64,000 nucleotides of DNA, taken from the IMG/VR virus record IMGVR_UViG_3300025705_000581, one strand, 5' to 3'. Positions 1 to 64,000 of this stretch are shown piece by piece. The notes under the pieces were generated by a model. It was not told where the DNA came from, did not search any database, and was given only the letters and a program-made list of their open reading frames with translations. Origin of the DNA: a virus. The translations under genes were made by a program, and so were the position numbers. Within the stretch, counting starts at the first letter, position 1; the number at the start of each line of letters is the position of its first letter.

Positions 1-2
1 CT

Positions 3-869
3 CCTGCTGAACGTAAAAGAGTACGCACAATATTCCATGATTTAAAAGCAGAAATCAATCCAATGCTTGAAGCAGATATTGGTCCTGTTGATATTATCGC
101 ACATTTGGCAGCAGGCTCACACGTTGACCGTTCAATTGAGCGTCCTATGGAATTTGTAATGGACAATGTTGTCGGTACAGCTAATCTTTTAGATTACGGT
201 AGACGCCAAGATAACCTTGAAAGGTTCTTATACTTTTCAACTGATGAAGTATTTGGTCCTGCACCTGAAGGTGTTAATTATGATGAATACGACCGCTATA
301 ATTGTACCAATCCCTACTCAGCATCTAAAGCAGGCGCTGAGGAGTTAGCTGTTGCATATCAAAACACTTATAAAATGCCGATCTATATTACGCATACAAT
401 GAATGTATTTGGTCAACGGCAACATCCTGAAAAGTTTATTCCTATGACTATTAGGAATGTCCGTGACGGTGGAACTGTTACAATCCATTCTGATTCAACA
501 AAAACAATACCAGGATCACGCCATTATATCCATGCTGAAGATGTGGCTGATGCAACAATGTTCTTATTGGAACATAACCGCACATTGGATATGACAAACA
601 ACACAGGAATTAAATGCCCTAAGTTTAATATCTGTGGTGCAACTGAATTGAATAATTTGGAACTTGCACAACTTATTGCTGATGCACAAGGTAAAGAATT
701 GAAATATGAGTTTATGGATTTTCATAGTTCCCGACCTGGCCATGATCTTCGATATGCACTAAGTGGTAAACGTATGGCAAATATGGGATGGACACCACAA
801 CCTGTTGAGAAAAGACTTAAAGAAGTAGTAAATTGGACATTAGAAAATAAAAGGTGGCTTGACATATGA
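3..869 (+). CDS. rmlB: dTDP-glucose 4,6-dehydratase / NDP-sugar dehydratase (5' partial; frame open to window edge)
   Basis: Motifs HLAAGSHVDRSI, STDEVFG, YSASK (SDR YxxxK), NVFGQRQHPEKFIP, RPGHDLRY; frame 3 is open from base 3. Confidence 0.88.
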   Translation, partial: PAERKRVRTIFHDLKAEINPMLEADIGPVDIIAHLAAGSHVDRSIERPMEFVMDNVVGTANLLDYGRRQDNLERFLYFSTDEVFGPAPEGVNYDEYDRYNCTNPYSASKAGAEELAVAYQNTYKMPIYITHTMNVFGQRQHPEKFIPMTIRNVRDGGTVTIHSDSTKTIPGSRHYIHAEDVADATMFLLEHNRTLDMTNNTGIKCPKFNICGATELNNLELAQLIADAQGKELKYEFMDFHSSRPGHDLRYALSGKRMANMGWTPQPVEKRLKEVVNWTLENKRWLDI

Positions 870-1429
870 ATTGGGAAACATTTATAGAACAGAACTATGA
901 GCATGCTTGCAATACAAAAACTGATATTGATGAGCATCTGCCAATCCTAAGAGCATTAGGTGAACAATGCGACCATATTACAGAAATGGGTGTTAGGTTT
1001 GGTGCAAGTTCAAAAGCATTCTTATGCTGTGACGTGACACTTATTTCATATGATATTGAATATAACGAACAAGTAAATAGGTTATTTGAAATTGCAAAAG
1101 ATGCTGGTAAATCGGTTGAGTATATTATTCAAGATGTTCTCAAAACAGAAATTGTACCAACTGACTTGTTGTTTATTGATACATGGCACTCAAACGAGCA
1201 ATTGAGACAAGAACTTGCATTGCACGGAAATCAAGCACAACAATTTCTAGTGTTCCATGATACACAAACTTATGGTCTTCAAGATGAAAGTTGGAATAAG
1301 ATTAAACCGAGTGAACCAGGATGTGGTTTGTTACCTGCCATTATTGATTTTATAATTGAAAATCCACATTGGCAATTCCATACCCACCGAACAAATTGTA
1401 ATGGACTGACTGTATTAGAGAGAAGATAA
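866..1429 (+). CDS. class I SAM-dependent methyltransferase (Methyltransf_24-like)
   Basis: ITEMGVRFGASS motif I, DLLFIDTWH, LVFHDT. Confidence 0.75.
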   Translation: MNWETFIEQNYEHACNTKTDIDEHLPILRALGEQCDHITEMGVRFGASSKAFLCCDVTLISYDIEYNEQVNRLFEIAKDAGKSVEYIIQDVLKTEIVPTDLLFIDTWHSNEQLRQELALHGNQAQQFLVFHDTQTYGLQDESWNKIKPSEPGCGLLPAIIDFIIENPHWQFHTHRTNCNGLTVLERR

Positions 1430-2976
1430 TGATTGTAGATTGCTTTCCGTTTTTTGCACCGACAAATGAAGAAATACTATATTTAAGAGTTAACCTGCTC
1501 AAAGATGTTGTTGATAAATTTATTATTGTTGAAAGTAATAAAACTCATAGTGGTGAACCTGTCGAGCGTCGGTTCCTTGAGATTGCTCGTAATCAAGGTT
1601 TGCCGATGGAAAAGATCATTTATATTGAGCATGATATTCCTGAAACTGAAGATCTAAAAACATTAGCAATTGATAGAGTAAACGCAGGTACTAATAAAAA
1701 TAATATTGATTCATTATATGCAAGAGTACGTGAGCGTTTACAAAAAGATGCTTGTATTAATGCTTTTAATCAATTTAATGACGATGACGTTTTTATCTAT
1801 GGTGATGCCGATGAGATTATCAATCCTGAGCATGTGGAATGGTTAGCAAACCTGTGCCGTGCCAATACATCCGTGATTTTAAAAATACCTCTTGTTTATT
1901 TACAAGGTCGTGCAGATCTGCGTGTCCATCACCGTAATGGTCAACCGCTCATTTGGATGCGTGCTATGTTCTTTGCAACAAAAGGACAGATATGGAAAAA
2001 TGGTGGTTTTAATAATATTCGTTGTGGTAATATGCAGGATGATGTTAGATTTCCTATTCAAGATGGTAAAGTCATACAGGATCTTGGGTGGCATTTGGCA
2101 TGGATGGGAACAAATGACCAACGTAATAAAAAGGCACGTTCATTTGCTCATGCCTTTGATAAATTCCAATGGATGAAGAAACAAGATGATTTTGTGAACG
2201 GCGGATACGAAAAACATTTCAATAGCAATGATCCAGTTGAAGGTGGTATTGCACCTGATGGAAATCCTGGGCATATATTGAAAAGATATCCTCTCGATAA
2301 ATTGCCAAAAATGCTACTTGATACTCCACACCTTAGTAAATTCTTTTTACCTGAAGTTGATATAATGAAAGAGTTTACGTTTAATCACTGTGTTTGTTAT
2401 TGGTGCCAAAAATTGGATTGGCCTTTGATGTATGATCTTGACGGTGATGGTAAAAAGACATGGTTTGAAATACCGCGGAGTTGTTCTGTCACAGTAAAAG
2501 AAAGTCATCCTAGCCGCAAGCAAGTTAGCCGTGATGATCCTGAGTACAAAAATGCAAAAAAACCACTCATTATATTTACAGAACCTGTTGAAAGGTTTTT
2601 GTCTTGTATGAATGTATATCTTGTACCAGGTCAACGGTATTACGATTATGGTAAAGATATTTTTAAATCATTTGATGTTAATCTTGAAGATTGTACCAAA
2701 CAGGAAAAGATTGATTATTTCTTTACACATTTAAATAAGGTGTGTTCTTATCATCAAGTACACCATTTCCATCCGCAAGTTAGATTTATTGATTTTGAAA
2801 CATTTGATGAGTTTACGGTTATCAACAAACACGAAACAAGTAATTATCTTGGAACTGACCGTGTAATGAATAAAACAACAAAAGAAATAAATGAAAGCGA
2901 TTTAACCAAAGATCAACTTGACTTCATACGTTGGGTTTATCGAGAAGATTACGAGTTCTTTAAAAATTATGGCTAA
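1429..2976 (+). CDS. GT17-like glycosyltransferase fused to C-terminal sulfotransferase-like domain
   Basis: N-term DCFPFF..E.L.LR...VDKFIIVESNKTHSG, GDADEI, GWHLAW (GT17-like); C-term EIPRSCSVTVK, FTEPVERFLS, HFHPQ (Sulfotransfer_2-like). Confidence 0.7.
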   Translation: MIVDCFPFFAPTNEEILYLRVNLLKDVVDKFIIVESNKTHSGEPVERRFLEIARNQGLPMEKIIYIEHDIPETEDLKTLAIDRVNAGTNKNNIDSLYARVRERLQKDACINAFNQFNDDDVFIYGDADEIINPEHVEWLANLCRANTSVILKIPLVYLQGRADLRVHHRNGQPLIWMRAMFFATKGQIWKNGGFNNIRCGNMQDDVRFPIQDGKVIQDLGWHLAWMGTNDQRNKKARSFAHAFDKFQWMKKQDDFVNGGYEKHFNSNDPVEGGIAPDGNPGHILKRYPLDKLPKMLLDTPHLSKFFLPEVDIMKEFTFNHCVCYWCQKLDWPLMYDLDGDGKKTWFEIPRSCSVTVKESHPSRKQVSRDDPEYKNAKKPLIIFTEPVERFLSCMNVYLVPGQRYYDYGKDIFKSFDVNLEDCTKQEKIDYFFTHLNKVCSYHQVHHFHPQVRFIDFETFDEFTVINKHETSNYLGTDRVMNKTTKEINESDLTKDQLDFIRWVYREDYEFFKNYG

Positions 2977-3202
2977 AAGAGATAACAGCGCAAAAGTAAT
3001 TCAAAAATTACAATATGATATTGACCAGGAAAAAAAGCAAAAGGCAATATATCGTAAAGAGATTGATGAGCTTCGGCAACAAAAGATGATGTTATCGGAA
3101 ACAATGGTTGCACTTGTGGATGATGATACATATTGGTCAGATGATGCTAAACAGTCTGGTATTATAAACCGTCTGAAAAAAGTGCTACAACAAACCAAAT
3201 AA
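2969..3202 (+). CDS. hypothetical coiled-coil protein
   Basis: In-frame ATG at 2969 overlapping upstream stop; charged helical sequence. Confidence 0.55.
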   Translation: MAKRDNSAKVIQKLQYDIDQEKKQKAIYRKEIDELRQQKMMLSETMVALVDDDTYWSDDAKQSGIINRLKKVLQQTK

Positions 3203-3205
3203 CTA

Positions 3206-3241
3206 TTGACATTACTAATAGAATCAGTTTATATTAGAATC
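3206..3241 (+). promoter_or_regulatory. sigma70-type early promoter with two GANTC sites
   Basis: TTGACA-18nt-TATATT; GAATC at 3221 and 3237. Confidence 0.8.
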
Positions 3242-3267
3242 ATAACAAATATAAACTTGAGGTAGTA

Positions 3268-3804
3268 ATGTTAAATTTTGTCAAAAATACACCGATTGCA
3301 GTAACACAGTCTGTTATCAGAATAATCCTTGTTCTAGGACTTGTAGTTGCTGCTAGCACAAGCCAAGCAGAAGCACAACGGATTGTTGGATTTGATCCAT
3401 TAGAATTCCCTGAAGAGCACTGTCTTGCCTTAAATATTTACTACGAAGCACGAAGTAGTAACCTTGCCGATAAAGCAGCTGTTGCTGATGTTGTCCTTAA
3501 CCGTATGAATGATACACGTTATCCAAACACAGTTTGTGGTGTAGTACAAGACGGTTATGTTAAAGGTCGCCGTGATTGCCAGTTTAGCTGGTACTGTGAT
3601 GGAAAATCTGATGTTCCTGCAGATTTTGACCGTTGGTCCGAGGCACAGAATATTGCGTTTGCAATAACAAAGTGGAGTGAGTTCCGTGGCATCAGTGAAG
3701 GTGCAACTCATTACCATGCTGATTATGTCCAACCTTATTGGGCTTCAAGTCTACAACTTGTTGGTACAATCGGCCGTCACGTATTTTACCGGTGGAATAA
3801 ATAA
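3268..3804 (+). CDS. SleB-like cell wall hydrolase (Hydrolase_2) with predicted signal peptide
   Basis: CLALNIYYEAR, VADVVLNR, YPNTVCGVV, CQFSWYCDG, GATHYHADYVQPYW, IGRHVFY; hydrophobic N-term ending AEA. Confidence 0.88.
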   Translation: MLNFVKNTPIAVTQSVIRIILVLGLVVAASTSQAEAQRIVGFDPLEFPEEHCLALNIYYEARSSNLADKAAVADVVLNRMNDTRYPNTVCGVVQDGYVKGRRDCQFSWYCDGKSDVPADFDRWSEAQNIAFAITKWSEFRGISEGATHYHADYVQPYWASSLQLVGTIGRHVFYRWNK

Positions 3805-3936
3805 ATGATTGAAATAGTCGGAATATTCCGCGAAGAAGTAATTAAGAAAACATTCAAATGCCCGTTAGATGCAGGTGAGTTCAGAGATTTTCTTGATGCT
3901 CAATATCCAATTAAAGTAATATGGAGGAGAACATAA
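3805..3936 (+). CDS. small hypothetical protein (43 aa, not in ORF track)
   Basis: ATG 3805 to TAA 3936; fills the gap and its stop overlaps the next ATG. Confidence 0.5.
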   Translation: MIEIVGIFREEVIKKTFKCPLDAGEFRDFLDAQYPIKVIWRRT

Positions 3937-4247
3937 TGTCAGAAGAAAAATACGTTGTTGTTACATCAATTTCTCAATTTAGAGTACGGCATGCTATTCC
4001 AATGAGTAGATTACAAGAAATGAATCCTAATATGCCTGTTGATCCTGAATGGGCTAACGATGCTGTTACAATGAATGAAGCAAAAGAATTTTCACAAACT
4101 CATTTGGGTGATACTATTCTTGATACGTTTGTTCTTGATGAAGAAAGAGTACTTCAACTGTTTGACCGCGATAACGATTATCTATCAGAATGGGATAAAG
4201 AAAAGAAATTAAACTATATTGACGATTGGAAGGAAAAACCACTGTGA
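3936..4247 (+). CDS. hypothetical protein
   Basis: GGAGGAG SD upstream of ATG 3936. Confidence 0.65.
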   Translation: MSEEKYVVVTSISQFRVRHAIPMSRLQEMNPNMPVDPEWANDAVTMNEAKEFSQTHLGDTILDTFVLDEERVLQLFDRDNDYLSEWDKEKKLNYIDDWKEKPL

Positions 4248-4441
4248 CCCATTCCGTCGAAGAATTATATCAAAAGATAAGTGTACTACACGAAAAGGCA
4301 ATAGAACTACACCGCGAAAGATACCGTGTATCAGGTAGTTATGATGAAACACAATGTCAGTATATGGTTGACGATATAAAAGCATTTGCTCGTGAGATTG
4401 AACGTGGTCCTATTGATTTAGATAGAGATTTTAGTAAGTAA
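4244..4441 (+). CDS. hypothetical protein
   Basis: Probable GTG start overlapping upstream TGA; operon packing. Confidence 0.5.
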   Translation: MTHSVEELYQKISVLHEKAIELHRERYRVSGSYDETQCQYMVDDIKAFAREIERGPIDLDRDFSK

Positions 4442-4442
4442 A

Positions 4443-4760
4443 ATGGAACATAAAGAATTAACACCTGACTGTTGGGTGGTAATACGAATAAACAATACAG
4501 AGCCTGCACATTATAGATTATTAATAGGTTTTGAAGAAAAAGATGAATATAAAGTTAGCACAAAGATTGAATCCTGTGAAGCTGTAAAGAAAGATTATGT
4601 GTTTACAACCGACGCTGTAAAATATTTTTGTAATGACAAGAACCGTGGTTTAAGACCAGTTATTGACCACGTATATCTTTCAATGGTTGACTCAAGTCAG
4701 CATGACATAACATTAGTCAGAAACGATGAGGATTTCTCACTACTACATTATATGGAATAA
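4443..4760 (+). CDS. hypothetical protein
   Basis: ORF track, tight operon packing. Confidence 0.55.
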   Translation: MEHKELTPDCWVVIRINNTEPAHYRLLIGFEEKDEYKVSTKIESCEAVKKDYVFTTDAVKYFCNDKNRGLRPVIDHVYLSMVDSSQHDITLVRNDEDFSLLHYME

Positions 4761-4763
4761 AAT

Positions 4764-5522
4764 ATGAAAATTTTGATATGCGGTCATGGTTTCGTTGGTA
4801 AGGCCCACGGGTTATTTCTATCATCGCACCATGATATTAAAGTGTATGATCCACAATTGGGTTATAAAGATACTACAGTATTTGATGATGCCGATGCAGT
4901 TATTATTGCCGTTTCCACTCCCGAAGGTGAAGATGGCCAATGCGATATGTCAAATGTGTATGACACAATCGAGCGCATTATGCCAGGAACACCTGTTCTT
5001 ATAAAATCAACGGTCAGTCTTGAAGGTTGGCGGTTGATTAACCGTGCCTACCCAGATGAATTTATTACCTTTTCTCCTGAATACCTCCGAGCTGATTATG
5101 CTATGGAAGATTTTAAAAATCAAAAAAGTATAGCTGTAGGTGGCGGTGACGTTCACTTATGGGTTGGTGTATTATCAGACTCATTAGAAATACGTGTTGA
5201 TATTATGAACCCTGAGGTACTTATTTTAAACAAGTATTTTAGAAATGCGTTCTTGGCAATGAAAGTTGCCTTCTTTGAACAGATGTATGATATGGCGATT
5301 ACGTCAGGTGTTGATCCGCACGAATTATTGGCAACTGTTTCAGATGATGCACGTATTGGTAAAAGTCATACATATATTGATACAGATGACCGAGGTTTCG
5401 GTGGTCATTGTTTCCCAAAAGATACATCAGCTTTATTGGCAACAGGCCATCAAATGGGTTACGACTTGTCCATCTTGTCCGAGGCAATGCAATATAATGA
5501 AAGGTTAAGAGATGAAAGTTAA
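4764..5522 (+). CDS. ugd: UDP-glucose/GDP-mannose 6-dehydrogenase family (short form)
   Basis: GHGFVG Rossmann, IKSTV, FSPEYLR, KYFRNAFLAMKV, GFGGHCFPKD catalytic Cys. Confidence 0.85.
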   Translation: MKILICGHGFVGKAHGLFLSSHHDIKVYDPQLGYKDTTVFDDADAVIIAVSTPEGEDGQCDMSNVYDTIERIMPGTPVLIKSTVSLEGWRLINRAYPDEFITFSPEYLRADYAMEDFKNQKSIAVGGGDVHLWVGVLSDSLEIRVDIMNPEVLILNKYFRNAFLAMKVAFFEQMYDMAITSGVDPHELLATVSDDARIGKSHTYIDTDDRGFGGHCFPKDTSALLATGHQMGYDLSILSEAMQYNERLRDES

Positions 5523-5946
5523 GATTGGAAAGTACCCTAGTCATAGATTTTATCACAACTGGTTATACAACTGGTTTGGGTATTCCCCAAAGCAAACAAT
5601 AAGTATAAAGATTCACGACTATGATACGTGGAGTATGGATCATACACTTGCTCATATTATCTTGCCTATGCTAGTACAACTAAAAGAAAATAATCACGGC
5701 CATCCTGCTAACTTAGAAGAACAGGAGTGGGATGACATCATGGATGAAATGATCTGGGCGTTTGAACAAAAGTGCCGAGATAATTGGGAAGATGATTATT
5801 ACGGCGACTATGATGAAGATCAAAAGAATGGGCCGATGGTTGGTAGTTTTGAATGGATTGACCATGAAGGACTGAAAACACATCAAGAAAGAATGACAAA
5901 TGGCTTTAGACTGTTTGGGAAGTATTTTGAAAATTTGTGGGATTGA
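5512..5946 (+). CDS. conserved phage hypothetical protein
   Basis: DTWSMDHTLAHIILPML and GFRLFGKYFENLWD resemble a family common in T4-like phages (recognition only). Confidence 0.6.
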   Translation: MKVKIGKYPSHRFYHNWLYNWFGYSPKQTISIKIHDYDTWSMDHTLAHIILPMLVQLKENNHGHPANLEEQEWDDIMDEMIWAFEQKCRDNWEDDYYGDYDEDQKNGPMVGSFEWIDHEGLKTHQERMTNGFRLFGKYFENLWD

Positions 5947-5953
5947 CAATGAA

Positions 5954-6163
5954 ATGAGAAAAATAGTATATGATAATGTTTGTGAAGTCGTAAGTACACG
6001 GACCGATGTTATAGTTGAGGCTGAAGCTGACAATATGAGACCAGGTGTTTCGTTTGAAGCTTATATTGCAAATAATAAAATTAAAATGAAATGGAATGGT
6101 AAAGTTTATGTCGGCAATGTGTCTGGCATGGAATTTACATCAAAAGGACCAAAAGAACTATGA
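5954..6163 (+). CDS. hypothetical protein
   Basis: In-frame ATG at 5954; stop overlaps next start. Confidence 0.5.
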   Translation: MRKIVYDNVCEVVSTRTDVIVEAEADNMRPGVSFEAYIANNKIKMKWNGKVYVGNVSGMEFTSKGPKEL

Positions 6164-6567
6164 GAGTAGGGTTTACTGCTTCGGCATTTGATTTACTCCA
6201 CGCAGGACACGTTCAAATGTTAAGAGATGCAAAAGAACAGTGTGACTTTTTGATATGCGGATTGCAAATTGATCCGACATTAGACCGAACCGATAAGAAT
6301 GCTCCTGTGCAAAATATAGTTGAAAGATATACACAATTAAAAGCAATTAGTTACGTTGATGAGATCATTCCGTATTTGACAGAATCAGATCTTTGTGATA
6401 TACTATCAATGTACCATATAGATGTTCGTATTCTAGGTGTTGAGTACAAAGAAAAAGATTTCACAGGCAAAGACATATGCCGTAAACGTGGGATTGATTT
6501 ATATTTTAATAAACGGGATCACCGTTTTAGTACAAGTGATTTAAGAAGGAGAGTTTGTAATGACTGA
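6160..6567 (+). CDS. glycerol-3-phosphate cytidylyltransferase-like (TagD family)
   Basis: FDLLHAGH (HxGH), ER..QL.A..YVDE, RDHRFSTS. Confidence 0.85.
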   Translation: MRVGFTASAFDLLHAGHVQMLRDAKEQCDFLICGLQIDPTLDRTDKNAPVQNIVERYTQLKAISYVDEIIPYLTESDLCDILSMYHIDVRILGVEYKEKDFTGKDICRKRGIDLYFNKRDHRFSTSDLRRRVCND

Positions 6568-6739
6568 AGGACCATTTAAGAATGCGTTTGATGCAGACGT
6601 TGACGGTGTTATCCGTAGAGAAATTGTGTCTTATAGAATGAAAGATGGCAATATGGTTAAAGAAACCGCATGCCGTGATTATTACGAATCTGGTGATTAC
6701 CACGATAGCATATCAACACAACCGTTGGTGCAACGATGA
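6560..6739 (+). CDS. small hypothetical protein (59 aa, not in ORF track)
   Basis: ATG 6560 with upstream AGGAG; TGA overlaps next ATG. Confidence 0.6.
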   Translation: MTEGPFKNAFDADVDGVIRREIVSYRMKDGNMVKETACRDYYESGDYHDSISTQPLVQR

Positions 6740-6918
6740 GTGACGAGCAATGGCAAATAGATTCTGATATGCTAATTCAACTTCATAATACCGCAAGGAT
6801 TATGGAACGTTCCGATAATACGGCAGGTAATGAACTCCGACAAATTGCCGACCGTTTTAGTACACTAATTAAAAATGCACATAGTCGAAGACATTGGTGC
6901 AATGGGAATGAGAAATAA
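6736..6918 (+). CDS. hypothetical protein
   Basis: ORF track, ATGA overlap. Confidence 0.5.
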   Translation: MSDEQWQIDSDMLIQLHNTARIMERSDNTAGNELRQIADRFSTLIKNAHSRRHWCNGNEK

Positions 6919-7091
6919 TGTTTAAATTGTTTAAATCTAATACAGACGCAGAAATTGATTTTGAGCAAGATGTGTCAATGGTACCAAAGATTGAAATAGT
7001 ACCTGAGCCATCATTGTCAGATATGCTCAACTTGGTTGAAGAACGTCTTGACCGTATTGAAAGTAAAATTGACAAACTGCTCAATGAGTAA
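6918..7091 (+). CDS. small hypothetical protein (57 aa, not in ORF track)
   Basis: ATG 6918 to TAA 7091; C-terminal coiled coil; overlaps carbamoyltransferase start. Confidence 0.5.
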   Translation: MFKLFKSNTDAEIDFEQDVSMVPKIEIVPEPSLSDMLNLVEERLDRIESKIDKLLNE

Positions 7092-8454
7092 GGTTTGGTT
7101 AGGTATAAGTGAAGGCTTCCATGATGCCGGCGTAAGTATGATTTGGAACGGACAAATATTGTCGGCAACTCATGCTGAACGGTTTAGTCGTAAAAAGAAT
7201 GACCGTTGGGTTCATCCTATGCAGTATCCGCAAGGTATTAATAACGGATATGATAAGATTGCTTTTTATGAAAAACCTTGGTTGAAAACAACACGTCAGC
7301 TATGGGCAGGTCAAGGATTAAAACCAAAACGTACTAAATACAACAAGTCATTCCATCACCACGAGTCTCATGCTGCGGCAGGGTTTTATACTTCAAAGTT
7401 TGATTCCTGTAATATTTTAGTTGTTGATGCAATCGGTGAATGGGATACTGTTTCCGTGTGGAAAGCATGGACAAAGAACGGTGTACCAAAAATGATTAAA
7501 TTAAAATCATATAAGTATCCGTTTTCAGTGGGTTTGTTTTATTCAGCAATTACTAAATCAATTAAATTGAAGCCACAGGAAGATGAATATATTACCATGG
7601 GTATGGCAGCATACGGTGAGCCAATTTATACCGATGAGCTCAAAGAAATAATGCTACACAAAAATTGCCATAAAGGAATACCAAAATGGCAATATGCAAA
7701 AGATGAAGATATTGCGGCATCAGCACAAAAGGTTGTTGAAGATTTCATTATTGAAATGGTAAAAGATTATTGCCCACACGAAAACTTGATTATGATGGGT
7801 GGTGTGGCATTGAATTGTGTTGCGAATACAAAGGTTGCTGAACTTGGCAAAAACATTTGGATTATGCCAAATCCTGGTGATTGCGGATCATCATTAGGTG
7901 CTGCGGCATTAGGTTATGGAAAGAAATTGATATGGGAAGATCCGTATCTTGGAACGGAGATTAAAAATGAAGTACAAGTTAAAAGCGTTGTTAAGCATCT
8001 TATTGATAATTCCTATTGTGGTATTGCGAATGGTCGTGCTGAGTTTGGCCCTCGTGCCCTTGGCAATCGTAGCCTTATTGCTGACCCTCGACGAGATGTT
8101 AAAGATACCGTTAACGAAATTAAACGTAGACAAAAGTTTCGACCCTTTGCACCTGCAATCCTGGAAGAATTTGCTAGTGACTATTTCCAAGGACCAATGA
8201 ATGAGTATATGCAATTTGTGGCGCAAGCCAAACACGATTATAAATCTGTAACCCACGTTGATGGTTCAGCACGTGTTCAAATTGTAAAACCAAACTGTAA
8301 ATCTATATTACGCCCAATACTTGAGGAATGGTATGAGCAAACAGGTTGCCCAATGTTATTGAATACGAGTTTGAATATTAAAGGTCAACCAATGGTTGAT
8401 ACTTGGCAGCACGCATTAGAATTTGAGAAAAAATACAATGTCAAAGTCTTCTAA
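7084..8454 (+). CDS. carbamoyltransferase, NodU/CmcH family
   Basis: GFHDAG, ERFSRKKND, HHESHAAAG, VDAIGE, GGVALNC, GDCGSSLGAA, GRAEFGPRALGNRS, FRPFAP, HVDGSARVQ, LNTSLN. Confidence 0.93.
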   Translation: MSKVWLGISEGFHDAGVSMIWNGQILSATHAERFSRKKNDRWVHPMQYPQGINNGYDKIAFYEKPWLKTTRQLWAGQGLKPKRTKYNKSFHHHESHAAAGFYTSKFDSCNILVVDAIGEWDTVSVWKAWTKNGVPKMIKLKSYKYPFSVGLFYSAITKSIKLKPQEDEYITMGMAAYGEPIYTDELKEIMLHKNCHKGIPKWQYAKDEDIAASAQKVVEDFIIEMVKDYCPHENLIMMGGVALNCVANTKVAELGKNIWIMPNPGDCGSSLGAAALGYGKKLIWEDPYLGTEIKNEVQVKSVVKHLIDNSYCGIANGRAEFGPRALGNRSLIADPRRDVKDTVNEIKRRQKFRPFAPAILEEFASDYFQGPMNEYMQFVAQAKHDYKSVTHVDGSARVQIVKPNCKSILRPILEEWYEQTGCPMLLNTSLNIKGQPMVDTWQHALEFEKKYNVKVF

Positions 8455-9289
8455 ATATATTCTTGCATCAGGCTGTAGTTATACGGATTTAGAATATCGT
8501 TCTCCTCATTATGATATAGACCCATGGCCAATGTGGCCTGAACTTGTTGGTGACATAATTGATTTACCTGTTAAAAATATTGCAAAGTGTGGTGCAGGAA
8601 ATGATTTTATATTAGATCAACTTATTCCTATAATTGCAAAAGATCATATGAATATTGATTGCGTTATGATACAATGGTCGGCAATAGACCGATGGTCAGT
8701 TTACAGTAATGATATGTTTTTAAATAATCTAAAATCTGATATTGTAAATGAGAATACACAAGATCCTCATATGTTGGTTAGTAAAGAACGGGCAGGATAT
8801 TATGAGCGTTTAGAATATTCAAAATATTTAATGAAAAGAATTAATGCTAAAGGAACTATAACACTTGTACAGTTATTCTTTCAGCAATGTTTGACTATTG
8901 AAAGATTATGCCGTGCGCTTGGAATTAAATGCGTACACCTACAAGCATGTGGTCATATAGGTTTAAGTTATGTAAACACTGCATTAAAAATAATGGGTGA
9001 AAAATTTACTTCACACGAGCAACATATGGAATGGATGAAACAAGTAAGTTCATTACCTGAGTACAAAGAATTGTATGATGAAAAAACTACAATGATTAAC
9101 TTTCCTAAAACAAGTTTTATTCCTTTAGTAAAAGTATCGGATGATCCAATATATTGGTCGGTACAGAAATTGTTTAATCTTAACAAGGATAAATATCGCA
9201 TCGGCCCGTTAGACAGTCATCCGTCTGCAAAAGGTCAAGAGTTGATGGCTGAACTGTTCTGTTTAAAATATAATGAGGTTTACAAATAA
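8438..9289 (+). CDS. SGNH/GDSL-like hydrolase or acyltransferase (paralogue 1)
   Basis: GCSYT (block I), GAGND (block II), DSHP (block V). Confidence 0.65.
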   Translation: MSKSSKYILASGCSYTDLEYRSPHYDIDPWPMWPELVGDIIDLPVKNIAKCGAGNDFILDQLIPIIAKDHMNIDCVMIQWSAIDRWSVYSNDMFLNNLKSDIVNENTQDPHMLVSKERAGYYERLEYSKYLMKRINAKGTITLVQLFFQQCLTIERLCRALGIKCVHLQACGHIGLSYVNTALKIMGEKFTSHEQHMEWMKQVSSLPEYKELYDEKTTMINFPKTSFIPLVKVSDDPIYWSVQKLFNLNKDKYRIGPLDSHPSAKGQELMAELFCLKYNEVYK

Positions 9290-10110
9290 TGTTACTTGCT
9301 GCCGGTTGTAGTTATACTGACGAAAATTTTACCTCGGTACTTCATCCTGAATATGATACTTCATATAAAAAATGGCCTGAGATCGTTGCTGATAAACTTG
9401 GTGTAATGCATAAGAACCTAGGTGCCTGTGGCGCAGGTAATGATTATATCACAAAGCAACTAACAATGGAAATACTTAAAAATCATAAAAACATTACTGC
9501 CGTTATGGTTGGATGGACTGAAATACATCGCTTTACTATCTTTGACTTTTATCGCTGTAATCCGTTCGCAACTGTTGCAAATCATAAAATACCTTCTATG
9601 AAAACATATAAAAAAATTGAAGCTTCTCATGAAGAACGGGCGTTGATACCATTCTATGATCTATTGTATAGTTATAATTTATTTGACAAACCAAGCAACG
9701 GCGGTACTACTCAAAACCTTTTTGTTTATATGATAAGGCAACTTTTAGATGGTATGTTTCAAATACAGGAATTATGCTCTACCTTTAATATACCTTGCAT
9801 CAATGGACAGTTGTGCGGATATACTGACCGTGAAAAGTGGCACGTGTTGTCAAAAATATATGGTGACATTCCGTTTTCAGAATCAGCATGGACAAGTATG
9901 TTTGGTGAATTGGAAGAACTGTGGAGACTTAATCCAAAAAACCATATTGGATATCCGTTTATGAAAACACTAGGTGGTTATAGTATTAATTCTTTATTAA
10001 AATACGACCAAGGTCATAAGGTTTCAAAGTTAGACTCTCATCCAAATGAAAAAGGTCACCAATTTATAGCGGATTTATACTATGACAAATATAGAAAAAC
10101 TTATTCTTAA
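9289..10110 (+). CDS. SGNH/GDSL-like hydrolase or acyltransferase (paralogue 2)
   Basis: GCSYT, GAGND, DSHP in same arrangement as upstream gene. Confidence 0.65.
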   Translation: MLLAAGCSYTDENFTSVLHPEYDTSYKKWPEIVADKLGVMHKNLGACGAGNDYITKQLTMEILKNHKNITAVMVGWTEIHRFTIFDFYRCNPFATVANHKIPSMKTYKKIEASHEERALIPFYDLLYSYNLFDKPSNGGTTQNLFVYMIRQLLDGMFQIQELCSTFNIPCINGQLCGYTDREKWHVLSKIYGDIPFSESAWTSMFGELEELWRLNPKNHIGYPFMKTLGGYSINSLLKYDQGHKVSKLDSHPNEKGHQFIADLYYDKYRKTYS

Positions 10111-10202
10111 ATTAAAATTTAAATGGTTGTATTTTAAACTACGATTTAAAAAAGATGCAATCAAAGATGAAGATGTAGACATTTACATATACGAGGCTGA
10201 TG

Positions 10203-10910
10203 ATGATTAGATATATTTTTGACGTTGATGGTACACTAACACCGAGTCGACAAAAGATGGACCGTAAGTTTAAAAAGTTCTTTTTGAAATTTATGGAAAC
10301 TCATAAAGTGTGGATTGTAACAGGATCGGACTATGCTAAAACAAAGGAACAATTAGGCGCTGATATTACCGAAAATGTTGTTACTTGTTATAATTGTTCT
10401 GGCAATGAAACAAGGCACAAAGGAAAAATTGTAAACGCATCAAGTTGGGAATTACCAGATGAAGCACGTGCATTTCTTAAACTTCAGTTAACTATTTCAG
10501 AATTTGTTTTGAGAACAGGTAATCACATTGAAGAACGGCGAGGTTGTGTTAACTTTAGTATCGTTGGCAGAAATGCCACAGTCGGTGAACGTAAACTCTA
10601 TGTTGAATACGATAAAAAAACAAATGAAAGACGCAATCTTGCCAATTACTTTAATTATGTTTTCGGATCAGAATCAATGGGTCTTCATGCCGCGGTTGGC
10701 GGTGATACGGGATTAGACATATATCCTATCGGTAAAGATAAATCACAAATCATGGATGATTTTAATTCTGATGATGATATACAGTTCTTTGGTGATAAAA
10801 TGGATATCGGAGGTAATGATTATCCTTTGGCACGTGTTAATAAAGCAGGAACAAATCATCACGTTAAAGATTGGCGTGAAACTTGGGAGATACTAAAATG
10901 TTTACCATAG
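10203..10910 (+). CDS. phosphomannomutase, eukaryote-type HAD-IIB (PMM)
   Basis: FDVDGTLT, VTGSD, IEERRGCVNFSIVGR, FFGDK...GGNDY. Confidence 0.85.
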   Translation: MIRYIFDVDGTLTPSRQKMDRKFKKFFLKFMETHKVWIVTGSDYAKTKEQLGADITENVVTCYNCSGNETRHKGKIVNASSWELPDEARAFLKLQLTISEFVLRTGNHIEERRGCVNFSIVGRNATVGERKLYVEYDKKTNERRNLANYFNYVFGSESMGLHAAVGGDTGLDIYPIGKDKSQIMDDFNSDDDIQFFGDKMDIGGNDYPLARVNKAGTNHHVKDWRETWEILKCLP

Positions 10911-11134
10911 AAATGGATTGGGATGAAACCGCAGTTCAAGTATTAGATCAAACTGGCGAATATGAAGATGTTGAGTATATTTTATATGACGATATTGTTT
11001 ATATTAGGCAATGGGATGAAGATCTTCAAAAGTATAGTGTAATCGCTATGACTGCTGATATGTTTAGAGATTTTAGTTTTGCCCTCGACTTACCTGAAGG
11101 TGCATATATAACAGAAAGGAAAACCGATGATTGA
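10898..11134 (+). CDS. hypothetical protein
   Basis: GGAG SD before ATG 10898. Confidence 0.55.
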   Translation: MFTIEMDWDETAVQVLDQTGEYEDVEYILYDDIVYIRQWDEDLQKYSVIAMTADMFRDFSFALDLPEGAYITERKTDD

Positions 11135-11375
11135 AATTTACGGAACACCAACTTGTGGATTTTGCTTAAGAGCAAAAAGACTTGCGCAGTCTCACGATAT
11201 TGCGACAGAATATAAAGATATAACCTTTACAAATTTTAGAGATGAATTGCTTGAACGCAAATCTGATTATACAACGGTTCCTCAAATTTGGTGGCACGGA
11301 AAATATATTGGCGGTTATAATGAATTAGCTAATGAAATCGAGAACACGAGAAATTTTGGAGATGGTCCTTTTTAA
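11127..11375 (+). CDS. glutaredoxin
   Basis: CGFC active site, TVPQI, IGGY. Confidence 0.9.
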   Translation: MIEIYGTPTCGFCLRAKRLAQSHDIATEYKDITFTNFRDELLERKSDYTTVPQIWWHGKYIGGYNELANEIENTRNFGDGPF

Positions 11376-11378
11376 CTA

Positions 11379-11407
11379 TTGACAAATGCTTTAGAATCAG
11401 TTATATT
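11379..11407 (+). promoter_or_regulatory. sigma70-type early promoter with GANTC
   Basis: TTGACA-17nt-TATATT; GAATC at 11394. Confidence 0.8.
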
Positions 11408-11434
11408 AGAATTATCAAATAGAGGAAAAAGCAA

Positions 11435-11677
11435 ATGACATATCAAGTTGAACTCGACATTTCATCAGAACCCACACACGGTGAGGTACTACAATTTGCA
11501 ACCGAACACGGTTGTACCGCAACTCTATTGCAGGCAAACGGTCCTGCTGGCGGCAATCCACTTTACTTATTCCAATCTGAATCATTTGATATGCTTCAAG
11601 AATTGTTTGAACAAGTTAAAGGCCATGGTCATGGCTTTGATGAAGAAGAAATTAAAACTATGTTTGTGGAGGTGTAA
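11435..11677 (+). CDS. hypothetical early protein
   Basis: First gene after early promoter; GAGG SD. Confidence 0.65.
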   Translation: MTYQVELDISSEPTHGEVLQFATEHGCTATLLQANGPAGGNPLYLFQSESFDMLQELFEQVKGHGHGFDEEEIKTMFVEV

Positions 11678-11678
11678 T

Positions 11679-11846
11679 ATGATTGAATGTATTATAATTG
11701 CTGAGCGCTTACGTGCCTTATCTCGCCGTGCTGATAATTTTGGTAAATCTCGTGAAGAGTTGATTGAAGAAATTGTTATGATTGCTGAAGATTATGAGGC
11801 ACGTGCTGAGCGCCTTGAAAAGCAAATGGAAACGGAGGCAGCTTAA
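11679..11846 (+). CDS. hypothetical protein
   Basis: GGAGGT SD before ATG 11679. Confidence 0.6.
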   Translation: MIECIIIAERLRALSRRADNFGKSREELIEEIVMIAEDYEARAERLEKQMETEAA

Positions 11847-12175
11847 TGTCTATGCATATGGTTCGTGGTGTACAAGTCCACGGTAATTCAAAAAAGAAAC
11901 TAACACCACGTGATAAAAAAGCGGCGGTCGAGCATGAGAAATGGTTGGCAAAGATGGGTGTTGGTAAAACAAAGGCACGTAATACTAATACTATTCCTGA
12001 TTATGACACAGGACCACGCATGACCTCTGATAAGGTTGCTGGTAACGGTGCTAAAAAGGAAGCAACACAATATACTGGTGATTATATCATCGGTATTGGT
12101 CAAATGCATAAATCTAACGGTGTTCCTATCACTCGTAAAGAAGATGCGGTTGCAATTGCAAGTATGAGGCGCTAA
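11846..12175 (+). CDS. conserved basic hypothetical protein
   Basis: GGAGG SD; TAATG overlap. Confidence 0.6.
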   Translation: MSMHMVRGVQVHGNSKKKLTPRDKKAAVEHEKWLAKMGVGKTKARNTNTIPDYDTGPRMTSDKVAGNGAKKEATQYTGDYIIGIGQMHKSNGVPITRKEDAVAIASMRR

Positions 12176-12378
12176 TGAAACTTACAACTGATATGATTAT
12201 TGATGATGAGTACATTATGTTTGGCGACAAAGTTACTCGTTTTGAGGTTGTGGATAATAACGGCCGCGCCTATGCGAAACACCGTGTACAAGAGCTAAAG
12301 TTTCAACTACAAGATGATGGTAGAACACTTAAAGCATTTGTGCGTTTTGAAGAAGAGGAGGAAATATCAATTGACTAA
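12175..12378 (+). CDS. hypothetical protein
   Basis: ORF track; TAATG overlap. Confidence 0.55.
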   Translation: MKLTTDMIIDDEYIMFGDKVTRFEVVDNNGRAYAKHRVQELKFQLQDDGRTLKAFVRFEEEEEISID

Positions 12379-12498
12379 ATTTATTTATGGAATAGCAATT
12401 GCATTTGCTCTTGTGCTGATGAGTTGGTATCTGATCCACATTTGGTCGGATTGCCTTAATGAAAATTCAGTATTTACCTGTATGAGGATGTTAAGACC

Positions 12499-13620
12499 AT
12501 GAAAGTAATTGTGAATACCGAATCAATCTATAAACGTGATTCAAAAGAAGCAATCCGTGTATGGTTTGGTGAAGTAGGCGTAGATGGTGATACCTATGGT
12601 TGGCGCAGTACAGCAGGTTTGTTGGACGGCAAAAAAGTCACGTCAGGTTGGAAAATAGTTGAGCAAAAAAATGTCGGTAAGGCAAATGAAACCTCGCTTG
12701 AGGAACAGGCTTTATCTGAAATGAACTCAGACTATGATAAAAAACTTGAACGTGGCTATTTCAAAACCATTGCTGATATTGATAAATTCACTAAGATCAA
12801 ACCGATGTTGGCTGCAAAGTATGAAGATGTTACAATTAACTTTGAAACTCAAAGATATTATACTCAACCAAAATTAGATGGTATTCGGTGTATTGCTCGA
12901 GCGGATGGATTGTGGTCTCGTGGGTTTAAAGAAATCATCAGTGTACCTCATATCCATGAAAGTTTAAAATGGTATTTTGATAAACACCCTGATGCTATTC
13001 TTGATGGTGAGTTATACAACCATGACCTCCGTGAAAACTTTAATAAGATCACATCATTGGTTCGCAAAACAAAACCAGAACCTTGGGATATTAAAGACTC
13101 AAGAAGATTGGTAGAATATCACGTTTATGATCTAATCAGTTCAAATGAAATATTCTCAAAACGAATTGATGAAATATGCCTATTGGAATTTGATCCTTGT
13201 ATTCAAGTTGTTAAAACAGAAGAAGTACGTAGCTTTGAAGAAATTGACACTAAATATGGTGGATACCTTGAAGCAGGTTACGAAGGACAAATGGTCCGTG
13301 CTGATGAAGTTTACCAACAAAACAAACGGTCAAAGTTTTTACTTAAACGTAAAGAGTTCCTAACTGATGAGTTTACAGTTATCGGTGTTGAAGAAGGCAA
13401 AGGTAATTGGGCAGGACATATCAAACGGTTTATCCTTGAGTTAAAAGATGGTACTCAATTTGGTGCAGGTGTACGTGGTAATCAAGCATTACTTAAAGAA
13501 ATGTATGACAACGGTGATAAACCTAATTGGTGTACTTTACGTTACTTTGCGCCAACACCTGACGGCATTCCGAGGTTTCCTGTAGTAATTGATTGGGGAA
13601 ACGGCGTTCGTGAGGACTGA
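12499..13620 (+). CDS. ATP-dependent DNA ligase
   Basis: PMLA, QPKLDGIRC (motif I), LDGELY, YHVYD, EGQMVR, LLKRK, OB-fold GIPRFPV. Confidence 0.93.
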   Translation: MKVIVNTESIYKRDSKEAIRVWFGEVGVDGDTYGWRSTAGLLDGKKVTSGWKIVEQKNVGKANETSLEEQALSEMNSDYDKKLERGYFKTIADIDKFTKIKPMLAAKYEDVTINFETQRYYTQPKLDGIRCIARADGLWSRGFKEIISVPHIHESLKWYFDKHPDAILDGELYNHDLRENFNKITSLVRKTKPEPWDIKDSRRLVEYHVYDLISSNEIFSKRIDEICLLEFDPCIQVVKTEEVRSFEEIDTKYGGYLEAGYEGQMVRADEVYQQNKRSKFLLKRKEFLTDEFTVIGVEEGKGNWAGHIKRFILELKDGTQFGAGVRGNQALLKEMYDNGDKPNWCTLRYFAPTPDGIPRFPVVIDWGNGVRED

Positions 13621-13653
13621 CATAAATAACTCTATCAAAGGAGTTATATTATG
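13621..13653 (+). promoter_or_regulatory. late promoter-like CATAAATA overlapping a hairpin that sequesters RBS and AUG
   Basis: CATAA-ATAACTCT (13621-13633) pairs with GGAGTTAT-A-TTATG (13640-13653). Confidence 0.7.
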
Positions 13654-14073
13654 TGGTTTCATAACGGTGAAGAATTTACCTCAGAAATGATTGAAGACTA
13701 TGTTGGATTTGTCTACTGTATTACGGACAAGTCCAATGATAAGAAATACATTGGCAAAAAATTGCTAATGTCAAAAAGGCGCCTACCACCTCTTAAAGGT
13801 AAAACCCGTCGACGTATTAAAATCGTTGAGACTGATTGGCAAAAATATTATGGTTCATCTGAAGAAGTCAAACTGATGGTTGAAGAAAAAGGCGCCGACA
13901 ATTTCCATAGAGAAATACTACACCTATGCCATAAGAAAGGTGAGCTCGGATATTTAGAACTCCGGGAACAAATCTTACGTGATGTTTTATTGCGTGACGA
14001 TTATTATAATGGAATTGTCCAAGCAAAAATTCACCGAAACCACATAAAGTCATTGACATATCTTATAGAATAG
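13651..14073 (+). CDS. GIY-YIG nuclease (DenA/EndoII-like size, no C-terminal DNA-binding extension)
   Basis: GFVYCIT...KYIGKK, YYGSS, F.REIL. Confidence 0.75.
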   Translation: MWFHNGEEFTSEMIEDYVGFVYCITDKSNDKKYIGKKLLMSKRRLPPLKGKTRRRIKIVETDWQKYYGSSEEVKLMVEEKGADNFHREILHLCHKKGELGYLELREQILRDVLLRDDYYNGIVQAKIHRNHIKSLTYLIE

Positions 14074-14092
14074 ATTATTATAGTCTAGAATC
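14053..14092 (+). promoter_or_regulatory. sigma70-type promoter variant with GANTC near start site
   Basis: TTGACA-17nt-TATTAT-6nt-GAATC. Confidence 0.65.
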
Positions 14093-14106
14093 ACAAGGAG
14101 ATACCA

Positions 14107-14337
14107 ATGATTATCAAACGCAAATCAGCATACACCGGTCTGACTCGGTCAAAGGATATTCCTGTTGACCCACAAGGTTGGGCAATGTATCAGTCAGGTT
14201 ACGGCAGTGTTGATGAATGTCTTCCGTATCTTACTGATGAAGACCGTGACTTTATTTTGTCAGGTATGATGCCTGGTGAATGGAACACTGCTATCAGTGC
14301 CGAACTAAAACTAATTGTGGAAGATACTTTTATATGA
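14107..14337 (+). CDS. hypothetical protein
   Basis: AAGGAG SD; ORF track. Confidence 0.6.
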   Translation: MIIKRKSAYTGLTRSKDIPVDPQGWAMYQSGYGSVDECLPYLTDEDRDFILSGMMPGEWNTAISAELKLIVEDTFI

Positions 14338-15017
14338 TATTCCTATTTAACGGACCACCTAGATCAGGCAAAGATGCTGCCGCTGATTATTTTAAAGAAA
14401 AAGGTTATAAGCACCTTTCTTTTAAATATCAGTTATATAGAGAAACAGCAAGATACTTTGATGTTGATTACGATTGGTTTATGAAACGATATGACGACCG
14501 CTCAGTAAAAGAAGTTCCACATATGGATCTTGGTCATATGTCATGCCGTGAAGCTATGATATACGTATCAGAAATAATAGTAAAACCTAAACGTGGTTTG
14601 GATTACTTTGGTTTGCAGGTAGCAAATGAAATTGATTTGTCAAAGGATTACGCTATCTCAGATGGTGGTTTTGTTGACGAATTAAAACCTGTTATAAATA
14701 CTATTGGTTCCGATAATTTTATCTTGGTCCAATTGACTCGTGATGGATGTGACTATTCAACAGATTCAAGACGGTATTTTAATGGTAAAGTTGTAGAAGA
14801 AATTGTTAACTCTTATGCAACACCAATTCAGCCCAAATATGTTTTAGATTATAAGTTTGATGTTAAAACGTACAGGATACATAATAATGGCACGCTCGGA
14901 GCTTTTCATAGTGCATTAGAAAATATTTATGAAAAGGAAGTAACATATAAAAATGTCAAAGAGCAAAAGTTCAAATGCGACCAAGAAGGAAAAATACTCG
15001 AGTCGGATATTCTATGA
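14334..15017 (+). CDS. deoxynucleoside monophosphate kinase-like P-loop protein
   Basis: NGPPRSGKD Walker A, ISDGGF..E, RDGCDYSTDSR. Confidence 0.7.
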   Translation: MIFLFNGPPRSGKDAAADYFKEKGYKHLSFKYQLYRETARYFDVDYDWFMKRYDDRSVKEVPHMDLGHMSCREAMIYVSEIIVKPKRGLDYFGLQVANEIDLSKDYAISDGGFVDELKPVINTIGSDNFILVQLTRDGCDYSTDSRRYFNGKVVEEIVNSYATPIQPKYVLDYKFDVKTYRIHNNGTLGAFHSALENIYEKEVTYKNVKEQKFKCDQEGKILESDIL

Positions 15018-15195
15018 AAATCCATATGACATTGAAACATTTTTCGAAGCTCTTGGTATCGCAGCCGACCACGGTAAAGAATTGCAATACGTAGATCAAT
15101 TTATTGCACGTATGAAATCTGAACCGACAAGTGATACGGCAACCACCTGCTTTGAAATCTTAAGAGATTTTGAACTAATTAAATTTGAAGATTAA
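14953..15195 (+). CDS. hypothetical protein
   Basis: ORF track; overlaps kinase 3' end by 65 nt. Confidence 0.5.
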   Translation: MSKSKSSNATKKEKYSSRIFYENPYDIETFFEALGIAADHGKELQYVDQFIARMKSEPTSDTATTCFEILRDFELIKFED

Positions 15196-15221
15196 CTAAA
15201 CTAACATAGAAAGATTATATT

Positions 15222-15476
15222 ATGGACAAGAATGAAATTATTAATGCACTTAAAGTCGGTGTATGCGAAATTACTTTCACAAAAAAGAATGGTGATGAGC
15301 GACTAATGTTTGCAACACTCAATGAAGAAATGTTGCCACCTCAACGAGATATTGAGGAACAAATCCAAAAGAAAAAACCTAACAATGATGTTCTCGCGGT
15401 TTATGACGTGAAGGCACCAGGATGGCGTTCTTTTCGTTGGGATTCATTAAAAGAATTTAACAATCAAGGAGTTTAA
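15222..15476 (+). CDS. SH3-like beta-barrel phage protein (DUF2693-like)
   Basis: ITFTKKNGDERLM.ATL, VYDV...WRSFRWDS. Confidence 0.65.
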   Translation: MDKNEIINALKVGVCEITFTKKNGDERLMFATLNEEMLPPQRDIEEQIQKKKPNNDVLAVYDVKAPGWRSFRWDSLKEFNNQGV

Positions 15477-15479
15477 TAA

Positions 15480-16439
15480 ATGAGCTGTATCTATAAAGGC
15501 GTGGTTGAGGAGTCTGAACTATCAGTTAAATCCAAGGGTGGTACTGAAATGATGAGGGCACGCCTGATAGACGGAGTAGATCCTGCTCTGTTACAGGAAT
15601 ATGCTATCCACTTGTCACGTCCACGTGATATGAAAGGCGATGTTAAAAATATCCTATGGTGCCATGATCTTGCCGAGGATCCTGAAAACAAAATTCTAAA
15701 AGAAAAAGGTTGGAATAATTTTGACCATATTGTTTTCGTTTCACAATGGCAACGAGATCAGTATATCACTTATTATGGTATACCGCACTCAATGTGCTCG
15801 GTAATTCCTAATGCTATTGAAAAAGATTACAAACCTTCGGAAGAAAAAGATTATGAAACTATTCGTTTTGTATATCATACAACTCCGCACCGTGGTTTGG
15901 AATTACTTATTCCTATCTTTGAACAATTAGCAAAAGAATTTGATAACATCCATCTTGATGTGTTTTCGTCATTTGGTATATATGGTTGGGGTCATAGAGA
16001 TGAACCTTACCAACCATTGTTTGATAAAATTGAAGCACATCCCAAGATGACTTATCACGGATCGGTAAATAACCGTCTTGTATTGGATACATTGGATAAA
16101 TCTCATATTTTCCTATATCCAAATACATGGAAAGAAACATCTTGCATCTCGTTGATTGAGGCAATCAAATCAGGTTTGGTTTGTATTCACCCCAACCTTG
16201 GTGCACTTACTGAAACCGCAAGCGGTGCAACAATTTCTTATGATTGGCATGAGAATCCTACACAGCATGCGAACGTAGCATATTCTGTCGCAAAAGGTGT
16301 ACTTAATATGCAACAATCAGATCCTGACTTTATTCGACGTTTTACAACAAGTGATAGGTTCAATTTAGCCAGGAATAATATAAATACTTTTACAACAACA
16401 TGGACACAGCTCCTACGAGCATTGGCATCAGATGACTGA
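15480..16439 (+). CDS. GT-B (GT4-like) glycosyltransferase
   Basis: GGTE, WCHD, VFVSQWQ, VIPNAI, ETSCISLIEA. Confidence 0.82.
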   Translation: MSCIYKGVVEESELSVKSKGGTEMMRARLIDGVDPALLQEYAIHLSRPRDMKGDVKNILWCHDLAEDPENKILKEKGWNNFDHIVFVSQWQRDQYITYYGIPHSMCSVIPNAIEKDYKPSEEKDYETIRFVYHTTPHRGLELLIPIFEQLAKEFDNIHLDVFSSFGIYGWGHRDEPYQPLFDKIEAHPKMTYHGSVNNRLVLDTLDKSHIFLYPNTWKETSCISLIEAIKSGLVCIHPNLGALTETASGATISYDWHENPTQHANVAYSVAKGVLNMQQSDPDFIRRFTTSDRFNLARNNINTFTTTWTQLLRALASDD

Positions 16440-16791
16440 TAACATTATAGAATTCCCTAAGGTTAATAATAACGTCGAGTCTTTGACGAAAGAACAACTG
16501 CGAGCGCAAATTGACGAGTACAAAGAAGAAGTAGCTAATGAAATGTCGGAATTTTTGTTTCGACACGTCATTGGTGAATTAACAAGGGTAGGGCATAAAT
16601 TTGATAAAAATATAGAACACTTTATGCCTTCTATGATGATGGTCCTAGAATCAATAAGGTCGTTAGCTTTACAGGCACACGGAATTGAGCACGACTTTCA
16701 ATCAATCGCAAAAGATATACTGGAAATTGAAATAAAAGATATTAACAGTTTTAAAGAAAAAATGGTTGACATTGAGGAAGAGTTAGATTAA
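16432..16791 (+). CDS. hypothetical protein
   Basis: MTDNIIEFP-type N-terminus; ORF track. Confidence 0.6.
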   Translation: MTDNIIEFPKVNNNVESLTKEQLRAQIDEYKEEVANEMSEFLFRHVIGELTRVGHKFDKNIEHFMPSMMMVLESIRSLALQAHGIEHDFQSIAKDILEIEIKDINSFKEKMVDIEEELD

Positions 16792-16794
16792 TAT
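16766..16794 (+). promoter_or_regulatory. sigma70-type promoter (no GANTC) upstream of RNase H
   Basis: TTGACA-17nt-TAATAT. Confidence 0.5.
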
Positions 16795-16829
16795 AGTTTA
16801 TATAAATCAAATTGAAATGAGAAAACACA

Positions 16830-17690
16830 ATGGCAATATTAGTAGATTATAACCAAGTTATCCTTGCCTCGCTATTTGCGAGCATCGGTAATCACACGAA
16901 CATTGATGTAGATGAAAATCTTATTCGACATATGTTCTTAAATTCAATTCGTTCTAACCGTAAAAAGTTTACAAAAGAATACGGTGAGATCGTTATATGT
17001 GCTGACGGCAAAAATTCATGGCGCCGTGAAGCATATCCTTATTATAAGGCAAACCGTCGCAAATCACGAGATGAGTCTGAACTCGATTGGAATGTATTAT
17101 TTGGTATTATGAATACCATCCGAGATGAGTTGAAAGAATTCTTTCCATATAAAGTAATTCATATGGATCACTGTGAAGCTGATGATATTATTGGCACCAT
17201 CTGCCATGATGAAGGTACTGATTTAAATATCGGTAATGAAAAATACCTTGTTCTATCAGGTGATAAAGATTATATCCAATTACAATCCTATGTGAATGTA
17301 GATCAGTATGATCCTGTTCGCAAACGTTGGATCCGTAATGATAATCCTACGAATTATCTCAATGAGCATATCCTTCGTGGTGATAAAGGTGACGGTGTAC
17401 CAAATGTTCTGAGTCCTGACAATTGCCTTGCAGTAGGCACACGTCAAAAGGCAATGACAAAACCACGCCTTGAAAAATTACTCAAAGGTACATCTGAAAT
17501 GGATGAAGAAACATTGCGTTGCTTCCACCGTAATAAAATGATGATTGACCTAAGTCAAATCCCTGCTAATTACGTAGAACAAATTCGTTCGGAATGGCAG
17601 GCACCGAAAGACATCGGACGGCAATATCTATTTGATTATTTTGTCAAGCGTAAATTGAAAAACTTAATTACAGATATACAGGATTTTTAA
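16830..17690 (+). CDS. rnh: T4-like RNase H (5'-3' exonuclease)
   Basis: LVDYNQV, SWRREAYPYYKANR, EADDIIG, SGDKDYIQL, GDKGDGVPN, N..MIDL. Confidence 0.93.
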   Translation: MAILVDYNQVILASLFASIGNHTNIDVDENLIRHMFLNSIRSNRKKFTKEYGEIVICADGKNSWRREAYPYYKANRRKSRDESELDWNVLFGIMNTIRDELKEFFPYKVIHMDHCEADDIIGTICHDEGTDLNIGNEKYLVLSGDKDYIQLQSYVNVDQYDPVRKRWIRNDNPTNYLNEHILRGDKGDGVPNVLSPDNCLAVGTRQKAMTKPRLEKLLKGTSEMDEETLRCFHRNKMMIDLSQIPANYVEQIRSEWQAPKDIGRQYLFDYFVKRKLKNLITDIQDF

Positions 17691-17694
17691 TAAG

Positions 17695-18123
17695 ATGGTA
17701 AAAAAATTAGCAATTTCAGAAATCATTGCTGAGCTCGGTAATATGGGTAAACCTGAAGAAAAGATTGAGTGGTTGTTGAAAAATGATTCGCAACCACTCC
17801 GTGAAATCCTACGGCTTACTTATGACAAATCAGTTAAGTGGTTACTACCTGAATCGCCTCCACCTTGGAAAGAAAATGAATATGAAGATGAAGCACGCTT
17901 AATGCTTTACCGTGAAATGCGGCGTATGAAAATCTTTCTTGAAGGTGGTGGATATGACAATTTGAATCAAGTCAAAAGAGAAGGTTTATTCATAAGTTTG
18001 CTTGAAGATATATATAATGAAGATGCCAAACTTTTGGCCAACTATGTTATAGCACAAAAATCATTTAAAGGATTGCGCAAATCAACCGTAGTCAAAGCAT
18101 TTCCTGATCTAATAAAAGAGTAA
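17695..18123 (+). CDS. conserved T4-like hypothetical protein (DUF6433-like)
   Basis: WLLPESPPPW, KREGLFISLLE, AFPDLI. Confidence 0.65.
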   Translation: MVKKLAISEIIAELGNMGKPEEKIEWLLKNDSQPLREILRLTYDKSVKWLLPESPPPWKENEYEDEARLMLYREMRRMKIFLEGGGYDNLNQVKREGLFISLLEDIYNEDAKLLANYVIAQKSFKGLRKSTVVKAFPDLIKE

Positions 18124-18128
18124 GAATA

Positions 18129-18305
18129 ATGGCAAAAACGTTTAAGAAATTCCGCGAAGATTATATGGATGACGAATGGGGTGATGAAGACGAATCAGTT
18201 ACCAACAAGGAACGTCGTATGAAGAACCGCCGTGATAGGAAAAAAACTAAACACAATGAACGTAACGAAACATTTGCTGAAAAAAATGATTTAAAAAGAA
18301 ATTAA
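18129..18305 (+). CDS. small highly charged hypothetical protein (58 aa, not in ORF track)
   Basis: ATG 18129 to TAA 18305 fills the intergenic gap. Confidence 0.5.
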   Translation: MAKTFKKFREDYMDDEWGDEDESVTNKERRMKNRRDRKKTKHNERNETFAEKNDLKRN

Positions 18306-18308
18306 CTA

Positions 18309-18343
18309 TTGACATTTGAGTACAAATAGTGTAGATTGATTCT
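18309..18343 (+). promoter_or_regulatory. sigma70-type promoter variant with GANTC abutting -10
   Basis: TTGACA-17nt-TAGATT then GATTC at 18338. Confidence 0.65.
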
Positions 18344-18371
18344 ATAAGGTAAAACAAAAGGAATCAATCTT

Positions 18372-18761
18372 ATGGGTACTTCATCAATGATCGCAAACTA
18401 CAACGAAGACGGTACAGTTACAGCAACATATTGCCATTACGATGGTTATCTTGCTTATAACGGCCGTCTTCTTTTTGAATCATATAACACTCCTGAAAAA
18501 GCAAAAGCTGTTGCTAATGCAGGTTATATCTCAGGTTTAAAAGAAGACTTGCAAACATCTTTAGATGAGTCAGTACATTCAAACCAATCTCCTGTAACAT
18601 ACAATTCAGTTGAAGATTTTCTGGCAAATGGCCGTGAATATGCTTGTGCTGATTACCTTTACCTGTTTGATGGTGAAGCATGGTTCTTTGCTTCAACTAT
18701 GAATAACGGTCCATGGTTGATGGAAGAAGTTGAAATGAATTTAGCGGTGGAGGCGGCATAA
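18372..18761 (+). CDS. hypothetical early protein
   Basis: MGTSSMI...YCHYDGY motif of a widespread phage family; AAGGA SD. Confidence 0.65.
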   Translation: MGTSSMIANYNEDGTVTATYCHYDGYLAYNGRLLFESYNTPEKAKAVANAGYISGLKEDLQTSLDESVHSNQSPVTYNSVEDFLANGREYACADYLYLFDGEAWFFASTMNNGPWLMEEVEMNLAVEAA

Positions 18762-18786
18762 ATTTGAAATTAAATCAAATTAACCA

Positions 18787-18821
18787 TTGACATTCTCCGT
18801 AGAATCAGTTATATTAGAATC
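18787..18821 (+). promoter_or_regulatory. sigma70-type early promoter with two GANTC sites
   Basis: TTGACA-17nt-TATATT; GAATC at 18802 and 18817; AT-rich UP-like element upstream. Confidence 0.85.
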
Positions 18822-18842
18822 ATCAACAAAAGGAAAAACCAA

Positions 18843-19208
18843 ATGACTACACAATTTAAAAACTTTGATCGCAAAAACCTGAAATCACTTCGTCAAGAAA
18901 TGAGTGCACTACTTGCATCTTATGGTGTATCAAGCAACCTTGATATTGAAGTTGGCAATATGTCTTTCAGTGATGCTGAAGTAAATATCAAAGTTTCAGC
19001 AAAAGTTAAAGGTGCGGTTACTATGACTGATCGCATTCTTCAAATGGAAGTTGACCGTTTGGGTCTTTCTATGAAAAACCGTGATGGTGATGAACTCATT
19101 GAGTACAAAACCCGCTCACCAAAATATGCCTTTGTTTTCCGTTGTGGTAAAACTGGCAAAATGTTTAAAACCGATGAGCGTGCTGCAATCCGGCGGTTCG
19201 CATCCTAA
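18843..19208 (+). CDS. hypothetical early protein
   Basis: First gene after early promoter; AAGGA SD. Confidence 0.65.
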   Translation: MTTQFKNFDRKNLKSLRQEMSALLASYGVSSNLDIEVGNMSFSDAEVNIKVSAKVKGAVTMTDRILQMEVDRLGLSMKNRDGDELIEYKTRSPKYAFVFRCGKTGKMFKTDERAAIRRFAS

Positions 19209-19223
19209 GAAAGGAAATATATT

Positions 19224-19805
19224 ATGAATAAACGTGAAAAATTAATTTTAGTCGACTGTGATGGTGTATTGCTTGATTGGCAATACTCCTTCTATCAATG
19301 GATGGAAGCTCGTGGTCATTACGCAAAAGACATTGCTGAATATGATATGGGTCAAGTTTTTGATATGTCATATGACAAAGCAAAAGAAATGTGTGAGTAC
19401 TTTAACTGCTCTGCTGCAATCGGTTGGTTATCACCATTCCGTGATGCAAAGAAATATGTTAAAAAACTCAATGAAGATCACGGGTACATCTTCCATTGTA
19501 TCACTTCACTGTCGACTGACAAATATGCTGGTAAGCTTCGAATGAAAAACCTTGAAGCAGTATTCGGTAAGAAAGTGTTTGAAGAACTTATCTGCCTACC
19601 ATGTGGTGGTGATAAAGATAGTGCTCTTGAAGCATACCGTGACTCAGGTTGTTTTTGGGTTGAAGATAAACCTGAGAACGCCGTAACCGGTTCTAAATTT
19701 GGTCTTGAATCACTATTGATTGAACATCCACACAATAAAGATTTTTCTCACACTGATGTGGTAAATGTTAAAAATTGGCGTGAAATCTATGATCTTATTG
19801 TATAA
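19224..19805 (+). CDS. 5'(3')-deoxyribonucleotidase-like HAD phosphatase
   Basis: VDCDGVLLDW, CITS, WVEDKPENA. Confidence 0.8.
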   Translation: MNKREKLILVDCDGVLLDWQYSFYQWMEARGHYAKDIAEYDMGQVFDMSYDKAKEMCEYFNCSAAIGWLSPFRDAKKYVKKLNEDHGYIFHCITSLSTDKYAGKLRMKNLEAVFGKKVFEELICLPCGGDKDSALEAYRDSGCFWVEDKPENAVTGSKFGLESLLIEHPHNKDFSHTDVVNVKNWREIYDLIV

Positions 19806-19808
19806 ATA
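19801..19808 (+). promoter_or_regulatory. T4-type late promoter
   Basis: Exact TATAAATA. Confidence 0.7.
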
Positions 19809-19837
19809 ATGCTAACAGATGTTAGTTAGATTATGTG

Positions 19838-19864
19838 AAGGCAATCTGTTAAGGTTGCCTTTTT
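19838..19864 (+). terminator. intrinsic terminator-like hairpin
   Basis: AAGGCAATC / GGTTGCCTT stem followed by T run. Confidence 0.6.
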
Positions 19865-19883
19865 CCATTTTAAAGGAGTATGA

Positions 19884-20144
19884 ATGCCTGTATATAGTTT
19901 TGAGAATAAAGAAACAAATGAACAATTTGAATTGACAATGAGTATGGCTGAACGAGAGCCGTACCTAGAAGCAAACCCCAATATAAAACAGATATTTACG
20001 AAGTTTCCGGGAATCGGTGACCCGGCACGTCTCGGCATTAAAAAAGTTGACGACGGTTTTAAAGATGTGCTTAAAAATGTAAAGAAGCATCATCCAGGTT
20101 CAATTAAAAAGGATGGTGTAAAAAATAAAATTAACACATGGTAA
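19884..20144 (+). CDS. FmdB-like small protein (T4-like phage type, Cys-less)
   Basis: MPVYSF...T.E.FE..MS, GFKDVLK. Confidence 0.6.
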   Translation: MPVYSFENKETNEQFELTMSMAEREPYLEANPNIKQIFTKFPGIGDPARLGIKKVDDGFKDVLKNVKKHHPGSIKKDGVKNKINTW

Positions 20145-20163
20145 TACACCATTAGGAGGTTTC

Positions 20164-20913
20164 ATGGCTAAACAGCGAAGATTATCCCGTAAAGAAAAAA
20201 GAAGAGTAGAACGTGAACAGGATTATATGATGGGTATTTTAAACACTAAGTTTTCAATGCGAAAGATTAAACCACTCACACCATCACAATCTGATCTATT
20301 TCAATCTTATAACAAAGGATACAATATCGCAGCTATCGGAACAGCAGGTACAGGAAAAACAATGTGTGCTACATACTTGGCACTCAATGATGTACTACAG
20401 AAAGGAGAGTATGAAAAGATCATCATTATTAGATCTGCAGTTCAGACACGCGAGCAGGGCTTTATGCCCGGATCACAAGCACAAAAAGAAGCGGTATTTG
20501 AAGCACCATATACCGATATTGTGAATGACTTATTTGGAAGAAAGGATGCTTATCAAGTTCTAAAAACAAAAGGAATGATTGAGTTTAAAACTTCATCATT
20601 TGTCCGAGGATTAACTTTTGACAACGCAGTTATTATCGTGGATGAATGTCAATCAATGACATACCATGAACTTGACAGTATTATTACTCGCGTCGGAGAA
20701 TCATCAAAGATTGTATTTTGTGGCGACACAAAACAAGATGATCTACAACAATCTAAAAACCGTGCTGATATTTCAGGATTAGTAAGCTTTATTAAAGTAT
20801 TGAATGCTATACCGTCCTGCGATGTTGTAAAATTTGGAGTGGAAGATATTGTCCGCTCGGGATTGGTAAAAGAATATATAATTGCAAAAGAGAAACTATT
20901 AGAGGCCGCATAA
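20164..20913 (+). CDS. phoH: PhoH-family ATPase
   Basis: GTAGTGKT, GFMPG, RGLTF, IVDECQ, GDTKQDDL, DIVRSGLVK. Confidence 0.93.
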   Translation: MAKQRRLSRKEKRRVEREQDYMMGILNTKFSMRKIKPLTPSQSDLFQSYNKGYNIAAIGTAGTGKTMCATYLALNDVLQKGEYEKIIIIRSAVQTREQGFMPGSQAQKEAVFEAPYTDIVNDLFGRKDAYQVLKTKGMIEFKTSSFVRGLTFDNAVIIVDECQSMTYHELDSIITRVGESSKIVFCGDTKQDDLQQSKNRADISGLVSFIKVLNAIPSCDVVKFGVEDIVRSGLVKEYIIAKEKLLEAA

Positions 20914-21212
20914 TGCCAGCAGTTATAAGAAAAGGGATAGATAGTCATATTGGACATTTCAGTACAACTCCCAACCCTTTTCACAAAACTAAATATGTTG
21001 TTGCAGGACAAGGTAAGGTTACCGCTCAAGGTGGCCTTGCCGTAACAACAGGTGGATCAACAGCCTGCGGTGATGATGCCGTGGGCGGTTCATCAAAAGT
21101 ATCGGCGGGTGGATATGCCGTTCATAGAACTGGTGATGCCACAAGTGGTCATGGTAGTTATCTTGCAAATGCCGCAGCGGCAGGTTCAGACAAGGTTACC
21201 GCCGGCGGATAA
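20913..21212 (+). CDS. PAAR spike-tip protein (gp5.4-like)
   Basis: MPAVIRKG.D.H.GH, GSSKV.AGG..VHRTGD, Gly/Ala-rich. Confidence 0.8.
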   Translation: MPAVIRKGIDSHIGHFSTTPNPFHKTKYVVAGQGKVTAQGGLAVTTGGSTACGDDAVGGSSKVSAGGYAVHRTGDATSGHGSYLANAAAAGSDKVTAGG

Positions 21213-21215
21213 ATA
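21208..21215 (+). promoter_or_regulatory. late promoter-like box
   Basis: GATAAATA 4 nt upstream of ATG 21220. Confidence 0.55.
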
Positions 21216-21219
21216 ACGC

Positions 21220-21450
21220 ATGGCAAATCCAAATTACGCATCCTTATTAGCACAAATTGCAGCGGAGACCGATCCCGTTGCTAAAGCAGCTTTGGAAGCA
21301 CAACTTGTTATTAATACAGAACTTACAGAAGAAGAAATAGAATTATTTGAGTATACCACATTTGACTATATTGAATTTAACCCGGGTTATAATAACGAGT
21401 TCAAATCATATGTTGGCGAATACTTTAATGACGACGGAGATTCAACCTAA
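21220..21450 (+). CDS. hypothetical acidic protein (probably late)
   Basis: ORF track; stop overlaps ATG of fibre gene. Confidence 0.55.
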   Translation: MANPNYASLLAQIAAETDPVAKAALEAQLVINTELTEEEIELFEYTTFDYIEFNPGYNNEFKSYVGEYFNDDGDST

Positions 21451-24400
21451 TGGCTATTACCAAAAGAAGCACTAAAGGCACCTCATTAACATATAATGAG
21501 ATGGACGATAACTTTGAAGCAATCGCACCGAGAACATCCGCGGAAGGTTCACTGCAATTACCATCAGGTTCAACAACCCAACGAGATACAACACCGGTTA
21601 ATGGTTATATACGATATAACAGTACACTGAACCAATTTGAAGGTTATGTGAGTGGGCAATGGGAACGGGTTGAGTCAACAACACAAGTTGGTACAGCAAA
21701 CCAAAATGCGTTTTCTGAATTTATTATTGCAGGACAAACAAGTATCCTGGCGGATGCTGTCACGGATAGTATTACTTTTGCAAACAATGCTGGTATTTCT
21801 ATTACGACCGATCCGTTAACCTCAACAATAACTTTTGAAAACACATCTATCCAAGATTTTGCTTTCTCAAGTTTAACAGGTGTACCAACAACAATTAGCG
21901 GTTATGGTATTACCGATGCATTTGATGGTGACTATACGAACTTAACAAATAAACCTACCATACCGACTAATAACAATGAGCTATTAAACGGTGCAGGATA
22001 TATCAGTTCGTTTACAGAAACCGATCCTGTATTCTCGGCATCCGCTGCTGCAAATATCATTTCGTCACAAGTTAGTAATTGGGATACTGCATATGGTTGG
22101 GGTGACCATTCTGTTCAAGGATATATCACTACCGAATCAAATGACTTAACTGTTGGTGTTACGTGGGTAACAGTTCCTGATCTTTATATTGCCAACACCG
22201 CGGTTGTTCAGCATCAGGCTGACCTATCAATTACTGAAAGTCAAATATCTGATCTTGGATCATATATAACTGAGGTACCTTCTGAATATTTAACCGAGAC
22301 TGAAGGTGATGCTCGATATGTTGCTACCGAGACTGATCCTGTATTTAGTGCGCATACAACTTCAAATATTGTTGATGGCACAGGCTATCTTTATAATAAC
22401 GGTAGCGGAACATGGATTTACGGTATACCAGGTGGTGGCGGTGGATCTGAGGTAAACGATTTAACAAGTGTAGTTACGTGGACAACAGTTCCTAATGCAT
22501 ATATTTCAGAATCAAGTGTTACACAACACCAAGCCGCATTATCAATTACTGAAAGCCAAATATCTGATTTTGGTAGTTACCTTGCCGATGATTATACTTA
22601 TACTGAAACTGATCCTATATTCTTGGCATCACCAGTTGGATCGGTAACAACAACACAAGTTAATAATTGGGATACTGCTTATGGTTGGGGTGACCACTCA
22701 ACACAAGGATATCTGACAGGTTCAGGTATTACCGAAACCGATCCTGTCTTTACCGCAGCGACAGTTAGTAGTATTACTGATGGTACAGGTTATCTTACAA
22801 ACGACGGGTCAGGTAATTGGTCTTATGTTTCACCAAGTACTTTTATTACTCAAGGTAATGAAACAGTCACAACTTTAACTGCTGATTCAGTAAATCAAAG
22901 ATTGGTATATACCGACGAAGATGGTACAAGTAATAATATTGATTTATCTTGGACAATTGATGATACCAATCTTGCAAGACTTACATCAGGATCCGTTAAT
23001 TCTAACACAAAGATTGCCACATTTACTCGAGATGATAATACAACCTTTACAATAGATTTTAGTTCAATTGCCGCACCTTTAACAGGTTTGGTTGATGGTG
23101 ACTTCACATCGGAAGGTTTGATGAAAAGAGGTCAAAATGCCGGTGATTATGAAATCATAACCGATAATTCTAGTAATTGGAATACTGCCTATGGTTGGGG
23201 AGATCACAGTACAGCAGGTTATAGCACTACATCTTATTCAAACTCCGATGTTGATGCGCACTTAAATCAAGGTAGTGCATCCTCAGGTCAACTCCTAAGT
23301 TGGAACGGATCAGATTATCAATTTGTTGATCCTTCTTCAAGTGGTATTGCACTTACTGATTTAAGTGTGATTACAAATACACCAGGATCACCTACTTTAT
23401 CTTATAATAATTCAACAGGACAATTTACTTATACTCCACCAGATTTAAGTTCTTACATAACAAGCGAAACGTCACACGTCGACGTTGTTGTTGATGGCGA
23501 CTTTGCAACTACAGGATTGATGAAAAGAGGTGTAAGTGCAGGATCTTATTCAACAATCACAGATAATTCCAGCGATTGGAATACTGCTTATGGTTGGGGT
23601 GACCACGCTCAAGCAGGTTATGCAACAGGTACTCTTTATACCGATACTGATGTTGATAACCATTTAAATAGTTCAACTGCAACTGTTAATCAAATATTAT
23701 CATGGACAGGCGCAGATTACGATTGGATAACATTAGCAACATCAAGTTATGGTGATAGTGATGTGGACACGCACTTAAATCAAGCATCCGCTGGAACAAA
23801 CAATGTTTTAATTTGGGATGGTACTGACTATGCATGGACAACACAAGTATCAGGTGGCATTGCCTCAGTTAATGATGATACTTCTCCATCATTAGGCGGT
23901 AACTTAGATCTTAACGGATATAACATTAGTGGTACAATAATTGACCTTAACGCAACAAGTTATGTCGGTATTCCTGGCACAACTCTCGATGGCGGTAAGC
24001 TTATGCTTAATAAAGGGCAAACAGGTACGCCATCATCAGCTACATCCAATTACTCTTATATTGCAGTCGAACGCGGTAACTCTAATGACGTATCCCTTCG
24101 TTGGAATGAAGGTACGGACAAATGGGAATTTACAAATAACGGCACCTCTTGGGAAGAAATGGGATCAAACACACCTGATTGGTCATCTATTCAAAATACT
24201 CCTACAACCATTTCAGGATACGGAATTACCGACGCATATGATAATTCCGCGGTTGATACACACTTAAACCTCGGTACAGCACAAGTAAACGAAGTACTTA
24301 CTTGGGATGGTTCTGACTATGCATGGTCACAAGCAACAGGTGGTGCAGCTGCAACTGAGAATGTTAATTATGTTACCATATCAGGATCAACAACAATTCT

Positions 24401-26714
24401 TCTTGCTAACGAAGGTCATTTTAACTTAAGTATTACAAGTGCATCAAACGGAGCAACCATTTTCCTTTCAGGTACAGGATTTACTCCATCGGACGAGTTC
24501 CATGAATTTTATGTTCTATATGTTAGATCAACAAGTTCAAGCCCTGTTATTACCTGGGACTCAAATATCTTTTGGGCATATCCAGGCGGTGCACCTGCCT
24601 TACCTGATTTTGGTAAAAGTACTCTTATAAGATTTGTTAGTTATAATGCAAATGCCGTGTCACCATCTGTACCTTATTATACTGCTTTTGTTGAAGTAGA
24701 AAACATATTACCCGACGGCCGTGGTGGACAAAACGCAGGATCATTTAATTATAGTGTCGCATATACAGGCACGCTGCCTGTGAAATTTGGCGGCGCGGTT
24801 TCACCTGAACCCGGTGTACAAGATGGTAATGTTTATGGGGCAGGAAACTTTGGTGATGGCGCGCATTGGTTTAATATTGATGGTGATACTCCTGGATATA
24901 TTTGGGGCCATGCATCAGGCGCTTTATATTGTGTTGCTACACAACAATTTGGCGGTGGTGCTTATCAGCCTGGTACTGAGTCAATGTTTGAAAGTAACCA
25001 ATTTAAAGACTTAAGTTCTACTGCAGCAAATTCACCGTTTATGAGTCCAGACGGACTTAAGTATTACAAAGTTACTAACGATTACAGCCAATCGCCTTCT
25101 GGATATAAACTTCAACAGCATACCGTAGGTACTGCATTTGATTTAAGTACGATAGCTTCAAGTCCAACCAACACTATTCAAATTACCGATACGGCAACAA
25201 ACCAAAACTTCTATGATAGTAGTGGAAATTGGGGACGGCCTACTCATATAAATTTTTCAAGTGATGGTACAAAGTTGTTTATTGGCGGAAGAATTGCAGT
25301 ATTAGCAAGATATGATTTAAGTGTAGCTTGGGATATTTCCACCGTAACTTTTTCATCAGGTACTATTGCTCAAGCAGATCAGGCGGTACGGTTCCAATCC
25401 TCAACATCAACCACAAGCAGTGGGAGCTGGTTTATGACAAAGGATGGATCTCAGGTTTGGTTCCAAAATGGCCAATCAGGTGCCATTATGAGTGTTAATA
25501 TTCCAACACCTTATGATTTATCTTCAGTAACAAATCCAACTACGGATCCTGTATCACAAGGTAACTATTCTGGTGAATCATCAGCATGGCCGTCAAATGG
25601 TTATCCCGGTGGTCTCCTATGGAGTGAGGCAACCGCAACAGAAGCAGCAGGTAAATATTTCTTTATGATAAGAAATGCATCAGGTTCTTGCCCGACGTGC
25701 CATCGTGGAACTTGTAGCACTCCATACGATTTATCTACAATTACCTGGGATGAAATTTTACCCACAGGTAGTAATATAGGAGCGTTAAGGGATCAAAACG
25801 ATAATAATGAAATCTCTCTAACGATTAATATGGAAGATGGCATATATTTTAGAAACGAAAGTCAAGCAAGTAGCACAGATAATTACGTCGTGGTTTTAAG
25901 TTATACGAACTCTGCCTATGGGTTACAGAGATGGGTACATTCAATATCTAACGGTAAGATTAATACAATAAATCCATTGTATTATGCCGACGATAGTAAT
26001 TATGACGGAGGGGAATACAGACCATTTGGCGTAGACTTTACTCAAACTGAACAAATGGTATTTTTGGAAAGAAGAAGACAATCTGGCAGTCCTATTACTT
26101 ATAATTGGTATATAACTTATTGCGCTAAGCAAATTACAAGTGGTTCAGCTACGTTACCTGGACTTTCACGTAAAGATATTACAAGCGTGATAACCGAAGG
26201 CGGCACAGTGTCAAGCCTGAGCCAAATGTATGTAGTCGGTTTACAGTTAAGAAAAGATCAGCTTTGGGCAACCAACGGTAACCCTGAAATGTATATCTTG
26301 AAAATGATTGGGGCACCAAGCCAGGTTTATCTCCAAAGAGTTGTTAATACGGCAGGTAGAACATCGGCAAATAACAGTAATGCCGGTTGGTCCACCTCAG
26401 CCCCTTATACAGTATTAGATTTATATAACTTAACAAACTATCCTCAAAATTCTAGGATTGCTGATTTTGTTATAACTCCTGACGGTACAAGAATTATTTG
26501 TGTATTTGAAGATGCGTCTTTGCATCAGTGGTCAATGTCCTCAGCTTGGGATATTACAAGTACAATTACTCACGACGGATCACAGTATATACCGATTAAA
26601 CGAGCAACTGCTAATATGCCTACACATATCCGTTTTAATTCAGACGGTACATTAGTTTACATTGTGAATAGAGATGGCATGGTTTATCAATATTCAGTTC
26701 TATTAGATATTTAA
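21450..26714 (+). CDS. large fibre/virion structural protein with stalk repeats and C-terminal beta-propeller-like region
   Basis: N-term LT..EMDDNF and GYIRYNSTLNQFEGY; 4x W(D/N)TAYGWGDH, 4x ETDP(V/I)F, 4x VD.HLN; C-term (Y/F)DLS and AWDI repeats; Ser/Thr/Gly-rich. Confidence 0.8.
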   Translation: MAITKRSTKGTSLTYNEMDDNFEAIAPRTSAEGSLQLPSGSTTQRDTTPVNGYIRYNSTLNQFEGYVSGQWERVESTTQVGTANQNAFSEFIIAGQTSILADAVTDSITFANNAGISITTDPLTSTITFENTSIQDFAFSSLTGVPTTISGYGITDAFDGDYTNLTNKPTIPTNNNELLNGAGYISSFTETDPVFSASAAANIISSQVSNWDTAYGWGDHSVQGYITTESNDLTVGVTWVTVPDLYIANTAVVQHQADLSITESQISDLGSYITEVPSEYLTETEGDARYVATETDPVFSAHTTSNIVDGTGYLYNNGSGTWIYGIPGGGGGSEVNDLTSVVTWTTVPNAYISESSVTQHQAALSITESQISDFGSYLADDYTYTETDPIFLASPVGSVTTTQVNNWDTAYGWGDHSTQGYLTGSGITETDPVFTAATVSSITDGTGYLTNDGSGNWSYVSPSTFITQGNETVTTLTADSVNQRLVYTDEDGTSNNIDLSWTIDDTNLARLTSGSVNSNTKIATFTRDDNTTFTIDFSSIAAPLTGLVDGDFTSEGLMKRGQNAGDYEIITDNSSNWNTAYGWGDHSTAGYSTTSYSNSDVDAHLNQGSASSGQLLSWNGSDYQFVDPSSSGIALTDLSVITNTPGSPTLSYNNSTGQFTYTPPDLSSYITSETSHVDVVVDGDFATTGLMKRGVSAGSYSTITDNSSDWNTAYGWGDHAQAGYATGTLYTDTDVDNHLNSSTATVNQILSWTGADYDWITLATSSYGDSDVDTHLNQASAGTNNVLIWDGTDYAWTTQVSGGIASVNDDTSPSLGGNLDLNGYNISGTIIDLNATSYVGIPGTTLDGGKLMLNKGQTGTPSSATSNYSYIAVERGNSNDVSLRWNEGTDKWEFTNNGTSWEEMGSNTPDWSSIQNTPTTISGYGITDAYDNSAVDTHLNLGTAQVNEVLTWDGSDYAWSQATGGAAATENVNYVTISGSTTILLANEGHFNLSITSASNGATIFLSGTGFTPSDEFHEFYVLYVRSTSSSPVITWDSNIFWAYPGGAPALPDFGKSTLIRFVSYNANAVSPSVPYYTAFVEVENILPDGRGGQNAGSFNYSVAYTGTLPVKFGGAVSPEPGVQDGNVYGAGNFGDGAHWFNIDGDTPGYIWGHASGALYCVATQQFGGGAYQPGTESMFESNQFKDLSSTAANSPFMSPDGLKYYKVTNDYSQSPSGYKLQQHTVGTAFDLSTIASSPTNTIQITDTATNQNFYDSSGNWGRPTHINFSSDGTKLFIGGRIAVLARYDLSVAWDISTVTFSSGTIAQADQAVRFQSSTSTTSSGSWFMTKDGSQVWFQNGQSGAIMSVNIPTPYDLSSVTNPTTDPVSQGNYSGESSAWPSNGYPGGLLWSEATATEAAGKYFFMIRNASGSCPTCHRGTCSTPYDLSTITWDEILPTGSNIGALRDQNDNNEISLTINMEDGIYFRNESQASSTDNYVVVLSYTNSAYGLQRWVHSISNGKINTINPLYYADDSNYDGGEYRPFGVDFTQTEQMVFLERRRQSGSPITYNWYITYCAKQITSGSATLPGLSRKDITSVITEGGTVSSLSQMYVVGLQLRKDQLWATNGNPEMYILKMIGAPSQVYLQRVVNTAGRTSANNSNAGWSTSAPYTVLDLYNLTNYPQNSRIADFVITPDGTRIICVFEDASLHQWSMSSAWDITSTITHDGSQYIPIKRATANMPTHIRFNSDGTLVYIVNRDGMVYQYSVLLDI

Positions 26715-26726
26715 GGAAAGAGAATA

Positions 26727-27158
26727 ATGCTTATACGAGTTAATGAAGATGGTACAATAATATATCCAATAGAAGGTAAGGACATTAAAAAGTACGTTGA
26801 ATTAGAAGGACTTGAGGTTGAAGATTTTACTGATTTGGATCTCTCAACAATTAGGATATATCCAGTTGATATACAAAATCCTGTAGGTACTGAATCGCAA
26901 TCCGCGGTGCAGCATACCGAACCGACATTGGTTGATGGCAATTGGGTTTTAGGATTTGATTTAGTATACCATGCTGATGAGGAATTAATTCAAAGCGCAA
27001 GTATTAAAAGGTGGACACTATTATCTGAAACTGATTGGATGGCATTATCGGATGTGACCATAAGTGATGATTGGAGAACCTATCGACAAGCACTGCGTGA
27101 TATTACTGAACAGGACGGATATCCTCAGATTATTAATTGGCCAACAAAACCTAGTTGA
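26727..27158 (+). CDS. tail fibre assembly chaperone
   Basis: LLSETDW.ALSD, WRTYRQALRDITEQ.GYP..I.WP.KP. Confidence 0.85.
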   Translation: MLIRVNEDGTIIYPIEGKDIKKYVELEGLEVEDFTDLDLSTIRIYPVDIQNPVGTESQSAVQHTEPTLVDGNWVLGFDLVYHADEELIQSASIKRWTLLSETDWMALSDVTISDDWRTYRQALRDITEQDGYPQIINWPTKPS

Positions 27159-27194
27159 CAAGTTCCTGCTTCTATGATATTATACAATGGAATC
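27155..27194 (+). promoter_or_regulatory. sigma70-type promoter variant with GANTC near start site
   Basis: TTGACA-17nt-TATTAT (TGn extended)-6nt-GAATC. Confidence 0.65.
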
Positions 27195-27210
27195 AGATAA
27201 AGGATATATT

Positions 27211-27876
27211 ATGTTTAACCATGTTGACCACGGTGTTGTGTTACCAAAGATTACACGAGGTGCAGTAAACGGTCACCGCAAGTACTACACACCTGAAGGT
27301 AATGCTTACCCATCAATTACAACAGTTTTATCCATACTTTCAAAAGAAGGAATTATGGAATGGCGTAAACGTGTTGGTGAAGAGGAAGCAAATAAGATTT
27401 CTCGTCAAGCAGCAACTCGTGGTACAGCAGTACACAAACTTGCTGAAGATTACCTTAACAATGATCCAAATTGGCAAGGTAAACAAATGCCTGCTAATTT
27501 AAATTCATTTAATGATTTGAGAAAGATTATCGACGGCCGTTTAGATAACGTGTGGATGCAAGAAGAGTTTCTTTACAGTGATAAACTTAAGACTGCAGGT
27601 CAGGTTGATTGTATTGCCGAATACGATGGTGAACTATCAGTAATTGATTTTAAAACAAGTCGTAAACCAAAGAAGGCAGAATGGATTGAAGGTTACTTTA
27701 TTCAAGCATCATTTTATGCCGCGGCATTCCTTGAAAGAACAGGTATACCAATCAAACAAGCAGTAATCCTTATTACAGTTGATGGCCATGAGGCACAAGT
27801 ATTTAAGATCAGAACATTTGATTATCTTGAACACTTCCTTGCGGTCCGTAAAAAATATGGTGAAGTAAATGAATAA
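27211..27876 (+). CDS. PD-(D/E)XK exonuclease (Cas4-like fold)
   Basis: YPSITTVLS, RGTAVH, AGQVDCI, IDFKTS, YFIQ..FYA. Confidence 0.85.
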   Translation: MFNHVDHGVVLPKITRGAVNGHRKYYTPEGNAYPSITTVLSILSKEGIMEWRKRVGEEEANKISRQAATRGTAVHKLAEDYLNNDPNWQGKQMPANLNSFNDLRKIIDGRLDNVWMQEEFLYSDKLKTAGQVDCIAEYDGELSVIDFKTSRKPKKAEWIEGYFIQASFYAAAFLERTGIPIKQAVILITVDGHEAQVFKIRTFDYLEHFLAVRKKYGEVNE

Positions 27877-27900
27877 TTTGAAATTAAATCAAATTAACCA

Positions 27901-27935
27901 TTGACATTTGGTATAGAATCAGTTATATTAGAATC
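27901..27935 (+). promoter_or_regulatory. sigma70-type early promoter with two GANTC sites
   Basis: TTGACA-17nt-TATATT; GAATC at 27916 and 27931. Confidence 0.85.
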
Positions 27936-27955
27936 ATCAAATAAAGGAAACTACT

Positions 27956-28300
27956 ATGACAAACTTCGACAAAACAAAATTTGAATTCCACGGCGGTTAC
28001 TTGACATACAAAGGTGATTACGAAGGTCGCCCTGTCTATAAAGAAGGCAAAAATGTTCATCCTTCAAACGTAGGTCGCGGAATTGATTTGTTTATCGCTC
28101 GTTTCAAGTACAGTGGTACACCAATCACAAAAGCAAAATTTCTTAAAGAACTGATTAGAAATTTTACTGTTGAAGAATATGTTGCAGCTCGCAACGGTCA
28201 CGAAGTTGCACCGACAAGAGTTCTTGATAACAAAAACCCAGGTTGGTCCGATAAGATTGTAGTAGCTTGGCGTGATAAGCGAGGTATGAAATCACTATGA
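27956..28300 (+). CDS. hypothetical early protein
   Basis: First gene after early promoter; AAGGA SD. Confidence 0.65.
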   Translation: MTNFDKTKFEFHGGYLTYKGDYEGRPVYKEGKNVHPSNVGRGIDLFIARFKYSGTPITKAKFLKELIRNFTVEEYVAARNGHEVAPTRVLDNKNPGWSDKIVVAWRDKRGMKSL

Positions 28301-28866
28301 ATATATTTGTCCTTGATGAGAACCCCAAAATTGCGGCACAGATGGTCTGTGATAAGCATTGCTCAAAGATGATTATTGAGTCCGGGCAAATGCTTTCTAC
28401 GGCCCATAGAATGCTTGACGGCTATATAGAACCGCGGCCTTCTAAATCAGGAAAACGTATCGTAAAATATTACGTTCATCCTGACACTGAAATGGAGAAT
28501 ATTCTATACAAAGCGGTGCATCATTATCATCCTTGCACCGTTTGGTCGACGTTATCAAAAGCCAATTATATATGGCATTATGAGCACTTTCTAGGCCTGA
28601 TAGAAGAATTCTCAGTGCGGTACAAAAAGTATCATATGACTGCGAGTAAGCTTAAGGATATCCTTGCCAGTCCTCCGCAGAATATACCGGATATTGGTAT
28701 AACAGAATTTCCACAAGCAATGAATAATTTTCCTTTATGTAAGGTTGAAGGTAATCCTGTTAGTGCATATCGCAAGTATTATAGTATGACTAAACATTTT
28801 GCAAAATGGGAAAAAGGTCGTGAAGCGCCTGCGTGGTGGCAAGGATTTGTAGGATATCCAGCATGA
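28297..28866 (+). CDS. pyrimidine-dimer DNA glycosylase (DenV)-related protein
   Basis: MNIFVLD..P..AA...CDKH..KM..ES.QMLSTAH, H..HPCT.W. Confidence 0.6.
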   Translation: MNIFVLDENPKIAAQMVCDKHCSKMIIESGQMLSTAHRMLDGYIEPRPSKSGKRIVKYYVHPDTEMENILYKAVHHYHPCTVWSTLSKANYIWHYEHFLGLIEEFSVRYKKYHMTASKLKDILASPPQNIPDIGITEFPQAMNNFPLCKVEGNPVSAYRKYYSMTKHFAKWEKGREAPAWWQGFVGYPA

Positions 28867-29189
28867 GATATATTCTGTTGGATGAAGATGCTGGTATCTT
28901 TTTAGGTACACATAAAGTTCCTTTAGGTAATAACGAATACGAAGGTTTTGTCATATTTTCATTACACAACCCGTTTGGAATCACAAAGGCATATTCGTTT
29001 GATAATATAAAAGATGCTCAACTTTATATGCTGTCTTTTCTTATTGACGAATTTCCTGATATCCGTGTACTTGAAATTGAATGTCAAAACAAATACGTTG
29101 ATGTTGTTGACCTACTAAAGAACGGTCTTGATGAGTGGACCTTTGATATGATTGATAATATTCCAATGATAAATGATACGGTTCATTAA
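28863..29189 (+). CDS. hypothetical protein
   Basis: ATGA overlap at 28863. Confidence 0.55.
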   Translation: MRYILLDEDAGIFLGTHKVPLGNNEYEGFVIFSLHNPFGITKAYSFDNIKDAQLYMLSFLIDEFPDIRVLEIECQNKYVDVVDLLKNGLDEWTFDMIDNIPMINDTVH

Positions 29190-29213
29190 TTTCTTTTTAA
29201 ATCAAATTAACTA

Positions 29214-29248
29214 TTGACATTTGCTGTCGAATCAGTTATATTAGAATC
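29214..29248 (+). promoter_or_regulatory. sigma70-type early promoter with two GANTC sites
   Basis: TTGACA-17nt-TATATT; GAATC at 29229 and 29244. Confidence 0.85.
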
Positions 29249-29269
29249 AATAACAAAAGGAATATAACT

Positions 29270-29590
29270 ATGACAAATCAAGCTGTAGCATACTGGATCG
29301 AAACTCCTCTTACAAAAGTAAACGCACTAATCGCTAAATATCACGCATACGCAAAAGATGAAGATCGTTCTTCTGCTATGTATGATGAAGATGCGAATGA
29401 TGTTATGCAAGCATTGTCTTACTTCCGTCAATCTGATACCGAAGCACTTTCACAACACGTTCAATTCATGGATACTTCACCTCGTGAAGATTTGATTGAA
29501 GCATTTTATTTTGATTGTGGCAAAGACTTCGTTGAGCACGTTCTTGGTTATGAAATGAGCCAATCATGGAAAGATGCTAATTTGATTTAA
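29270..29590 (+). CDS. hypothetical early protein
   Basis: First gene after early promoter; AAGGA SD. Confidence 0.65.
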   Translation: MTNQAVAYWIETPLTKVNALIAKYHAYAKDEDRSSAMYDEDANDVMQALSYFRQSDTEALSQHVQFMDTSPREDLIEAFYFDCGKDFVEHVLGYEMSQSWKDANLI

Positions 29591-29604
29591 TTTCAAATTA
29601 ACTA

Positions 29605-29633
29605 TTGACAATCTCAATAGAATCAGTTATATT
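29605..29633 (+). promoter_or_regulatory. sigma70-type early promoter with GANTC
   Basis: TTGACA-17nt-TATATT; GAATC at 29620. Confidence 0.8.
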
Positions 29634-29669
29634 AAATATATCGTAACAAACAATCTTAGGAAAAATATC

Positions 29670-30623
29670 ATGGCACACGAACTTGAAATGGTAAACGGCG
29701 AAGCACAAATGGCATATCGCAAAAGTCAAGGATTACCTTGGCACGGTCTAGGTACACCTGTAGATGATAATATGTCACCACAGGAAATGATGCAAGCCGC
29801 AGGACTTGATTGGTCAGTTGAAGAAGTAGAATGTTTTGCCCCTTGGAAAGGTGAGAATATTGCCACAGGAACAAAGGCACTTATCCGTTCAACTGATGGT
29901 AAAGTACTAACACAAGTCGGTAAGAATTGGAACCCAGTTCAGAATTCCGACGCATTTGATTTCTTTACTGAATTTGTATCAAACGGTGATATGCAGATGG
30001 ATACTGCAGGATCACTTAAAGATGGCAAACTCGTATGGGCAATGGCAGACGTAAATGACGGTTTCTCATTGTTTAACGGTGATGAAGTAAACGGTTACTT
30101 GTTGTTTTCAAACCCACATATGTATGGTAAAGCAATTGATATTAAATTCGTAATGGAACGTGTTGTATGTAACAATACATTGGCAGTGGCATTAAATGAA
30201 AAAGGTCAGCCATCCGTTCGTATGAACCACCGTTCAGTTTTTGATCCTGTAAAGGTTAAAGAAATTCTTGGCCTTGGTCATAACAAGGTTCAGCAATTCA
30301 AAGAAGCTGCTGAGTTCTTAGGTACTCGTCGCTACACTGATGAGAAACTTACCGAGTTCTTTGGTGTTGTATTTGGCAAATCAACAAAGGAAAAAGAAAT
30401 CCTTGCACGTACAGCAAAAGAAGCAATGGCATTGGTTGAAGATCAACCCGGTGCGGATTTTGCACCAGGCACATGGTGGAATGCTTATAATGCTGTTACT
30501 TATATGACTGACCATAAACTAGGTCGTTCTGCCGACTCACGTATGGCATCAGCATGGTTTGGTGGAAATGCAAAACGTAAAGTTGACGCACTTGATACAG
30601 CATTGGAAATGGCAAATGCTTGA
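29670..30623 (+). CDS. DUF932 family protein
   Basis: PWHGLG, AGLDW.V, PVQN.DAF.FF, TAGSL.DG..VW, RVVCNNTL, TWWNAYNAVT. Confidence 0.85.
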   Translation: MAHELEMVNGEAQMAYRKSQGLPWHGLGTPVDDNMSPQEMMQAAGLDWSVEEVECFAPWKGENIATGTKALIRSTDGKVLTQVGKNWNPVQNSDAFDFFTEFVSNGDMQMDTAGSLKDGKLVWAMADVNDGFSLFNGDEVNGYLLFSNPHMYGKAIDIKFVMERVVCNNTLAVALNEKGQPSVRMNHRSVFDPVKVKEILGLGHNKVQQFKEAAEFLGTRRYTDEKLTEFFGVVFGKSTKEKEILARTAKEAMALVEDQPGADFAPGTWWNAYNAVTYMTDHKLGRSADSRMASAWFGGNAKRKVDALDTALEMANA

Positions 30624-30645
30624 TATTAAATCAGTTATAATTTGG

Positions 30646-30674
30646 GGAGTAGCTTGCGGGCTACTCCTTATTCT
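30646..30674 (+). terminator. terminator-like hairpin after DUF932
   Basis: GGAGTAGC-TTGCGG-GCTACTCC followed by TTATTCT. Confidence 0.5.
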
Positions 30675-30717
30675 CGCCGATCCATTAATGATTATCCGAC
30701 CACTATAGGGGCACTAA

Positions 30718-31086
30718 ATGTATTATTCATTACTATTTTCACTATTACATCTTGCAAGTATTTCAATGTATTCTTATTTGCAAGATGAACGATATTTAGT
30801 TATCGCGGGCGCAATGCTTGTTTGGTCACTATTTAATTTTATCAAAGTTGGGGCGTTAGTTCTATCACCACAATTTGAAATATCTCTCGATTTGAATGAA
30901 GATATTCCTTTATCTCATAAGTATTTGCTAATCTGTACATCAGCACTATCGGCATACGCAATATGGTCTATAGGTTATAGTTTTTTCGCAGGGTTTTCTG
31001 CCGTCTATATTATAACTGTATTTGTATCTTTAACTATCCAACTATTTGATATTGATATGACAACTACAGATGAGGATGAAGAATGA
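30718..31086 (+). CDS. membrane protein (several predicted TM helices)
   Basis: Multiple hydrophobic stretches, acidic tail. Confidence 0.6.
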   Translation: MYYSLLFSLLHLASISMYSYLQDERYLVIAGAMLVWSLFNFIKVGALVLSPQFEISLDLNEDIPLSHKYLLICTSALSAYAIWSIGYSFFAGFSAVYIITVFVSLTIQLFDIDMTTTDEDEE

Positions 31087-31508
31087 AGATTTTAATATTT
31101 GGCTTGCCGGGTTCAGGTAAAACCTGGCTTGCCGAACGACTACAAAAGCGTTTGGATTGCGCTTGGTTCAATGCCGATAAAATCCGTGAAATGGCAAACG
31201 ACTGGGAATTTAGTGAAGCTGCTCGTTTACGCCAAGCTTATCGTATGAAAGGTATTGCTGATTACGAAAAAGAAATGAGACGAATGGTTATCTGTGATTT
31301 CGTTTGTCCGCTTGAAGAAACGAGAGAAATCTTTGATGCCGATTATACCGTATGGATGGATACTATCCAAGAAGGTCGATTTGGTGATACTAATAAAATG
31401 TTTCAAAAACCTTCAAAGGTTAATTACCATGTAGAAAAATGGTTTGATAACACAGATGAATCTTTAGCAGATGCTATTGAAAGACATATAAGGATTAATA
31501 ATGTTTGA
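31083..31508 (+). CDS. cysC: adenylylsulfate kinase-like P-loop protein
   Basis: GLPGSGKT, NADKIR, F....R.RQA.RM, ICDFVCP...TR. Confidence 0.7.
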   Translation: MKILIFGLPGSGKTWLAERLQKRLDCAWFNADKIREMANDWEFSEAARLRQAYRMKGIADYEKEMRRMVICDFVCPLEETREIFDADYTVWMDTIQEGRFGDTNKMFQKPSKVNYHVEKWFDNTDESLADAIERHIRINNV

Positions 31509-31908
31509 TTACAAAAAACCAACAGTACAGATGCTAGGTCGATGGCAACCTTGGCATGATGGTCATACCGAACTATTTAAACGTGCTCAGTCAATCACAG
31601 GTCAAGTTGTTATTATGGTCCGTGACGTATTTAACTTTGACGGTGATGCAGGCGCAGGTCGTACCGCAACACAAGATGATAATCCTTTCGGTATTATTGA
31701 CGTTATTAATAATATTGAAGCAGGTCTTAGACCACACGGATTTCAAAACGGTTATGAGTATTTGATTTTAGAAGTACCTAACATTGTTGATATTAGTTAT
31801 GGCCGTGGTGTTGGATATACATTTACCGAACACGATTTGGGTAAAGATATCCATGACATATCAGCAACAAAAATTCGTAAGCAAATGCGTGAGGATGGAA
31901 AACTATGA
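31501..31908 (+). CDS. HxGH nucleotidyltransferase (cytidylyltransferase superfamily)
   Basis: MLGRWQPWHDGH, DNPF, ISATKIR. Confidence 0.75.
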   Translation: MFDYKKPTVQMLGRWQPWHDGHTELFKRAQSITGQVVIMVRDVFNFDGDAGAGRTATQDDNPFGIIDVINNIEAGLRPHGFQNGYEYLILEVPNIVDISYGRGVGYTFTEHDLGKDIHDISATKIRKQMREDGKL

Positions 31909-32003
31909 TTGGCGCACCAGTATTTGAAAAAGGATATCCAGACTATGACGCGGTTAACCGTGATAGAATGGGTGATATGAAATTTACAACAGCAGGAGAT
32001 ATT

Positions 32004-32252
32004 ATGACAGCACAAGATACATATCAAGTAACAGCAGATGAAATTCGTTCTTTTATTGAACGGTTTGAGCGTCTGCAAACAGAAAAGCAAGACATTCAAG
32101 ATGCTCAAAAAGAAGTGATGGTTGAGGCAAAAGGACGAGGTTATGATACCAAGGTTCTACGTAAAGTCATCGCAATTCGTAAACGTAACCGTGACGATGT
32201 AGACAATGAGAATGCTGTAACTCAAATGTATATGGAAGCATTGGGAATGTAA
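32004..32252 (+). CDS. gapR: GapR / DUF2312 nucleoid-associated protein
   Basis: VTADEIRSFIERFERL..EK.DI....KEV..EAKGRGYDTKVLRKVIA.RKR...D......V..MY.EALGM; GGAG SD before 32004 (in-frame ATG also at 31905). Confidence 0.9.
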   Translation: MTAQDTYQVTADEIRSFIERFERLQTEKQDIQDAQKEVMVEAKGRGYDTKVLRKVIAIRKRNRDDVDNENAVTQMYMEALGM

Positions 32253-32274
32253 TTTACAAGTTACAATCTGGCAT

Positions 32275-32302
32275 TAAAAAAGGAGGGGAAAATCCCCTCC
32301 TT
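32275..32302 (-). terminator. intrinsic terminator at the convergence of the two transcription blocks
   Basis: AAGGAGGGG / CCCCTCCTT 9-bp stem with poly-T on the minus strand downstream of gp23. Confidence 0.85.
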
Positions 32303-32339
32303 AGTAGTATCGTTAACCGATATCTTATTATTATTGTTC

Positions 32340-33668
32340 TTAGAACAAGTTAGATACCAATACACGGCGGTAGTACTGGTTGGTGTTTGCTGTAAGAGCA
32401 CCAAGACCTTGTGAGTCGTGGTCACCTTCAGCATATGGGTTAGCAACCATACCGTAGCGAGTCTTAAACCCGATTTTTGGTTGGAAGCTGTTTTCACCAA
32501 CGGCACGAACCATTTGCAACGGTACGTATGGGCAATAGAACAAGCCAGCATCAAATGCACTTGAACCTTTATAGCCGACAACCAAATAGTTGCTGCCTGC
32601 ATATGGATCAATATACACTCTGTAACGACCGTTAAGAACACCGGCAAATGTGTTGCCTGTATCATCAACTGCCAAGTTGTTACCGTTAAGTGCTGGTGTG
32701 TAATCAAGTACACCGGCCATTTGCAATGCTGATGCAACATCAGAAGAACAGATAACCATGTTACCTTTACCACGACGTGTACCTTTTGCAATTGCGTTTG
32801 CTTCTTGTTCGATTTGGAACATCAAGCCCTTGAACTTCTCAACAGACCAACGACCGTTTGCATCGACGTCTAAGTCGAATGTACCTGGTGTTGCTGTGGC
32901 AGCTGCACCTGATTTAGCAGTTGTGTAAATTGTACGAACCAACTCACGGTTGATTTCGACCAAGATTTCTGATTGCAGAATGTTTGCCAGCTCTGTTTCA
33001 GCATCCAAACCGTGTACGGCTTTAAGATCCTGAGCAAGTTCTGTTGTGTATTCTGCTTTCAATGCGCGTGATTTTGCAGTTACGGCAACTTTCTCGATTG
33101 AGAATGCCATTTCAGCAAATGCTGCACCTACACCGTCGCCCAATGCTTCAGCTGCTGCTGTTGTCATACCTGTACCAGTATTAGCAGATGCAGCGGAACC
33201 AACAGTACCTGCAGATGCACCAGCACCTGAGAAGCCTGTGGCTGCTTCGTTGTAGAATGCTTCGTCACCAGTTTGGTTGGTGTAATGCGAACGCATTGCG
33301 AAGATCAAGCCTGTTGGGCCTGTCATAGGTTGAACACCAGCAATGTCATATGCCATCAAGTTTGGCATAGCACGGCGTACCAGTGAAATCAGGATAGGAT
33401 CGTAACCTGCAACAGGACCTGCTGCGGTTGCGCCCGAACTGAAACCTGCTCCAGGTGAGGAACCTGCAGCATTGGTTGGTGCGGCTTCTGACAAGAATGA
33501 GCTCATGCCCACTTGTGTGTCGCCTGACTCCATAAGAGCCTTTTCTGTGTTTTCAAGAATCGTAGCGGTTACGCTTCTCTTGTGTTGGTCGGCGATTGGT
33601 GAAAAAGAATCGTGCTCAAGAATTGGGCCCCACTTCTCCACAAGCGCTTGATAGTTTGACTGAGTCAT
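32340..33668 (-). CDS. gp23: major capsid protein
   Basis: LVRRAMPNLMAYDIAGVQPMTGPTGLIFAMR, KSRALKAEYTTELAQDLKAVHGLDAE, PKIGFKTRYG. Confidence 0.98.
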   Translation of the reverse strand: MTQSNYQALVEKWGPILEHDSFSPIADQHKRSVTATILENTEKALMESGDTQVGMSSFLSEAAPTNAAGSSPGAGFSSGATAAGPVAGYDPILISLVRRAMPNLMAYDIAGVQPMTGPTGLIFAMRSHYTNQTGDEAFYNEAATGFSGAGASAGTVGSAASANTGTGMTTAAAEALGDGVGAAFAEMAFSIEKVAVTAKSRALKAEYTTELAQDLKAVHGLDAETELANILQSEILVEINRELVRTIYTTAKSGAAATATPGTFDLDVDANGRWSVEKFKGLMFQIEQEANAIAKGTRRGKGNMVICSSDVASALQMAGVLDYTPALNGNNLAVDDTGNTFAGVLNGRYRVYIDPYAGSNYLVVGYKGSSAFDAGLFYCPYVPLQMVRAVGENSFQPKIGFKTRYGMVANPYAEGDHDSQGLGALTANTNQYYRRVLVSNLF

Positions 33669-33705
33669 ATCTGTCTATCTCCTTGTTTTGGTTTTCTTCT
33701 GGATA

Positions 33706-33713
33706 TATTTATA
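33706..33713 (-). promoter_or_regulatory. T4-type late promoter
   Basis: TATAAATA upstream of gp23. Confidence 0.8.
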
Positions 33714-33720
33714 AAAGTTA

Positions 33721-34671
33721 TTATTTCAAATGTGTTTTAGCGTTAAGAGCCTCGACGAGAGCATTAACTGTATAATGATCTGATGCAGGTTTAGCTACAA
33801 CGGTATCTTCTACAATGATTTCGTCTTCCTCAACATTAGCATCTTCCGTTACGGCTTTTGCTTCTGTAAAGAATGATTCCTTAAGAGTGTTAAGGTTTGC
33901 GGTATACTCTTCGATATTATCAAAATCGAGCTTTTCAGCAAGAATCTTCATTCTTTCCTGTTGGGTCAGAGTAAGATCCTCAGTGACTTCTGCGAACACT
34001 TTTCCGGCTTGCAAAGAAGTGATCTCTTTTTGCAATGCAATGTTCTCGTCAATACGAGCGTTTGCATCATTTTTCAATCCTTCAACTTCTTCTTCAAGCT
34101 CAGCAACAACATCAACGGTATCTTCGTTGATTGCAATGTTGTGCTCTTCAAAAAGTCCTTTCAGACCGTCCATCAACGATTCTGCCATTTCAACCTTAAT
34201 GCCGGCTTCGATAGCAACTTCGTTTTCTGTCATCCACTCTTCTACAACATAGTCGAGATAGGAATCTAGGTTTTCAACAAGGCCATTGACAGTTGAGTCA
34301 ATTGAAGATTTCATTTCTTCATCAAGCTGTGTTGAATATTCTTCATTCATTTTGGCAGCTTTTACCGCAGCACTTTCATTTACTGCTGCTTCAAATACCA
34401 AAGTTACTTTTGATTTAAACTCTTCTGAAAGATCCATACCTTCAAACATTGCTGAGATTGATTCGTCAAGTTCAACGACTTCTTCTACAACAACTTCTGT
34501 ATCTTCTTTCATTCCAGGTGTTACTGCTGCAACTTTTTCAGGTGTTGGATTAACCTTCTTTGCTAGATCAGCCTTGTGTTTTTTTGCCGTACCGCCTTTT
34601 GGTGTAACAGGATCTTCAACTGAAGAAACACCATCGTCGGCTACAAACTTTTCTTGTAGTTCATCTGACAT
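33721..34671 (-). CDS. gp22: prohead core scaffold protein
   Basis: LSEEFKSK...FEAAV, YLDYVVEEWM.EN.VAIE.G, synteny. Confidence 0.93.
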   Translation of the reverse strand: MSDELQEKFVADDGVSSVEDPVTPKGGTAKKHKADLAKKVNPTPEKVAAVTPGMKEDTEVVVEEVVELDESISAMFEGMDLSEEFKSKVTLVFEAAVNESAAVKAAKMNEEYSTQLDEEMKSSIDSTVNGLVENLDSYLDYVVEEWMTENEVAIEAGIKVEMAESLMDGLKGLFEEHNIAINEDTVDVVAELEEEVEGLKNDANARIDENIALQKEITSLQAGKVFAEVTEDLTLTQQERMKILAEKLDFDNIEEYTANLNTLKESFFTEAKAVTEDANVEEDEIIVEDTVVAKPASDHYTVNALVEALNAKTHLK

Positions 34672-34707
34672 GCTTACTACTCCTTTTGTTATATTCTTTA
34701 TACCTAA

Positions 34708-34715
34708 TATTTATA
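34708..34715 (-). promoter_or_regulatory. T4-type late promoter
   Basis: TATAAATA upstream of gp22. Confidence 0.8.
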
Positions 34716-34719
34716 ATTT

Positions 34720-35421
34720 TCATTTTCTGAGTGATTCGATAAATTTATTCAACATAGCAGCTGCTTGTGCTTCATCAATCCGCTTAACAACTGTTCTATA
34801 TTGTGTTTCAACTTCTTGTTGAATTTCTTCAATCACTTCAGCAACCTGTTCTTGAACCTGCGCGGGCAACCAAGAAGATGAAGCAATATCATAAAAATAT
34901 TCAACATTTTCCATAATACCATTTACGAAACAATTAGGGCCAGACGGATCGGTTACAACATCAACAGTAGCTAAATGGAAATCTGATTGAACTTCCATGA
35001 TACCATCTTTTGTTGGTTTAACTGAACCAAGTCCACGTGTTGATACACCGACCTGAACTCCTTCGTCAATGAATGTCTTAACAATTTCACCCATTGGAGT
35101 ACCAAGCAATTTTGCTTTACCCATAAAGTTTGAACCATCTCTCCTCATTTCAGTAATCAAATGAGACACACGGTCGCCGTTTACGGTTGGTCCATCAGGG
35201 TGGCCAAGTTCCCCAAGAGCTCGTTTGGTTTCAACAAAATCTTTATTGTATCGAACCATTTCTTTCTCAAGGATTTCGGATGGGTAACATCTGCCATTTC
35301 GATTGTTAATGTCACCTTGCATAAAGATACCTTCAATGAAGTAGGACTTTTTGCCAGTTTCTTCATTTAATTCTGTGCTTGTGGAGGCACTTTCGTTAAA
35401 AATTTCTGTAATAAGTTTCAT
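34720..35421 (-). CDS. gp21: prohead protease
   Basis: IEGIFMQG...N.NGR.Y, ALGELGHPDGP, GVSTRGLGS, DVVTDPS. Confidence 0.96.
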   Translation of the reverse strand: MKLITEIFNESASTSTELNEETGKKSYFIEGIFMQGDINNRNGRCYPSEILEKEMVRYNKDFVETKRALGELGHPDGPTVNGDRVSHLITEMRRDGSNFMGKAKLLGTPMGEIVKTFIDEGVQVGVSTRGLGSVKPTKDGIMEVQSDFHLATVDVVTDPSGPNCFVNGIMENVEYFYDIASSSWLPAQVQEQVAEVIEEIQQEVETQYRTVVKRIDEAQAAAMLNKFIESLRK

Positions 35422-35446
35422 ATCATTAGGTCCTTTATTTGTAATA

Positions 35447-35454
35447 TATTTATA
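35447..35454 (-). promoter_or_regulatory. T4-type late promoter
   Basis: TATAAATA upstream of gp21. Confidence 0.8.
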
Positions 35455-35478
35455 ATATTATTACCTTTTAATCCTTTA

Positions 35479-36684
35479 TTAAAGTGCTTCTCTTGCAAAT
35501 CCTACGATTTCATCATAGCCTGCTTGATCTTTTTTCATAACGGATTCCATTTGTTTACGGTTTTTTGTATTCAGACCTTTAAACATTGAATTAAGCAACT
35601 TGGCATCCTGAGATGAAACCCTAGTTGATTTGCCGTTGTCAAATTTAAAATTACCAGGTCTTACTGCCTCATCTAAATTAACACTCTCATTTTTTTCCCA
35701 AGGTGCTTTTTTCAATGTGACTGCTTTTTTGCCAGCTTTGGTTGAGGCTGTTGCTTTATCCAATTCTTTTGCAAGTGCAGCACTTTGACTTTCTTTCACA
35801 CCACCGCCAAGAGCTCTTCTGATTAACTCATTTGCTTTAACTTTTTTGGTTTCAGACATCTTATCCATGCCGTGATCGTCTGTTTGCTTTGCTTTTGTTG
35901 TTCTCATAACTGTGCGAGTTTTGCCATCAGGACCAGTCATAGTTACTGGTTTTTTTGTAGCAGCTTGAGTTGTTTCCTCAAGTTCTTCGCCCATTGACAT
36001 TACTTCGGCTGTTGCATAACTGTAAAGTGTTTGCATTTCTTTTGCCACACCTGCCAATTTGTTTTGAAACCATTCTTCAGGATCTGATGTTTTTGACACA
36101 TATGCCGCAATACCTTGCATTGCGTGTGACATTGAACGCAAAGCATTCATCATCATTGGCTTTTCTTCCATTGGGTTTTCAGCAAGATCAACATCTTCTT
36201 TCATAGAATTTTTATATAGATCCAATGCTTTTGCATATTTTGGATTTTTCATCATACGTTTTGATTCACCGTGATCTGGATTATCGTGTGCCATACGGAC
36301 CGTAGGCTCATCCAAGGAATGCTTTTTCATATGCTTCTTATATATATTCCACTTTTTAGAGTCTACACTTGGCCCGAATCTATTTCTCATCGGGGTCATT
36401 GAACGTGAGATCTCATCAATTTGTTCTGCTTCTTCGCCTAACTTACGACCGCCACCTGCATCTGAACCAGTTTTCTTGATATATGCTGAGTCATAGTTTG
36501 CATCAGTGCCATCATCGGCTGGACGCTTTTTCTTAGTTTTACCTTTGATCTCACCAGTAAACTGATCGTCTGGTGCAACCGGATGTTTAACCGTTTCAGC
36601 ATCGTGCATATCTTTAAAGCGATTATTTTCGTCGGAGCGGTTATGCTTCGATACTTCAGATAGTTTTTGTTTAAAAGACTTCAT
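35479..36684 (-). CDS. putative prohead core/internal head protein (gp67/gp68 position)
   Basis: Between gp20 and gp21; highly charged; several IxE/LxE motifs. Confidence 0.55.
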   Translation of the reverse strand: MKSFKQKLSEVSKHNRSDENNRFKDMHDAETVKHPVAPDDQFTGEIKGKTKKKRPADDGTDANYDSAYIKKTGSDAGGGRKLGEEAEQIDEISRSMTPMRNRFGPSVDSKKWNIYKKHMKKHSLDEPTVRMAHDNPDHGESKRMMKNPKYAKALDLYKNSMKEDVDLAENPMEEKPMMMNALRSMSHAMQGIAAYVSKTSDPEEWFQNKLAGVAKEMQTLYSYATAEVMSMGEELEETTQAATKKPVTMTGPDGKTRTVMRTTKAKQTDDHGMDKMSETKKVKANELIRRALGGGVKESQSAALAKELDKATASTKAGKKAVTLKKAPWEKNESVNLDEAVRPGNFKFDNGKSTRVSSQDAKLLNSMFKGLNTKNRKQMESVMKKDQAGYDEIVGFAREAL

Positions 36685-36711
36685 AACGCCTCTCCTAAAT
36701 TGATTTAATTC

Positions 36712-36719
36712 TATTTATC
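36712..36719 (-). promoter_or_regulatory. late promoter-like box
   Basis: GATAAATA upstream of core gene. Confidence 0.6.
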
Positions 36720-36722
36720 ATT

Positions 36723-38240
36723 TTATTCTTCTTCAGGCTCATCAGGATATTCAGCCTTTTCAGCTTCAATCTGTTCCTTCATATCTTTCATTTCATCATC
36801 TGACATCTGAAGGACGTTACGGATAACCCATTCTCTTGAATAATAAACACCAACATGGTCTTCAACATCACGTAGTGTTTGCATACGCTCACGGATAATT
36901 TCTGCTTCTTTTAATTCTTCAAAGTAATTGTCATTGATAAAGTCGTAACGAATAGCATTTTTGATCTGTGCAAATTCTTCAGGTGTCATAATACCTTTAA
37001 GGATCAATTGTCTTTCGAGCATAATAGTAAACAATCCAGCAAACCGTGACCTAACACGGCGGATCATTTTAGTAAACTTCAATTCGTCACGAGTAATCTC
37101 TGTACTTCTACCAAAAGTATTCATTGTTTCAGGCTCAAGACGTGTTAACGGTACACGCAATGATTTAAACAACTTGTTCTTAAAGTATTGCATATTTTCA
37201 TCAGTACTTAGTGCCTGAGATGAACCTCCTGCAAGTGTATCAACTTCTGTTGACCTTTCACCGCCTCTACGAGGGAACCAAAAGTCTTCAGTCATTGTCA
37301 TCATTTTGCGGGCATCACTAATTTCACCAGTACTTGAATTATATTGTAACTTATTCTTATGGCGAACCATCATATCACGCAGATATTGTTCAGCCTTTGA
37401 TTTCGGCAAGTTACCAACATCAATATAGAAAATACGGCGTTCAGGTGCTCTCGTTAATGTATAGATAACGGTTGCATCTTCCAACATTCTCAACTGATTG
37501 AGTGGTTTAATTGCAGGATGTAGATATGACAAAACAAGGGAATTAGTTTCATTCATAAGGCCTGAAGTAACTCGAGCAACCGAGTCCTTAGCAATTTTGT
37601 AGCCTTGTGTACCTTGAGTTGCTGATGATGATCTATCGGCACCAAATCCATTTTCAGAATACATATAATATTCTGCTTTTACTTTTTTAACGGGAATACC
37701 GGAATGTTCATCCTTTGACCGTTTATCAACCTCACGAATAAGTTTAAGTTTCCGTGGATCAACATATCTTACCTCAACAATACCTTGCTTAAGGTCTTCA
37801 TTATTAATCATCATATGATAGTTTAATCTTCCGTCTACATAGAACTTGGAAAATATTTCATATGCGGTATTTTGAAAATCCAATAATGTCAGGACATTTT
37901 CAAATTCTTCAGTTACTTTATTCTTAACTTTGTCGGGAAGATCGGTATCATCTAATACGATCTCGACAGTTTTATCATCTGATGAGACACTAATTGCTTC
38001 ATTAACAACTTCATCAATGCCCTGAGTAATTTCAGGTTGCATTGCCATAACTCTATATTTTGTAACAAGCTCGGACTCTGTTTTGGCATTCCCTTCCATA
38101 TCGAGGAAGGTACCATAAAAGCCACCCATAGCATTGCCGACGGTAATAGCACCGTCATCGTTTTGCGGTTCAGCAAAGGAGACCGGAACATTGTCGGACT
38201 CCTCTACTTCACGCTTGATTTCAAAACCAAAAATTCTCAT
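36723..38240 (-). CDS. gp20: portal protein
   Basis: YLHPAIKPLNQLRMLEDA.VIY.LTRAPERRIFYIDVGNLPK.KAEQY, EDFWFPRRGG. Confidence 0.97.
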   Translation of the reverse strand: MRIFGFEIKREVEESDNVPVSFAEPQNDDGAITVGNAMGGFYGTFLDMEGNAKTESELVTKYRVMAMQPEITQGIDEVVNEAISVSSDDKTVEIVLDDTDLPDKVKNKVTEEFENVLTLLDFQNTAYEIFSKFYVDGRLNYHMMINNEDLKQGIVEVRYVDPRKLKLIREVDKRSKDEHSGIPVKKVKAEYYMYSENGFGADRSSSATQGTQGYKIAKDSVARVTSGLMNETNSLVLSYLHPAIKPLNQLRMLEDATVIYTLTRAPERRIFYIDVGNLPKSKAEQYLRDMMVRHKNKLQYNSSTGEISDARKMMTMTEDFWFPRRGGERSTEVDTLAGGSSQALSTDENMQYFKNKLFKSLRVPLTRLEPETMNTFGRSTEITRDELKFTKMIRRVRSRFAGLFTIMLERQLILKGIMTPEEFAQIKNAIRYDFINDNYFEELKEAEIIRERMQTLRDVEDHVGVYYSREWVIRNVLQMSDDEMKDMKEQIEAEKAEYPDEPEEE

Positions 38241-38263
38241 TTATTTCACCTTATCATATTATA

Positions 38264-38797
38264 TTAAGTGGTTGGAATACCGGTATTGCCTTCAACTCTC
38301 CATAAATCATATTGGAAGGTAACACCGAATTCTTCGATGGTATCCTGCTGTTGCCAATCCATTTGAATTCCTTCAATTGCAGTTGGGAACATTCCTTCAA
38401 AAACATATGTTCTAAGAACTGAACCATTTTTACTGAATTGAGTAATCAACCCATTTGACTTGTAATCCTGTGGCAACCCACGGACATTCGAGTCGTGTGA
38501 GTTGATTGAATTTGACCAAGCTTCCATAGCATTACGGATAGCAAAATCTTCATCGTTGATAATTGTGACCGACCAATCTGCGAATACTCTATCACCTGCG
38601 TACTTTACTTCTCTTCCAAAGTATGGTACAACATACTGACCTACTGTCGATTCTGGAATTCCCGCAGAACGGACCATGAATGGCACTTTAAAGTCAGCAC
38701 CCGGAGCGACCGGGTTAGTGATTTGAACTTCGAATAGCGTAGGACGAGCACCACCACCAACTAGCTCCGATTTGAACTGATTGATATTAAATGCCAT
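38264..38797 (-). CDS. gp19: tail tube protein
   Basis: GGARPTLFEV, PYFGREVKYAGDRVF.DW.VT..NDEDF, IEEF.VTFQYD. Confidence 0.96.
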   Translation of the reverse strand: MAFNINQFKSELVGGGARPTLFEVQITNPVAPGADFKVPFMVRSAGIPESTVGQYVVPYFGREVKYAGDRVFADWSVTIINDEDFAIRNAMEAWSNSINSHDSNVRGLPQDYKSNGLITQFSKNGSVLRTYVFEGMFPTAIEGIQMDWQQQDTIEEFGVTFQYDLWRVEGNTGIPTT

Positions 38798-38820
38798 TTT
38801 CTATTCTCCTTTTATTAATC

Positions 38821-38828
38821 TATTTATT
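38821..38828 (-). promoter_or_regulatory. late promoter-like box
   Basis: AATAAATA upstream of gp19. Confidence 0.6.
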
Positions 38829-40686
38829 AAGTTAGCTGACCAACAATTTCGTCAAACTCAATACCTGTTCTTGTTGCGATAAATGTCAATTCAATAACAT
38901 TAATAGAACGAGCAGGCTTGATAAAGATGCTTGCACGGAATTTGTTTTGATCTACAATTTCAGGAGTGTTCACAGTAGAGTCAGAAATTACTCTATAGTC
39001 AATAATACCACGTCTTCCTTGAATGTCACGTAGGAACGGATCAACAATATTTTTAAATTGTGTTTGAGTAAACTCGTCGTTTAGCTCGAATAAGAACCCT
39101 TCCGCCGCGGTAGCAATTGCTTTCTCAACTGCAATAAACAGCCTACGAACATTGAGACGGTCAAATGCCGATGCGAATGTCTGAGATGTTTTATCACCGA
39201 ACAATAATACTCCTTGTCCGATTTGAGACATTACTGGGTTAATTCCGTGACTATATAGCTGATCTCGTTGTGCTTTACTTGGATTAAATGCAAGCTTAAC
39301 AACATTCTTAATCAAACCTTTTCTAAATCCTGCAGGTGATTCCCATACTTCAACTCTTGATGCAAGACCTGCCATGTCACCGTTTAATGGTACCCAGCGA
39401 TATTGGTCGTTATATTTATCATAGCGATACTTATATCCGCTATCCATAAACATATATGAGTTCAATGGACTAATTTTATTTTTGTGTTCAATAATTTTAG
39501 TCATTTTGGCATTTGGTTTGTTTTCATCAACTGCCGCGAGTTTCGATGGTGAAACATACATTACGCAATCTTTACGTACGTCAACAATATTTGACATAAT
39601 GTAGCTTGCGTGAGTACCAGCATCATCACTCTTACCAACAAGGATACTTGAAATATCAATTTCGTTTGTATTTGTGAATTGGTCATATGCGCCGCCGATT
39701 GCTGCAAGTGTTGTGTTTGCTTCGTCAGTTGCGTTTGATCCACCTGCCATTGTTTCGTAAACAGTAAGGCTTGTGTTAGCAGTTCCGATAGCAGCTGTGT
39801 TTGCAACATTAATCCAAGATGAACCGTTTTCAATTACAGTATCAAAATATTTTAATGTGCCGTCTGCTCTTGTTGCGTTGTTTGCAGTTGATAGGTTTTC
39901 AAATGTTTCCAGGATAGTATTTGCTTTTCCTGAAATATCTCCTGTGCTATCAATAACTGCAACGTGAATATGATTTGCGTCAGGTGCACCATTGAACAAG
40001 CTATTGTATGCCCACTTAGTTTCCATTGAGATGGTAGGTAGCGAGGTTGCAGCCAAGGTGTATGAATTATCAAACGCCATGGTATACGCATAACCTGTTG
40101 TTGTATTTGCTTCGATAATTTCTGATTCTGCAACAGAAGCAACACTAAGGTTTTGATAACCTACGCTATCGTTACCTACAGTAAGTACATCACCTACAGT
40201 TACAGATGTAATTCTGTCAGCAGGTACAACTTCAAAAGTAACTGTTTTTGCGCCAAACTCAATAGTTTGCTTAACTGCTGGGTTTGAAATTTTATTTGTT
40301 GGAATATCGCCCGCAACAATTTCAACATTACCAAATCCTCCTGCGGAACAATAAGCAACACTCAATGAGTCGCCTAGTTCACCTGGATATTTTGCTGTGA
40401 AAATTGTGTTTGCTGCGGTGTTTGAACTATCGTCAGCACGTACTACCCACAACGCATTTGAATATGCGAGGAAGTCAGCAGCAGTAAACCATGTTTCGTA
40501 GTTACCATCATTTGGTTTACCAAAACGGTCTGCCAATTGTGTTTCTGCTGAGATTAAGATCGGCTCATTAACTGGACCCCAATTAAAAATGCCAGCTATC
40601 GCAGCAGGTGGTGTACTGATGGCCGGGACAACCGCCGATGCGTCGATTTCTCGAACGATGACCGAAGGACTTACGGAAAAAGCCAT
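38827..40686 (-). CDS. gp18: contractile tail sheath protein
   Basis: SPSV.VREID, FNWGP, YDKYND..RWVPLNGD.AGL, RLNVRRLF, IKPARSIN. Confidence 0.97.
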   Translation of the reverse strand: MAFSVSPSVIVREIDASAVVPAISTPPAAIAGIFNWGPVNEPILISAETQLADRFGKPNDGNYETWFTAADFLAYSNALWVVRADDSSNTAANTIFTAKYPGELGDSLSVAYCSAGGFGNVEIVAGDIPTNKISNPAVKQTIEFGAKTVTFEVVPADRITSVTVGDVLTVGNDSVGYQNLSVASVAESEIIEANTTTGYAYTMAFDNSYTLAATSLPTISMETKWAYNSLFNGAPDANHIHVAVIDSTGDISGKANTILETFENLSTANNATRADGTLKYFDTVIENGSSWINVANTAAIGTANTSLTVYETMAGGSNATDEANTTLAAIGGAYDQFTNTNEIDISSILVGKSDDAGTHASYIMSNIVDVRKDCVMYVSPSKLAAVDENKPNAKMTKIIEHKNKISPLNSYMFMDSGYKYRYDKYNDQYRWVPLNGDMAGLASRVEVWESPAGFRKGLIKNVVKLAFNPSKAQRDQLYSHGINPVMSQIGQGVLLFGDKTSQTFASAFDRLNVRRLFIAVEKAIATAAEGFLFELNDEFTQTQFKNIVDPFLRDIQGRRGIIDYRVISDSTVNTPEIVDQNKFRASIFIKPARSINVIELTFIATRTGIEFDEIVGQLT

Positions 40687-40736
40687 ATTTTTCTCCTTTA
40701 TGTATTAGAAACTTGTTTTTGTTTTATCACTGTTTC

Positions 40737-40744
40737 TATTTATA
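40737..40744 (-). promoter_or_regulatory. T4-type late promoter
   Basis: TATAAATA upstream of gp18. Confidence 0.8.
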
Positions 40745-40755
40745 AATGTTCCGAT

Positions 40756-42360
40756 TTACAGCACCAACCCATTATCATCGTCAGCCCAATCCCCGCCTGT
40801 ATCAATAAACCCAAATGGAAGCATTTCCTCATCTATTTGTTCTTCGGTTTTTTCTCTAAGCTTTGCTAACGTGTGTATATCAGATAATTCTCTAAAATAG
40901 TCTTGGCTAGTAAACCAAGCAAATATTACCAAGTTCATTACCAGGTCATCGTGTGCACCTGGCTCTGCCTCATATGAATTTCCTTTCCGTGAAAACCGAG
41001 ACAGTTCTTGTATTGTGTCATAATCCCGCAGTAATACTTGATCTTGCTCTACTAACATTTTTAGCATTTGGCAACCAGTACCCTTTACGAGTTTTGTTGT
41101 TCTTATTCCATTATCTAATCTTTTACCACCAAATCCTGCCGAGACACGTTTACCTTTTGCGCCTGCGTTTTCGGTGTATAATAAGTTTTCATAACCTAGA
41201 TCCATTAAAAGAACATCACTCACTTGTTCTCCAATGTCATTAATTTCTATTAAAACACTTGCTTCATTATAAACAGTACCTATTCTATATATAATAGATG
41301 CAAAATCTACAGGTGTAACAAAGTTATCTCGGAATACACAAACCTGTTCGTAAGGCATAGTTGTAGCATCAAGTACTGTAAATGTTGAGTAATCTAATCC
41401 TTTACCTCGAGATACGTCAACCGTCATTACATATGAGTGTTCAGCAATTGGTTTTGCATATTGAGAAATACCTTCAGCCTGGTGTAAAGGTTTGTCATAT
41501 GCTAAGGTTTTAAGTTTTGCACCATTAATAAGTGTACCTGAACTGCCTAGAAACTGGCAACAGTACTCTTGGTTGAACTTTTCTTCATCATAATCAAGTG
41601 CCTCGAGTGTTTCCTGTTTCCATTTCTCATCACGTCCTGGAACATCATCCCACATAACTTCAGTATACTCATAACCGTTTGTACCTTCTTTTGCACCTTT
41701 ACAAGTTTTCCAAAAATGGTTTAACCCATTAGGTGTAGAAGTCATCAGAAGTTTTGTTGACTCGCCAGACGAGATAGTAGGATAAACAGATGCGAAAAAA
41801 TCGTCGTATCCTTCAATAAATGCAACCTCATCAAGGTATAGAAAATTAACAGACTTACCACGAATTGCGCTCGAAGACGTAGTACCTGCCAAAACTTGGC
41901 AACCATTTTCAAGTGCAATATTTCCTTTGTTCCATTCTTCAATTCCTTGTTGAAGCCATTTAGGTAATGCTTCATATGCTAACTTGACACGAGCCATAAC
42001 TTCCCTTGAAGCATCGCCTTTGTTTGCCAAAATAGCAACTGTTTTAAATTCATTAAATAAAATATAGTGTAAAATGATAGCAACCGCAGTTGTTGTTTTA
42101 CCTGACTGACGTGCTGTTAATACCGCGACGCGGCGATTATTTGTAATCTTTTCAACAATTTCTTCTTGATAGTTATACATATTAAACGGTACAAGACCAC
42201 GGTCAACATGGACGATTTTAATATATTCCTTTGCGAAATAAATTGGATCATCCGCACATTTGGTGTATTCCTGAATAAGTTCGGCATTCCATTCAATACC
42301 TTCACCAACACGTTTAAGATGTGAGTTACCTAAGTACCCTTTATTCATCATCTTTGTCAC
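40756..42360 (-). CDS. gp17: terminase large subunit (likely start ATG 42351/42348)
   Basis: ARQSGKTT, LANK, LYLDEVAF, STPNGLNHF, DVSRGKG.DYS, HDDLVM. Confidence 0.97.
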   Translation of the reverse strand: MTKMMNKGYLGNSHLKRVGEGIEWNAELIQEYTKCADDPIYFAKEYIKIVHVDRGLVPFNMYNYQEEIVEKITNNRRVAVLTARQSGKTTTAVAIILHYILFNEFKTVAILANKGDASREVMARVKLAYEALPKWLQQGIEEWNKGNIALENGCQVLAGTTSSSAIRGKSVNFLYLDEVAFIEGYDDFFASVYPTISSGESTKLLMTSTPNGLNHFWKTCKGAKEGTNGYEYTEVMWDDVPGRDEKWKQETLEALDYDEEKFNQEYCCQFLGSSGTLINGAKLKTLAYDKPLHQAEGISQYAKPIAEHSYVMTVDVSRGKGLDYSTFTVLDATTMPYEQVCVFRDNFVTPVDFASIIYRIGTVYNEASVLIEINDIGEQVSDVLLMDLGYENLLYTENAGAKGKRVSAGFGGKRLDNGIRTTKLVKGTGCQMLKMLVEQDQVLLRDYDTIQELSRFSRKGNSYEAEPGAHDDLVMNLVIFAWFTSQDYFRELSDIHTLAKLREKTEEQIDEEMLPFGFIDTGGDWADDDNGLVL

Positions 42361-42781
42361 CCTTAAGCATTTTCAATAAATCAGCGGTGGACAAAATTAA
42401 ATTATTATTAGTTACGTTTTGCTGGTCAGGTTTACCGCCATTCTTTTCTTCTTGTGCGTATTTCTTTTTAGTGGAAATATCAACATAATCTTTATTGGCA
42501 TCAAGCAAGGTTTTCATTAATGTTGAAACAACCTCAAATGCCCGTGGTGACTCAGATTGCTTTGCAATTTCAACCATTTCTTTAACGGCATCATCACCCA
42601 TTTCAATTATGTTCTTGACATTCTTTCTTGCTAATTCCATATCAGAAACATTTTCATCATCAGATGCAATAGCAGGAACTGATGGTTCTTCAATTGGTGC
42701 TGGGATAATTTCATTAACTTCATTTTGTATTTCACTCAAAGGCCGAATACCTAATGCCTTTGAAATATGGTCATCACTCAT
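42341..42781 (-). CDS. gp16: terminase small subunit
   Basis: PRAFEV...LMK, NNNLILSTADLLKML; synteny. Confidence 0.88.
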   Translation of the reverse strand: MSDDHISKALGIRPLSEIQNEVNEIIPAPIEEPSVPAIASDDENVSDMELARKNVKNIIEMGDDAVKEMVEIAKQSESPRAFEVVSTLMKTLLDANKDYVDISTKKKYAQEEKNGGKPDQQNVTNNNLILSTADLLKMLKGDKDDE

Positions 42782-43596
42782 TATGTATCTTCCTCATCTA
42801 TAATTGTTATGATTCCCCAATCATCTTCAAAGTCAATTTGAGTATATGGAACCGTTTGATTAATATCCGTTGTGGCAACATTAGCAGCGGTCATACCTGG
42901 CTGAAGTGTTACTTTTTCCAATAAAGGACTTGATATGTCAGAGTCCGGGGCGAACTTTGCATCAATAAATTTAATAACTTTCTTAGTTCTTTCAGGGCCA
43001 TAATACCAGCCTTTAAGTGTGAAACTCAATGTATATAGAATAGCACGACGTTCGGTATATTCACCTTCATACAAATCTTCTGTAATAACACTCTGTAAAA
43101 CAATAGGAACATCAACAGGTGGCAAATCAGGAATTAGCTTAGCACTTACAGTCCAATCAGGTTGAAAGAATGGTAGAATTTGTTCTAATATTTTTGTTGC
43201 GTCTTCTTGATACTTTGTCATAATATACAATGAAAAGTCAAGGTTATAAGGTGCACCACCATAGACATAACTTTTTGAGTCGTTAGTATCACCTACTGCT
43301 TTTGATTTCATAACTCGTTGGGTTGTACCAATTTTGCGCTCACCGTCATAAGACATACTTGTCATTTCAAATGACATTCGTGGTAATGTGATTGCTGACT
43401 TACGGTTTAAACCTGGATCTTGTTCAACTCTTGATAGTATCTTTTGCATTGGTGCATATGAAATAGGAACAATCATTGATTGCTTTGTTACACCTGCGTT
43501 GTCGCTTCTTTCGATTGATAACTGATTAAACAAGGTACCAAATATTGCTACATATTTTCTTGTAAGACCGTTGTAAAAATGATTTGCTATTGCCAT
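42781..43596 (-). CDS. gp15: tail sheath stabiliser/terminator
   Basis: FGTLFN, VPISYAP.QK, TLPRMSFEM, EQILPFFQP. Confidence 0.93.
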   Translation of the reverse strand: MAIANHFYNGLTRKYVAIFGTLFNQLSIERSDNAGVTKQSMIVPISYAPMQKILSRVEQDPGLNRKSAITLPRMSFEMTSMSYDGERKIGTTQRVMKSKAVGDTNDSKSYVYGGAPYNLDFSLYIMTKYQEDATKILEQILPFFQPDWTVSAKLIPDLPPVDVPIVLQSVITEDLYEGEYTERRAILYTLSFTLKGWYYGPERTKKVIKFIDAKFAPDSDISSPLLEKVTLQPGMTAANVATTDINQTVPYTQIDFEDDWGIITIIDEEDT

Positions 43597-43597
43597 G

Positions 43598-44269
43598 TTA
43601 ATCGCCTATACTTATGTTTTCACTAAACGGATCAATCTCTGAGAAGTCAAGGATATCGTCACCTTCTGTTTCAAAGAATGTGTTCTGTGCAATTGGATCG
43701 GTGTTTGCCAATGCCGTAAGTGTTGTTGGTGTAGTAGGATCAATATCAGCAAAGAACGTATCAATGTTTTCAACACCTGTCTCAAATCTTTCACCGCTAT
43801 ATTCCATCAATTCGCATCTAAGGTCATATACCTGTAACGCACCAGTTTGATAGAATACGCTTTCGTGCTCGACGTGCATAATTTTGAATATCTTTTCATT
43901 CAATGGGAAGTAAATGCAGTCACCTTCGAGTGGTCTGGTCTTTAAATGATTTTCACGAGTTGCAAATCTTTCAAATGTTCGGAATGCTACTGTGAATGTG
44001 ATTGAGTCTCTGATCTGTAAACCAAATCTTGATAGGAAGTCACCTTCACCTTCAAATCCATCTACGTTCTTAACATACATTTCCATCTGATAGGTTTCGT
44101 TAAAGATTGACAAATCGTCTTCGTTGAGTATTTCATCTTTTGCTTGAAATGCTCTTGAGATATAGATAGTGTCAAGACCATAGATTTGAATTGATTCAAT
44201 AACTAGGTCATCTACGAGATTTTGCTCATATGTGTTATCGTAATTTTGAAAATAAAGATTTGTTGCCAT
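43598..44269 (-). CDS. gp14: neck protein
   Basis: EQ.L..DL..ESIQIYG.D..YI.R, EMYV.NVDGFEG.GDFLSRFG, PLEGD.IYFP. Confidence 0.93.
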   Translation of the reverse strand: MATNLYFQNYDNTYEQNLVDDLVIESIQIYGLDTIYISRAFQAKDEILNEDDLSIFNETYQMEMYVKNVDGFEGEGDFLSRFGLQIRDSITFTVAFRTFERFATRENHLKTRPLEGDCIYFPLNEKIFKIMHVEHESVFYQTGALQVYDLRCELMEYSGERFETGVENIDTFFADIDPTTPTTLTALANTDPIAQNTFFETEGDDILDFSEIDPFSENISIGD

Positions 44270-44271
44270 GG

Positions 44272-45015
44272 TTACCCAATGAAGTTATAAGTAAGTGGTT
44301 GAAGACTTTGTATAGCATCCTCTTCCATTCTTAACTTATCTTCTCTCGCCTCCGCTAAAATTTGCTCACCGTTAAAAGACACACCGCCAACAAGCTGCAT
44401 ATTATTAAACTTGGTGAGGTTTAAACCCCATTGTTCTCTTACTAAAACTGCGGCATAATTTTGCAGCCAACGGTCCGACCAAACGTCTTCATAGAAATCT
44501 TCATCTACAACGTCATATGCTTCAACGATAATATACGTACCTACAACCCATCTCGATGGATCATTGTCAATATAAAGTTTATTAACGTGTTTGTTATAAC
44601 GGATGAGAGGTTTGCCAACAAGGATCTCTTGCATAAATTCAATATGCTGCATAGTCATATAATAGTTCTGCATTGAGTAACTTGTTAGTTCGGTGATGTT
44701 ATTTAAAACGAATTGATATTGAACATTAAACATGCCAGACCCGGTGGCAATACTTGTATCAAAATCAAATACTTTTGAAATACCGAGCAATTTTTGCGGC
44801 AATTGAATATAACCGTTTGCTTTATCGGCTTCAGTAATTTGATGTTTTAGATATACAAGTTGACTGCCGTTGTAATGGTAATCTCTCCAAAATGAAATTG
44901 CTTCATCAACACGGTCATCTACTTGTTCGTCCGACACGTTAATTTGAATAACTGGCGCACCAATCTTTCTTAAAATATGTTCTTTAAATTCATCTCTTGT
45001 TGTTGGCTGTGCCAT
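44272..45015 (-). CDS. gp13: neck protein
   Basis: LG.PVIQINV.D.Q..DR.DEA, WL..YA..L...QWG.NL.KF, GGV..NG. Confidence 0.93.
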   Translation of the reverse strand: MAQPTTRDEFKEHILRKIGAPVIQINVSDEQVDDRVDEAISFWRDYHYNGSQLVYLKHQITEADKANGYIQLPQKLLGISKVFDFDTSIATGSGMFNVQYQFVLNNITELTSYSMQNYYMTMQHIEFMQEILVGKPLIRYNKHVNKLYIDNDPSRWVVGTYIIVEAYDVVDEDFYEDVWSDRWLQNYAAVLVREQWGLNLTKFNNMQLVGGVSFNGEQILAEAREDKLRMEEDAIQSLQPLTYNFIG

Positions 45016-45025
45016 GGTTGTCCCC

Positions 45026-45358
45026 TTATGCCAGCTCTGATCTTACAATGATCTTAATGTAGCCAGTGTTTGGAAATGTTTCTGATGTTCCGTTTGTATA
45101 ATCAATTTGGAATTCGGCAGAGTGAATACCTGTGTTTGCAGTATCACCTGGTTGCCAATCATATTTGACTATTCCTTTTGATGCATTAACAACTGCACCG
45201 AGTCCGTCTGTGACAATAGATGTTCCACCTTCGGAAGTCATATGAAATTTTATAGCAGATGCATTTGTCATGGATCGTGCTCTTCCAGTTGCGTCGGTTA
45301 AAACGGCTTCAATAGAAGGAGCTGTATCGTTTTGTTTAATGTAAAAACTAGCCGCCAT
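45026..45358 (-). CDS. BppU-like Ig-fold virion protein
   Basis: IKQNDT.P.I...L.D, G.V.Y.W...DT...G....EF...Y.NG..ETFP. Confidence 0.7.
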   Translation of the reverse strand: MAASFYIKQNDTAPSIEAVLTDATGRARSMTNASAIKFHMTSEGGTSIVTDGLGAVVNASKGIVKYDWQPGDTANTGIHSAEFQIDYTNGTSETFPNTGYIKIIVRSELA

Positions 45359-45384
45359 TGTACTTTCTCCAAGTCTTTTGTTTT

Positions 45385-45392
45385 TATTTATT
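45385..45392 (-). promoter_or_regulatory. late promoter-like box
   Basis: AATAAATA upstream of 45358. Confidence 0.55.
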
Positions 45393-45400
45393 CAATGTCT

Positions 45401-46198
45401 TTAGTAGCTTTTTACTAAACGACCTTGTGATGGTCTTACGAGTGTTTCGTTTCTATAATCACGGCTGATAATTTTAACTCCTGTTCTTAAATCAGTATAG
45501 TTATTATCATCAATTCTTACACCGTTTTCACCGCTTTTTGTTGTTCGCAATCCATTCAAACTATTTAATATGTTTAACTCATTCTGTCCATCATTTCCAT
45601 TACGGAATGCAAGACCATTTAATCCTGTCCTGCTATATTCTCTTGTTGAATCATTGATTGCAACTGATGAGAGTAAAAATGGTACAACAGTATCACCTTC
45701 AAATTCTGATACTTGCGCCATTCTTGATGAAAGGCCAATTTCAAATACCTTATCAAAAATACCTTTAACAGGTACTTCACCTGTGCCTGTTGCACTAAAT
45801 GATGTTTTAGGTTTACCTCGGGCCGATACTAATACACCTGTTTGGAAATCTGTTATGAAATCAAGTGTAGTGTTTACAGTAGCACGGTTTGGTACATCAA
45901 CTTCAGTATCCGTTGTAAATGTAATTGTCTGGTTCAATGCACCTTTGATTGGTGCAATTGCTGTTGCATCTAAAATAAACGGTACGAGTACATCACCATC
46001 AAAGGCGCCTGTTGCTACGGAAGATGATGTTGATACTCCAAATGATATTCCGACATCAGCACTACCAGCAATTGGATTAAATGCTGTTGATGAAAAGGTA
46101 AAAGGTAAAGTAAATGCTAGATTACCAGATGCTGGTACTCTTACACCGTATGAAACAACGGAAAAATCTAGTGTATTACTTGAGGTCCCTGTTGCCAT
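45401..46198 (-). CDS. putative virion protein
   Basis: Thr/Ser/Val-rich beta-type sequence in late operon; GGAGG SD. Confidence 0.6.
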   Translation of the reverse strand: MATGTSSNTLDFSVVSYGVRVPASGNLAFTLPFTFSSTAFNPIAGSADVGISFGVSTSSSVATGAFDGDVLVPFILDATAIAPIKGALNQTITFTTDTEVDVPNRATVNTTLDFITDFQTGVLVSARGKPKTSFSATGTGEVPVKGIFDKVFEIGLSSRMAQVSEFEGDTVVPFLLSSVAINDSTREYSRTGLNGLAFRNGNDGQNELNILNSLNGLRTTKSGENGVRIDDNNYTDLRTGVKIISRDYRNETLVRPSQGRLVKSY

Positions 46199-46216
46199 GG
46201 AACGTCACCTCCAGGC

Positions 46217-46624
46217 TTATGCACCGCCCGCAGTGATTGTGAATGAAGTAATAGAAATTTGCTGTCCAACAGCAATACTTGTGTTATCGAGTTCCATATC
46301 ACCGCCACCTGAGGTTACTGTGATTGATCCTTGCATATGGCATGATGTGCCACCAGAATTGTGTACTCGGAAATAACCTGCAACACCCGTTGAGTCAGCA
46401 GATAAATCTTGCCATGAACCTAATAGGTTTACAACACCACTTGAAGGTGCACCTAAAAAGTCAGAAGGCAATGTCATAGTTGCAAGAACGGTACCTGTGT
46501 TTGCTGAAGCACAATTAGTAGGTGGTGATCCTGTTGAAATTGTGAGTATTGGACTAACGCCTGTTGTTGTTTCTATTGCGGCAAGTGTCGCATTTCTAAC
46601 GTCGTCGGATAATTGAAACGCCAT
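46217..46624 (-). CDS. putative virion structural protein
   Basis: RNA.L.AI, G.VLA...L, A..TG.A.YFR, DM.LDNTSI..GQ...ITSF.I. Confidence 0.65.
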   Translation of the reverse strand: MAFQLSDDVRNATLAAIETTTGVSPILTISTGSPPTNCASANTGTVLATMTLPSDFLGAPSSGVVNLLGSWQDLSADSTGVAGYFRVHNSGGTSCHMQGSITVTSGGGDMELDNTSIAVGQQISITSFTITAGGA

Positions 46625-46664
46625 TTCTTTCTCCCTTTAAATAAGAATTGTACTGTGTTCCAAC

Positions 46665-46672
46665 TATTTATA
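46665..46672 (-). promoter_or_regulatory. T4-type late promoter
   Basis: TATAAATA upstream of 46624. Confidence 0.75.
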
Positions 46673-46673
46673 A

Positions 46674-47450
46674 TTAGTTACGTCTTTCAATATCATCTTC
46701 TGATAATGTATCGCCCATCCATACTTCAATCACCTTTACAGGTGTTTTACCGACGTTTTTAGCCAAATGCCATGTTTTTACAGGAATGTCAATGCTATCA
46801 CCAGTTGAATAAACCTTAGATGTTTTGTATCCGTTGGGAAACTCAAGATTCATTTCAAGTTTACCATCAACAATATGCCAATGTTCCGAGCGAACAAAAT
46901 GCCGCTGATCTGATAATGCCGCATTAACATCAATAGACAATTCTTTAACTTTCCAGTGTCCGTTGTTATCCAGGTTACGGTATTTACCCCATAATCTTTG
47001 CGTTTCAGGTTTATCCCAGTTTTCAAGCAACCATGACGAACTGTTCTTTTTATCATTACCGCCAACGCCAAATACAAAACTAATATCGCATTCGTCTCTG
47101 AGTTGACGTGCATATTCTACCTCAGGTGTTGTGCCCTTTTGACGGTCACCACCATTAGCAAATATGATTTTTGAGTTTCTGGGAAATGTATCTTTGATAT
47201 GCCTAATAGCTTCACAGGCATGATTTTCGGTATCGTCAAATTCAAATACACCACCGACACATTTGATTTCTTTAACAATAGCAGAGCGTTCAGACATAGG
47301 CATAAACGGTCTACCTTTTTTACGAGTTAACCATGCATCAGAATTTAAACCAACCATAAGAATATCACCGAGTTCTTTTGCGGCTTTAAAATATTCAATA
47401 TGCCCTGAATGGAGTGGATCAAATCCACCAGTTACTACAACTACTTTCAT
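46674..47450 (-). CDS. HxGH nucleotidyltransferase fused to mannose-6-phosphate isomerase-like cupin
   Basis: TGGFDPLHSGH, GLNSD.WL.RKKG, FANGGDR (RfaE-II/TagD-like); RLWGKY, LSDQRHF.RSEHW, IEVWMG..LSEDDIER (ManC C-terminal cupin). Confidence 0.85.
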   Translation of the reverse strand: MKVVVVTGGFDPLHSGHIEYFKAAKELGDILMVGLNSDAWLTRKKGRPFMPMSERSAIVKEIKCVGGVFEFDDTENHACEAIRHIKDTFPRNSKIIFANGGDRQKGTTPEVEYARQLRDECDISFVFGVGGNDKKNSSSWLLENWDKPETQRLWGKYRNLDNNGHWKVKELSIDVNAALSDQRHFVRSEHWHIVDGKLEMNLEFPNGYKTSKVYSTGDSIDIPVKTWHLAKNVGKTPVKVIEVWMGDTLSEDDIERRN

Positions 47451-47451
47451 A

Positions 47452-48672
47452 TCAATTACCTTTCATAAAATAATCCCACGCAAAACTAACTTTTGTTTTA
47501 TTAGAAATCATATTTCTTTTATTATTATAAATTGACGGATGTACCCACCAATCTTCATGAGCGTTAATAGGATCAACACTAAGGTCTTGTACCATCAGTT
47601 TATATCCTATCTTATGAAGTATATCCCGTGAGTTATCTTTAAAATCGTTTTGCCACCAACAATAATTATGTTGGAATTGGATAATCCCAAATTCATATTT
47701 GTTAAATGGTATTTTTGTTAATACATCAAGAGATGTTTCTTCAGAATTAATGCGTAAAAAATCAATGTATTGTTCCATACAAGATTGATTAAACAACAAG
47801 TCAAAATTAATTTGGGAGGCATCACTACGGATAATCTGACTCGTTCTTTCTCTTGAATGTATATAACACATTCTTTCATCGTTGTCAATACTAATACCCT
47901 TCCACCCAAATTCTTTTTCAAGCAATGCGGTATTATTACATTCAGTTGGATGCCCAGAACCTATTTCAATAAATGATCCACCTTCTTTACCATCCGTCAC
48001 TGATAATACAAATAAGTCTTGCATATGTCGGGCATAGTTTTGTTTAATATTTTCAAATCCAGGAAACGGAAACTTGTATAGGTCTTTATCTTCATCGGTG
48101 TATGGTATACGATGTGGATATCCTATTTTATTAATCCATTCACAAACATCCTGAAACGATTCTTTGTCCAAACTTTCTCTATGCTTTGCTTTGAATAACA
48201 ATAGTTTTGAACTATCAACACCATCAGATTTCCAACGAGCAATTGCGTATTGTGCCGCAAATGCCGACATACCTGGAAACCCTATATCAAGATCACCTTC
48301 TGCATTTGTATTTTTGCCAATACTACTCCATACAAGTGCATCTCTATAATTGTCTTGAGTTATTGATAATTGTGCAAGAAAGTAATATGCTTCAGGTCTT
48401 TCAGGCATAACCTGAATTGCGTTTTTAAGTAATCCCCAAACGGTTTGAGATCTCCTACCTGCTTCATCATAAACCGCAGCACCACGTATCAAACTTTTAT
48501 ATTGTATGATACGTTCTTCTTCTGTAACACCAGGTGAATAATCCGCAGCTCTTAAATAGAATGTAAAGGCAGCAGCTAATTGGCCAAGTTTAAAATATTC
48601 TTCTGCAAGTGCAAATGATTTCCAAGGATTGTCATAGTCAAGAACGACTTCATTTAGTAAATTATTAATCAT
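47452..48672 (-). CDS. TPR-repeat protein fused to FkbM-like methyltransferase domain
   Basis: N-term helical repeats (PERPEAYYFLAQ); C-term QDLFV, FIEIGSGHP...NNT.LLE...GWKGISID. Confidence 0.7.
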   Translation of the reverse strand: MINNLLNEVVLDYDNPWKSFALAEEYFKLGQLAAAFTFYLRAADYSPGVTEEERIIQYKSLIRGAAVYDEAGRRSQTVWGLLKNAIQVMPERPEAYYFLAQLSITQDNYRDALVWSSIGKNTNAEGDLDIGFPGMSAFAAQYAIARWKSDGVDSSKLLLFKAKHRESLDKESFQDVCEWINKIGYPHRIPYTDEDKDLYKFPFPGFENIKQNYARHMQDLFVLSVTDGKEGGSFIEIGSGHPTECNNTALLEKEFGWKGISIDNDERMCYIHSRERTSQIIRSDASQINFDLLFNQSCMEQYIDFLRINSEETSLDVLTKIPFNKYEFGIIQFQHNYCWWQNDFKDNSRDILHKIGYKLMVQDLSVDPINAHEDWWVHPSIYNNKRNMISNKTKVSFAWDYFMKGN

Positions 48673-48674
48673 AG

Positions 48675-49715
48675 TTATACCTTAGTTAAAAAATCAAAGA
48701 ATACGCCCTTCGGCATTTTCAAAATATATGATGCGTTATCACTTAAACCAAATGAGATTAAGATATCTGTTTCGGTAAATGTAACACCGGTTACAAACTC
48801 AATATTAAATTCCTGACTTTTTGCATGGTCATAATAAGTACCCATAAAATGAAATTCTTTTGATGTGTGTATAATGTTCCAATCATTATCCCAAACAACT
48901 ACACGGTGTGCATAGTTACCATCTTTTCTAAAGAAAGAGTCTTTAAGCAAATTTGTTTCATGGCAAAATGCCATTTGCTTATTATCATCAATACGAATAA
49001 CCTGAGAACCGCCACGCAAATCTTTTTGTAAATTAGCACGTTGGTCTTCACTTAACTGAACAGCATCCTCACAAGTACCTTCTTCAATGTTAAATTTAAC
49101 AACCTGAGTTGGGTTTGACCATTTAACAAAATGCCAAGGCATATCTAAAATAGGCATCCAATTCTTTTCACAATATGATTTATCACCATTTGGTGCAGGA
49201 ATTGGGTGACGACTGATTTCTTTCCATTCAGTACCATCGTGTTCAACGTGGCACATTTCCATACGTCCCGTACCTTTATCATCATAGCAATCACGGCGAA
49301 CACCGCAAAGGTACATTTTATCATCCCATTTAAATAAACGTGCATCCTCAAGGCCAACAAAGTTCCATGTTGGTTTAGTATCTAAAACCATGTTTACTCG
49401 ACCTGCCGACAGCAGTTTGAAATCTTTATCGTATTCGCATAGAATGTTGTGTGTTCCTAGTTTAACATCATCTTCAGGATGTATATAAACTAATGGTCCC
49501 CACTGATGTGGAAACTTTTTACCTTCACTGTGATATAGGATATAATTGATATGGCGAACATTAACAAACATCCTATCACCATCTAAAAAGATGCTAGGAT
49601 TCATTAGGCCGGTATCTTCGCCGCCTAGTACTTCTCTTGGAATAATAATAGGATGTATTTCACCGCCACGTTTAAGAGCGTATGTAGCCAGCCCACCTAT
49701 ATGCAAATCGTGCAT
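48675..49715 (-). CDS. five-bladed beta-propeller glycoside hydrolase/phosphorylase-like (GH130-like)
   Basis: NPS, GLEDARLF, EKNWMP, RGG, EF..G, FG..D. Confidence 0.65.
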   Translation of the reverse strand: MHDLHIGGLATYALKRGGEIHPIIIPREVLGGEDTGLMNPSIFLDGDRMFVNVRHINYILYHSEGKKFPHQWGPLVYIHPEDDVKLGTHNILCEYDKDFKLLSAGRVNMVLDTKPTWNFVGLEDARLFKWDDKMYLCGVRRDCYDDKGTGRMEMCHVEHDGTEWKEISRHPIPAPNGDKSYCEKNWMPILDMPWHFVKWSNPTQVVKFNIEEGTCEDAVQLSEDQRANLQKDLRGGSQVIRIDDNKQMAFCHETNLLKDSFFRKDGNYAHRVVVWDNDWNIIHTSKEFHFMGTYYDHAKSQEFNIEFVTGVTFTETDILISFGLSDNASYILKMPKGVFFDFLTKV

Positions 49716-49744
49716 TATGCCTCCATAATATAAACATTATTTAA

Positions 49745-50077
49745 TTAACCCCAAACAGGGTTTCTTTGTGTCATAGTCAATTTGTCAATCTTTTGTTGGA
49801 TTTTTTGATTGATAATTTGCTCATGAGGTTCGTCTATCGTTGCTTTCACCCAATTGATAACCGTTTCTTCAGTTAAGGAATCGAGTGATACAAAACTGTC
49901 AGCGGATGTATCAACGGCAGACAAAGTGGTACGTCCCAAATATGTTGCTTCATTACCACTTAAATCTGTACCGATCTTTTTCCACTTAACTTCAATAACG
50001 GCATTTTCAAGAGTGTCGCCGTTACTATTAACCTGATTTTTTGTTCCAAGTTTTACGACTTTCCATTCATATACCAT
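49745..50077 (-). CDS. fibre-associated hypothetical protein (paralogue 2)
   Basis: YEW.V, V.W...GTD, F..LD.LTEE.VI.WVK. Confidence 0.65.
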   Translation of the reverse strand: MVYEWKVVKLGTKNQVNSNGDTLENAVIEVKWKKIGTDLSGNEATYLGRTTLSAVDTSADSFVSLDSLTEETVINWVKATIDEPHEQIINQKIQQKIDKLTMTQRNPVWG

Positions 50078-50089
50078 TTAGTTCTTTCC

Positions 50090-50482
50090 TTATCCTAAGG
50101 CTTCAGGGTCTGGCGTTACTGATTCACCTGTTGCCCAAGGCAAGTCATTTGGACTAACTTCTTCTTCATTTTCTCTATCAATTTGCAATTGAATTTGCTC
50201 ATCAATGTGTGCTTTATAAGATAGTGAACCATTAACAACTGCTTTGATCCAACCGATAACAGTTGCTTCAGTTAAATCTTCAAATGCTGTAAATGTTCCT
50301 GCTGGTACATTAGCCGCGGTAAAAGGTGTTGCTCCTGCAAACTCTCCTGCGTCACCGTTTGCGTCTGTTCCTTTAACTCTCCAAAAAGTTTGAACAACAG
50401 CGTTTGTATTAGTTTCGCCGTCGATATTAACCTCATCTTTTACCTTAAGGCTTTCGACCGACCATTCATATGTAAATGCCAT
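50090..50482 (-). CDS. fibre-associated hypothetical protein (paralogue 1)
   Basis: YEWSV, W...GTD, F.AFEDLTEA.VI.WIK, LPW. Confidence 0.65.
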   Translation of the reverse strand: MAFTYEWSVESLKVKDEVNIDGETNTNAVVQTFWRVKGTDANGDAGEFAGATPFTAANVPAGTFTAFEDLTEATVIGWIKAVVNGSLSYKAHIDEQIQLQIDRENEEEVSPNDLPWATGESVTPDPEALG

Positions 50483-50511
50483 TTTTAAATCTCCGTCTGT
50501 GATTGTAGTTA

Positions 50512-50519
50512 TATTTATT
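50512..50519 (-). promoter_or_regulatory. late promoter-like box
   Basis: AATAAATA overlapping the fibre stop, upstream of the 50482-46674 run. Confidence 0.55.
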
Positions 50520-53500
50520 CTTTATTGCTCATGAGCATTGTAACCATTTCTGTCAATTTGTCAATGGCTTTTTTCTGCTCATCTATTTGCTTTTGTTGTT
50601 TATTTATTGTTTCCTGCTGCTCTTTTGTTGACTCAATAAGTAGCCCAACCATGTTACCATAGTTAACTGCTTTACGTTTACCACCGCCAGCATCATTTGG
50701 ATCGAGCGTGTCAATCTCATAAACAATACCTGGTAAAACTTTTTCAACTTGTTGAGCGATAACGCCGGTATGTCGGCCATCACGGTCGATATATTTATAA
50801 GTGATACCATCAAGTGACATTACCTTTTCAACAGCATTATCAATAACTTCAATATCTTCTTTATAGCGGATATCTGAGAAATCAACATATGCTGTAATAT
50901 TCTCATCACACTGAATAGCACCATAAGAATTGATCCCATTCATTAATGACGTGCCGGCGGGATTAGTGTAATAAGTTGTATCGTTTATGTCATAGAATAT
51001 CGGTCCACGGAACGAACTACGAGCTTCAAAGTATGACGAACGAGTTCTGCCTTCCCAGGTACCATTGTAGTAAATATATGTAATGTAGTCTTCGTCAGCA
51101 TAGATAATTGCTTCGCCATTGTCATGGTACATTGAGAAAATAGAACCATCATCATCCCAATAATGCCGTCCACACGCAGTACCGTTCGAGTCACGGTAAT
51201 AAATTTCACCGTTGTCGTCGTTGTTAGAACGAATACTCATAGTGTTACTATCGTCGTCGTAAATATCCCAACCATCATTCATAGAATAAATGTTGGCGTT
51301 AATGCCATTCATACGTGAAGTTGATGCTGGGTCAGTGTAATAAGTTGTATCGTTTTGGTCATAGAAAATTGGAGCACGGAATGACCCGCGTGCTTCAAAA
51401 TAGCCAGATCTTGTACGACCTTCCCAAGTACCGTTATAATAAATGTAGGTAATATAATCTTCATCAGCATAGATAATTGCTTCACCATTATCGTGGTACA
51501 TTGAGAAAATTGATCCATCATCATCCCAATAGTGTCTACCACAGGCCGTGCCATTACTATCACGGTAATAAATTTCACCATGGTCGTCGTTGTTAGAACG
51601 GATGTTGAACGTGTCGCCATCATCGTCATAAAGATCCCAACCGTCATTAAACTCAAGGAAGTTAATTAGGATTGAGTTGAAACGTGAAGTTGATGCAAAG
51701 TCTCCGTAATAAGCACTGTCGTTTGAGTCGTAATAACGGCCTGCATACATTGATCCGCCGTTTGTACTGTTTTCATCAAGTACAGGAATTGTTCTCCAAG
51801 ATCTAAACGAACTACCCCAAGTTGAGCGGAACCGAAGGTTTGTAATCGGACCACCGACCATTTGCCAACCATAACGGTTGCTACCGTTTGAGTAGTGGTA
51901 TGCTTGAACACCAACCCAGTGAGATGTACCTGAAGGCTGGTTACCAGGGTTTGACCATGAGTCAATAAATCCTGAACCCCAGTCAGCAACAGCGGTGGTC
52001 ATATCCTGGGTGCCCCAACCCATGGCGCCTGTCCAATAGTCGGAGTTACTTGTAATACGAATACGAGCACGATAGTATTCACCACTATCACGAGTATGCC
52101 CAGGCATTGATAGGTAAGACATTGTTTGGTAGTCTACACCACGGAAACGAGTAGAGTTTGTTGAACCGCCGTTAAACATACCAAAGGTATCATTTGAGTC
52201 ATACCATAATTGGCCGCGTGCCGATGAACCTTCAAACAGACCGTAGTCAGCGCTAACAATTCTAAATCTCCAACTTCCACCGTTATTAAGGAAACCAATG
52301 TTGTTGCCATTATTGGCATACACATAGCCACGAGTGGTACCACCATACTCATCTCTAAACCTAATACCGTTTGCGGCTGAGCCGCCACCGATGTTCCAAT
52401 AATCGTCATCATCAGAATAAAAATGCTGTCCTGTGGCTTGGTTATAAAGGCCTTCGCCAGAGTTATCATTACGGAACCAATTACGAGCATAGAATTCGTT
52501 GGCACGAACACCTGTGTTAAAGTTAGAGAAGTCTGATGGATCACAATAATAACCAGTGTTGTTACTATCATAAAAGATTGGTGCTCGGAGTGATCCTGAT
52601 GCTTGCGTTACACCGTCATTTCTTGCTTGGAATACCCAAGTGTTTGTAATAGCGCCTGCCCCGGCACCGTGTTGACCGAGGTATATACCAGCTTCGTTTC
52701 CGTTATTATTATTTGAGTCGGCGTTAAAATAGAAGTTGTGATACGAGTTAAATCTCAAATCATCAGATATCCCTCCGCTACTATCACGCGATGTAATTGA
52801 ATGGTTATCTGAATCATTACCATAGAATGTGATAAAGTCTCCACGGTCACGCATATCAAGCCTATCAGCACGAATTGTAACCATTTCGGATGTGGCATTT
52901 GGATTTACAAAGTAGCCTGTGTTATTACTATCATAAAAGATTGGTGCTCTTAGTGATGAGCCAGCTTGTAAGCTATTATTAACATAGACGTTATTTCCAC
53001 CTAAAGGATCAGAACCGTTATTGACTGACATAACCTGAGTAGCCATTGTATAGTCATCGTAGAAACGCATACCTTGATACCCAGAGTTTGCACCAAACTT
53101 AATACCAGTATGGAAAGCAATTCTTACATCAGGGTATGGGTTAGACCAACCACCAGCTTCACGGTAAATTGCGTATGCGGTAGATCTTCCTGAATCCCAA
53201 TACATACCAAACCCATCATCTGAAGTTACTGAACCGTCATTGGTAAAGTAATTGCCTCGGACGACGTTCATTCTAGTGGTTGAGGCTGGGTCTACATAAT
53301 AACCGGTGTCATTTCGGTCATACATAATCGGTGTATCAATTCTTGAATTGAACAACGTCTGACCGTCGCCACGCATAATAACATTCCATGCACCACCTAC
53401 ACCGCCATCGCGGAATGAGATATCCTCACCACCTGATGTTGCAATAATTAAGTGAGCGTCATTTGTTTCTGTGGCTTGGATATAACCACGGGTGGATCCT

Positions 53501-56500
53501 GTTGATGTTTGGAAATGAGCAATACCACCACTAACATGGTATGTGGTATTAACATTAATTTGGTTCATACGTGAAGTTGATGCAAAGTTACCATAATAAC
53601 CTGTATTATCTAGGTCATAGAATATCGGTGCACGGAACGAACCGTTTTGTGATACATATCCATCTGAGTTATAAAGACGGTGACCGTATGTTAGTTTCCA
53701 ATGTTTTGTTGGATAAGAGTCATTACCACCTAATGCAACATACATCCCGGTATCATTATCACCCCAACCACTTGCTCTTTTATAAAGACCCACGTTCATA
53801 TGAGTTCTATAACCTGAGTTATACAAAGCAGTTGTATGTATAAGTGGTAAGAACGTATCTGTTGTTCCTACATTTGTATCACGGTTTCTTGTTGAAATAG
53901 GAGCATTTGTTAAGCTTGTAACGACGGTTGCATCATAATCTAATACGTTATCAATATACATAATACCGTTGAATGTCGCTGTACTTGCAGTACTTAGTGC
54001 ACCATTCAGCGTTAAGTTATTAAATACTGAGGTACTCGCCATGTTTGCGTAGTAGCCTGTATTATCTTGGTCATAGAAAATTGGTGCTCGGTAAGAACCG
54101 CGAGCTAGCATATAACCGCTTGCTGATTGTTCTTCCCACTGACCATTATAATACAATTCAGTACGGCCATTGTCAAACCATCTTGTCATCCATTCGTTGC
54201 GTGTATCGTTATAGATACCTGCTTCTCCTGAACCATTTGACATAAAGACCCAGTCATCACGGATTGCGTAACCAGCCCAAGTACTTGTTTTATCACCTTC
54301 AACTCTAATTGAACCGTACTCACCTGACGGTGAGTCAATTATGTATTCCGAACCATCAAGCTGAATTTGATTAACACGAATAACATTCATACGTGAGGTT
54401 GATGCAAAGTCACCATAGTAATCGGTGTTGTCTGAGTCATAGAAAATTGGTGAACGGAATTGAGTAGGAGCGATAGCATAACCTGCTCTTGTTTCCAATT
54501 GTACTACGTTATGCGCATATAGTTTAATCTTGTTGGTGTTACCATTTGATCCATCGTTCTGCGCAACAATAATATTATGAGAACCGCTAGAACCACCTCT
54601 AAGGTGAAGACCGCGATAAGTATTCCAATACATACCATCAAAGCCAGTTGCAGCTGCGCCACGGGCACCAGGTCCACCATAATAATCGTTCCATAGAACG
54701 TGGTTTGAATCAGTACCGCCATTAAACCATATGCTGTTATGTGTATAAGCACGATTTAATTTTAAACCATAATTTCTTATTTCTACATTATGTAAAACTG
54801 ATGAGCTATTAGGATCAACATAATAGTTGCCATCGTCTGCATCAACAAATCTCTGAGCATGGGAATAACGGCCAGTGAATGTATCACCGTCAGACTCAAT
54901 ACGGAAACGCGATGTTCCTGCACCTGTTCCTGTTGTGAAGTGGAGATTACCACCGGTGTTGGTTGTCAAATCATTTGGAGATTCATAAATCTTCCAATCA
55001 TTGCCACCTTTCCAACGAATACCTTCTTGAGGACCTGGATCATTGAATGAAAGATTGTTTAGATTTTCAATTGAACCGTTTGTCCAATCCCAAGAACCTG
55101 CAACCTTACCACCCGAGGCAGGGTTCATAAAGTAAGCAGTATTATCTGTATCTCTAAAGTTACTTGCATCAACTATATTCATTTTAGATGTGCTTGATGG
55201 ATCAACGTAATAAGAATTATTATCAGAGTCAATCATACTTGCAGCATAAATGCTATCAGGTGTGCGGATACGGTTTTGAATATTTGAGCGTTTTAGAATT
55301 GGTGGACCGTACTCACGAAGAGCACCACCTGTGCTGTAATTCATTAATAGACGGATACGAATGTATTTACAACCTGCGCCATCAGAACCATCATAAACTG
55401 TATGACTTGTTGGGATTGTTGTATATCCACGGTATGTTTGCCACGAAGTAGATGTTTGGTTTTGGTTACTTGCAACAAAGTATGTTGTACCAGTATTACT
55501 AGTAATAGGCTTTTTATCTTTATCAAATCGTTCGATACCATAATATACAACACCGCCTGAGCCAGATATTGTTCTTACTGAAATCTCACCGTAAATTTCT
55601 TCACCAGGTTCAACAGGAATATAGTCAGAATAGAAATCACGGTATCCCGATGTTCTTAGTGCGTAACTTGCAGAGAATGGGCCGTTACCGTTTTTAACGT
55701 ATTCACTTGTTACAGTAGTCGGTCCATTTTCAGCACCTTGCAATGCTTTGATTGCACGCTTTTCCCAATACTCAGTTCCGTCAAATACCATTGTCTCGGC
55801 CATACCTGGTCCATAAACTGGGTTCAATGATATGTTTTCATTACCTGCGTTTAGGTTATAGTTTGAGGCAGCCATTTCACCATCAATGAGCATATCACCG
55901 TCTTCATTAATACGTGCTCTATCGCCAATACCGTTGAAGTGAATAATAAAGGCATCTCTATCGCCTGATCCTGAATTGTAATTATCGTGGACAAGCCATG
56001 GGTAATTTCCGTTGTTTGCAAACGAGAGGGCGCTGTTACGCAAACCTGCAAGATATCTGTTATTGTGCCAAATTCCTAATGGATATGATCCACCGATATA
56101 GTCACCTTGGTTACCGAGTGCCAATTGGTTCATACGAGATTTTGCATTAAAGTCACCACGATAGGCAGTATCGTCACTATCATAATAAATTGGTGAACGC
56201 ATTTGAACAGGTGCTAAGGCATAACCGACTTCTGCTGAAATTTGGTGAACACCATTTCCATACAAACGAGTCCAACTGTTTCTATCAGCATATAATACCC
56301 ACTCATTATCAGTATCGTTATAAAGACCCATATTGGACAAGCTGTCTGACATAAACACCCAGTCATTTTCAATGGCATAACCTGCGTAACCGCCTTTGCC
56401 ACCTTGTACCATAATAGTACCGTACTCTCCTGATGGTGAGTCAATAATATATGATGTTTGGTCCATTTGAATTTGATTTAGGTGAACAACATTCATACGT

Positions 56501-59500
56501 GAAGTTGATGCAAAGTCACCAAAGTAAGAAATATTGTTTGAGTCAACAAATTTTGGTGCACGCATTTCTCCGGTGTGAGAAATCCTGTCCGCATTAATAA
56601 CTGTATGGTTTGCGCCGTCGGTATAGAATTTATAACCAACATCAGAGTTGAACCACATATGGTCACTCTCAATACCGATTGAGTAATCTCTACCTGATCC
56701 AATAGGATAAAGAATTAATCTTGCACCTGTTGTGGCATCGGTAGTCGTTGGAGCTGTTGGTGTTTCGGTATCAAATTCAATCTGATGCATAACAGACTTG
56801 CCGGCAAAATCACCATAATAGTCATTATCATCATAGTCATAGTATATTGGGAAATAGGCATAAGAAGTTGCGTCAACGGCAAATGCACCACCATCGTGGT
56901 AAGTAGGCTTATTAAAAAAGAACCTAGCACGGTCAGTATCAAAATGCGAATACGTTGCATCCATTGGACCAATATCAACACGACCAGTTGGTGTTGAGAA
57001 TCTATGAGCAGAGTTAGTATTTGGGTTCCAACTATAATCTGTATCGGCGCTATCTTTAAAGATTGGCGCACGGATTTCGTGGTCAATTTGAGCATATGTA
57101 TTATTAATAACAGCACGGCGTGTTCCACCTGTGTAGAATACTTGCTGATCTGCGGCATCAAAACCAAAATAGTTATTTGTATCACCTTTATGGATAATAT
57201 AATCATCAAGCTCAATTTGATTCATTACTGACGTGCCAGCAAACTCACCTTTATAAGCGGTGTCAGTATAATCGTAATAAATTTCGGCATACATATTACC
57301 AGCGGTTGAAATGTTTTTACCGTTACGTACTTTAACGTCATTGGCATCGGTCATATAGAAACCGCCGCCTTGACCAAAACCAAGCTCATTATTTTTAAAG
57401 AACGAGGCAGTACCGTTACCTACAACATAAGCATCATTATCGCTATTTAATTGAACTGATCCGTTGACGTGTAGTTTATTATCTGTATTAGCACCAACAA
57501 GCGGTGTCATATCACCTTGAGTATATTGTGCAGTTTGGTCACCGACAATAACATCACCTGTGCTTGTATCGGCACTTAACGTAAAGTTTGCACTTGAGTC
57601 AATGATGTAGAAACCTGCATCACCTTCCATAACATTGTAAATATTTCTAAACTGGTCACCACGAATGGATAGGTCAGTTGTATCACCATCACTGAAATCA
57701 ACATATCGGTTTGTCGAAGCAAATGGGTTTGGTCCCATCGTAGAAGTTTGTTTAATACTCAATGGTGATGTTGGAGCAACATTAATACCGAAGCTTACAC
57801 CTGTCTGTAATGCAGTTGAACTTGAGTCAAGTGTTTTTACTCCACCTACAACCAATTCAAAATTATCATCGGAGTCATATCCGAAATAAGTATCAGGATC
57901 GCCGTTGTGTTTGATATAATCATTTATGATTACGTTATTCGTAAATGTGGTTGCAGCATCTGTAATTTCAACTCTAACTGCGCCACCTGTTGATAAATCA
58001 ATTTGATCCGTACCAAATGATAGTTTAGTATCGGTATCACCATTATGGAAAAGATCGCTGTCAATTCCAACCGTATTTAATACTGATGTACCTGCAGGAT
58101 CAACAAGATATGCATTGTTGTCAGAGTCAACAAATCTTGGTGCCACTACATCAACTGATGCTGTAACTGCGGTATTAGCAATCTCTAATCTTGTTACTCC
58201 GCCTGTGTCCAAATTAATTGTGTTAGTACCGAATGATAGTTTAGTATCGGTATCACCATTATGGAACAAATCATCGTCCAAGCCGATTGAGTGCAAAACA
58301 GATTCATCACCAGGATGTAGATAATATGTAATTGCATCTCGGTCATAATAAATTGGTGCATAAACAGGTAATGTAAATTCCGCGTCATTATTTGAAAGTG
58401 CAAACCTTGTTGCTCCGCCTGTGTCAAAACTTACGGTGTTTGATCCAAAGTTCATAAACGTATTAGTGTTGCCGTTGTGGAATATTTTCTGGTCAATACC
58501 AACGTCGTGTAGAACCGAGTCACCAGCAGGATCAACAAAATAGCTGTTGTCATCAGCATCTACAAACCTTGGAGCAATTGCATCGCCTGTGCTTGTGATG
58601 GTACCGGTTATTTCTGTTCCTGTTGTGCTTACATCAATTTGCTTTACACCGTTGAGGTATAGTACCCAACTATCATCGGCATCAAAACCAAAATATGAAT
58701 TTAAATCACCATTGTGGCTAACGTAATCATCAATAGATATTGAGGCAAGTACTGACCCGCTCGCAGGATCGACAAGATAAGTATTATCATCGGCATCTAC
58801 AAATTGTTTTGCAACTATGTTATTATCAACAACCCAATCAAAATTTGTATTTAATTGAGCACCATAGTTTTGGTCAGGCTTTAAGAAACCAACCACGCCA
58901 TTGTTTGAATAAAGTACACCGTTTGTACCTGTACCGTCAAGGTTAATTCTTGCCCCACCGACATTATCACCAATAGTTAAGCTGCCTTCAATAGTGATAT
59001 TACCTGTTGCGGTATCATCAGCATCTGAACGAAGAAACTGTTCCGCTTCTAAACCATCAACAGTATCAGCGTCAAATCCATTATTCGCACCTTCGTCTGC
59101 TGTAGTGATAATTCGTCCAAGGTCTGTTCCATCTGAAATAAGTTTAAAATAATCATTTGTTTCGTCCCATTGTAAAGATGAAGTTGATTCATCACCACGA
59201 AGAACTTCCCAACCAGCATTTTCTGATGGCGTACCTGTTGTAAAATTAGAATTAAGAGTAAGAATATTATCAGCAATTAAAACGGTTTCAGTATTTACAG
59301 TAGTCGTTGTACCATTAATTGTTAGGTTACCGGTGATGATATAGTCACCATCCAAAGTATCGTCAGTGTCTGAACGCACAAATTGCGTTGAATCTAAGCC
59401 ATCAAGTAAGTCGGCATCAAGGCCTGATCCTGTACCGTCGTTTCCTGCGTTCCAAAATACGTTACCCAGGTATGTTGGTTCACGTTTGAAATCAATACCG

Positions 59501-59874
59501 CCGCTATCAAACTCCAGATCAACAATATCATTATAAAGAATTTGAATACCAGGTGTTCCATCATAAAATATGATAGAGTTATCTTGACCTGTGTTTGTAA
59601 GTTTATAGTCGCCTGCGGAAATATATTGAATTTCCATTGCGTCTTGTGCTTCACCACGGAACCTTGCAACAATAGGGTTATTGAGAAGTCCTGCATCATT
59701 GAAAATATCAATAGATGGTGTAGAACCAGTCGATTGCTGAACCGTTAATTGTCCTGAAAGTTTACTTGGTCCTGTGACCTGAAGTTTATTTGTACCATCA
59801 TCGGTAGTGGTACCTACAACAACATTATTTTGGGTCTGCAGACCATTCTTTACTATAAATTTCTTATCGGCCAC
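50515..59874 (-). CDS. giant long tail fibre with C-terminal intramolecular chaperone (Peptidase S74)
   Basis: C-term SDIRYKEDI...G.TY....GVIAQQVE.V.P..V...VNY..MVGLLIE.KE plus coiled coil; about 21 copies of APxFYDxxxxxYYxxPAxxS linker. Confidence 0.92.
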   Translation of the reverse strand: MADKKFIVKNGLQTQNNVVVGTTTDDGTNKLQVTGPSKLSGQLTVQQSTGSTPSIDIFNDAGLLNNPIVARFRGEAQDAMEIQYISAGDYKLTNTGQDNSIIFYDGTPGIQILYNDIVDLEFDSGGIDFKREPTYLGNVFWNAGNDGTGSGLDADLLDGLDSTQFVRSDTDDTLDGDYIITGNLTINGTTTTVNTETVLIADNILTLNSNFTTGTPSENAGWEVLRGDESTSSLQWDETNDYFKLISDGTDLGRIITTADEGANNGFDADTVDGLEAEQFLRSDADDTATGNITIEGSLTIGDNVGGARINLDGTGTNGVLYSNNGVVGFLKPDQNYGAQLNTNFDWVVDNNIVAKQFVDADDNTYLVDPASGSVLASISIDDYVSHNGDLNSYFGFDADDSWVLYLNGVKQIDVSTTGTEITGTITSTGDAIAPRFVDADDNSYFVDPAGDSVLHDVGIDQKIFHNGNTNTFMNFGSNTVSFDTGGATRFALSNNDAEFTLPVYAPIYYDRDAITYYLHPGDESVLHSIGLDDDLFHNGDTDTKLSFGTNTINLDTGGVTRLEIANTAVTASVDVVAPRFVDSDNNAYLVDPAGTSVLNTVGIDSDLFHNGDTDTKLSFGTDQIDLSTGGAVRVEITDAATTFTNNVIINDYIKHNGDPDTYFGYDSDDNFELVVGGVKTLDSSSTALQTGVSFGINVAPTSPLSIKQTSTMGPNPFASTNRYVDFSDGDTTDLSIRGDQFRNIYNVMEGDAGFYIIDSSANFTLSADTSTGDVIVGDQTAQYTQGDMTPLVGANTDNKLHVNGSVQLNSDNDAYVVGNGTASFFKNNELGFGQGGGFYMTDANDVKVRNGKNISTAGNMYAEIYYDYTDTAYKGEFAGTSVMNQIELDDYIIHKGDTNNYFGFDAADQQVFYTGGTRRAVINNTYAQIDHEIRAPIFKDSADTDYSWNPNTNSAHRFSTPTGRVDIGPMDATYSHFDTDRARFFFNKPTYHDGGAFAVDATSYAYFPIYYDYDDNDYYGDFAGKSVMHQIEFDTETPTAPTTTDATTGARLILYPIGSGRDYSIGIESDHMWFNSDVGYKFYTDGANHTVINADRISHTGEMRAPKFVDSNNISYFGDFASTSRMNVVHLNQIQMDQTSYIIDSPSGEYGTIMVQGGKGGYAGYAIENDWVFMSDSLSNMGLYNDTDNEWVLYADRNSWTRLYGNGVHQISAEVGYALAPVQMRSPIYYDSDDTAYRGDFNAKSRMNQLALGNQGDYIGGSYPLGIWHNNRYLAGLRNSALSFANNGNYPWLVHDNYNSGSGDRDAFIIHFNGIGDRARINEDGDMLIDGEMAASNYNLNAGNENISLNPVYGPGMAETMVFDGTEYWEKRAIKALQGAENGPTTVTSEYVKNGNGPFSASYALRTSGYRDFYSDYIPVEPGEEIYGEISVRTISGSGGVVYYGIERFDKDKKPITSNTGTTYFVASNQNQTSTSWQTYRGYTTIPTSHTVYDGSDGAGCKYIRIRLLMNYSTGGALREYGPPILKRSNIQNRIRTPDSIYAASMIDSDNNSYYVDPSSTSKMNIVDASNFRDTDNTAYFMNPASGGKVAGSWDWTNGSIENLNNLSFNDPGPQEGIRWKGGNDWKIYESPNDLTTNTGGNLHFTTGTGAGTSRFRIESDGDTFTGRYSHAQRFVDADDGNYYVDPNSSSVLHNVEIRNYGLKLNRAYTHNSIWFNGGTDSNHVLWNDYYGGPGARGAAATGFDGMYWNTYRGLHLRGGSSGSHNIIVAQNDGSNGNTNKIKLYAHNVVQLETRAGYAIAPTQFRSPIFYDSDNTDYYGDFASTSRMNVIRVNQIQLDGSEYIIDSPSGEYGSIRVEGDKTSTWAGYAIRDDWVFMSNGSGEAGIYNDTRNEWMTRWFDNGRTELYYNGQWEEQSASGYMLARGSYRAPIFYDQDNTGYYANMASTSVFNNLTLNGALSTASTATFNGIMYIDNVLDYDATVVTSLTNAPISTRNRDTNVGTTDTFLPLIHTTALYNSGYRTHMNVGLYKRASGWGDNDTGMYVALGGNDSYPTKHWKLTYGHRLYNSDGYVSQNGSFRAPIFYDLDNTGYYGNFASTSRMNQINVNTTYHVSGGIAHFQTSTGSTRGYIQATETNDAHLIIATSGGEDISFRDGGVGGAWNVIMRGDGQTLFNSRIDTPIMYDRNDTGYYVDPASTTRMNVVRGNYFTNDGSVTSDDGFGMYWDSGRSTAYAIYREAGGWSNPYPDVRIAFHTGIKFGANSGYQGMRFYDDYTMATQVMSVNNGSDPLGGNNVYVNNSLQAGSSLRAPIFYDSNNTGYFVNPNATSEMVTIRADRLDMRDRGDFITFYGNDSDNHSITSRDSSGGISDDLRFNSYHNFYFNADSNNNNGNEAGIYLGQHGAGAGAITNTWVFQARNDGVTQASGSLRAPIFYDSNNTGYYCDPSDFSNFNTGVRANEFYARNWFRNDNSGEGLYNQATGQHFYSDDDDYWNIGGGSAANGIRFRDEYGGTTRGYVYANNGNNIGFLNNGGSWRFRIVSADYGLFEGSSARGQLWYDSNDTFGMFNGGSTNSTRFRGVDYQTMSYLSMPGHTRDSGEYYRARIRITSNSDYWTGAMGWGTQDMTTAVADWGSGFIDSWSNPGNQPSGTSHWVGVQAYHYSNGSNRYGWQMVGGPITNLRFRSTWGSSFRSWRTIPVLDENSTNGGSMYAGRYYDSNDSAYYGDFASTSRFNSILINFLEFNDGWDLYDDDGDTFNIRSNNDDHGEIYYRDSNGTACGRHYWDDDGSIFSMYHDNGEAIIYADEDYITYIYYNGTWEGRTRSGYFEARGSFRAPIFYDQNDTTYYTDPASTSRMNGINANIYSMNDGWDIYDDDSNTMSIRSNNDDNGEIYYRDSNGTACGRHYWDDDGSIFSMYHDNGEAIIYADEDYITYIYYNGTWEGRTRSSYFEARSSFRGPIFYDINDTTYYTNPAGTSLMNGINSYGAIQCDENITAYVDFSDIRYKEDIEVIDNAVEKVMSLDGITYKYIDRDGRHTGVIAQQVEKVLPGIVYEIDTLDPNDAGGGKRKAVNYGNMVGLLIESTKEQQETINKQQKQIDEQKKAIDKLTEMVTMLMSNKE

Positions 59875-59907
59875 GGTTCACTCTCCCCAGTTGGCGTTAT
59901 TTTTATC

Positions 59908-59915
59908 TATTTATA
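59908..59915 (-). promoter_or_regulatory. T4-type late promoter
   Basis: TATAAATA upstream of GGGGAG SD and GTG start of the fibre. Confidence 0.8.
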
Positions 59916-62334
59916 CGTCAATCAGTGTTGCCACTATTTTGTATGTTGTACTATTACTACTTGCTGGTGTTCCAACAATTTTAACGTCACCGCCACTTAA
60001 ACTTACATCATATTCTGCAAGTTCAGAACTTGTTGTAATAGTAGCAAACTCTGTTGCGTGTGCGGTTGATCCGTTATGCGTTACCAATATTTTTGTTGTA
60101 TGTCTTTCAGCACCATCTTTCGCGGTAATAACAATTTCAGCACTGCCGTAAGTAGAGGCATCAAATGTATAGAGATCCTGAGGGAAAATGGTTGATGTTG
60201 TAACCTCGGTAGAAACAGATCTTGACTCATCTTGAATAATATCATCATTGACAGTCAAGGAACCAGACATCGTATCGCCTGTTACATTAACGTATCTTAA
60301 ATCACCTTGTGCTTCTGTGATAAAATTTCTTGTTTCTTTTGTTGCTGTCTGTACGTGACCATGAGTATCAAACGTAATGCCTGTTAAGAATTCAAGTGTA
60401 CCAAATGTCTCATCGGCAACAGAAGAAGTATCGCCGTGGTCAATTGTAACATTGGCGGTTAAGGCACCACCACCTGTCAGTGCAGTACCTGCAATTACTT
60501 GTACTGTATTATCAACCTTATCACCTAAGAAGGTATCTACCTCTGTTTCAGTATAATAACGACCATCTAAATCTGTAGACGTTGTGGTTTGAGTATGACC
60601 ATAAGTATCAAAGGTTAAACCAGTAATTACATTACCATCTGCTAATGAAACATCTGTAACTGATGATGTATCGGCGTGGTCCAAAGTTATAACAATGTCG
60701 GAAGCATCATTTAAATTAAATGTGCCTGATCCGTCTATTCCTGCACCGCCAATTACTTGAACTTCACCATTACCAATTTGTCCTGCCGCAGAGTTAGCGG
60801 CTTGTGATAAAATATCAGATGCGTGTAGACCATCAAGTTTATCGGCATCAAGGTTTGATCCTGTTCCATCGTTTGACGTATCATAAAATCCAAGAGCACG
60901 AATATCAGCAGCGGTTTGGTCGGCAGTTGCACCGTCCTCAATTAAATCAAGTTTAGCACCGTCAACCGAAACGTCACGGCCATCAACAGTACCTGTAATA
61001 ATTATATTTCCATTAACTGTGATTTCATCAAACTCATCAACAGTAACATAATAACTACTTCCGTCACCAGTTTCTAAAACCAATGTGCTGTTAGCGGAAA
61101 CCCAACTAAAGTCATCAACGCCGGCAACAGCGGTTGTTGAGGCAGCAGTAATACGACCATCTTCATCAACGGTTATAACAGGAATAGCGGATGCAGTACC
61201 ATATTGCCCAGCAGTCACACCAGTATTTGCTAATTCGGTTACAAAAGAAATAGTACCAGAACTGTTTGTACCTGTACCTTCAATATCACCTGTAAGTACA
61301 ACTGTTAATCCATCGAGTTGTGCACCATCTGCTGAAACATCTCGGCCATCAACAGTACCGGCACCCACCATTGTGATTTCATCAAACTCACTAATTTCTG
61401 TTGAATAAACGGAACCGTCGGATGTAGCAATATTAAATGTTGAGTTAGCACTTGTCCAAGATGTTGCTGAAACACCAGCAACAGCAGCAGTTGTGGCGGC
61501 AGTAATACGTCCATCTTCATCAACTGTAATTACGGGCACCAATGAAGATGAACCGTAAGATCCTGCAGTTACACCAGTATTTGCTAATTCGGTTACAATA
61601 TTAAGGATTGATGTATTGGATGTGGCAGTACCTTCAATATCACCAGTTAAGTTAACGGTAATATCAGTTTCTAATGTATCTAATCTTGCACCGTCTGCAG
61701 CTATGTCACGGCCGTCTACAAGACCTGTGACAGCAATGTCACCGTTAACTGTAATGCCTGTAAACTCATTTATAACCGCGTCATAGTTGGTTCCATCGGA
61801 TGTAGCAATCCTTAGAGTGTTGTTTGCAATGGTCCATGTGAAGTCATCAACACCGCCAACAGAAGTTTCGGATGCCGCTGTAATTCTTCCGTCTTCATCA
61901 ACTGTAATAACTGGTATTTGTGAGGATGAACCATATTGTGCAGCAGTAACACCGGTATTTGCTAACTCGGTGATGAGTTCCATAACACCTGTGTTTGAAA
62001 AGGCAGTACCTGTTACTTTACCTGATAATGTTAAATCAAAGGTAGCGGGTGGTACGTTTGTAAAATTATTGTAATCAAGATAATACGTACCTTCTTGTCC
62101 ATCAAGGAGATCAGCATCTAAACCTGATGTTGCACCGTCAACGGTTTTAATAAGTGTAAGTAAATCTGCGGCGTGTGGTGATAGTTCTTCTACAAAACTA
62201 ACACTTGAATTACCCGACTTAAAGTAAACTTTACCGTCCGCGGTGTTAATAGCGATTTCGCCGAATTCTAATTGTGCTGTATTCGGTACTCGACCGGGAA
62301 TACTACTCCTACGGAGCTTAATTGTTGTTGACAT
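59911..62334 (-). CDS. virion structural/fibre protein with Mtd-N-like N-terminus and three ~120-aa repeats
   Basis: IKLRRS...G.VP....L..GEIAINT.DGK; 3x TELANTGVTA..YG....IPVITVDEDGRITAA. Confidence 0.8.
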   Translation of the reverse strand: MSTTIKLRRSSIPGRVPNTAQLEFGEIAINTADGKVYFKSGNSSVSFVEELSPHAADLLTLIKTVDGATSGLDADLLDGQEGTYYLDYNNFTNVPPATFDLTLSGKVTGTAFSNTGVMELITELANTGVTAAQYGSSSQIPVITVDEDGRITAASETSVGGVDDFTWTIANNTLRIATSDGTNYDAVINEFTGITVNGDIAVTGLVDGRDIAADGARLDTLETDITVNLTGDIEGTATSNTSILNIVTELANTGVTAGSYGSSSLVPVITVDEDGRITAATTAAVAGVSATSWTSANSTFNIATSDGSVYSTEISEFDEITMVGAGTVDGRDVSADGAQLDGLTVVLTGDIEGTGTNSSGTISFVTELANTGVTAGQYGTASAIPVITVDEDGRITAASTTAVAGVDDFSWVSANSTLVLETGDGSSYYVTVDEFDEITVNGNIIITGTVDGRDVSVDGAKLDLIEDGATADQTAADIRALGFYDTSNDGTGSNLDADKLDGLHASDILSQAANSAAGQIGNGEVQVIGGAGIDGSGTFNLNDASDIVITLDHADTSSVTDVSLADGNVITGLTFDTYGHTQTTTSTDLDGRYYTETEVDTFLGDKVDNTVQVIAGTALTGGGALTANVTIDHGDTSSVADETFGTLEFLTGITFDTHGHVQTATKETRNFITEAQGDLRYVNVTGDTMSGSLTVNDDIIQDESRSVSTEVTTSTIFPQDLYTFDASTYGSAEIVITAKDGAERHTTKILVTHNGSTAHATEFATITTSSELAEYDVSLSGGDVKIVGTPASSNSTTYKIVATLIDV

Positions 62335-62396
62335 ATCTATGCCTCTTTGTTATAATAGGTATATACCTTAAATGATAATCTATATGGTTTGTCTAA

Positions 62397-63998
62397 TTAA
62401 AATGATCCACCGTCAATCTCATTAACAGCAATTGAAACAGTTCCCGAAGTGACAGTTGTATCTACACCATCAACACCAATGAACTGTAATGTTTCACCTA
62501 AAGTGATTGCTGTATTAGCATCGGTTTCATCAGAAACAGTAAATGTCGGGTTTGCCATTTTAGCATTAGTAACACCGCCATCTTTTAATTGTAACGTATC
62601 AGCAACAATCTCAATTCCAGTGTTATCAACATTAACTGAGAAATCTGTTCCCGTTAATGTTAAACCTTCACCACCTGAATATGTGCCAGCACCAGAGAAC
62701 TGATACCAGATCACATCACCAACACCTAGAACAAATCCTTCAGCATCGGCAACTGTTGCCACATAACCTGTATTTTTATTTTGAGTACCATCAGTTACGA
62801 ATTGAAATGCACCAGGAATTTCTGATGTTTCATTAAAGTATTCACCACGAGTAAGTACCCATGCTGTTGTACCATCGCCAACAGTTGTTACTTCGTATGA
62901 ACCATTTTCAATTTCATCAGTCTGATCTTTAACAAGTACTCTATCACCAACTTCCCACTCCGTTACGCCATCCAATTCAAATGCAGCAAGTGTACCGTTA
63001 TTTGTGAGTGTCCCATCAGTGTTATTATATGTCGCATTTAAATCAGCAGTTGTTGCAGCAAGCGCCGATGGAATAACTCTTAAACCTTGAGCAACACTAT
63101 CAACATAAACCTTTGTAGCTGCATCCTGGTCATTTGTAGGATCAAGCAGGTTTAGTAATCTGTTGCTACTAAAATCAATTGTATTCGTTGATGAGTCAAT
63201 TGTGTTATTATTAAATGTAAGATCGGCAACATCTAATTGAGTTTCAATATTAACTTGTTTTAAATTTGAATCTGTGCCACCTGGGTGTAAGAAATATGAT
63301 GTGGATTCAGTATCAACAAATCTTTCGGCAATTACATCACCGCTTTCCACATAGAAATCTGATGTATCTTTACGGCCATAGAACACATAATTAAATGCGT
63401 CATTGAGCTGACCGATTTTTGTACCATCAGAATAGAGTGTTGCGGTTCCTGTAGAACCTTCCATTTTAATTTGAGCAGCGTTTTGTAAATAACCAACACG
63501 GATTGTGTTCAAACGAGATTCAGATGCAAAATCACCATAGAACCTAACATCAGAACTATCACGGAACCGAGGTGCATCAAGGTTACCGGTCATTGTATCA
63601 CCAGTTACGTTGATATATCTTGCATCAATTGTACCGACATTAAGTGCAACATTTTGAGCATATCCTGGTGCAGGTGTGCCTGTTGTTGTGATACCAAATC
63701 CTGCCGTAACAGAACCGACATAATTAGCGGTAAGTTCAACATTTAATTTATCGGTTGGGTCATCGTATGTAATAGAAACTCCGTCTTCGGTATTGTTTCT
63801 AAACATTTCACCGATAAGATCGTGTACCGTTTCTGTAAAGTCAGGAATAGCGTTTGCTTGAAGTTCAACAGGAATTTCTGTAGCGAATGTAACTTGACCT
63901 TGTTCGTTAAGAACAACACGAGCGGTAAAACCATCGTTACCATATGAGCCTGGTGTAACACCTGTATCCTGAATACCAATACTGATTGCGTTATTACC
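62397..63998 (-). CDS. virion structural/fibre protein (5' partial, frame open to window edge)
   Basis: DAATKVYVD, GDRVLVKDQ....NG.Y, W.LTR; reading frame continues upstream of 63806 without stops. Confidence 0.8.
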   Translation of the reverse strand, partial: GNNAISIGIQDTGVTPGSYGNDGFTARVVLNEQGQVTFATEIPVELQANAIPDFTETVHDLIGEMFRNNTEDGVSITYDDPTDKLNVELTANYVGSVTAGFGITTTGTPAPGYAQNVALNVGTIDARYINVTGDTMTGNLDAPRFRDSSDVRFYGDFASESRLNTIRVGYLQNAAQIKMEGSTGTATLYSDGTKIGQLNDAFNYVFYGRKDTSDFYVESGDVIAERFVDTESTSYFLHPGGTDSNLKQVNIETQLDVADLTFNNNTIDSSTNTIDFSSNRLLNLLDPTNDQDAATKVYVDSVAQGLRVIPSALAATTADLNATYNNTDGTLTNNGTLAAFELDGVTEWEVGDRVLVKDQTDEIENGSYEVTTVGDGTTAWVLTRGEYFNETSEIPGAFQFVTDGTQNKNTGYVATVADAEGFVLGVGDVIWYQFSGAGTYSGGEGLTLTGTDFSVNVDNTGIEIVADTLQLKDGGVTNAKMANPTFTVSDETDANTAITLGETLQFIGVDGVDTTVTSGTVSIAVNEIDGGSF

Positions 63999-64000
63999 AG

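Follow-up and report, generated by a model that had tools for sequence, protein, structure and literature searches.

GcrA has so far been described as a cofactor that serves cellular genes in the cell cycle. It works with sigma70 and broadly prefers YGAKTCK, as the first-pass annotation of the DNA discussed here rightly had it; its best word is TGATTCG (PMC4647560). The promoters described in Caulobacter crescentus, PcsM and PmipZ among them (PMC4647560, PMC5887438, PMC9976885), are sigma70 promoters with GANTC in such flanks; one class holds the word in the spacer between the -35 and the -10, another downstream of the -10, in both orientations and usually with one or two words each. Published sites are centred at -20 ± 1, at -30 ± 2 or from +2 to +30 (PMC4647560), and the Caulobacter complex solved by cryo-EM reads TTGACA-7-GAATC-5-TATAAT. 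Wiring of phage promoters to a host cell-cycle regulator is documented for CtrA: in phiCbK, Brevundimonas phage Delta and Mesorhizobium phage Cp1R7A-A1, CtrA sites in promoters were validated by EMSA and reporter assays, and the scan for GcrA motifs by Mascolo (2022), the one published survey that we came across, gave no positional signal in cultured phages (PMC9437464). We found no published report of phage early promoters wired through a GcrA word. T4-type phages, for their part, place many near-identical strong sigma70 early promoters before small variable-region ORFs, and their close relatives differ through cassette exchange; in the mobile PeSL cassettes such a repeated promoter is coupled to a stem-loop terminator and bounds the shuffled modules (PMC2839356, PMC4122927).

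The DNA considered here, referred to as the window, is the whole stretch of 64,000 nucleotides in IMG/VR record IMGVR_UViG_3300025705_000581, which comes from an uncultured marine T4-like phage, probably one with an alphaproteobacterial host. Megablast against cultured phages returned no match; by capsid and portal the nearest cultured relatives are the Sinorhizobium phiM12 group, at no more than 53-67% identity, with HTVC008M at 48%. We compared the window with G001, a complete relative of 221 kb, 95% identical to it, in which 12 promoters of the repeated class set out below are found. The relevant features of the window are the following.

3206..3242, + strand: class A promoter, -35 TTGACA 3206-3211, AGAATCA 3220-3226, -10 TATATT 3230-3235, second AGAATCA 3236-3242; drives a cell-wall hydrolase gene, 3268-3804 (Pfam PF07486).
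11379..11407, + strand: class A promoter, AGAATCA 11393-11399, -10 11402-11407, downstream copy degenerate (AGAATTA, hence GAATT); drives an 80-aa ORF, 11435-11677.
14053..14093, + strand: variant promoter, degenerate TAGAATAG in the spacer, -10 TATTAT 14076-14081, AGAATCA 14087-14093, centre about +3; drives a 76-aa ORF, 14107-14337.
16766..16794, + strand: promoter TTGACA-17-TAATAT, the sole exception in the window without GANTC; drives a gene at 16830-17690.
18309..18366, + strand: class C promoter, spacer ...AATAGTG without GANTC, -10 TAGATT 18332-18337, inverted word TGATTCT 18337-18343 (centre about -4), GGAATCA 18360-18366 overlapping the ribosome-binding site; drives a gene at 18372-18761.
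18787..18822, + strand: class A promoter, AGAATCA 18801-18807, -10 18810-18815, AGAATCA 18816-18822; gene 18843-19208.
27155..27195, + strand: variant promoter with TG before the -10, -10 TATTAT 27178-27183, GGAATCA 27189-27195, centre about +3; drives a PD-(D/E)XK nuclease-like gene ending at 27876.
27901..27936, + strand: class A promoter, AGAATCA 27915-27921, -10 27924-27929, AGAATCA 27930-27936; gene 27956-28300.
29214..29249, + strand: class A promoter, CGAATCA 29228-29234, -10 29237-29242, AGAATCA 29243-29249; gene 29270-29590.
29605..29633, + strand: class A promoter, AGAATCA 29619-29625, -10 29628-29633, downstream word absent; drives a DUF932 gene, 29670-30623.
31905..32252, + strand: GapR homologue of 115 aa, GapR DNA-binding domain at residues 43-114 (PF10073, E 2.9e-28).

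A pattern search of the window recovered, exactly where the first-pass annotation had placed them, the six TTGACA-N8/9-GAATC matches, all on the + strand, against 0.10 ± 0.30 in the shuffled window and at least six in none of 100 shuffles. Its other readings held as well: a second GAATC lies 1 nt past the -10 in four promoters (3237, 18817, 27931 and 29244), the variant at 18309 has GATTC abutting its -10, and those at 14053 and 27155 read TATTAT-N6-GAATC. Five of the six class A promoters follow TTGACA-N9-GAATCAGT-TATATT with a spacer of 17 bp; that at 3206 differs from them in having GAATCAGTT and a spacer of 18 bp. The promoters pair a consensus -35 with a near-consensus -10 across a 17-bp spacer and have an A/T-rich element upstream, and in an independent consensus scan of 10.5-30.4 kb these sites were the top sigma70-type matches, at 11 of 12 positions. 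They are best explained as the strong early promoters, read by the sigma70 polymerase of the host, of a T4-like phage whose genome measures about 221 kb. Of the features expected of a GcrA/CcrM-dependent promoter, the sigma70-type -35 and -10 elements are present, with TTGACA, the 17-bp spacer and TATATT, TATTAT or TAGATT, and the phage words supply GANTC with high-ranked flanks no more than about 40 bp from the predicted start site. The proportion first claimed, GANTC in nine of ten good promoters, is right for the window and does not extend beyond it, as in G001 the word stands near the -10 in about 20 of 34 sigma70-type promoters, and the extended -10 (TGn) class there is mostly without it.

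What is enriched is a single word, TGATTC[T/G], or AGAATCA and CGAATCA on the top strand. GANTC in general is depleted: the window holds 146 sites against 202 ± 13.6 in shuffles, and GA[AT]TC in G001 as a whole reaches 0.64 of the Markov expectation. In that genome 27 of 81 copies of AGAATCA/TGATTCT are intergenic, for an intergenic share of 5.6% of the genome (p = 2e-14), while the other three A/T-flanked GANTC words are intergenic in 1 of 98 copies; likewise 30 of 467 GANTC sites fall inside the 34 promoter windows (0.9% of the genome), where 4.2 are expected. Read on the opposite strand the phage words are TGATTCT and TGATTCG, in keeping with the published preference of GcrA, as had been proposed, and CGAATCA at 29228-29234 corresponds to its best word. 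GGAATCA, seen at 27189 as well as in ribosome-binding sites, departs from YGAKTCK; G001 has AGAATCA in place of the copy at 27189-27195.

Over 100 stretches in IMG/VR carry the promoter class, some of them from lineages that do not align with G001. Among 348 lineage promoters, with the start site assumed 7 nt past the -10, the centre of the word falls at -18, in the spacer (n = 136), at -3 (n = 48), at -4 in inverted orientation (n = 28) and at +3 (n = 13), so that the sites at -3 and -4 lie between the published positions of about -20 and +2 to +30. Where the same -35/-10 pattern occurs outside promoters (143 matches), GANTC is rare beside or just downstream of the -10. Spacer and downstream positions complement each other: a downstream word accompanies 24 of 34 class C promoters, which have no word in the spacer, against 32 of 136 class A promoters (Fisher p = 7e-7, the cases being partly dependent), and in the orthologous pair formed by 11379 of the window and 185909 of G001 the word has changed place, the former having it in the spacer and the latter, with none there, having AGAATCA directly behind the -10. 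CGAATC is kept 3 nt before the -10 in loci 70-75% identical to G001 as well as in unalignable ones; in these loci the linkers and -10 hexamers differ and a second TGATTCG precedes the start codon, and one copy, with its central base changed to CGATTCG, still keeps GANTC. The word is nevertheless not a fixture of all orthologous sites, since an orthologous promoter in a relative about 70% identical (L249) is without it. What the DNA shows directly is the promoters and the word, with where it lies and how it is conserved, and these data support the view that the word acts like the site of a flexibly tethered protein, as it occurs both before and after the -10, in both orientations, and is kept across lineages.

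Set against the Caulobacter promoters, the phage arrangement differs in several respects. It belongs to a phage genome, in about a dozen near-identical copies with a core near consensus; 3 nt separate the spacer word from the -10, against 5 nt in the solved complex, an offset of about 2 bp; and the centres of many downstream words lie at -3 or -4 and not between +2 and +30. The chemistry of the DNA is probably different too, and both methylation of the word and a role for GcrA are predictions here. A dCMP hydroxymethylase resembling T4 gp42 (E 1e-61 to PDB 1B5E) is encoded in G001. The phage thus probably makes hydroxymethylcytosine DNA, in which the C of GANTC would be hydroxymethylated and perhaps glycosylated. 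The search for a phage-borne methylase or GcrA that the first-pass annotation had proposed was run on G001 and found neither gene, no CcrM-type methylase, no GcrA and no [DNS]PP[YFWH] motif in any called ORF; the methylase was not found in two complete relatives either. The likeness to the CtrA phages (PMC9437464) lies in phage promoters wired, here as a proposal, to a host cell-cycle regulator; regulator and motif differ, that of CtrA being TTAA-N7-TTAA. Control by CtrA itself was considered and rejected, TTAA-N7-TTAA(C) occurring 3 times in the window for 1.69 expected, and at least 3 times in 26 of 100 shuffles. Two of the three matches, at 18291 and 29587, lie just upstream of a -35. Many near-identical promoters before small ORFs recall PeSL; unlike them, the promoters of the window carry a conserved extra word outside the described PeSL motif, and no stem-loop terminators adjoin them, terminator-like sites numbering 15 against 13.1 expected. 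In Cr30, a T4-like phage of Caulobacter taken as positive control, early promoters have a CTTTACTT-type -35 and no fixed GANTC, and phiM12 showed no such arrangement of promoters with a GANTC word.

An alphaproteobacterial host had been proposed from the GapR homologue, which its match to PF10073 confirms as real and which does point to such a host; the gene is separate from the promoters. An alphaproteobacterial two-piece tmRNA in G001 and the presence of an ALA synthase were counted as further signals. The tmRNA is weakly similar to those of both OCS116 and Pelagibacter. As a probe for a particular host, the ALA synthase proved uninformative, being 50-55% identical to homologues across the whole class, and its matches at 72-77% are mis-binned phage contigs. 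Many relatives of the phage were co-binned with a low-GC bin that bears the name Rhodobacteraceae. On the bacterial contigs of this bin are genes for a CcrM-type methylase, for a GcrA whose methyl-pocket residues (R33, N34, I37 and G38) are all preserved, and for a GapR that shares 63% identity with the phage protein. Candidate low-GC alphaproteobacterial genomes have both the GcrA and the CcrM genes. For similar marine phages with ALAS, one paper suggests that they originate from pelagiphages; a Pelagibacter MAG gave no CcrM-type methylase and a GcrA-like match only below threshold, in agreement with SAR11 being without the CcrM/GcrA system (PMC2877005). In 220 kb of candidate-host DNA, a small sample, the word showed no intergenic enrichment, and the sole conserved match to the phage promoter geometry in candidate host genomes was discarded, as it lies inside the pgk coding sequence.

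We take recruitment of GcrA, with the word as its box, as the best single explanation, unproven and to be held with slightly less than even confidence. In alphaproteobacteria GcrA rides on domain 2 of sigma70, its flexibly tethered DNA-binding domain reading CcrM-methylated GANTC and its flanks upstream or downstream of the -10, which makes polymerase binding more stable and promoter opening easier. By adding a contact for cofactor-loaded polymerase the phage would let its early promoters out-compete those of the host. We infer, accordingly with this scheme, a host with CcrM and GcrA, methylated sites, and GcrA binding and activating at the word. The initial claim that the early promoters are hard-wired to GcrA is partly supported: it keeps the word, its flanks and its tether-like placement in its favour, and loses ground on the spacing, on the missing phage methylase and GcrA, on the probable hydroxymethylcytosine DNA, on a host that, if SAR11, would have neither CcrM nor GcrA, on Cr30 and phiM12, and on the lack of intergenic enrichment in candidate-host DNA. 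Two further points weigh against GcrA: sites at -3 and -4 are atypical, those of Caulobacter being rare there, and promoters that match the consensus almost perfectly should need no activator.

Another sequence-specific protein might instead bind the word, the GANTC inside it being incidental: some host factor that is not GcrA, or a phage early or middle regulator such as a repressor that covers the -10 and switches early promoters off. The conserved unit is one fixed 6-7-mer (GAATCA/TGATTC) and not a varied GANTC; centres at -18 and -3/-4 hug the -10, off the published GcrA geometry, in a manner suited to occlusion of polymerase; near-consensus promoters need shut-off more than activation; and the phage has no methylase and probably hydroxymethylcytosine DNA. 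Yet a single asymmetric 7-bp word in both orientations on both sides of the -10 would be unusual for a dimeric regulator, the copy with a changed central base keeps GANTC, and this analysis found no candidate regulator. Moreover the word and its 3-nt offset are common to mutually unalignable phage lineages, which favours a host factor over a phage factor. On balance we regard such a protein as rather unlikely, while giving it a substantial chance.

It might be argued instead that polymerase or sigma touches the word directly, or that the word, as a spacer or discriminator element, gives very strong promoters their DNA shape, with GANTC coincidental. AAT at about -19 to -17 recurs in classes A and C, with or without the flanking G and C, and is weaker in the remaining promoters, and the downstream copy takes up the discriminator, its final CA falling on the expected start site; the N25 promoter of T5 likewise has AGATTCA after its -10. 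Four positions in two orientations, however, cannot be one fixed contact, the class B promoters are equally good without the word, and it is the G and C making GANTC that separate class A from class C, which compensates downstream; we consider this explanation distinctly improbable. That the word has no function at all, and hitch-hikes in recently copied and shuffled promoter cassettes like the PeSL of T4-type phages, would agree with the near-identity of blocks of about 75 bp (upstream element, promoter and 5' UTR) between copies, with block replacement between orthologous promoters of two genomes 95% identical, and with the cassette shuffling documented in such phages (PMC2839356, PMC4122927). 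It accounts poorly for a word that stays constant while the first half of the spacer varies freely, that persists at 70% nucleotide identity and in unalignable lineages within other promoter backgrounds, and that is avoided elsewhere in the genome; nor do PeSL-type terminator stem-loops adjoin these promoters. We give it very little credence.

Returning to GcrA, the presence of its preferred word in most of the strongest early promoters suggests that the phage may borrow this cofactor to start infection. A bolder proposal, which we think improbable, is that several unrelated marine phage lineages built in the GcrA box independently, and that only parental, methylated DNA is read efficiently, in a replication-coupled epigenetic timer. 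The injected parental genome, CcrM-methylated, would be read efficiently by GcrA-loaded host polymerase and the unmethylated progeny DNA made by replication would lose this boost, so that early transcription would switch itself off without a phage shut-off factor. If the recruitment of GcrA is true, abundant marine phages use a sigma70-bound epigenetic reader to win the polymerase of their host. Phages would thereby have a new route to the takeover of transcription, and the word would provide a sequence mark helping to assign uncultured phages to alphaproteobacterial hosts endowed with CcrM and GcrA.

The six near-identical promoters that the first-pass annotation had placed at -35 coordinates 3206, 11379, 18787, 27901, 29214 and 29605 are there, with the sequences it described (six matches versus 0.10 expected); a second GAATC lies one base 3' of the -10 in four of the six, and the variants at 18309, 14053 and 27155 have GANTC just 3' of the -10, as claimed, while the promoter at 16766 has none. 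The six near-identical promoters carry a GANTC-containing 7-mer, AGAATCA or CGAATCA (TGATTCT or TGATTCG on the other strand), called here the word, and an independent consensus scan ranks the sites listed above as the top sigma70 matches of the region. On two points the first-pass annotation has to be corrected. Taken over the whole window, GANTC is scarcer than it should be (146 versus 202 +/- 13.6); and while most good promoters of the window carry it, the proportion is lower in the complete IMG/VR genome G001, where about 20 of 34 sigma70-type promoters have the word and a class of extended -10 promoters mostly lacks it. The association of promoter and word is real, and far above chance.

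G001 (221,447 bp) matches the window at 95% identity over its full length, and we used it as a stand-in for the remainder of the phage genome. Judged by its proteins, the source of the window is a T4-like phage (in Pfam its major capsid protein matches gp23, E 3e-146, and its portal gp20, E 1e-156), with a GC content of 38% and only remote cultured relatives, the Sinorhizobium phiM12 group (53-67% identity) and HTVC008M (48%). Genes from 1 to 32.2 kb lie on the plus strand, with sigma70-type promoters upstream, and structural genes on the minus strand, with late promoters TATAAATA upstream. Several genes deserve mention in their own right:

1429-2976 and 7036-8454, plus strand: two of the early genes, the first resembling glycosyltransferase family 17 and the second coding for a carbamoyltransferase complete with N- and C-terminal domains; DNA or a component of the cell surface may be their target
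21450-26714, plus strand: early-region open reading frame of 1754 aa, without a match in the Pfam search
31905-32252, plus strand: GapR (E 2.9e-28), extended at the N terminus by about 40 residues that bacterial homologues (89-90 aa) do not have
50515-59874, minus strand: late protein of 3119 aa whose C terminus matches the intramolecular chaperone domain Peptidase_S74 (E 9e-16); it probably forms a giant fibre, of the tail or elsewhere on the virion

The enriched element is a single word, not GANTC at large, as is seen when the A/T-flanked 7-mers of G001 are counted.

Copies of A/T-flanked GANTC 7-mers in G001
AGAATCA / TGATTCT: 81 in total, 27 intergenic
Three remaining classes, pooled: 98 in total, 1 intergenic

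Intergenic DNA making up only 5.6% of G001, the intergenic excess of AGAATCA / TGATTCT has p = 2e-14, and the contrast with the other three classes p = 5e-10. Promoter windows, 0.9% of the genome, hold 30 of its 467 GANTC sites, where 4.2 are expected. Genome-wide, GA[AT]TC stands at 0.64 of the Markov expectation (275 versus 430), while GAGTC and GACTC are not depleted (ratio 1.19); the phage may be avoiding a restriction site, or regulatory words in the wrong places. Cr30, a phage of Caulobacter with equal GC content, has 4.7 GANTC per kb versus 2.1 in this phage.

An IMG/VR scan for the exact pattern of the promoters with the word in the spacer (class A) returned more than 116 stretches, and a second scan, leaving the spacer unconstrained, found further ones; the 1.8 Mb of lineage DNA analysed yielded 348 promoters, each with a ribosome-binding site and then a start codon 3' of it. 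Positions rest on an assumed start site 7 nt 3' of the -10 and have an error of 1-2 bp.

Centre of GANTC in the 348 promoters
-18: 136 promoters, word in the spacer
-4: 28 promoters, inverted, TGATTCT
-3: 48 promoters, 43 AGAATCA and 4 GGAATCA
+3: 13 promoters, 11 AGAATCA and 2 GGAATCA
+18 to +20: about 40 promoters, mostly GGAATCA, within the ribosome-binding site

The third place where GANTC recurs is thus the ribosome-binding site (AAGGAATCA), which GGAATCA overlaps at 18360-18366 of the window and in many 5' UTRs of related loci; the bases that flank GANTC there disagree with YGAKTCK. Outside promoters the same -35/-10 pattern is followed by the downstream word in only 4 of 143 matches. 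Promoters with no word in the spacer (class C) have the upstream element, TTGACATT, TATATT and an AAT at about -19 to -17 in common with class A; what sets the two classes apart is the G and the C that convert AAT to GAATC. The downstream word is present in 24 of 34 class C promoters versus 32 of 136 of class A (p = 7e-7, orthologues being included, so that cases are not fully independent).

Between the window and G001 the blocks replaced in orthologous promoters are the spacer with the 5' UTR, or the upstream element: at 11379-11440 (G001 185909-185970) a spacer word is traded for a downstream one, and block replacement at 29214 and 29605 (G001 203737 and 204132) retains at least one word in each. 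Comparison of these two 95% identical genomes suggests that cassettes are being actively swapped between early promoters, and the near-identical, shuffling cassettes recall the T4-type PeSLs, although the stem-loop that defines these is absent here. A word that simply hitch-hikes in copied cassettes is, however, a reading to which we give very little credence. Word-bearing loci are mostly 70-75% identical to G001 where alignable, and 18 barely align; in remote lineages (for example L030, L031, L044 at 41% GC, and L116) the upstream region, the linker and the -10 hexamer all vary, while CGAATC is retained 3 nt 5' of the -10, so that what is constrained is the GANTC word together with its distance from the -10. 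One remote copy has an altered central base (CGATTCG), and a relative about 70% identical, L249, has one orthologous promoter without the word. Remote-lineage promoters also have a second TGATTCG between ribosome-binding site and ATG, the pairing being found in eight of nine promoters of L044. The conservation set was partly retrieved via the word itself, so that its counts are biased upward, but the variation of neighbouring bases is unaffected. The contigs L030, L031 and L044 (40-42% GC) form a separate phage lineage with words paired at fixed places and a TATGAT-type -10. That the word is a direct contact of the polymerase seems to us improbable, and we find it somewhat less so, while still unlikely, that it is the site of a sequence-specific factor other than GcrA, the host sigma70 cofactor. 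A small remainder of the probability we assign to no particular reading.

The closest known system is the Caulobacter promoter class that depends on GcrA and on CcrM, the GANTC N6-adenine methylase. GcrA prefers TGATTCG and, more broadly, YGAKTCK, AGATTCA being the worst-ranked word (Haakonsen et al., PMC4647560); the phage words read TGATTCT and TGATTCG on the other strand. According to published work GcrA is active as a monomer, contacts domain 2 of sigma70 and recognises methylated words by an N-terminal domain carried on a linker of about 60 residues; the phage pattern agrees with this, in that the word is short, asymmetric and single, and is found in both orientations and on both sides of the -10. 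The geometry departs from what is published: the cryo-EM scaffold is TTGACA-7-GAATC-5-TATAAT, whereas the phage has TTGACA-9-GAATC-3-TATATT, 2 bp closer to the -10, and sites centred at -3 and -4 fall in the gap between the reported ranges, about -20 (also about -30) and +2 to +30, with almost none near the -10. Methylation state matters, since in A. tumefaciens GcrA binding is strictly methylation-dependent. Several results count against the GcrA reading. No N6_N4 methylase, GcrA or [DNS]PP[YFWH] motif (sought across called ORFs) was found in G001, nor a methylase in two complete relatives. At 86.8-87.4 kb G001 encodes (locus L261:1498-2193, minus strand) a T4 gp42-like dCMP hydroxymethylase, E 1e-61 to PDB 1B5E versus 1e-5 for thymidylate synthases; the phage DNA thus probably contains 5-hydroxymethylcytosine, and the cytosines of the word are probably modified.

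The closest phage precedent is the wiring of promoters to CtrA sites, in a study where GcrA motifs were also sought in cultured phages, with no signal; as far as we searched, GcrA-type words in phage promoters have not been reported. Full CtrA-type boxes (TTAA-N7-TTAAC) lie directly 5' of the -35 in two window promoters (18291-18306 and 29587-29602), other copies having TTAA-N6-TTAAC, and are not above chance in the whole window (3 versus 1.7 expected). Cr30 and other cultured phages also weigh against GcrA: early promoters of Cr30 are of the CTTTACTT type, with GANTC neither fixed nor avoided, and the exact geometry, which has 12 matches in G001 versus one in the control, is missing from Cr30, phiM12 and HTVC008M.

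As to the host, the phage bears three alphaproteobacterial marks: GapR, a two-piece tmRNA of alphaproteobacterial type (107 bits, in G001) and a gene for ALA synthase (also in G001). The last was tried as a host discriminator and set aside, homologues throughout the class being all 50-55% identical. The public metagenome bin G407 (Rhodobacteraceae bacterium Water_Bin34) is mixed, 8 of 20 sampled contigs being relatives of this phage. Its bacterial contigs (33-38% GC, near that of the phage) encode a GcrA (158.9 bits) with a DNA-binding domain about 80% identical to that of Caulobacter and intact methyl-pocket residues R33, N34, I37 and G38 (as named by Wu 2018), a CcrM-type methylase (229 bits) and a GapR 63% identical to that of the phage, versus 38% for a Pelagibacter homologue. 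The bin holds four ALA synthase genes (three on phage-like contigs), two GapR genes (one on a phage-like contig) and eight tmRNA matches, of which one, on a bacterial contig, scores high, while several others score lower and resemble the phage's. Co-binning reflects similar composition, not infection, and host inference from this bin needs care. In candidate-host DNA the word was not enriched in intergenic regions (a small sample), a further point against GcrA. OCS116-type genomes have both GcrA and CcrM; a Pelagibacter MAG lacks a CcrM-type methylase, and its one GcrA-like match fell below threshold, in agreement with Brilli 2010. The host may yet be a SAR11 bacterium, as similar ALAS-bearing marine phages were assigned to pelagiphages in one paper.

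The further step of the first-pass annotation, that the cell cycle or the methylation of virion DNA gates expression, may hold but draws no support from this analysis. In several phage lineages selection acts on the word itself, which may serve to recruit GcrA-loaded polymerase, a reading that we hold tentatively, at a little under an even chance.
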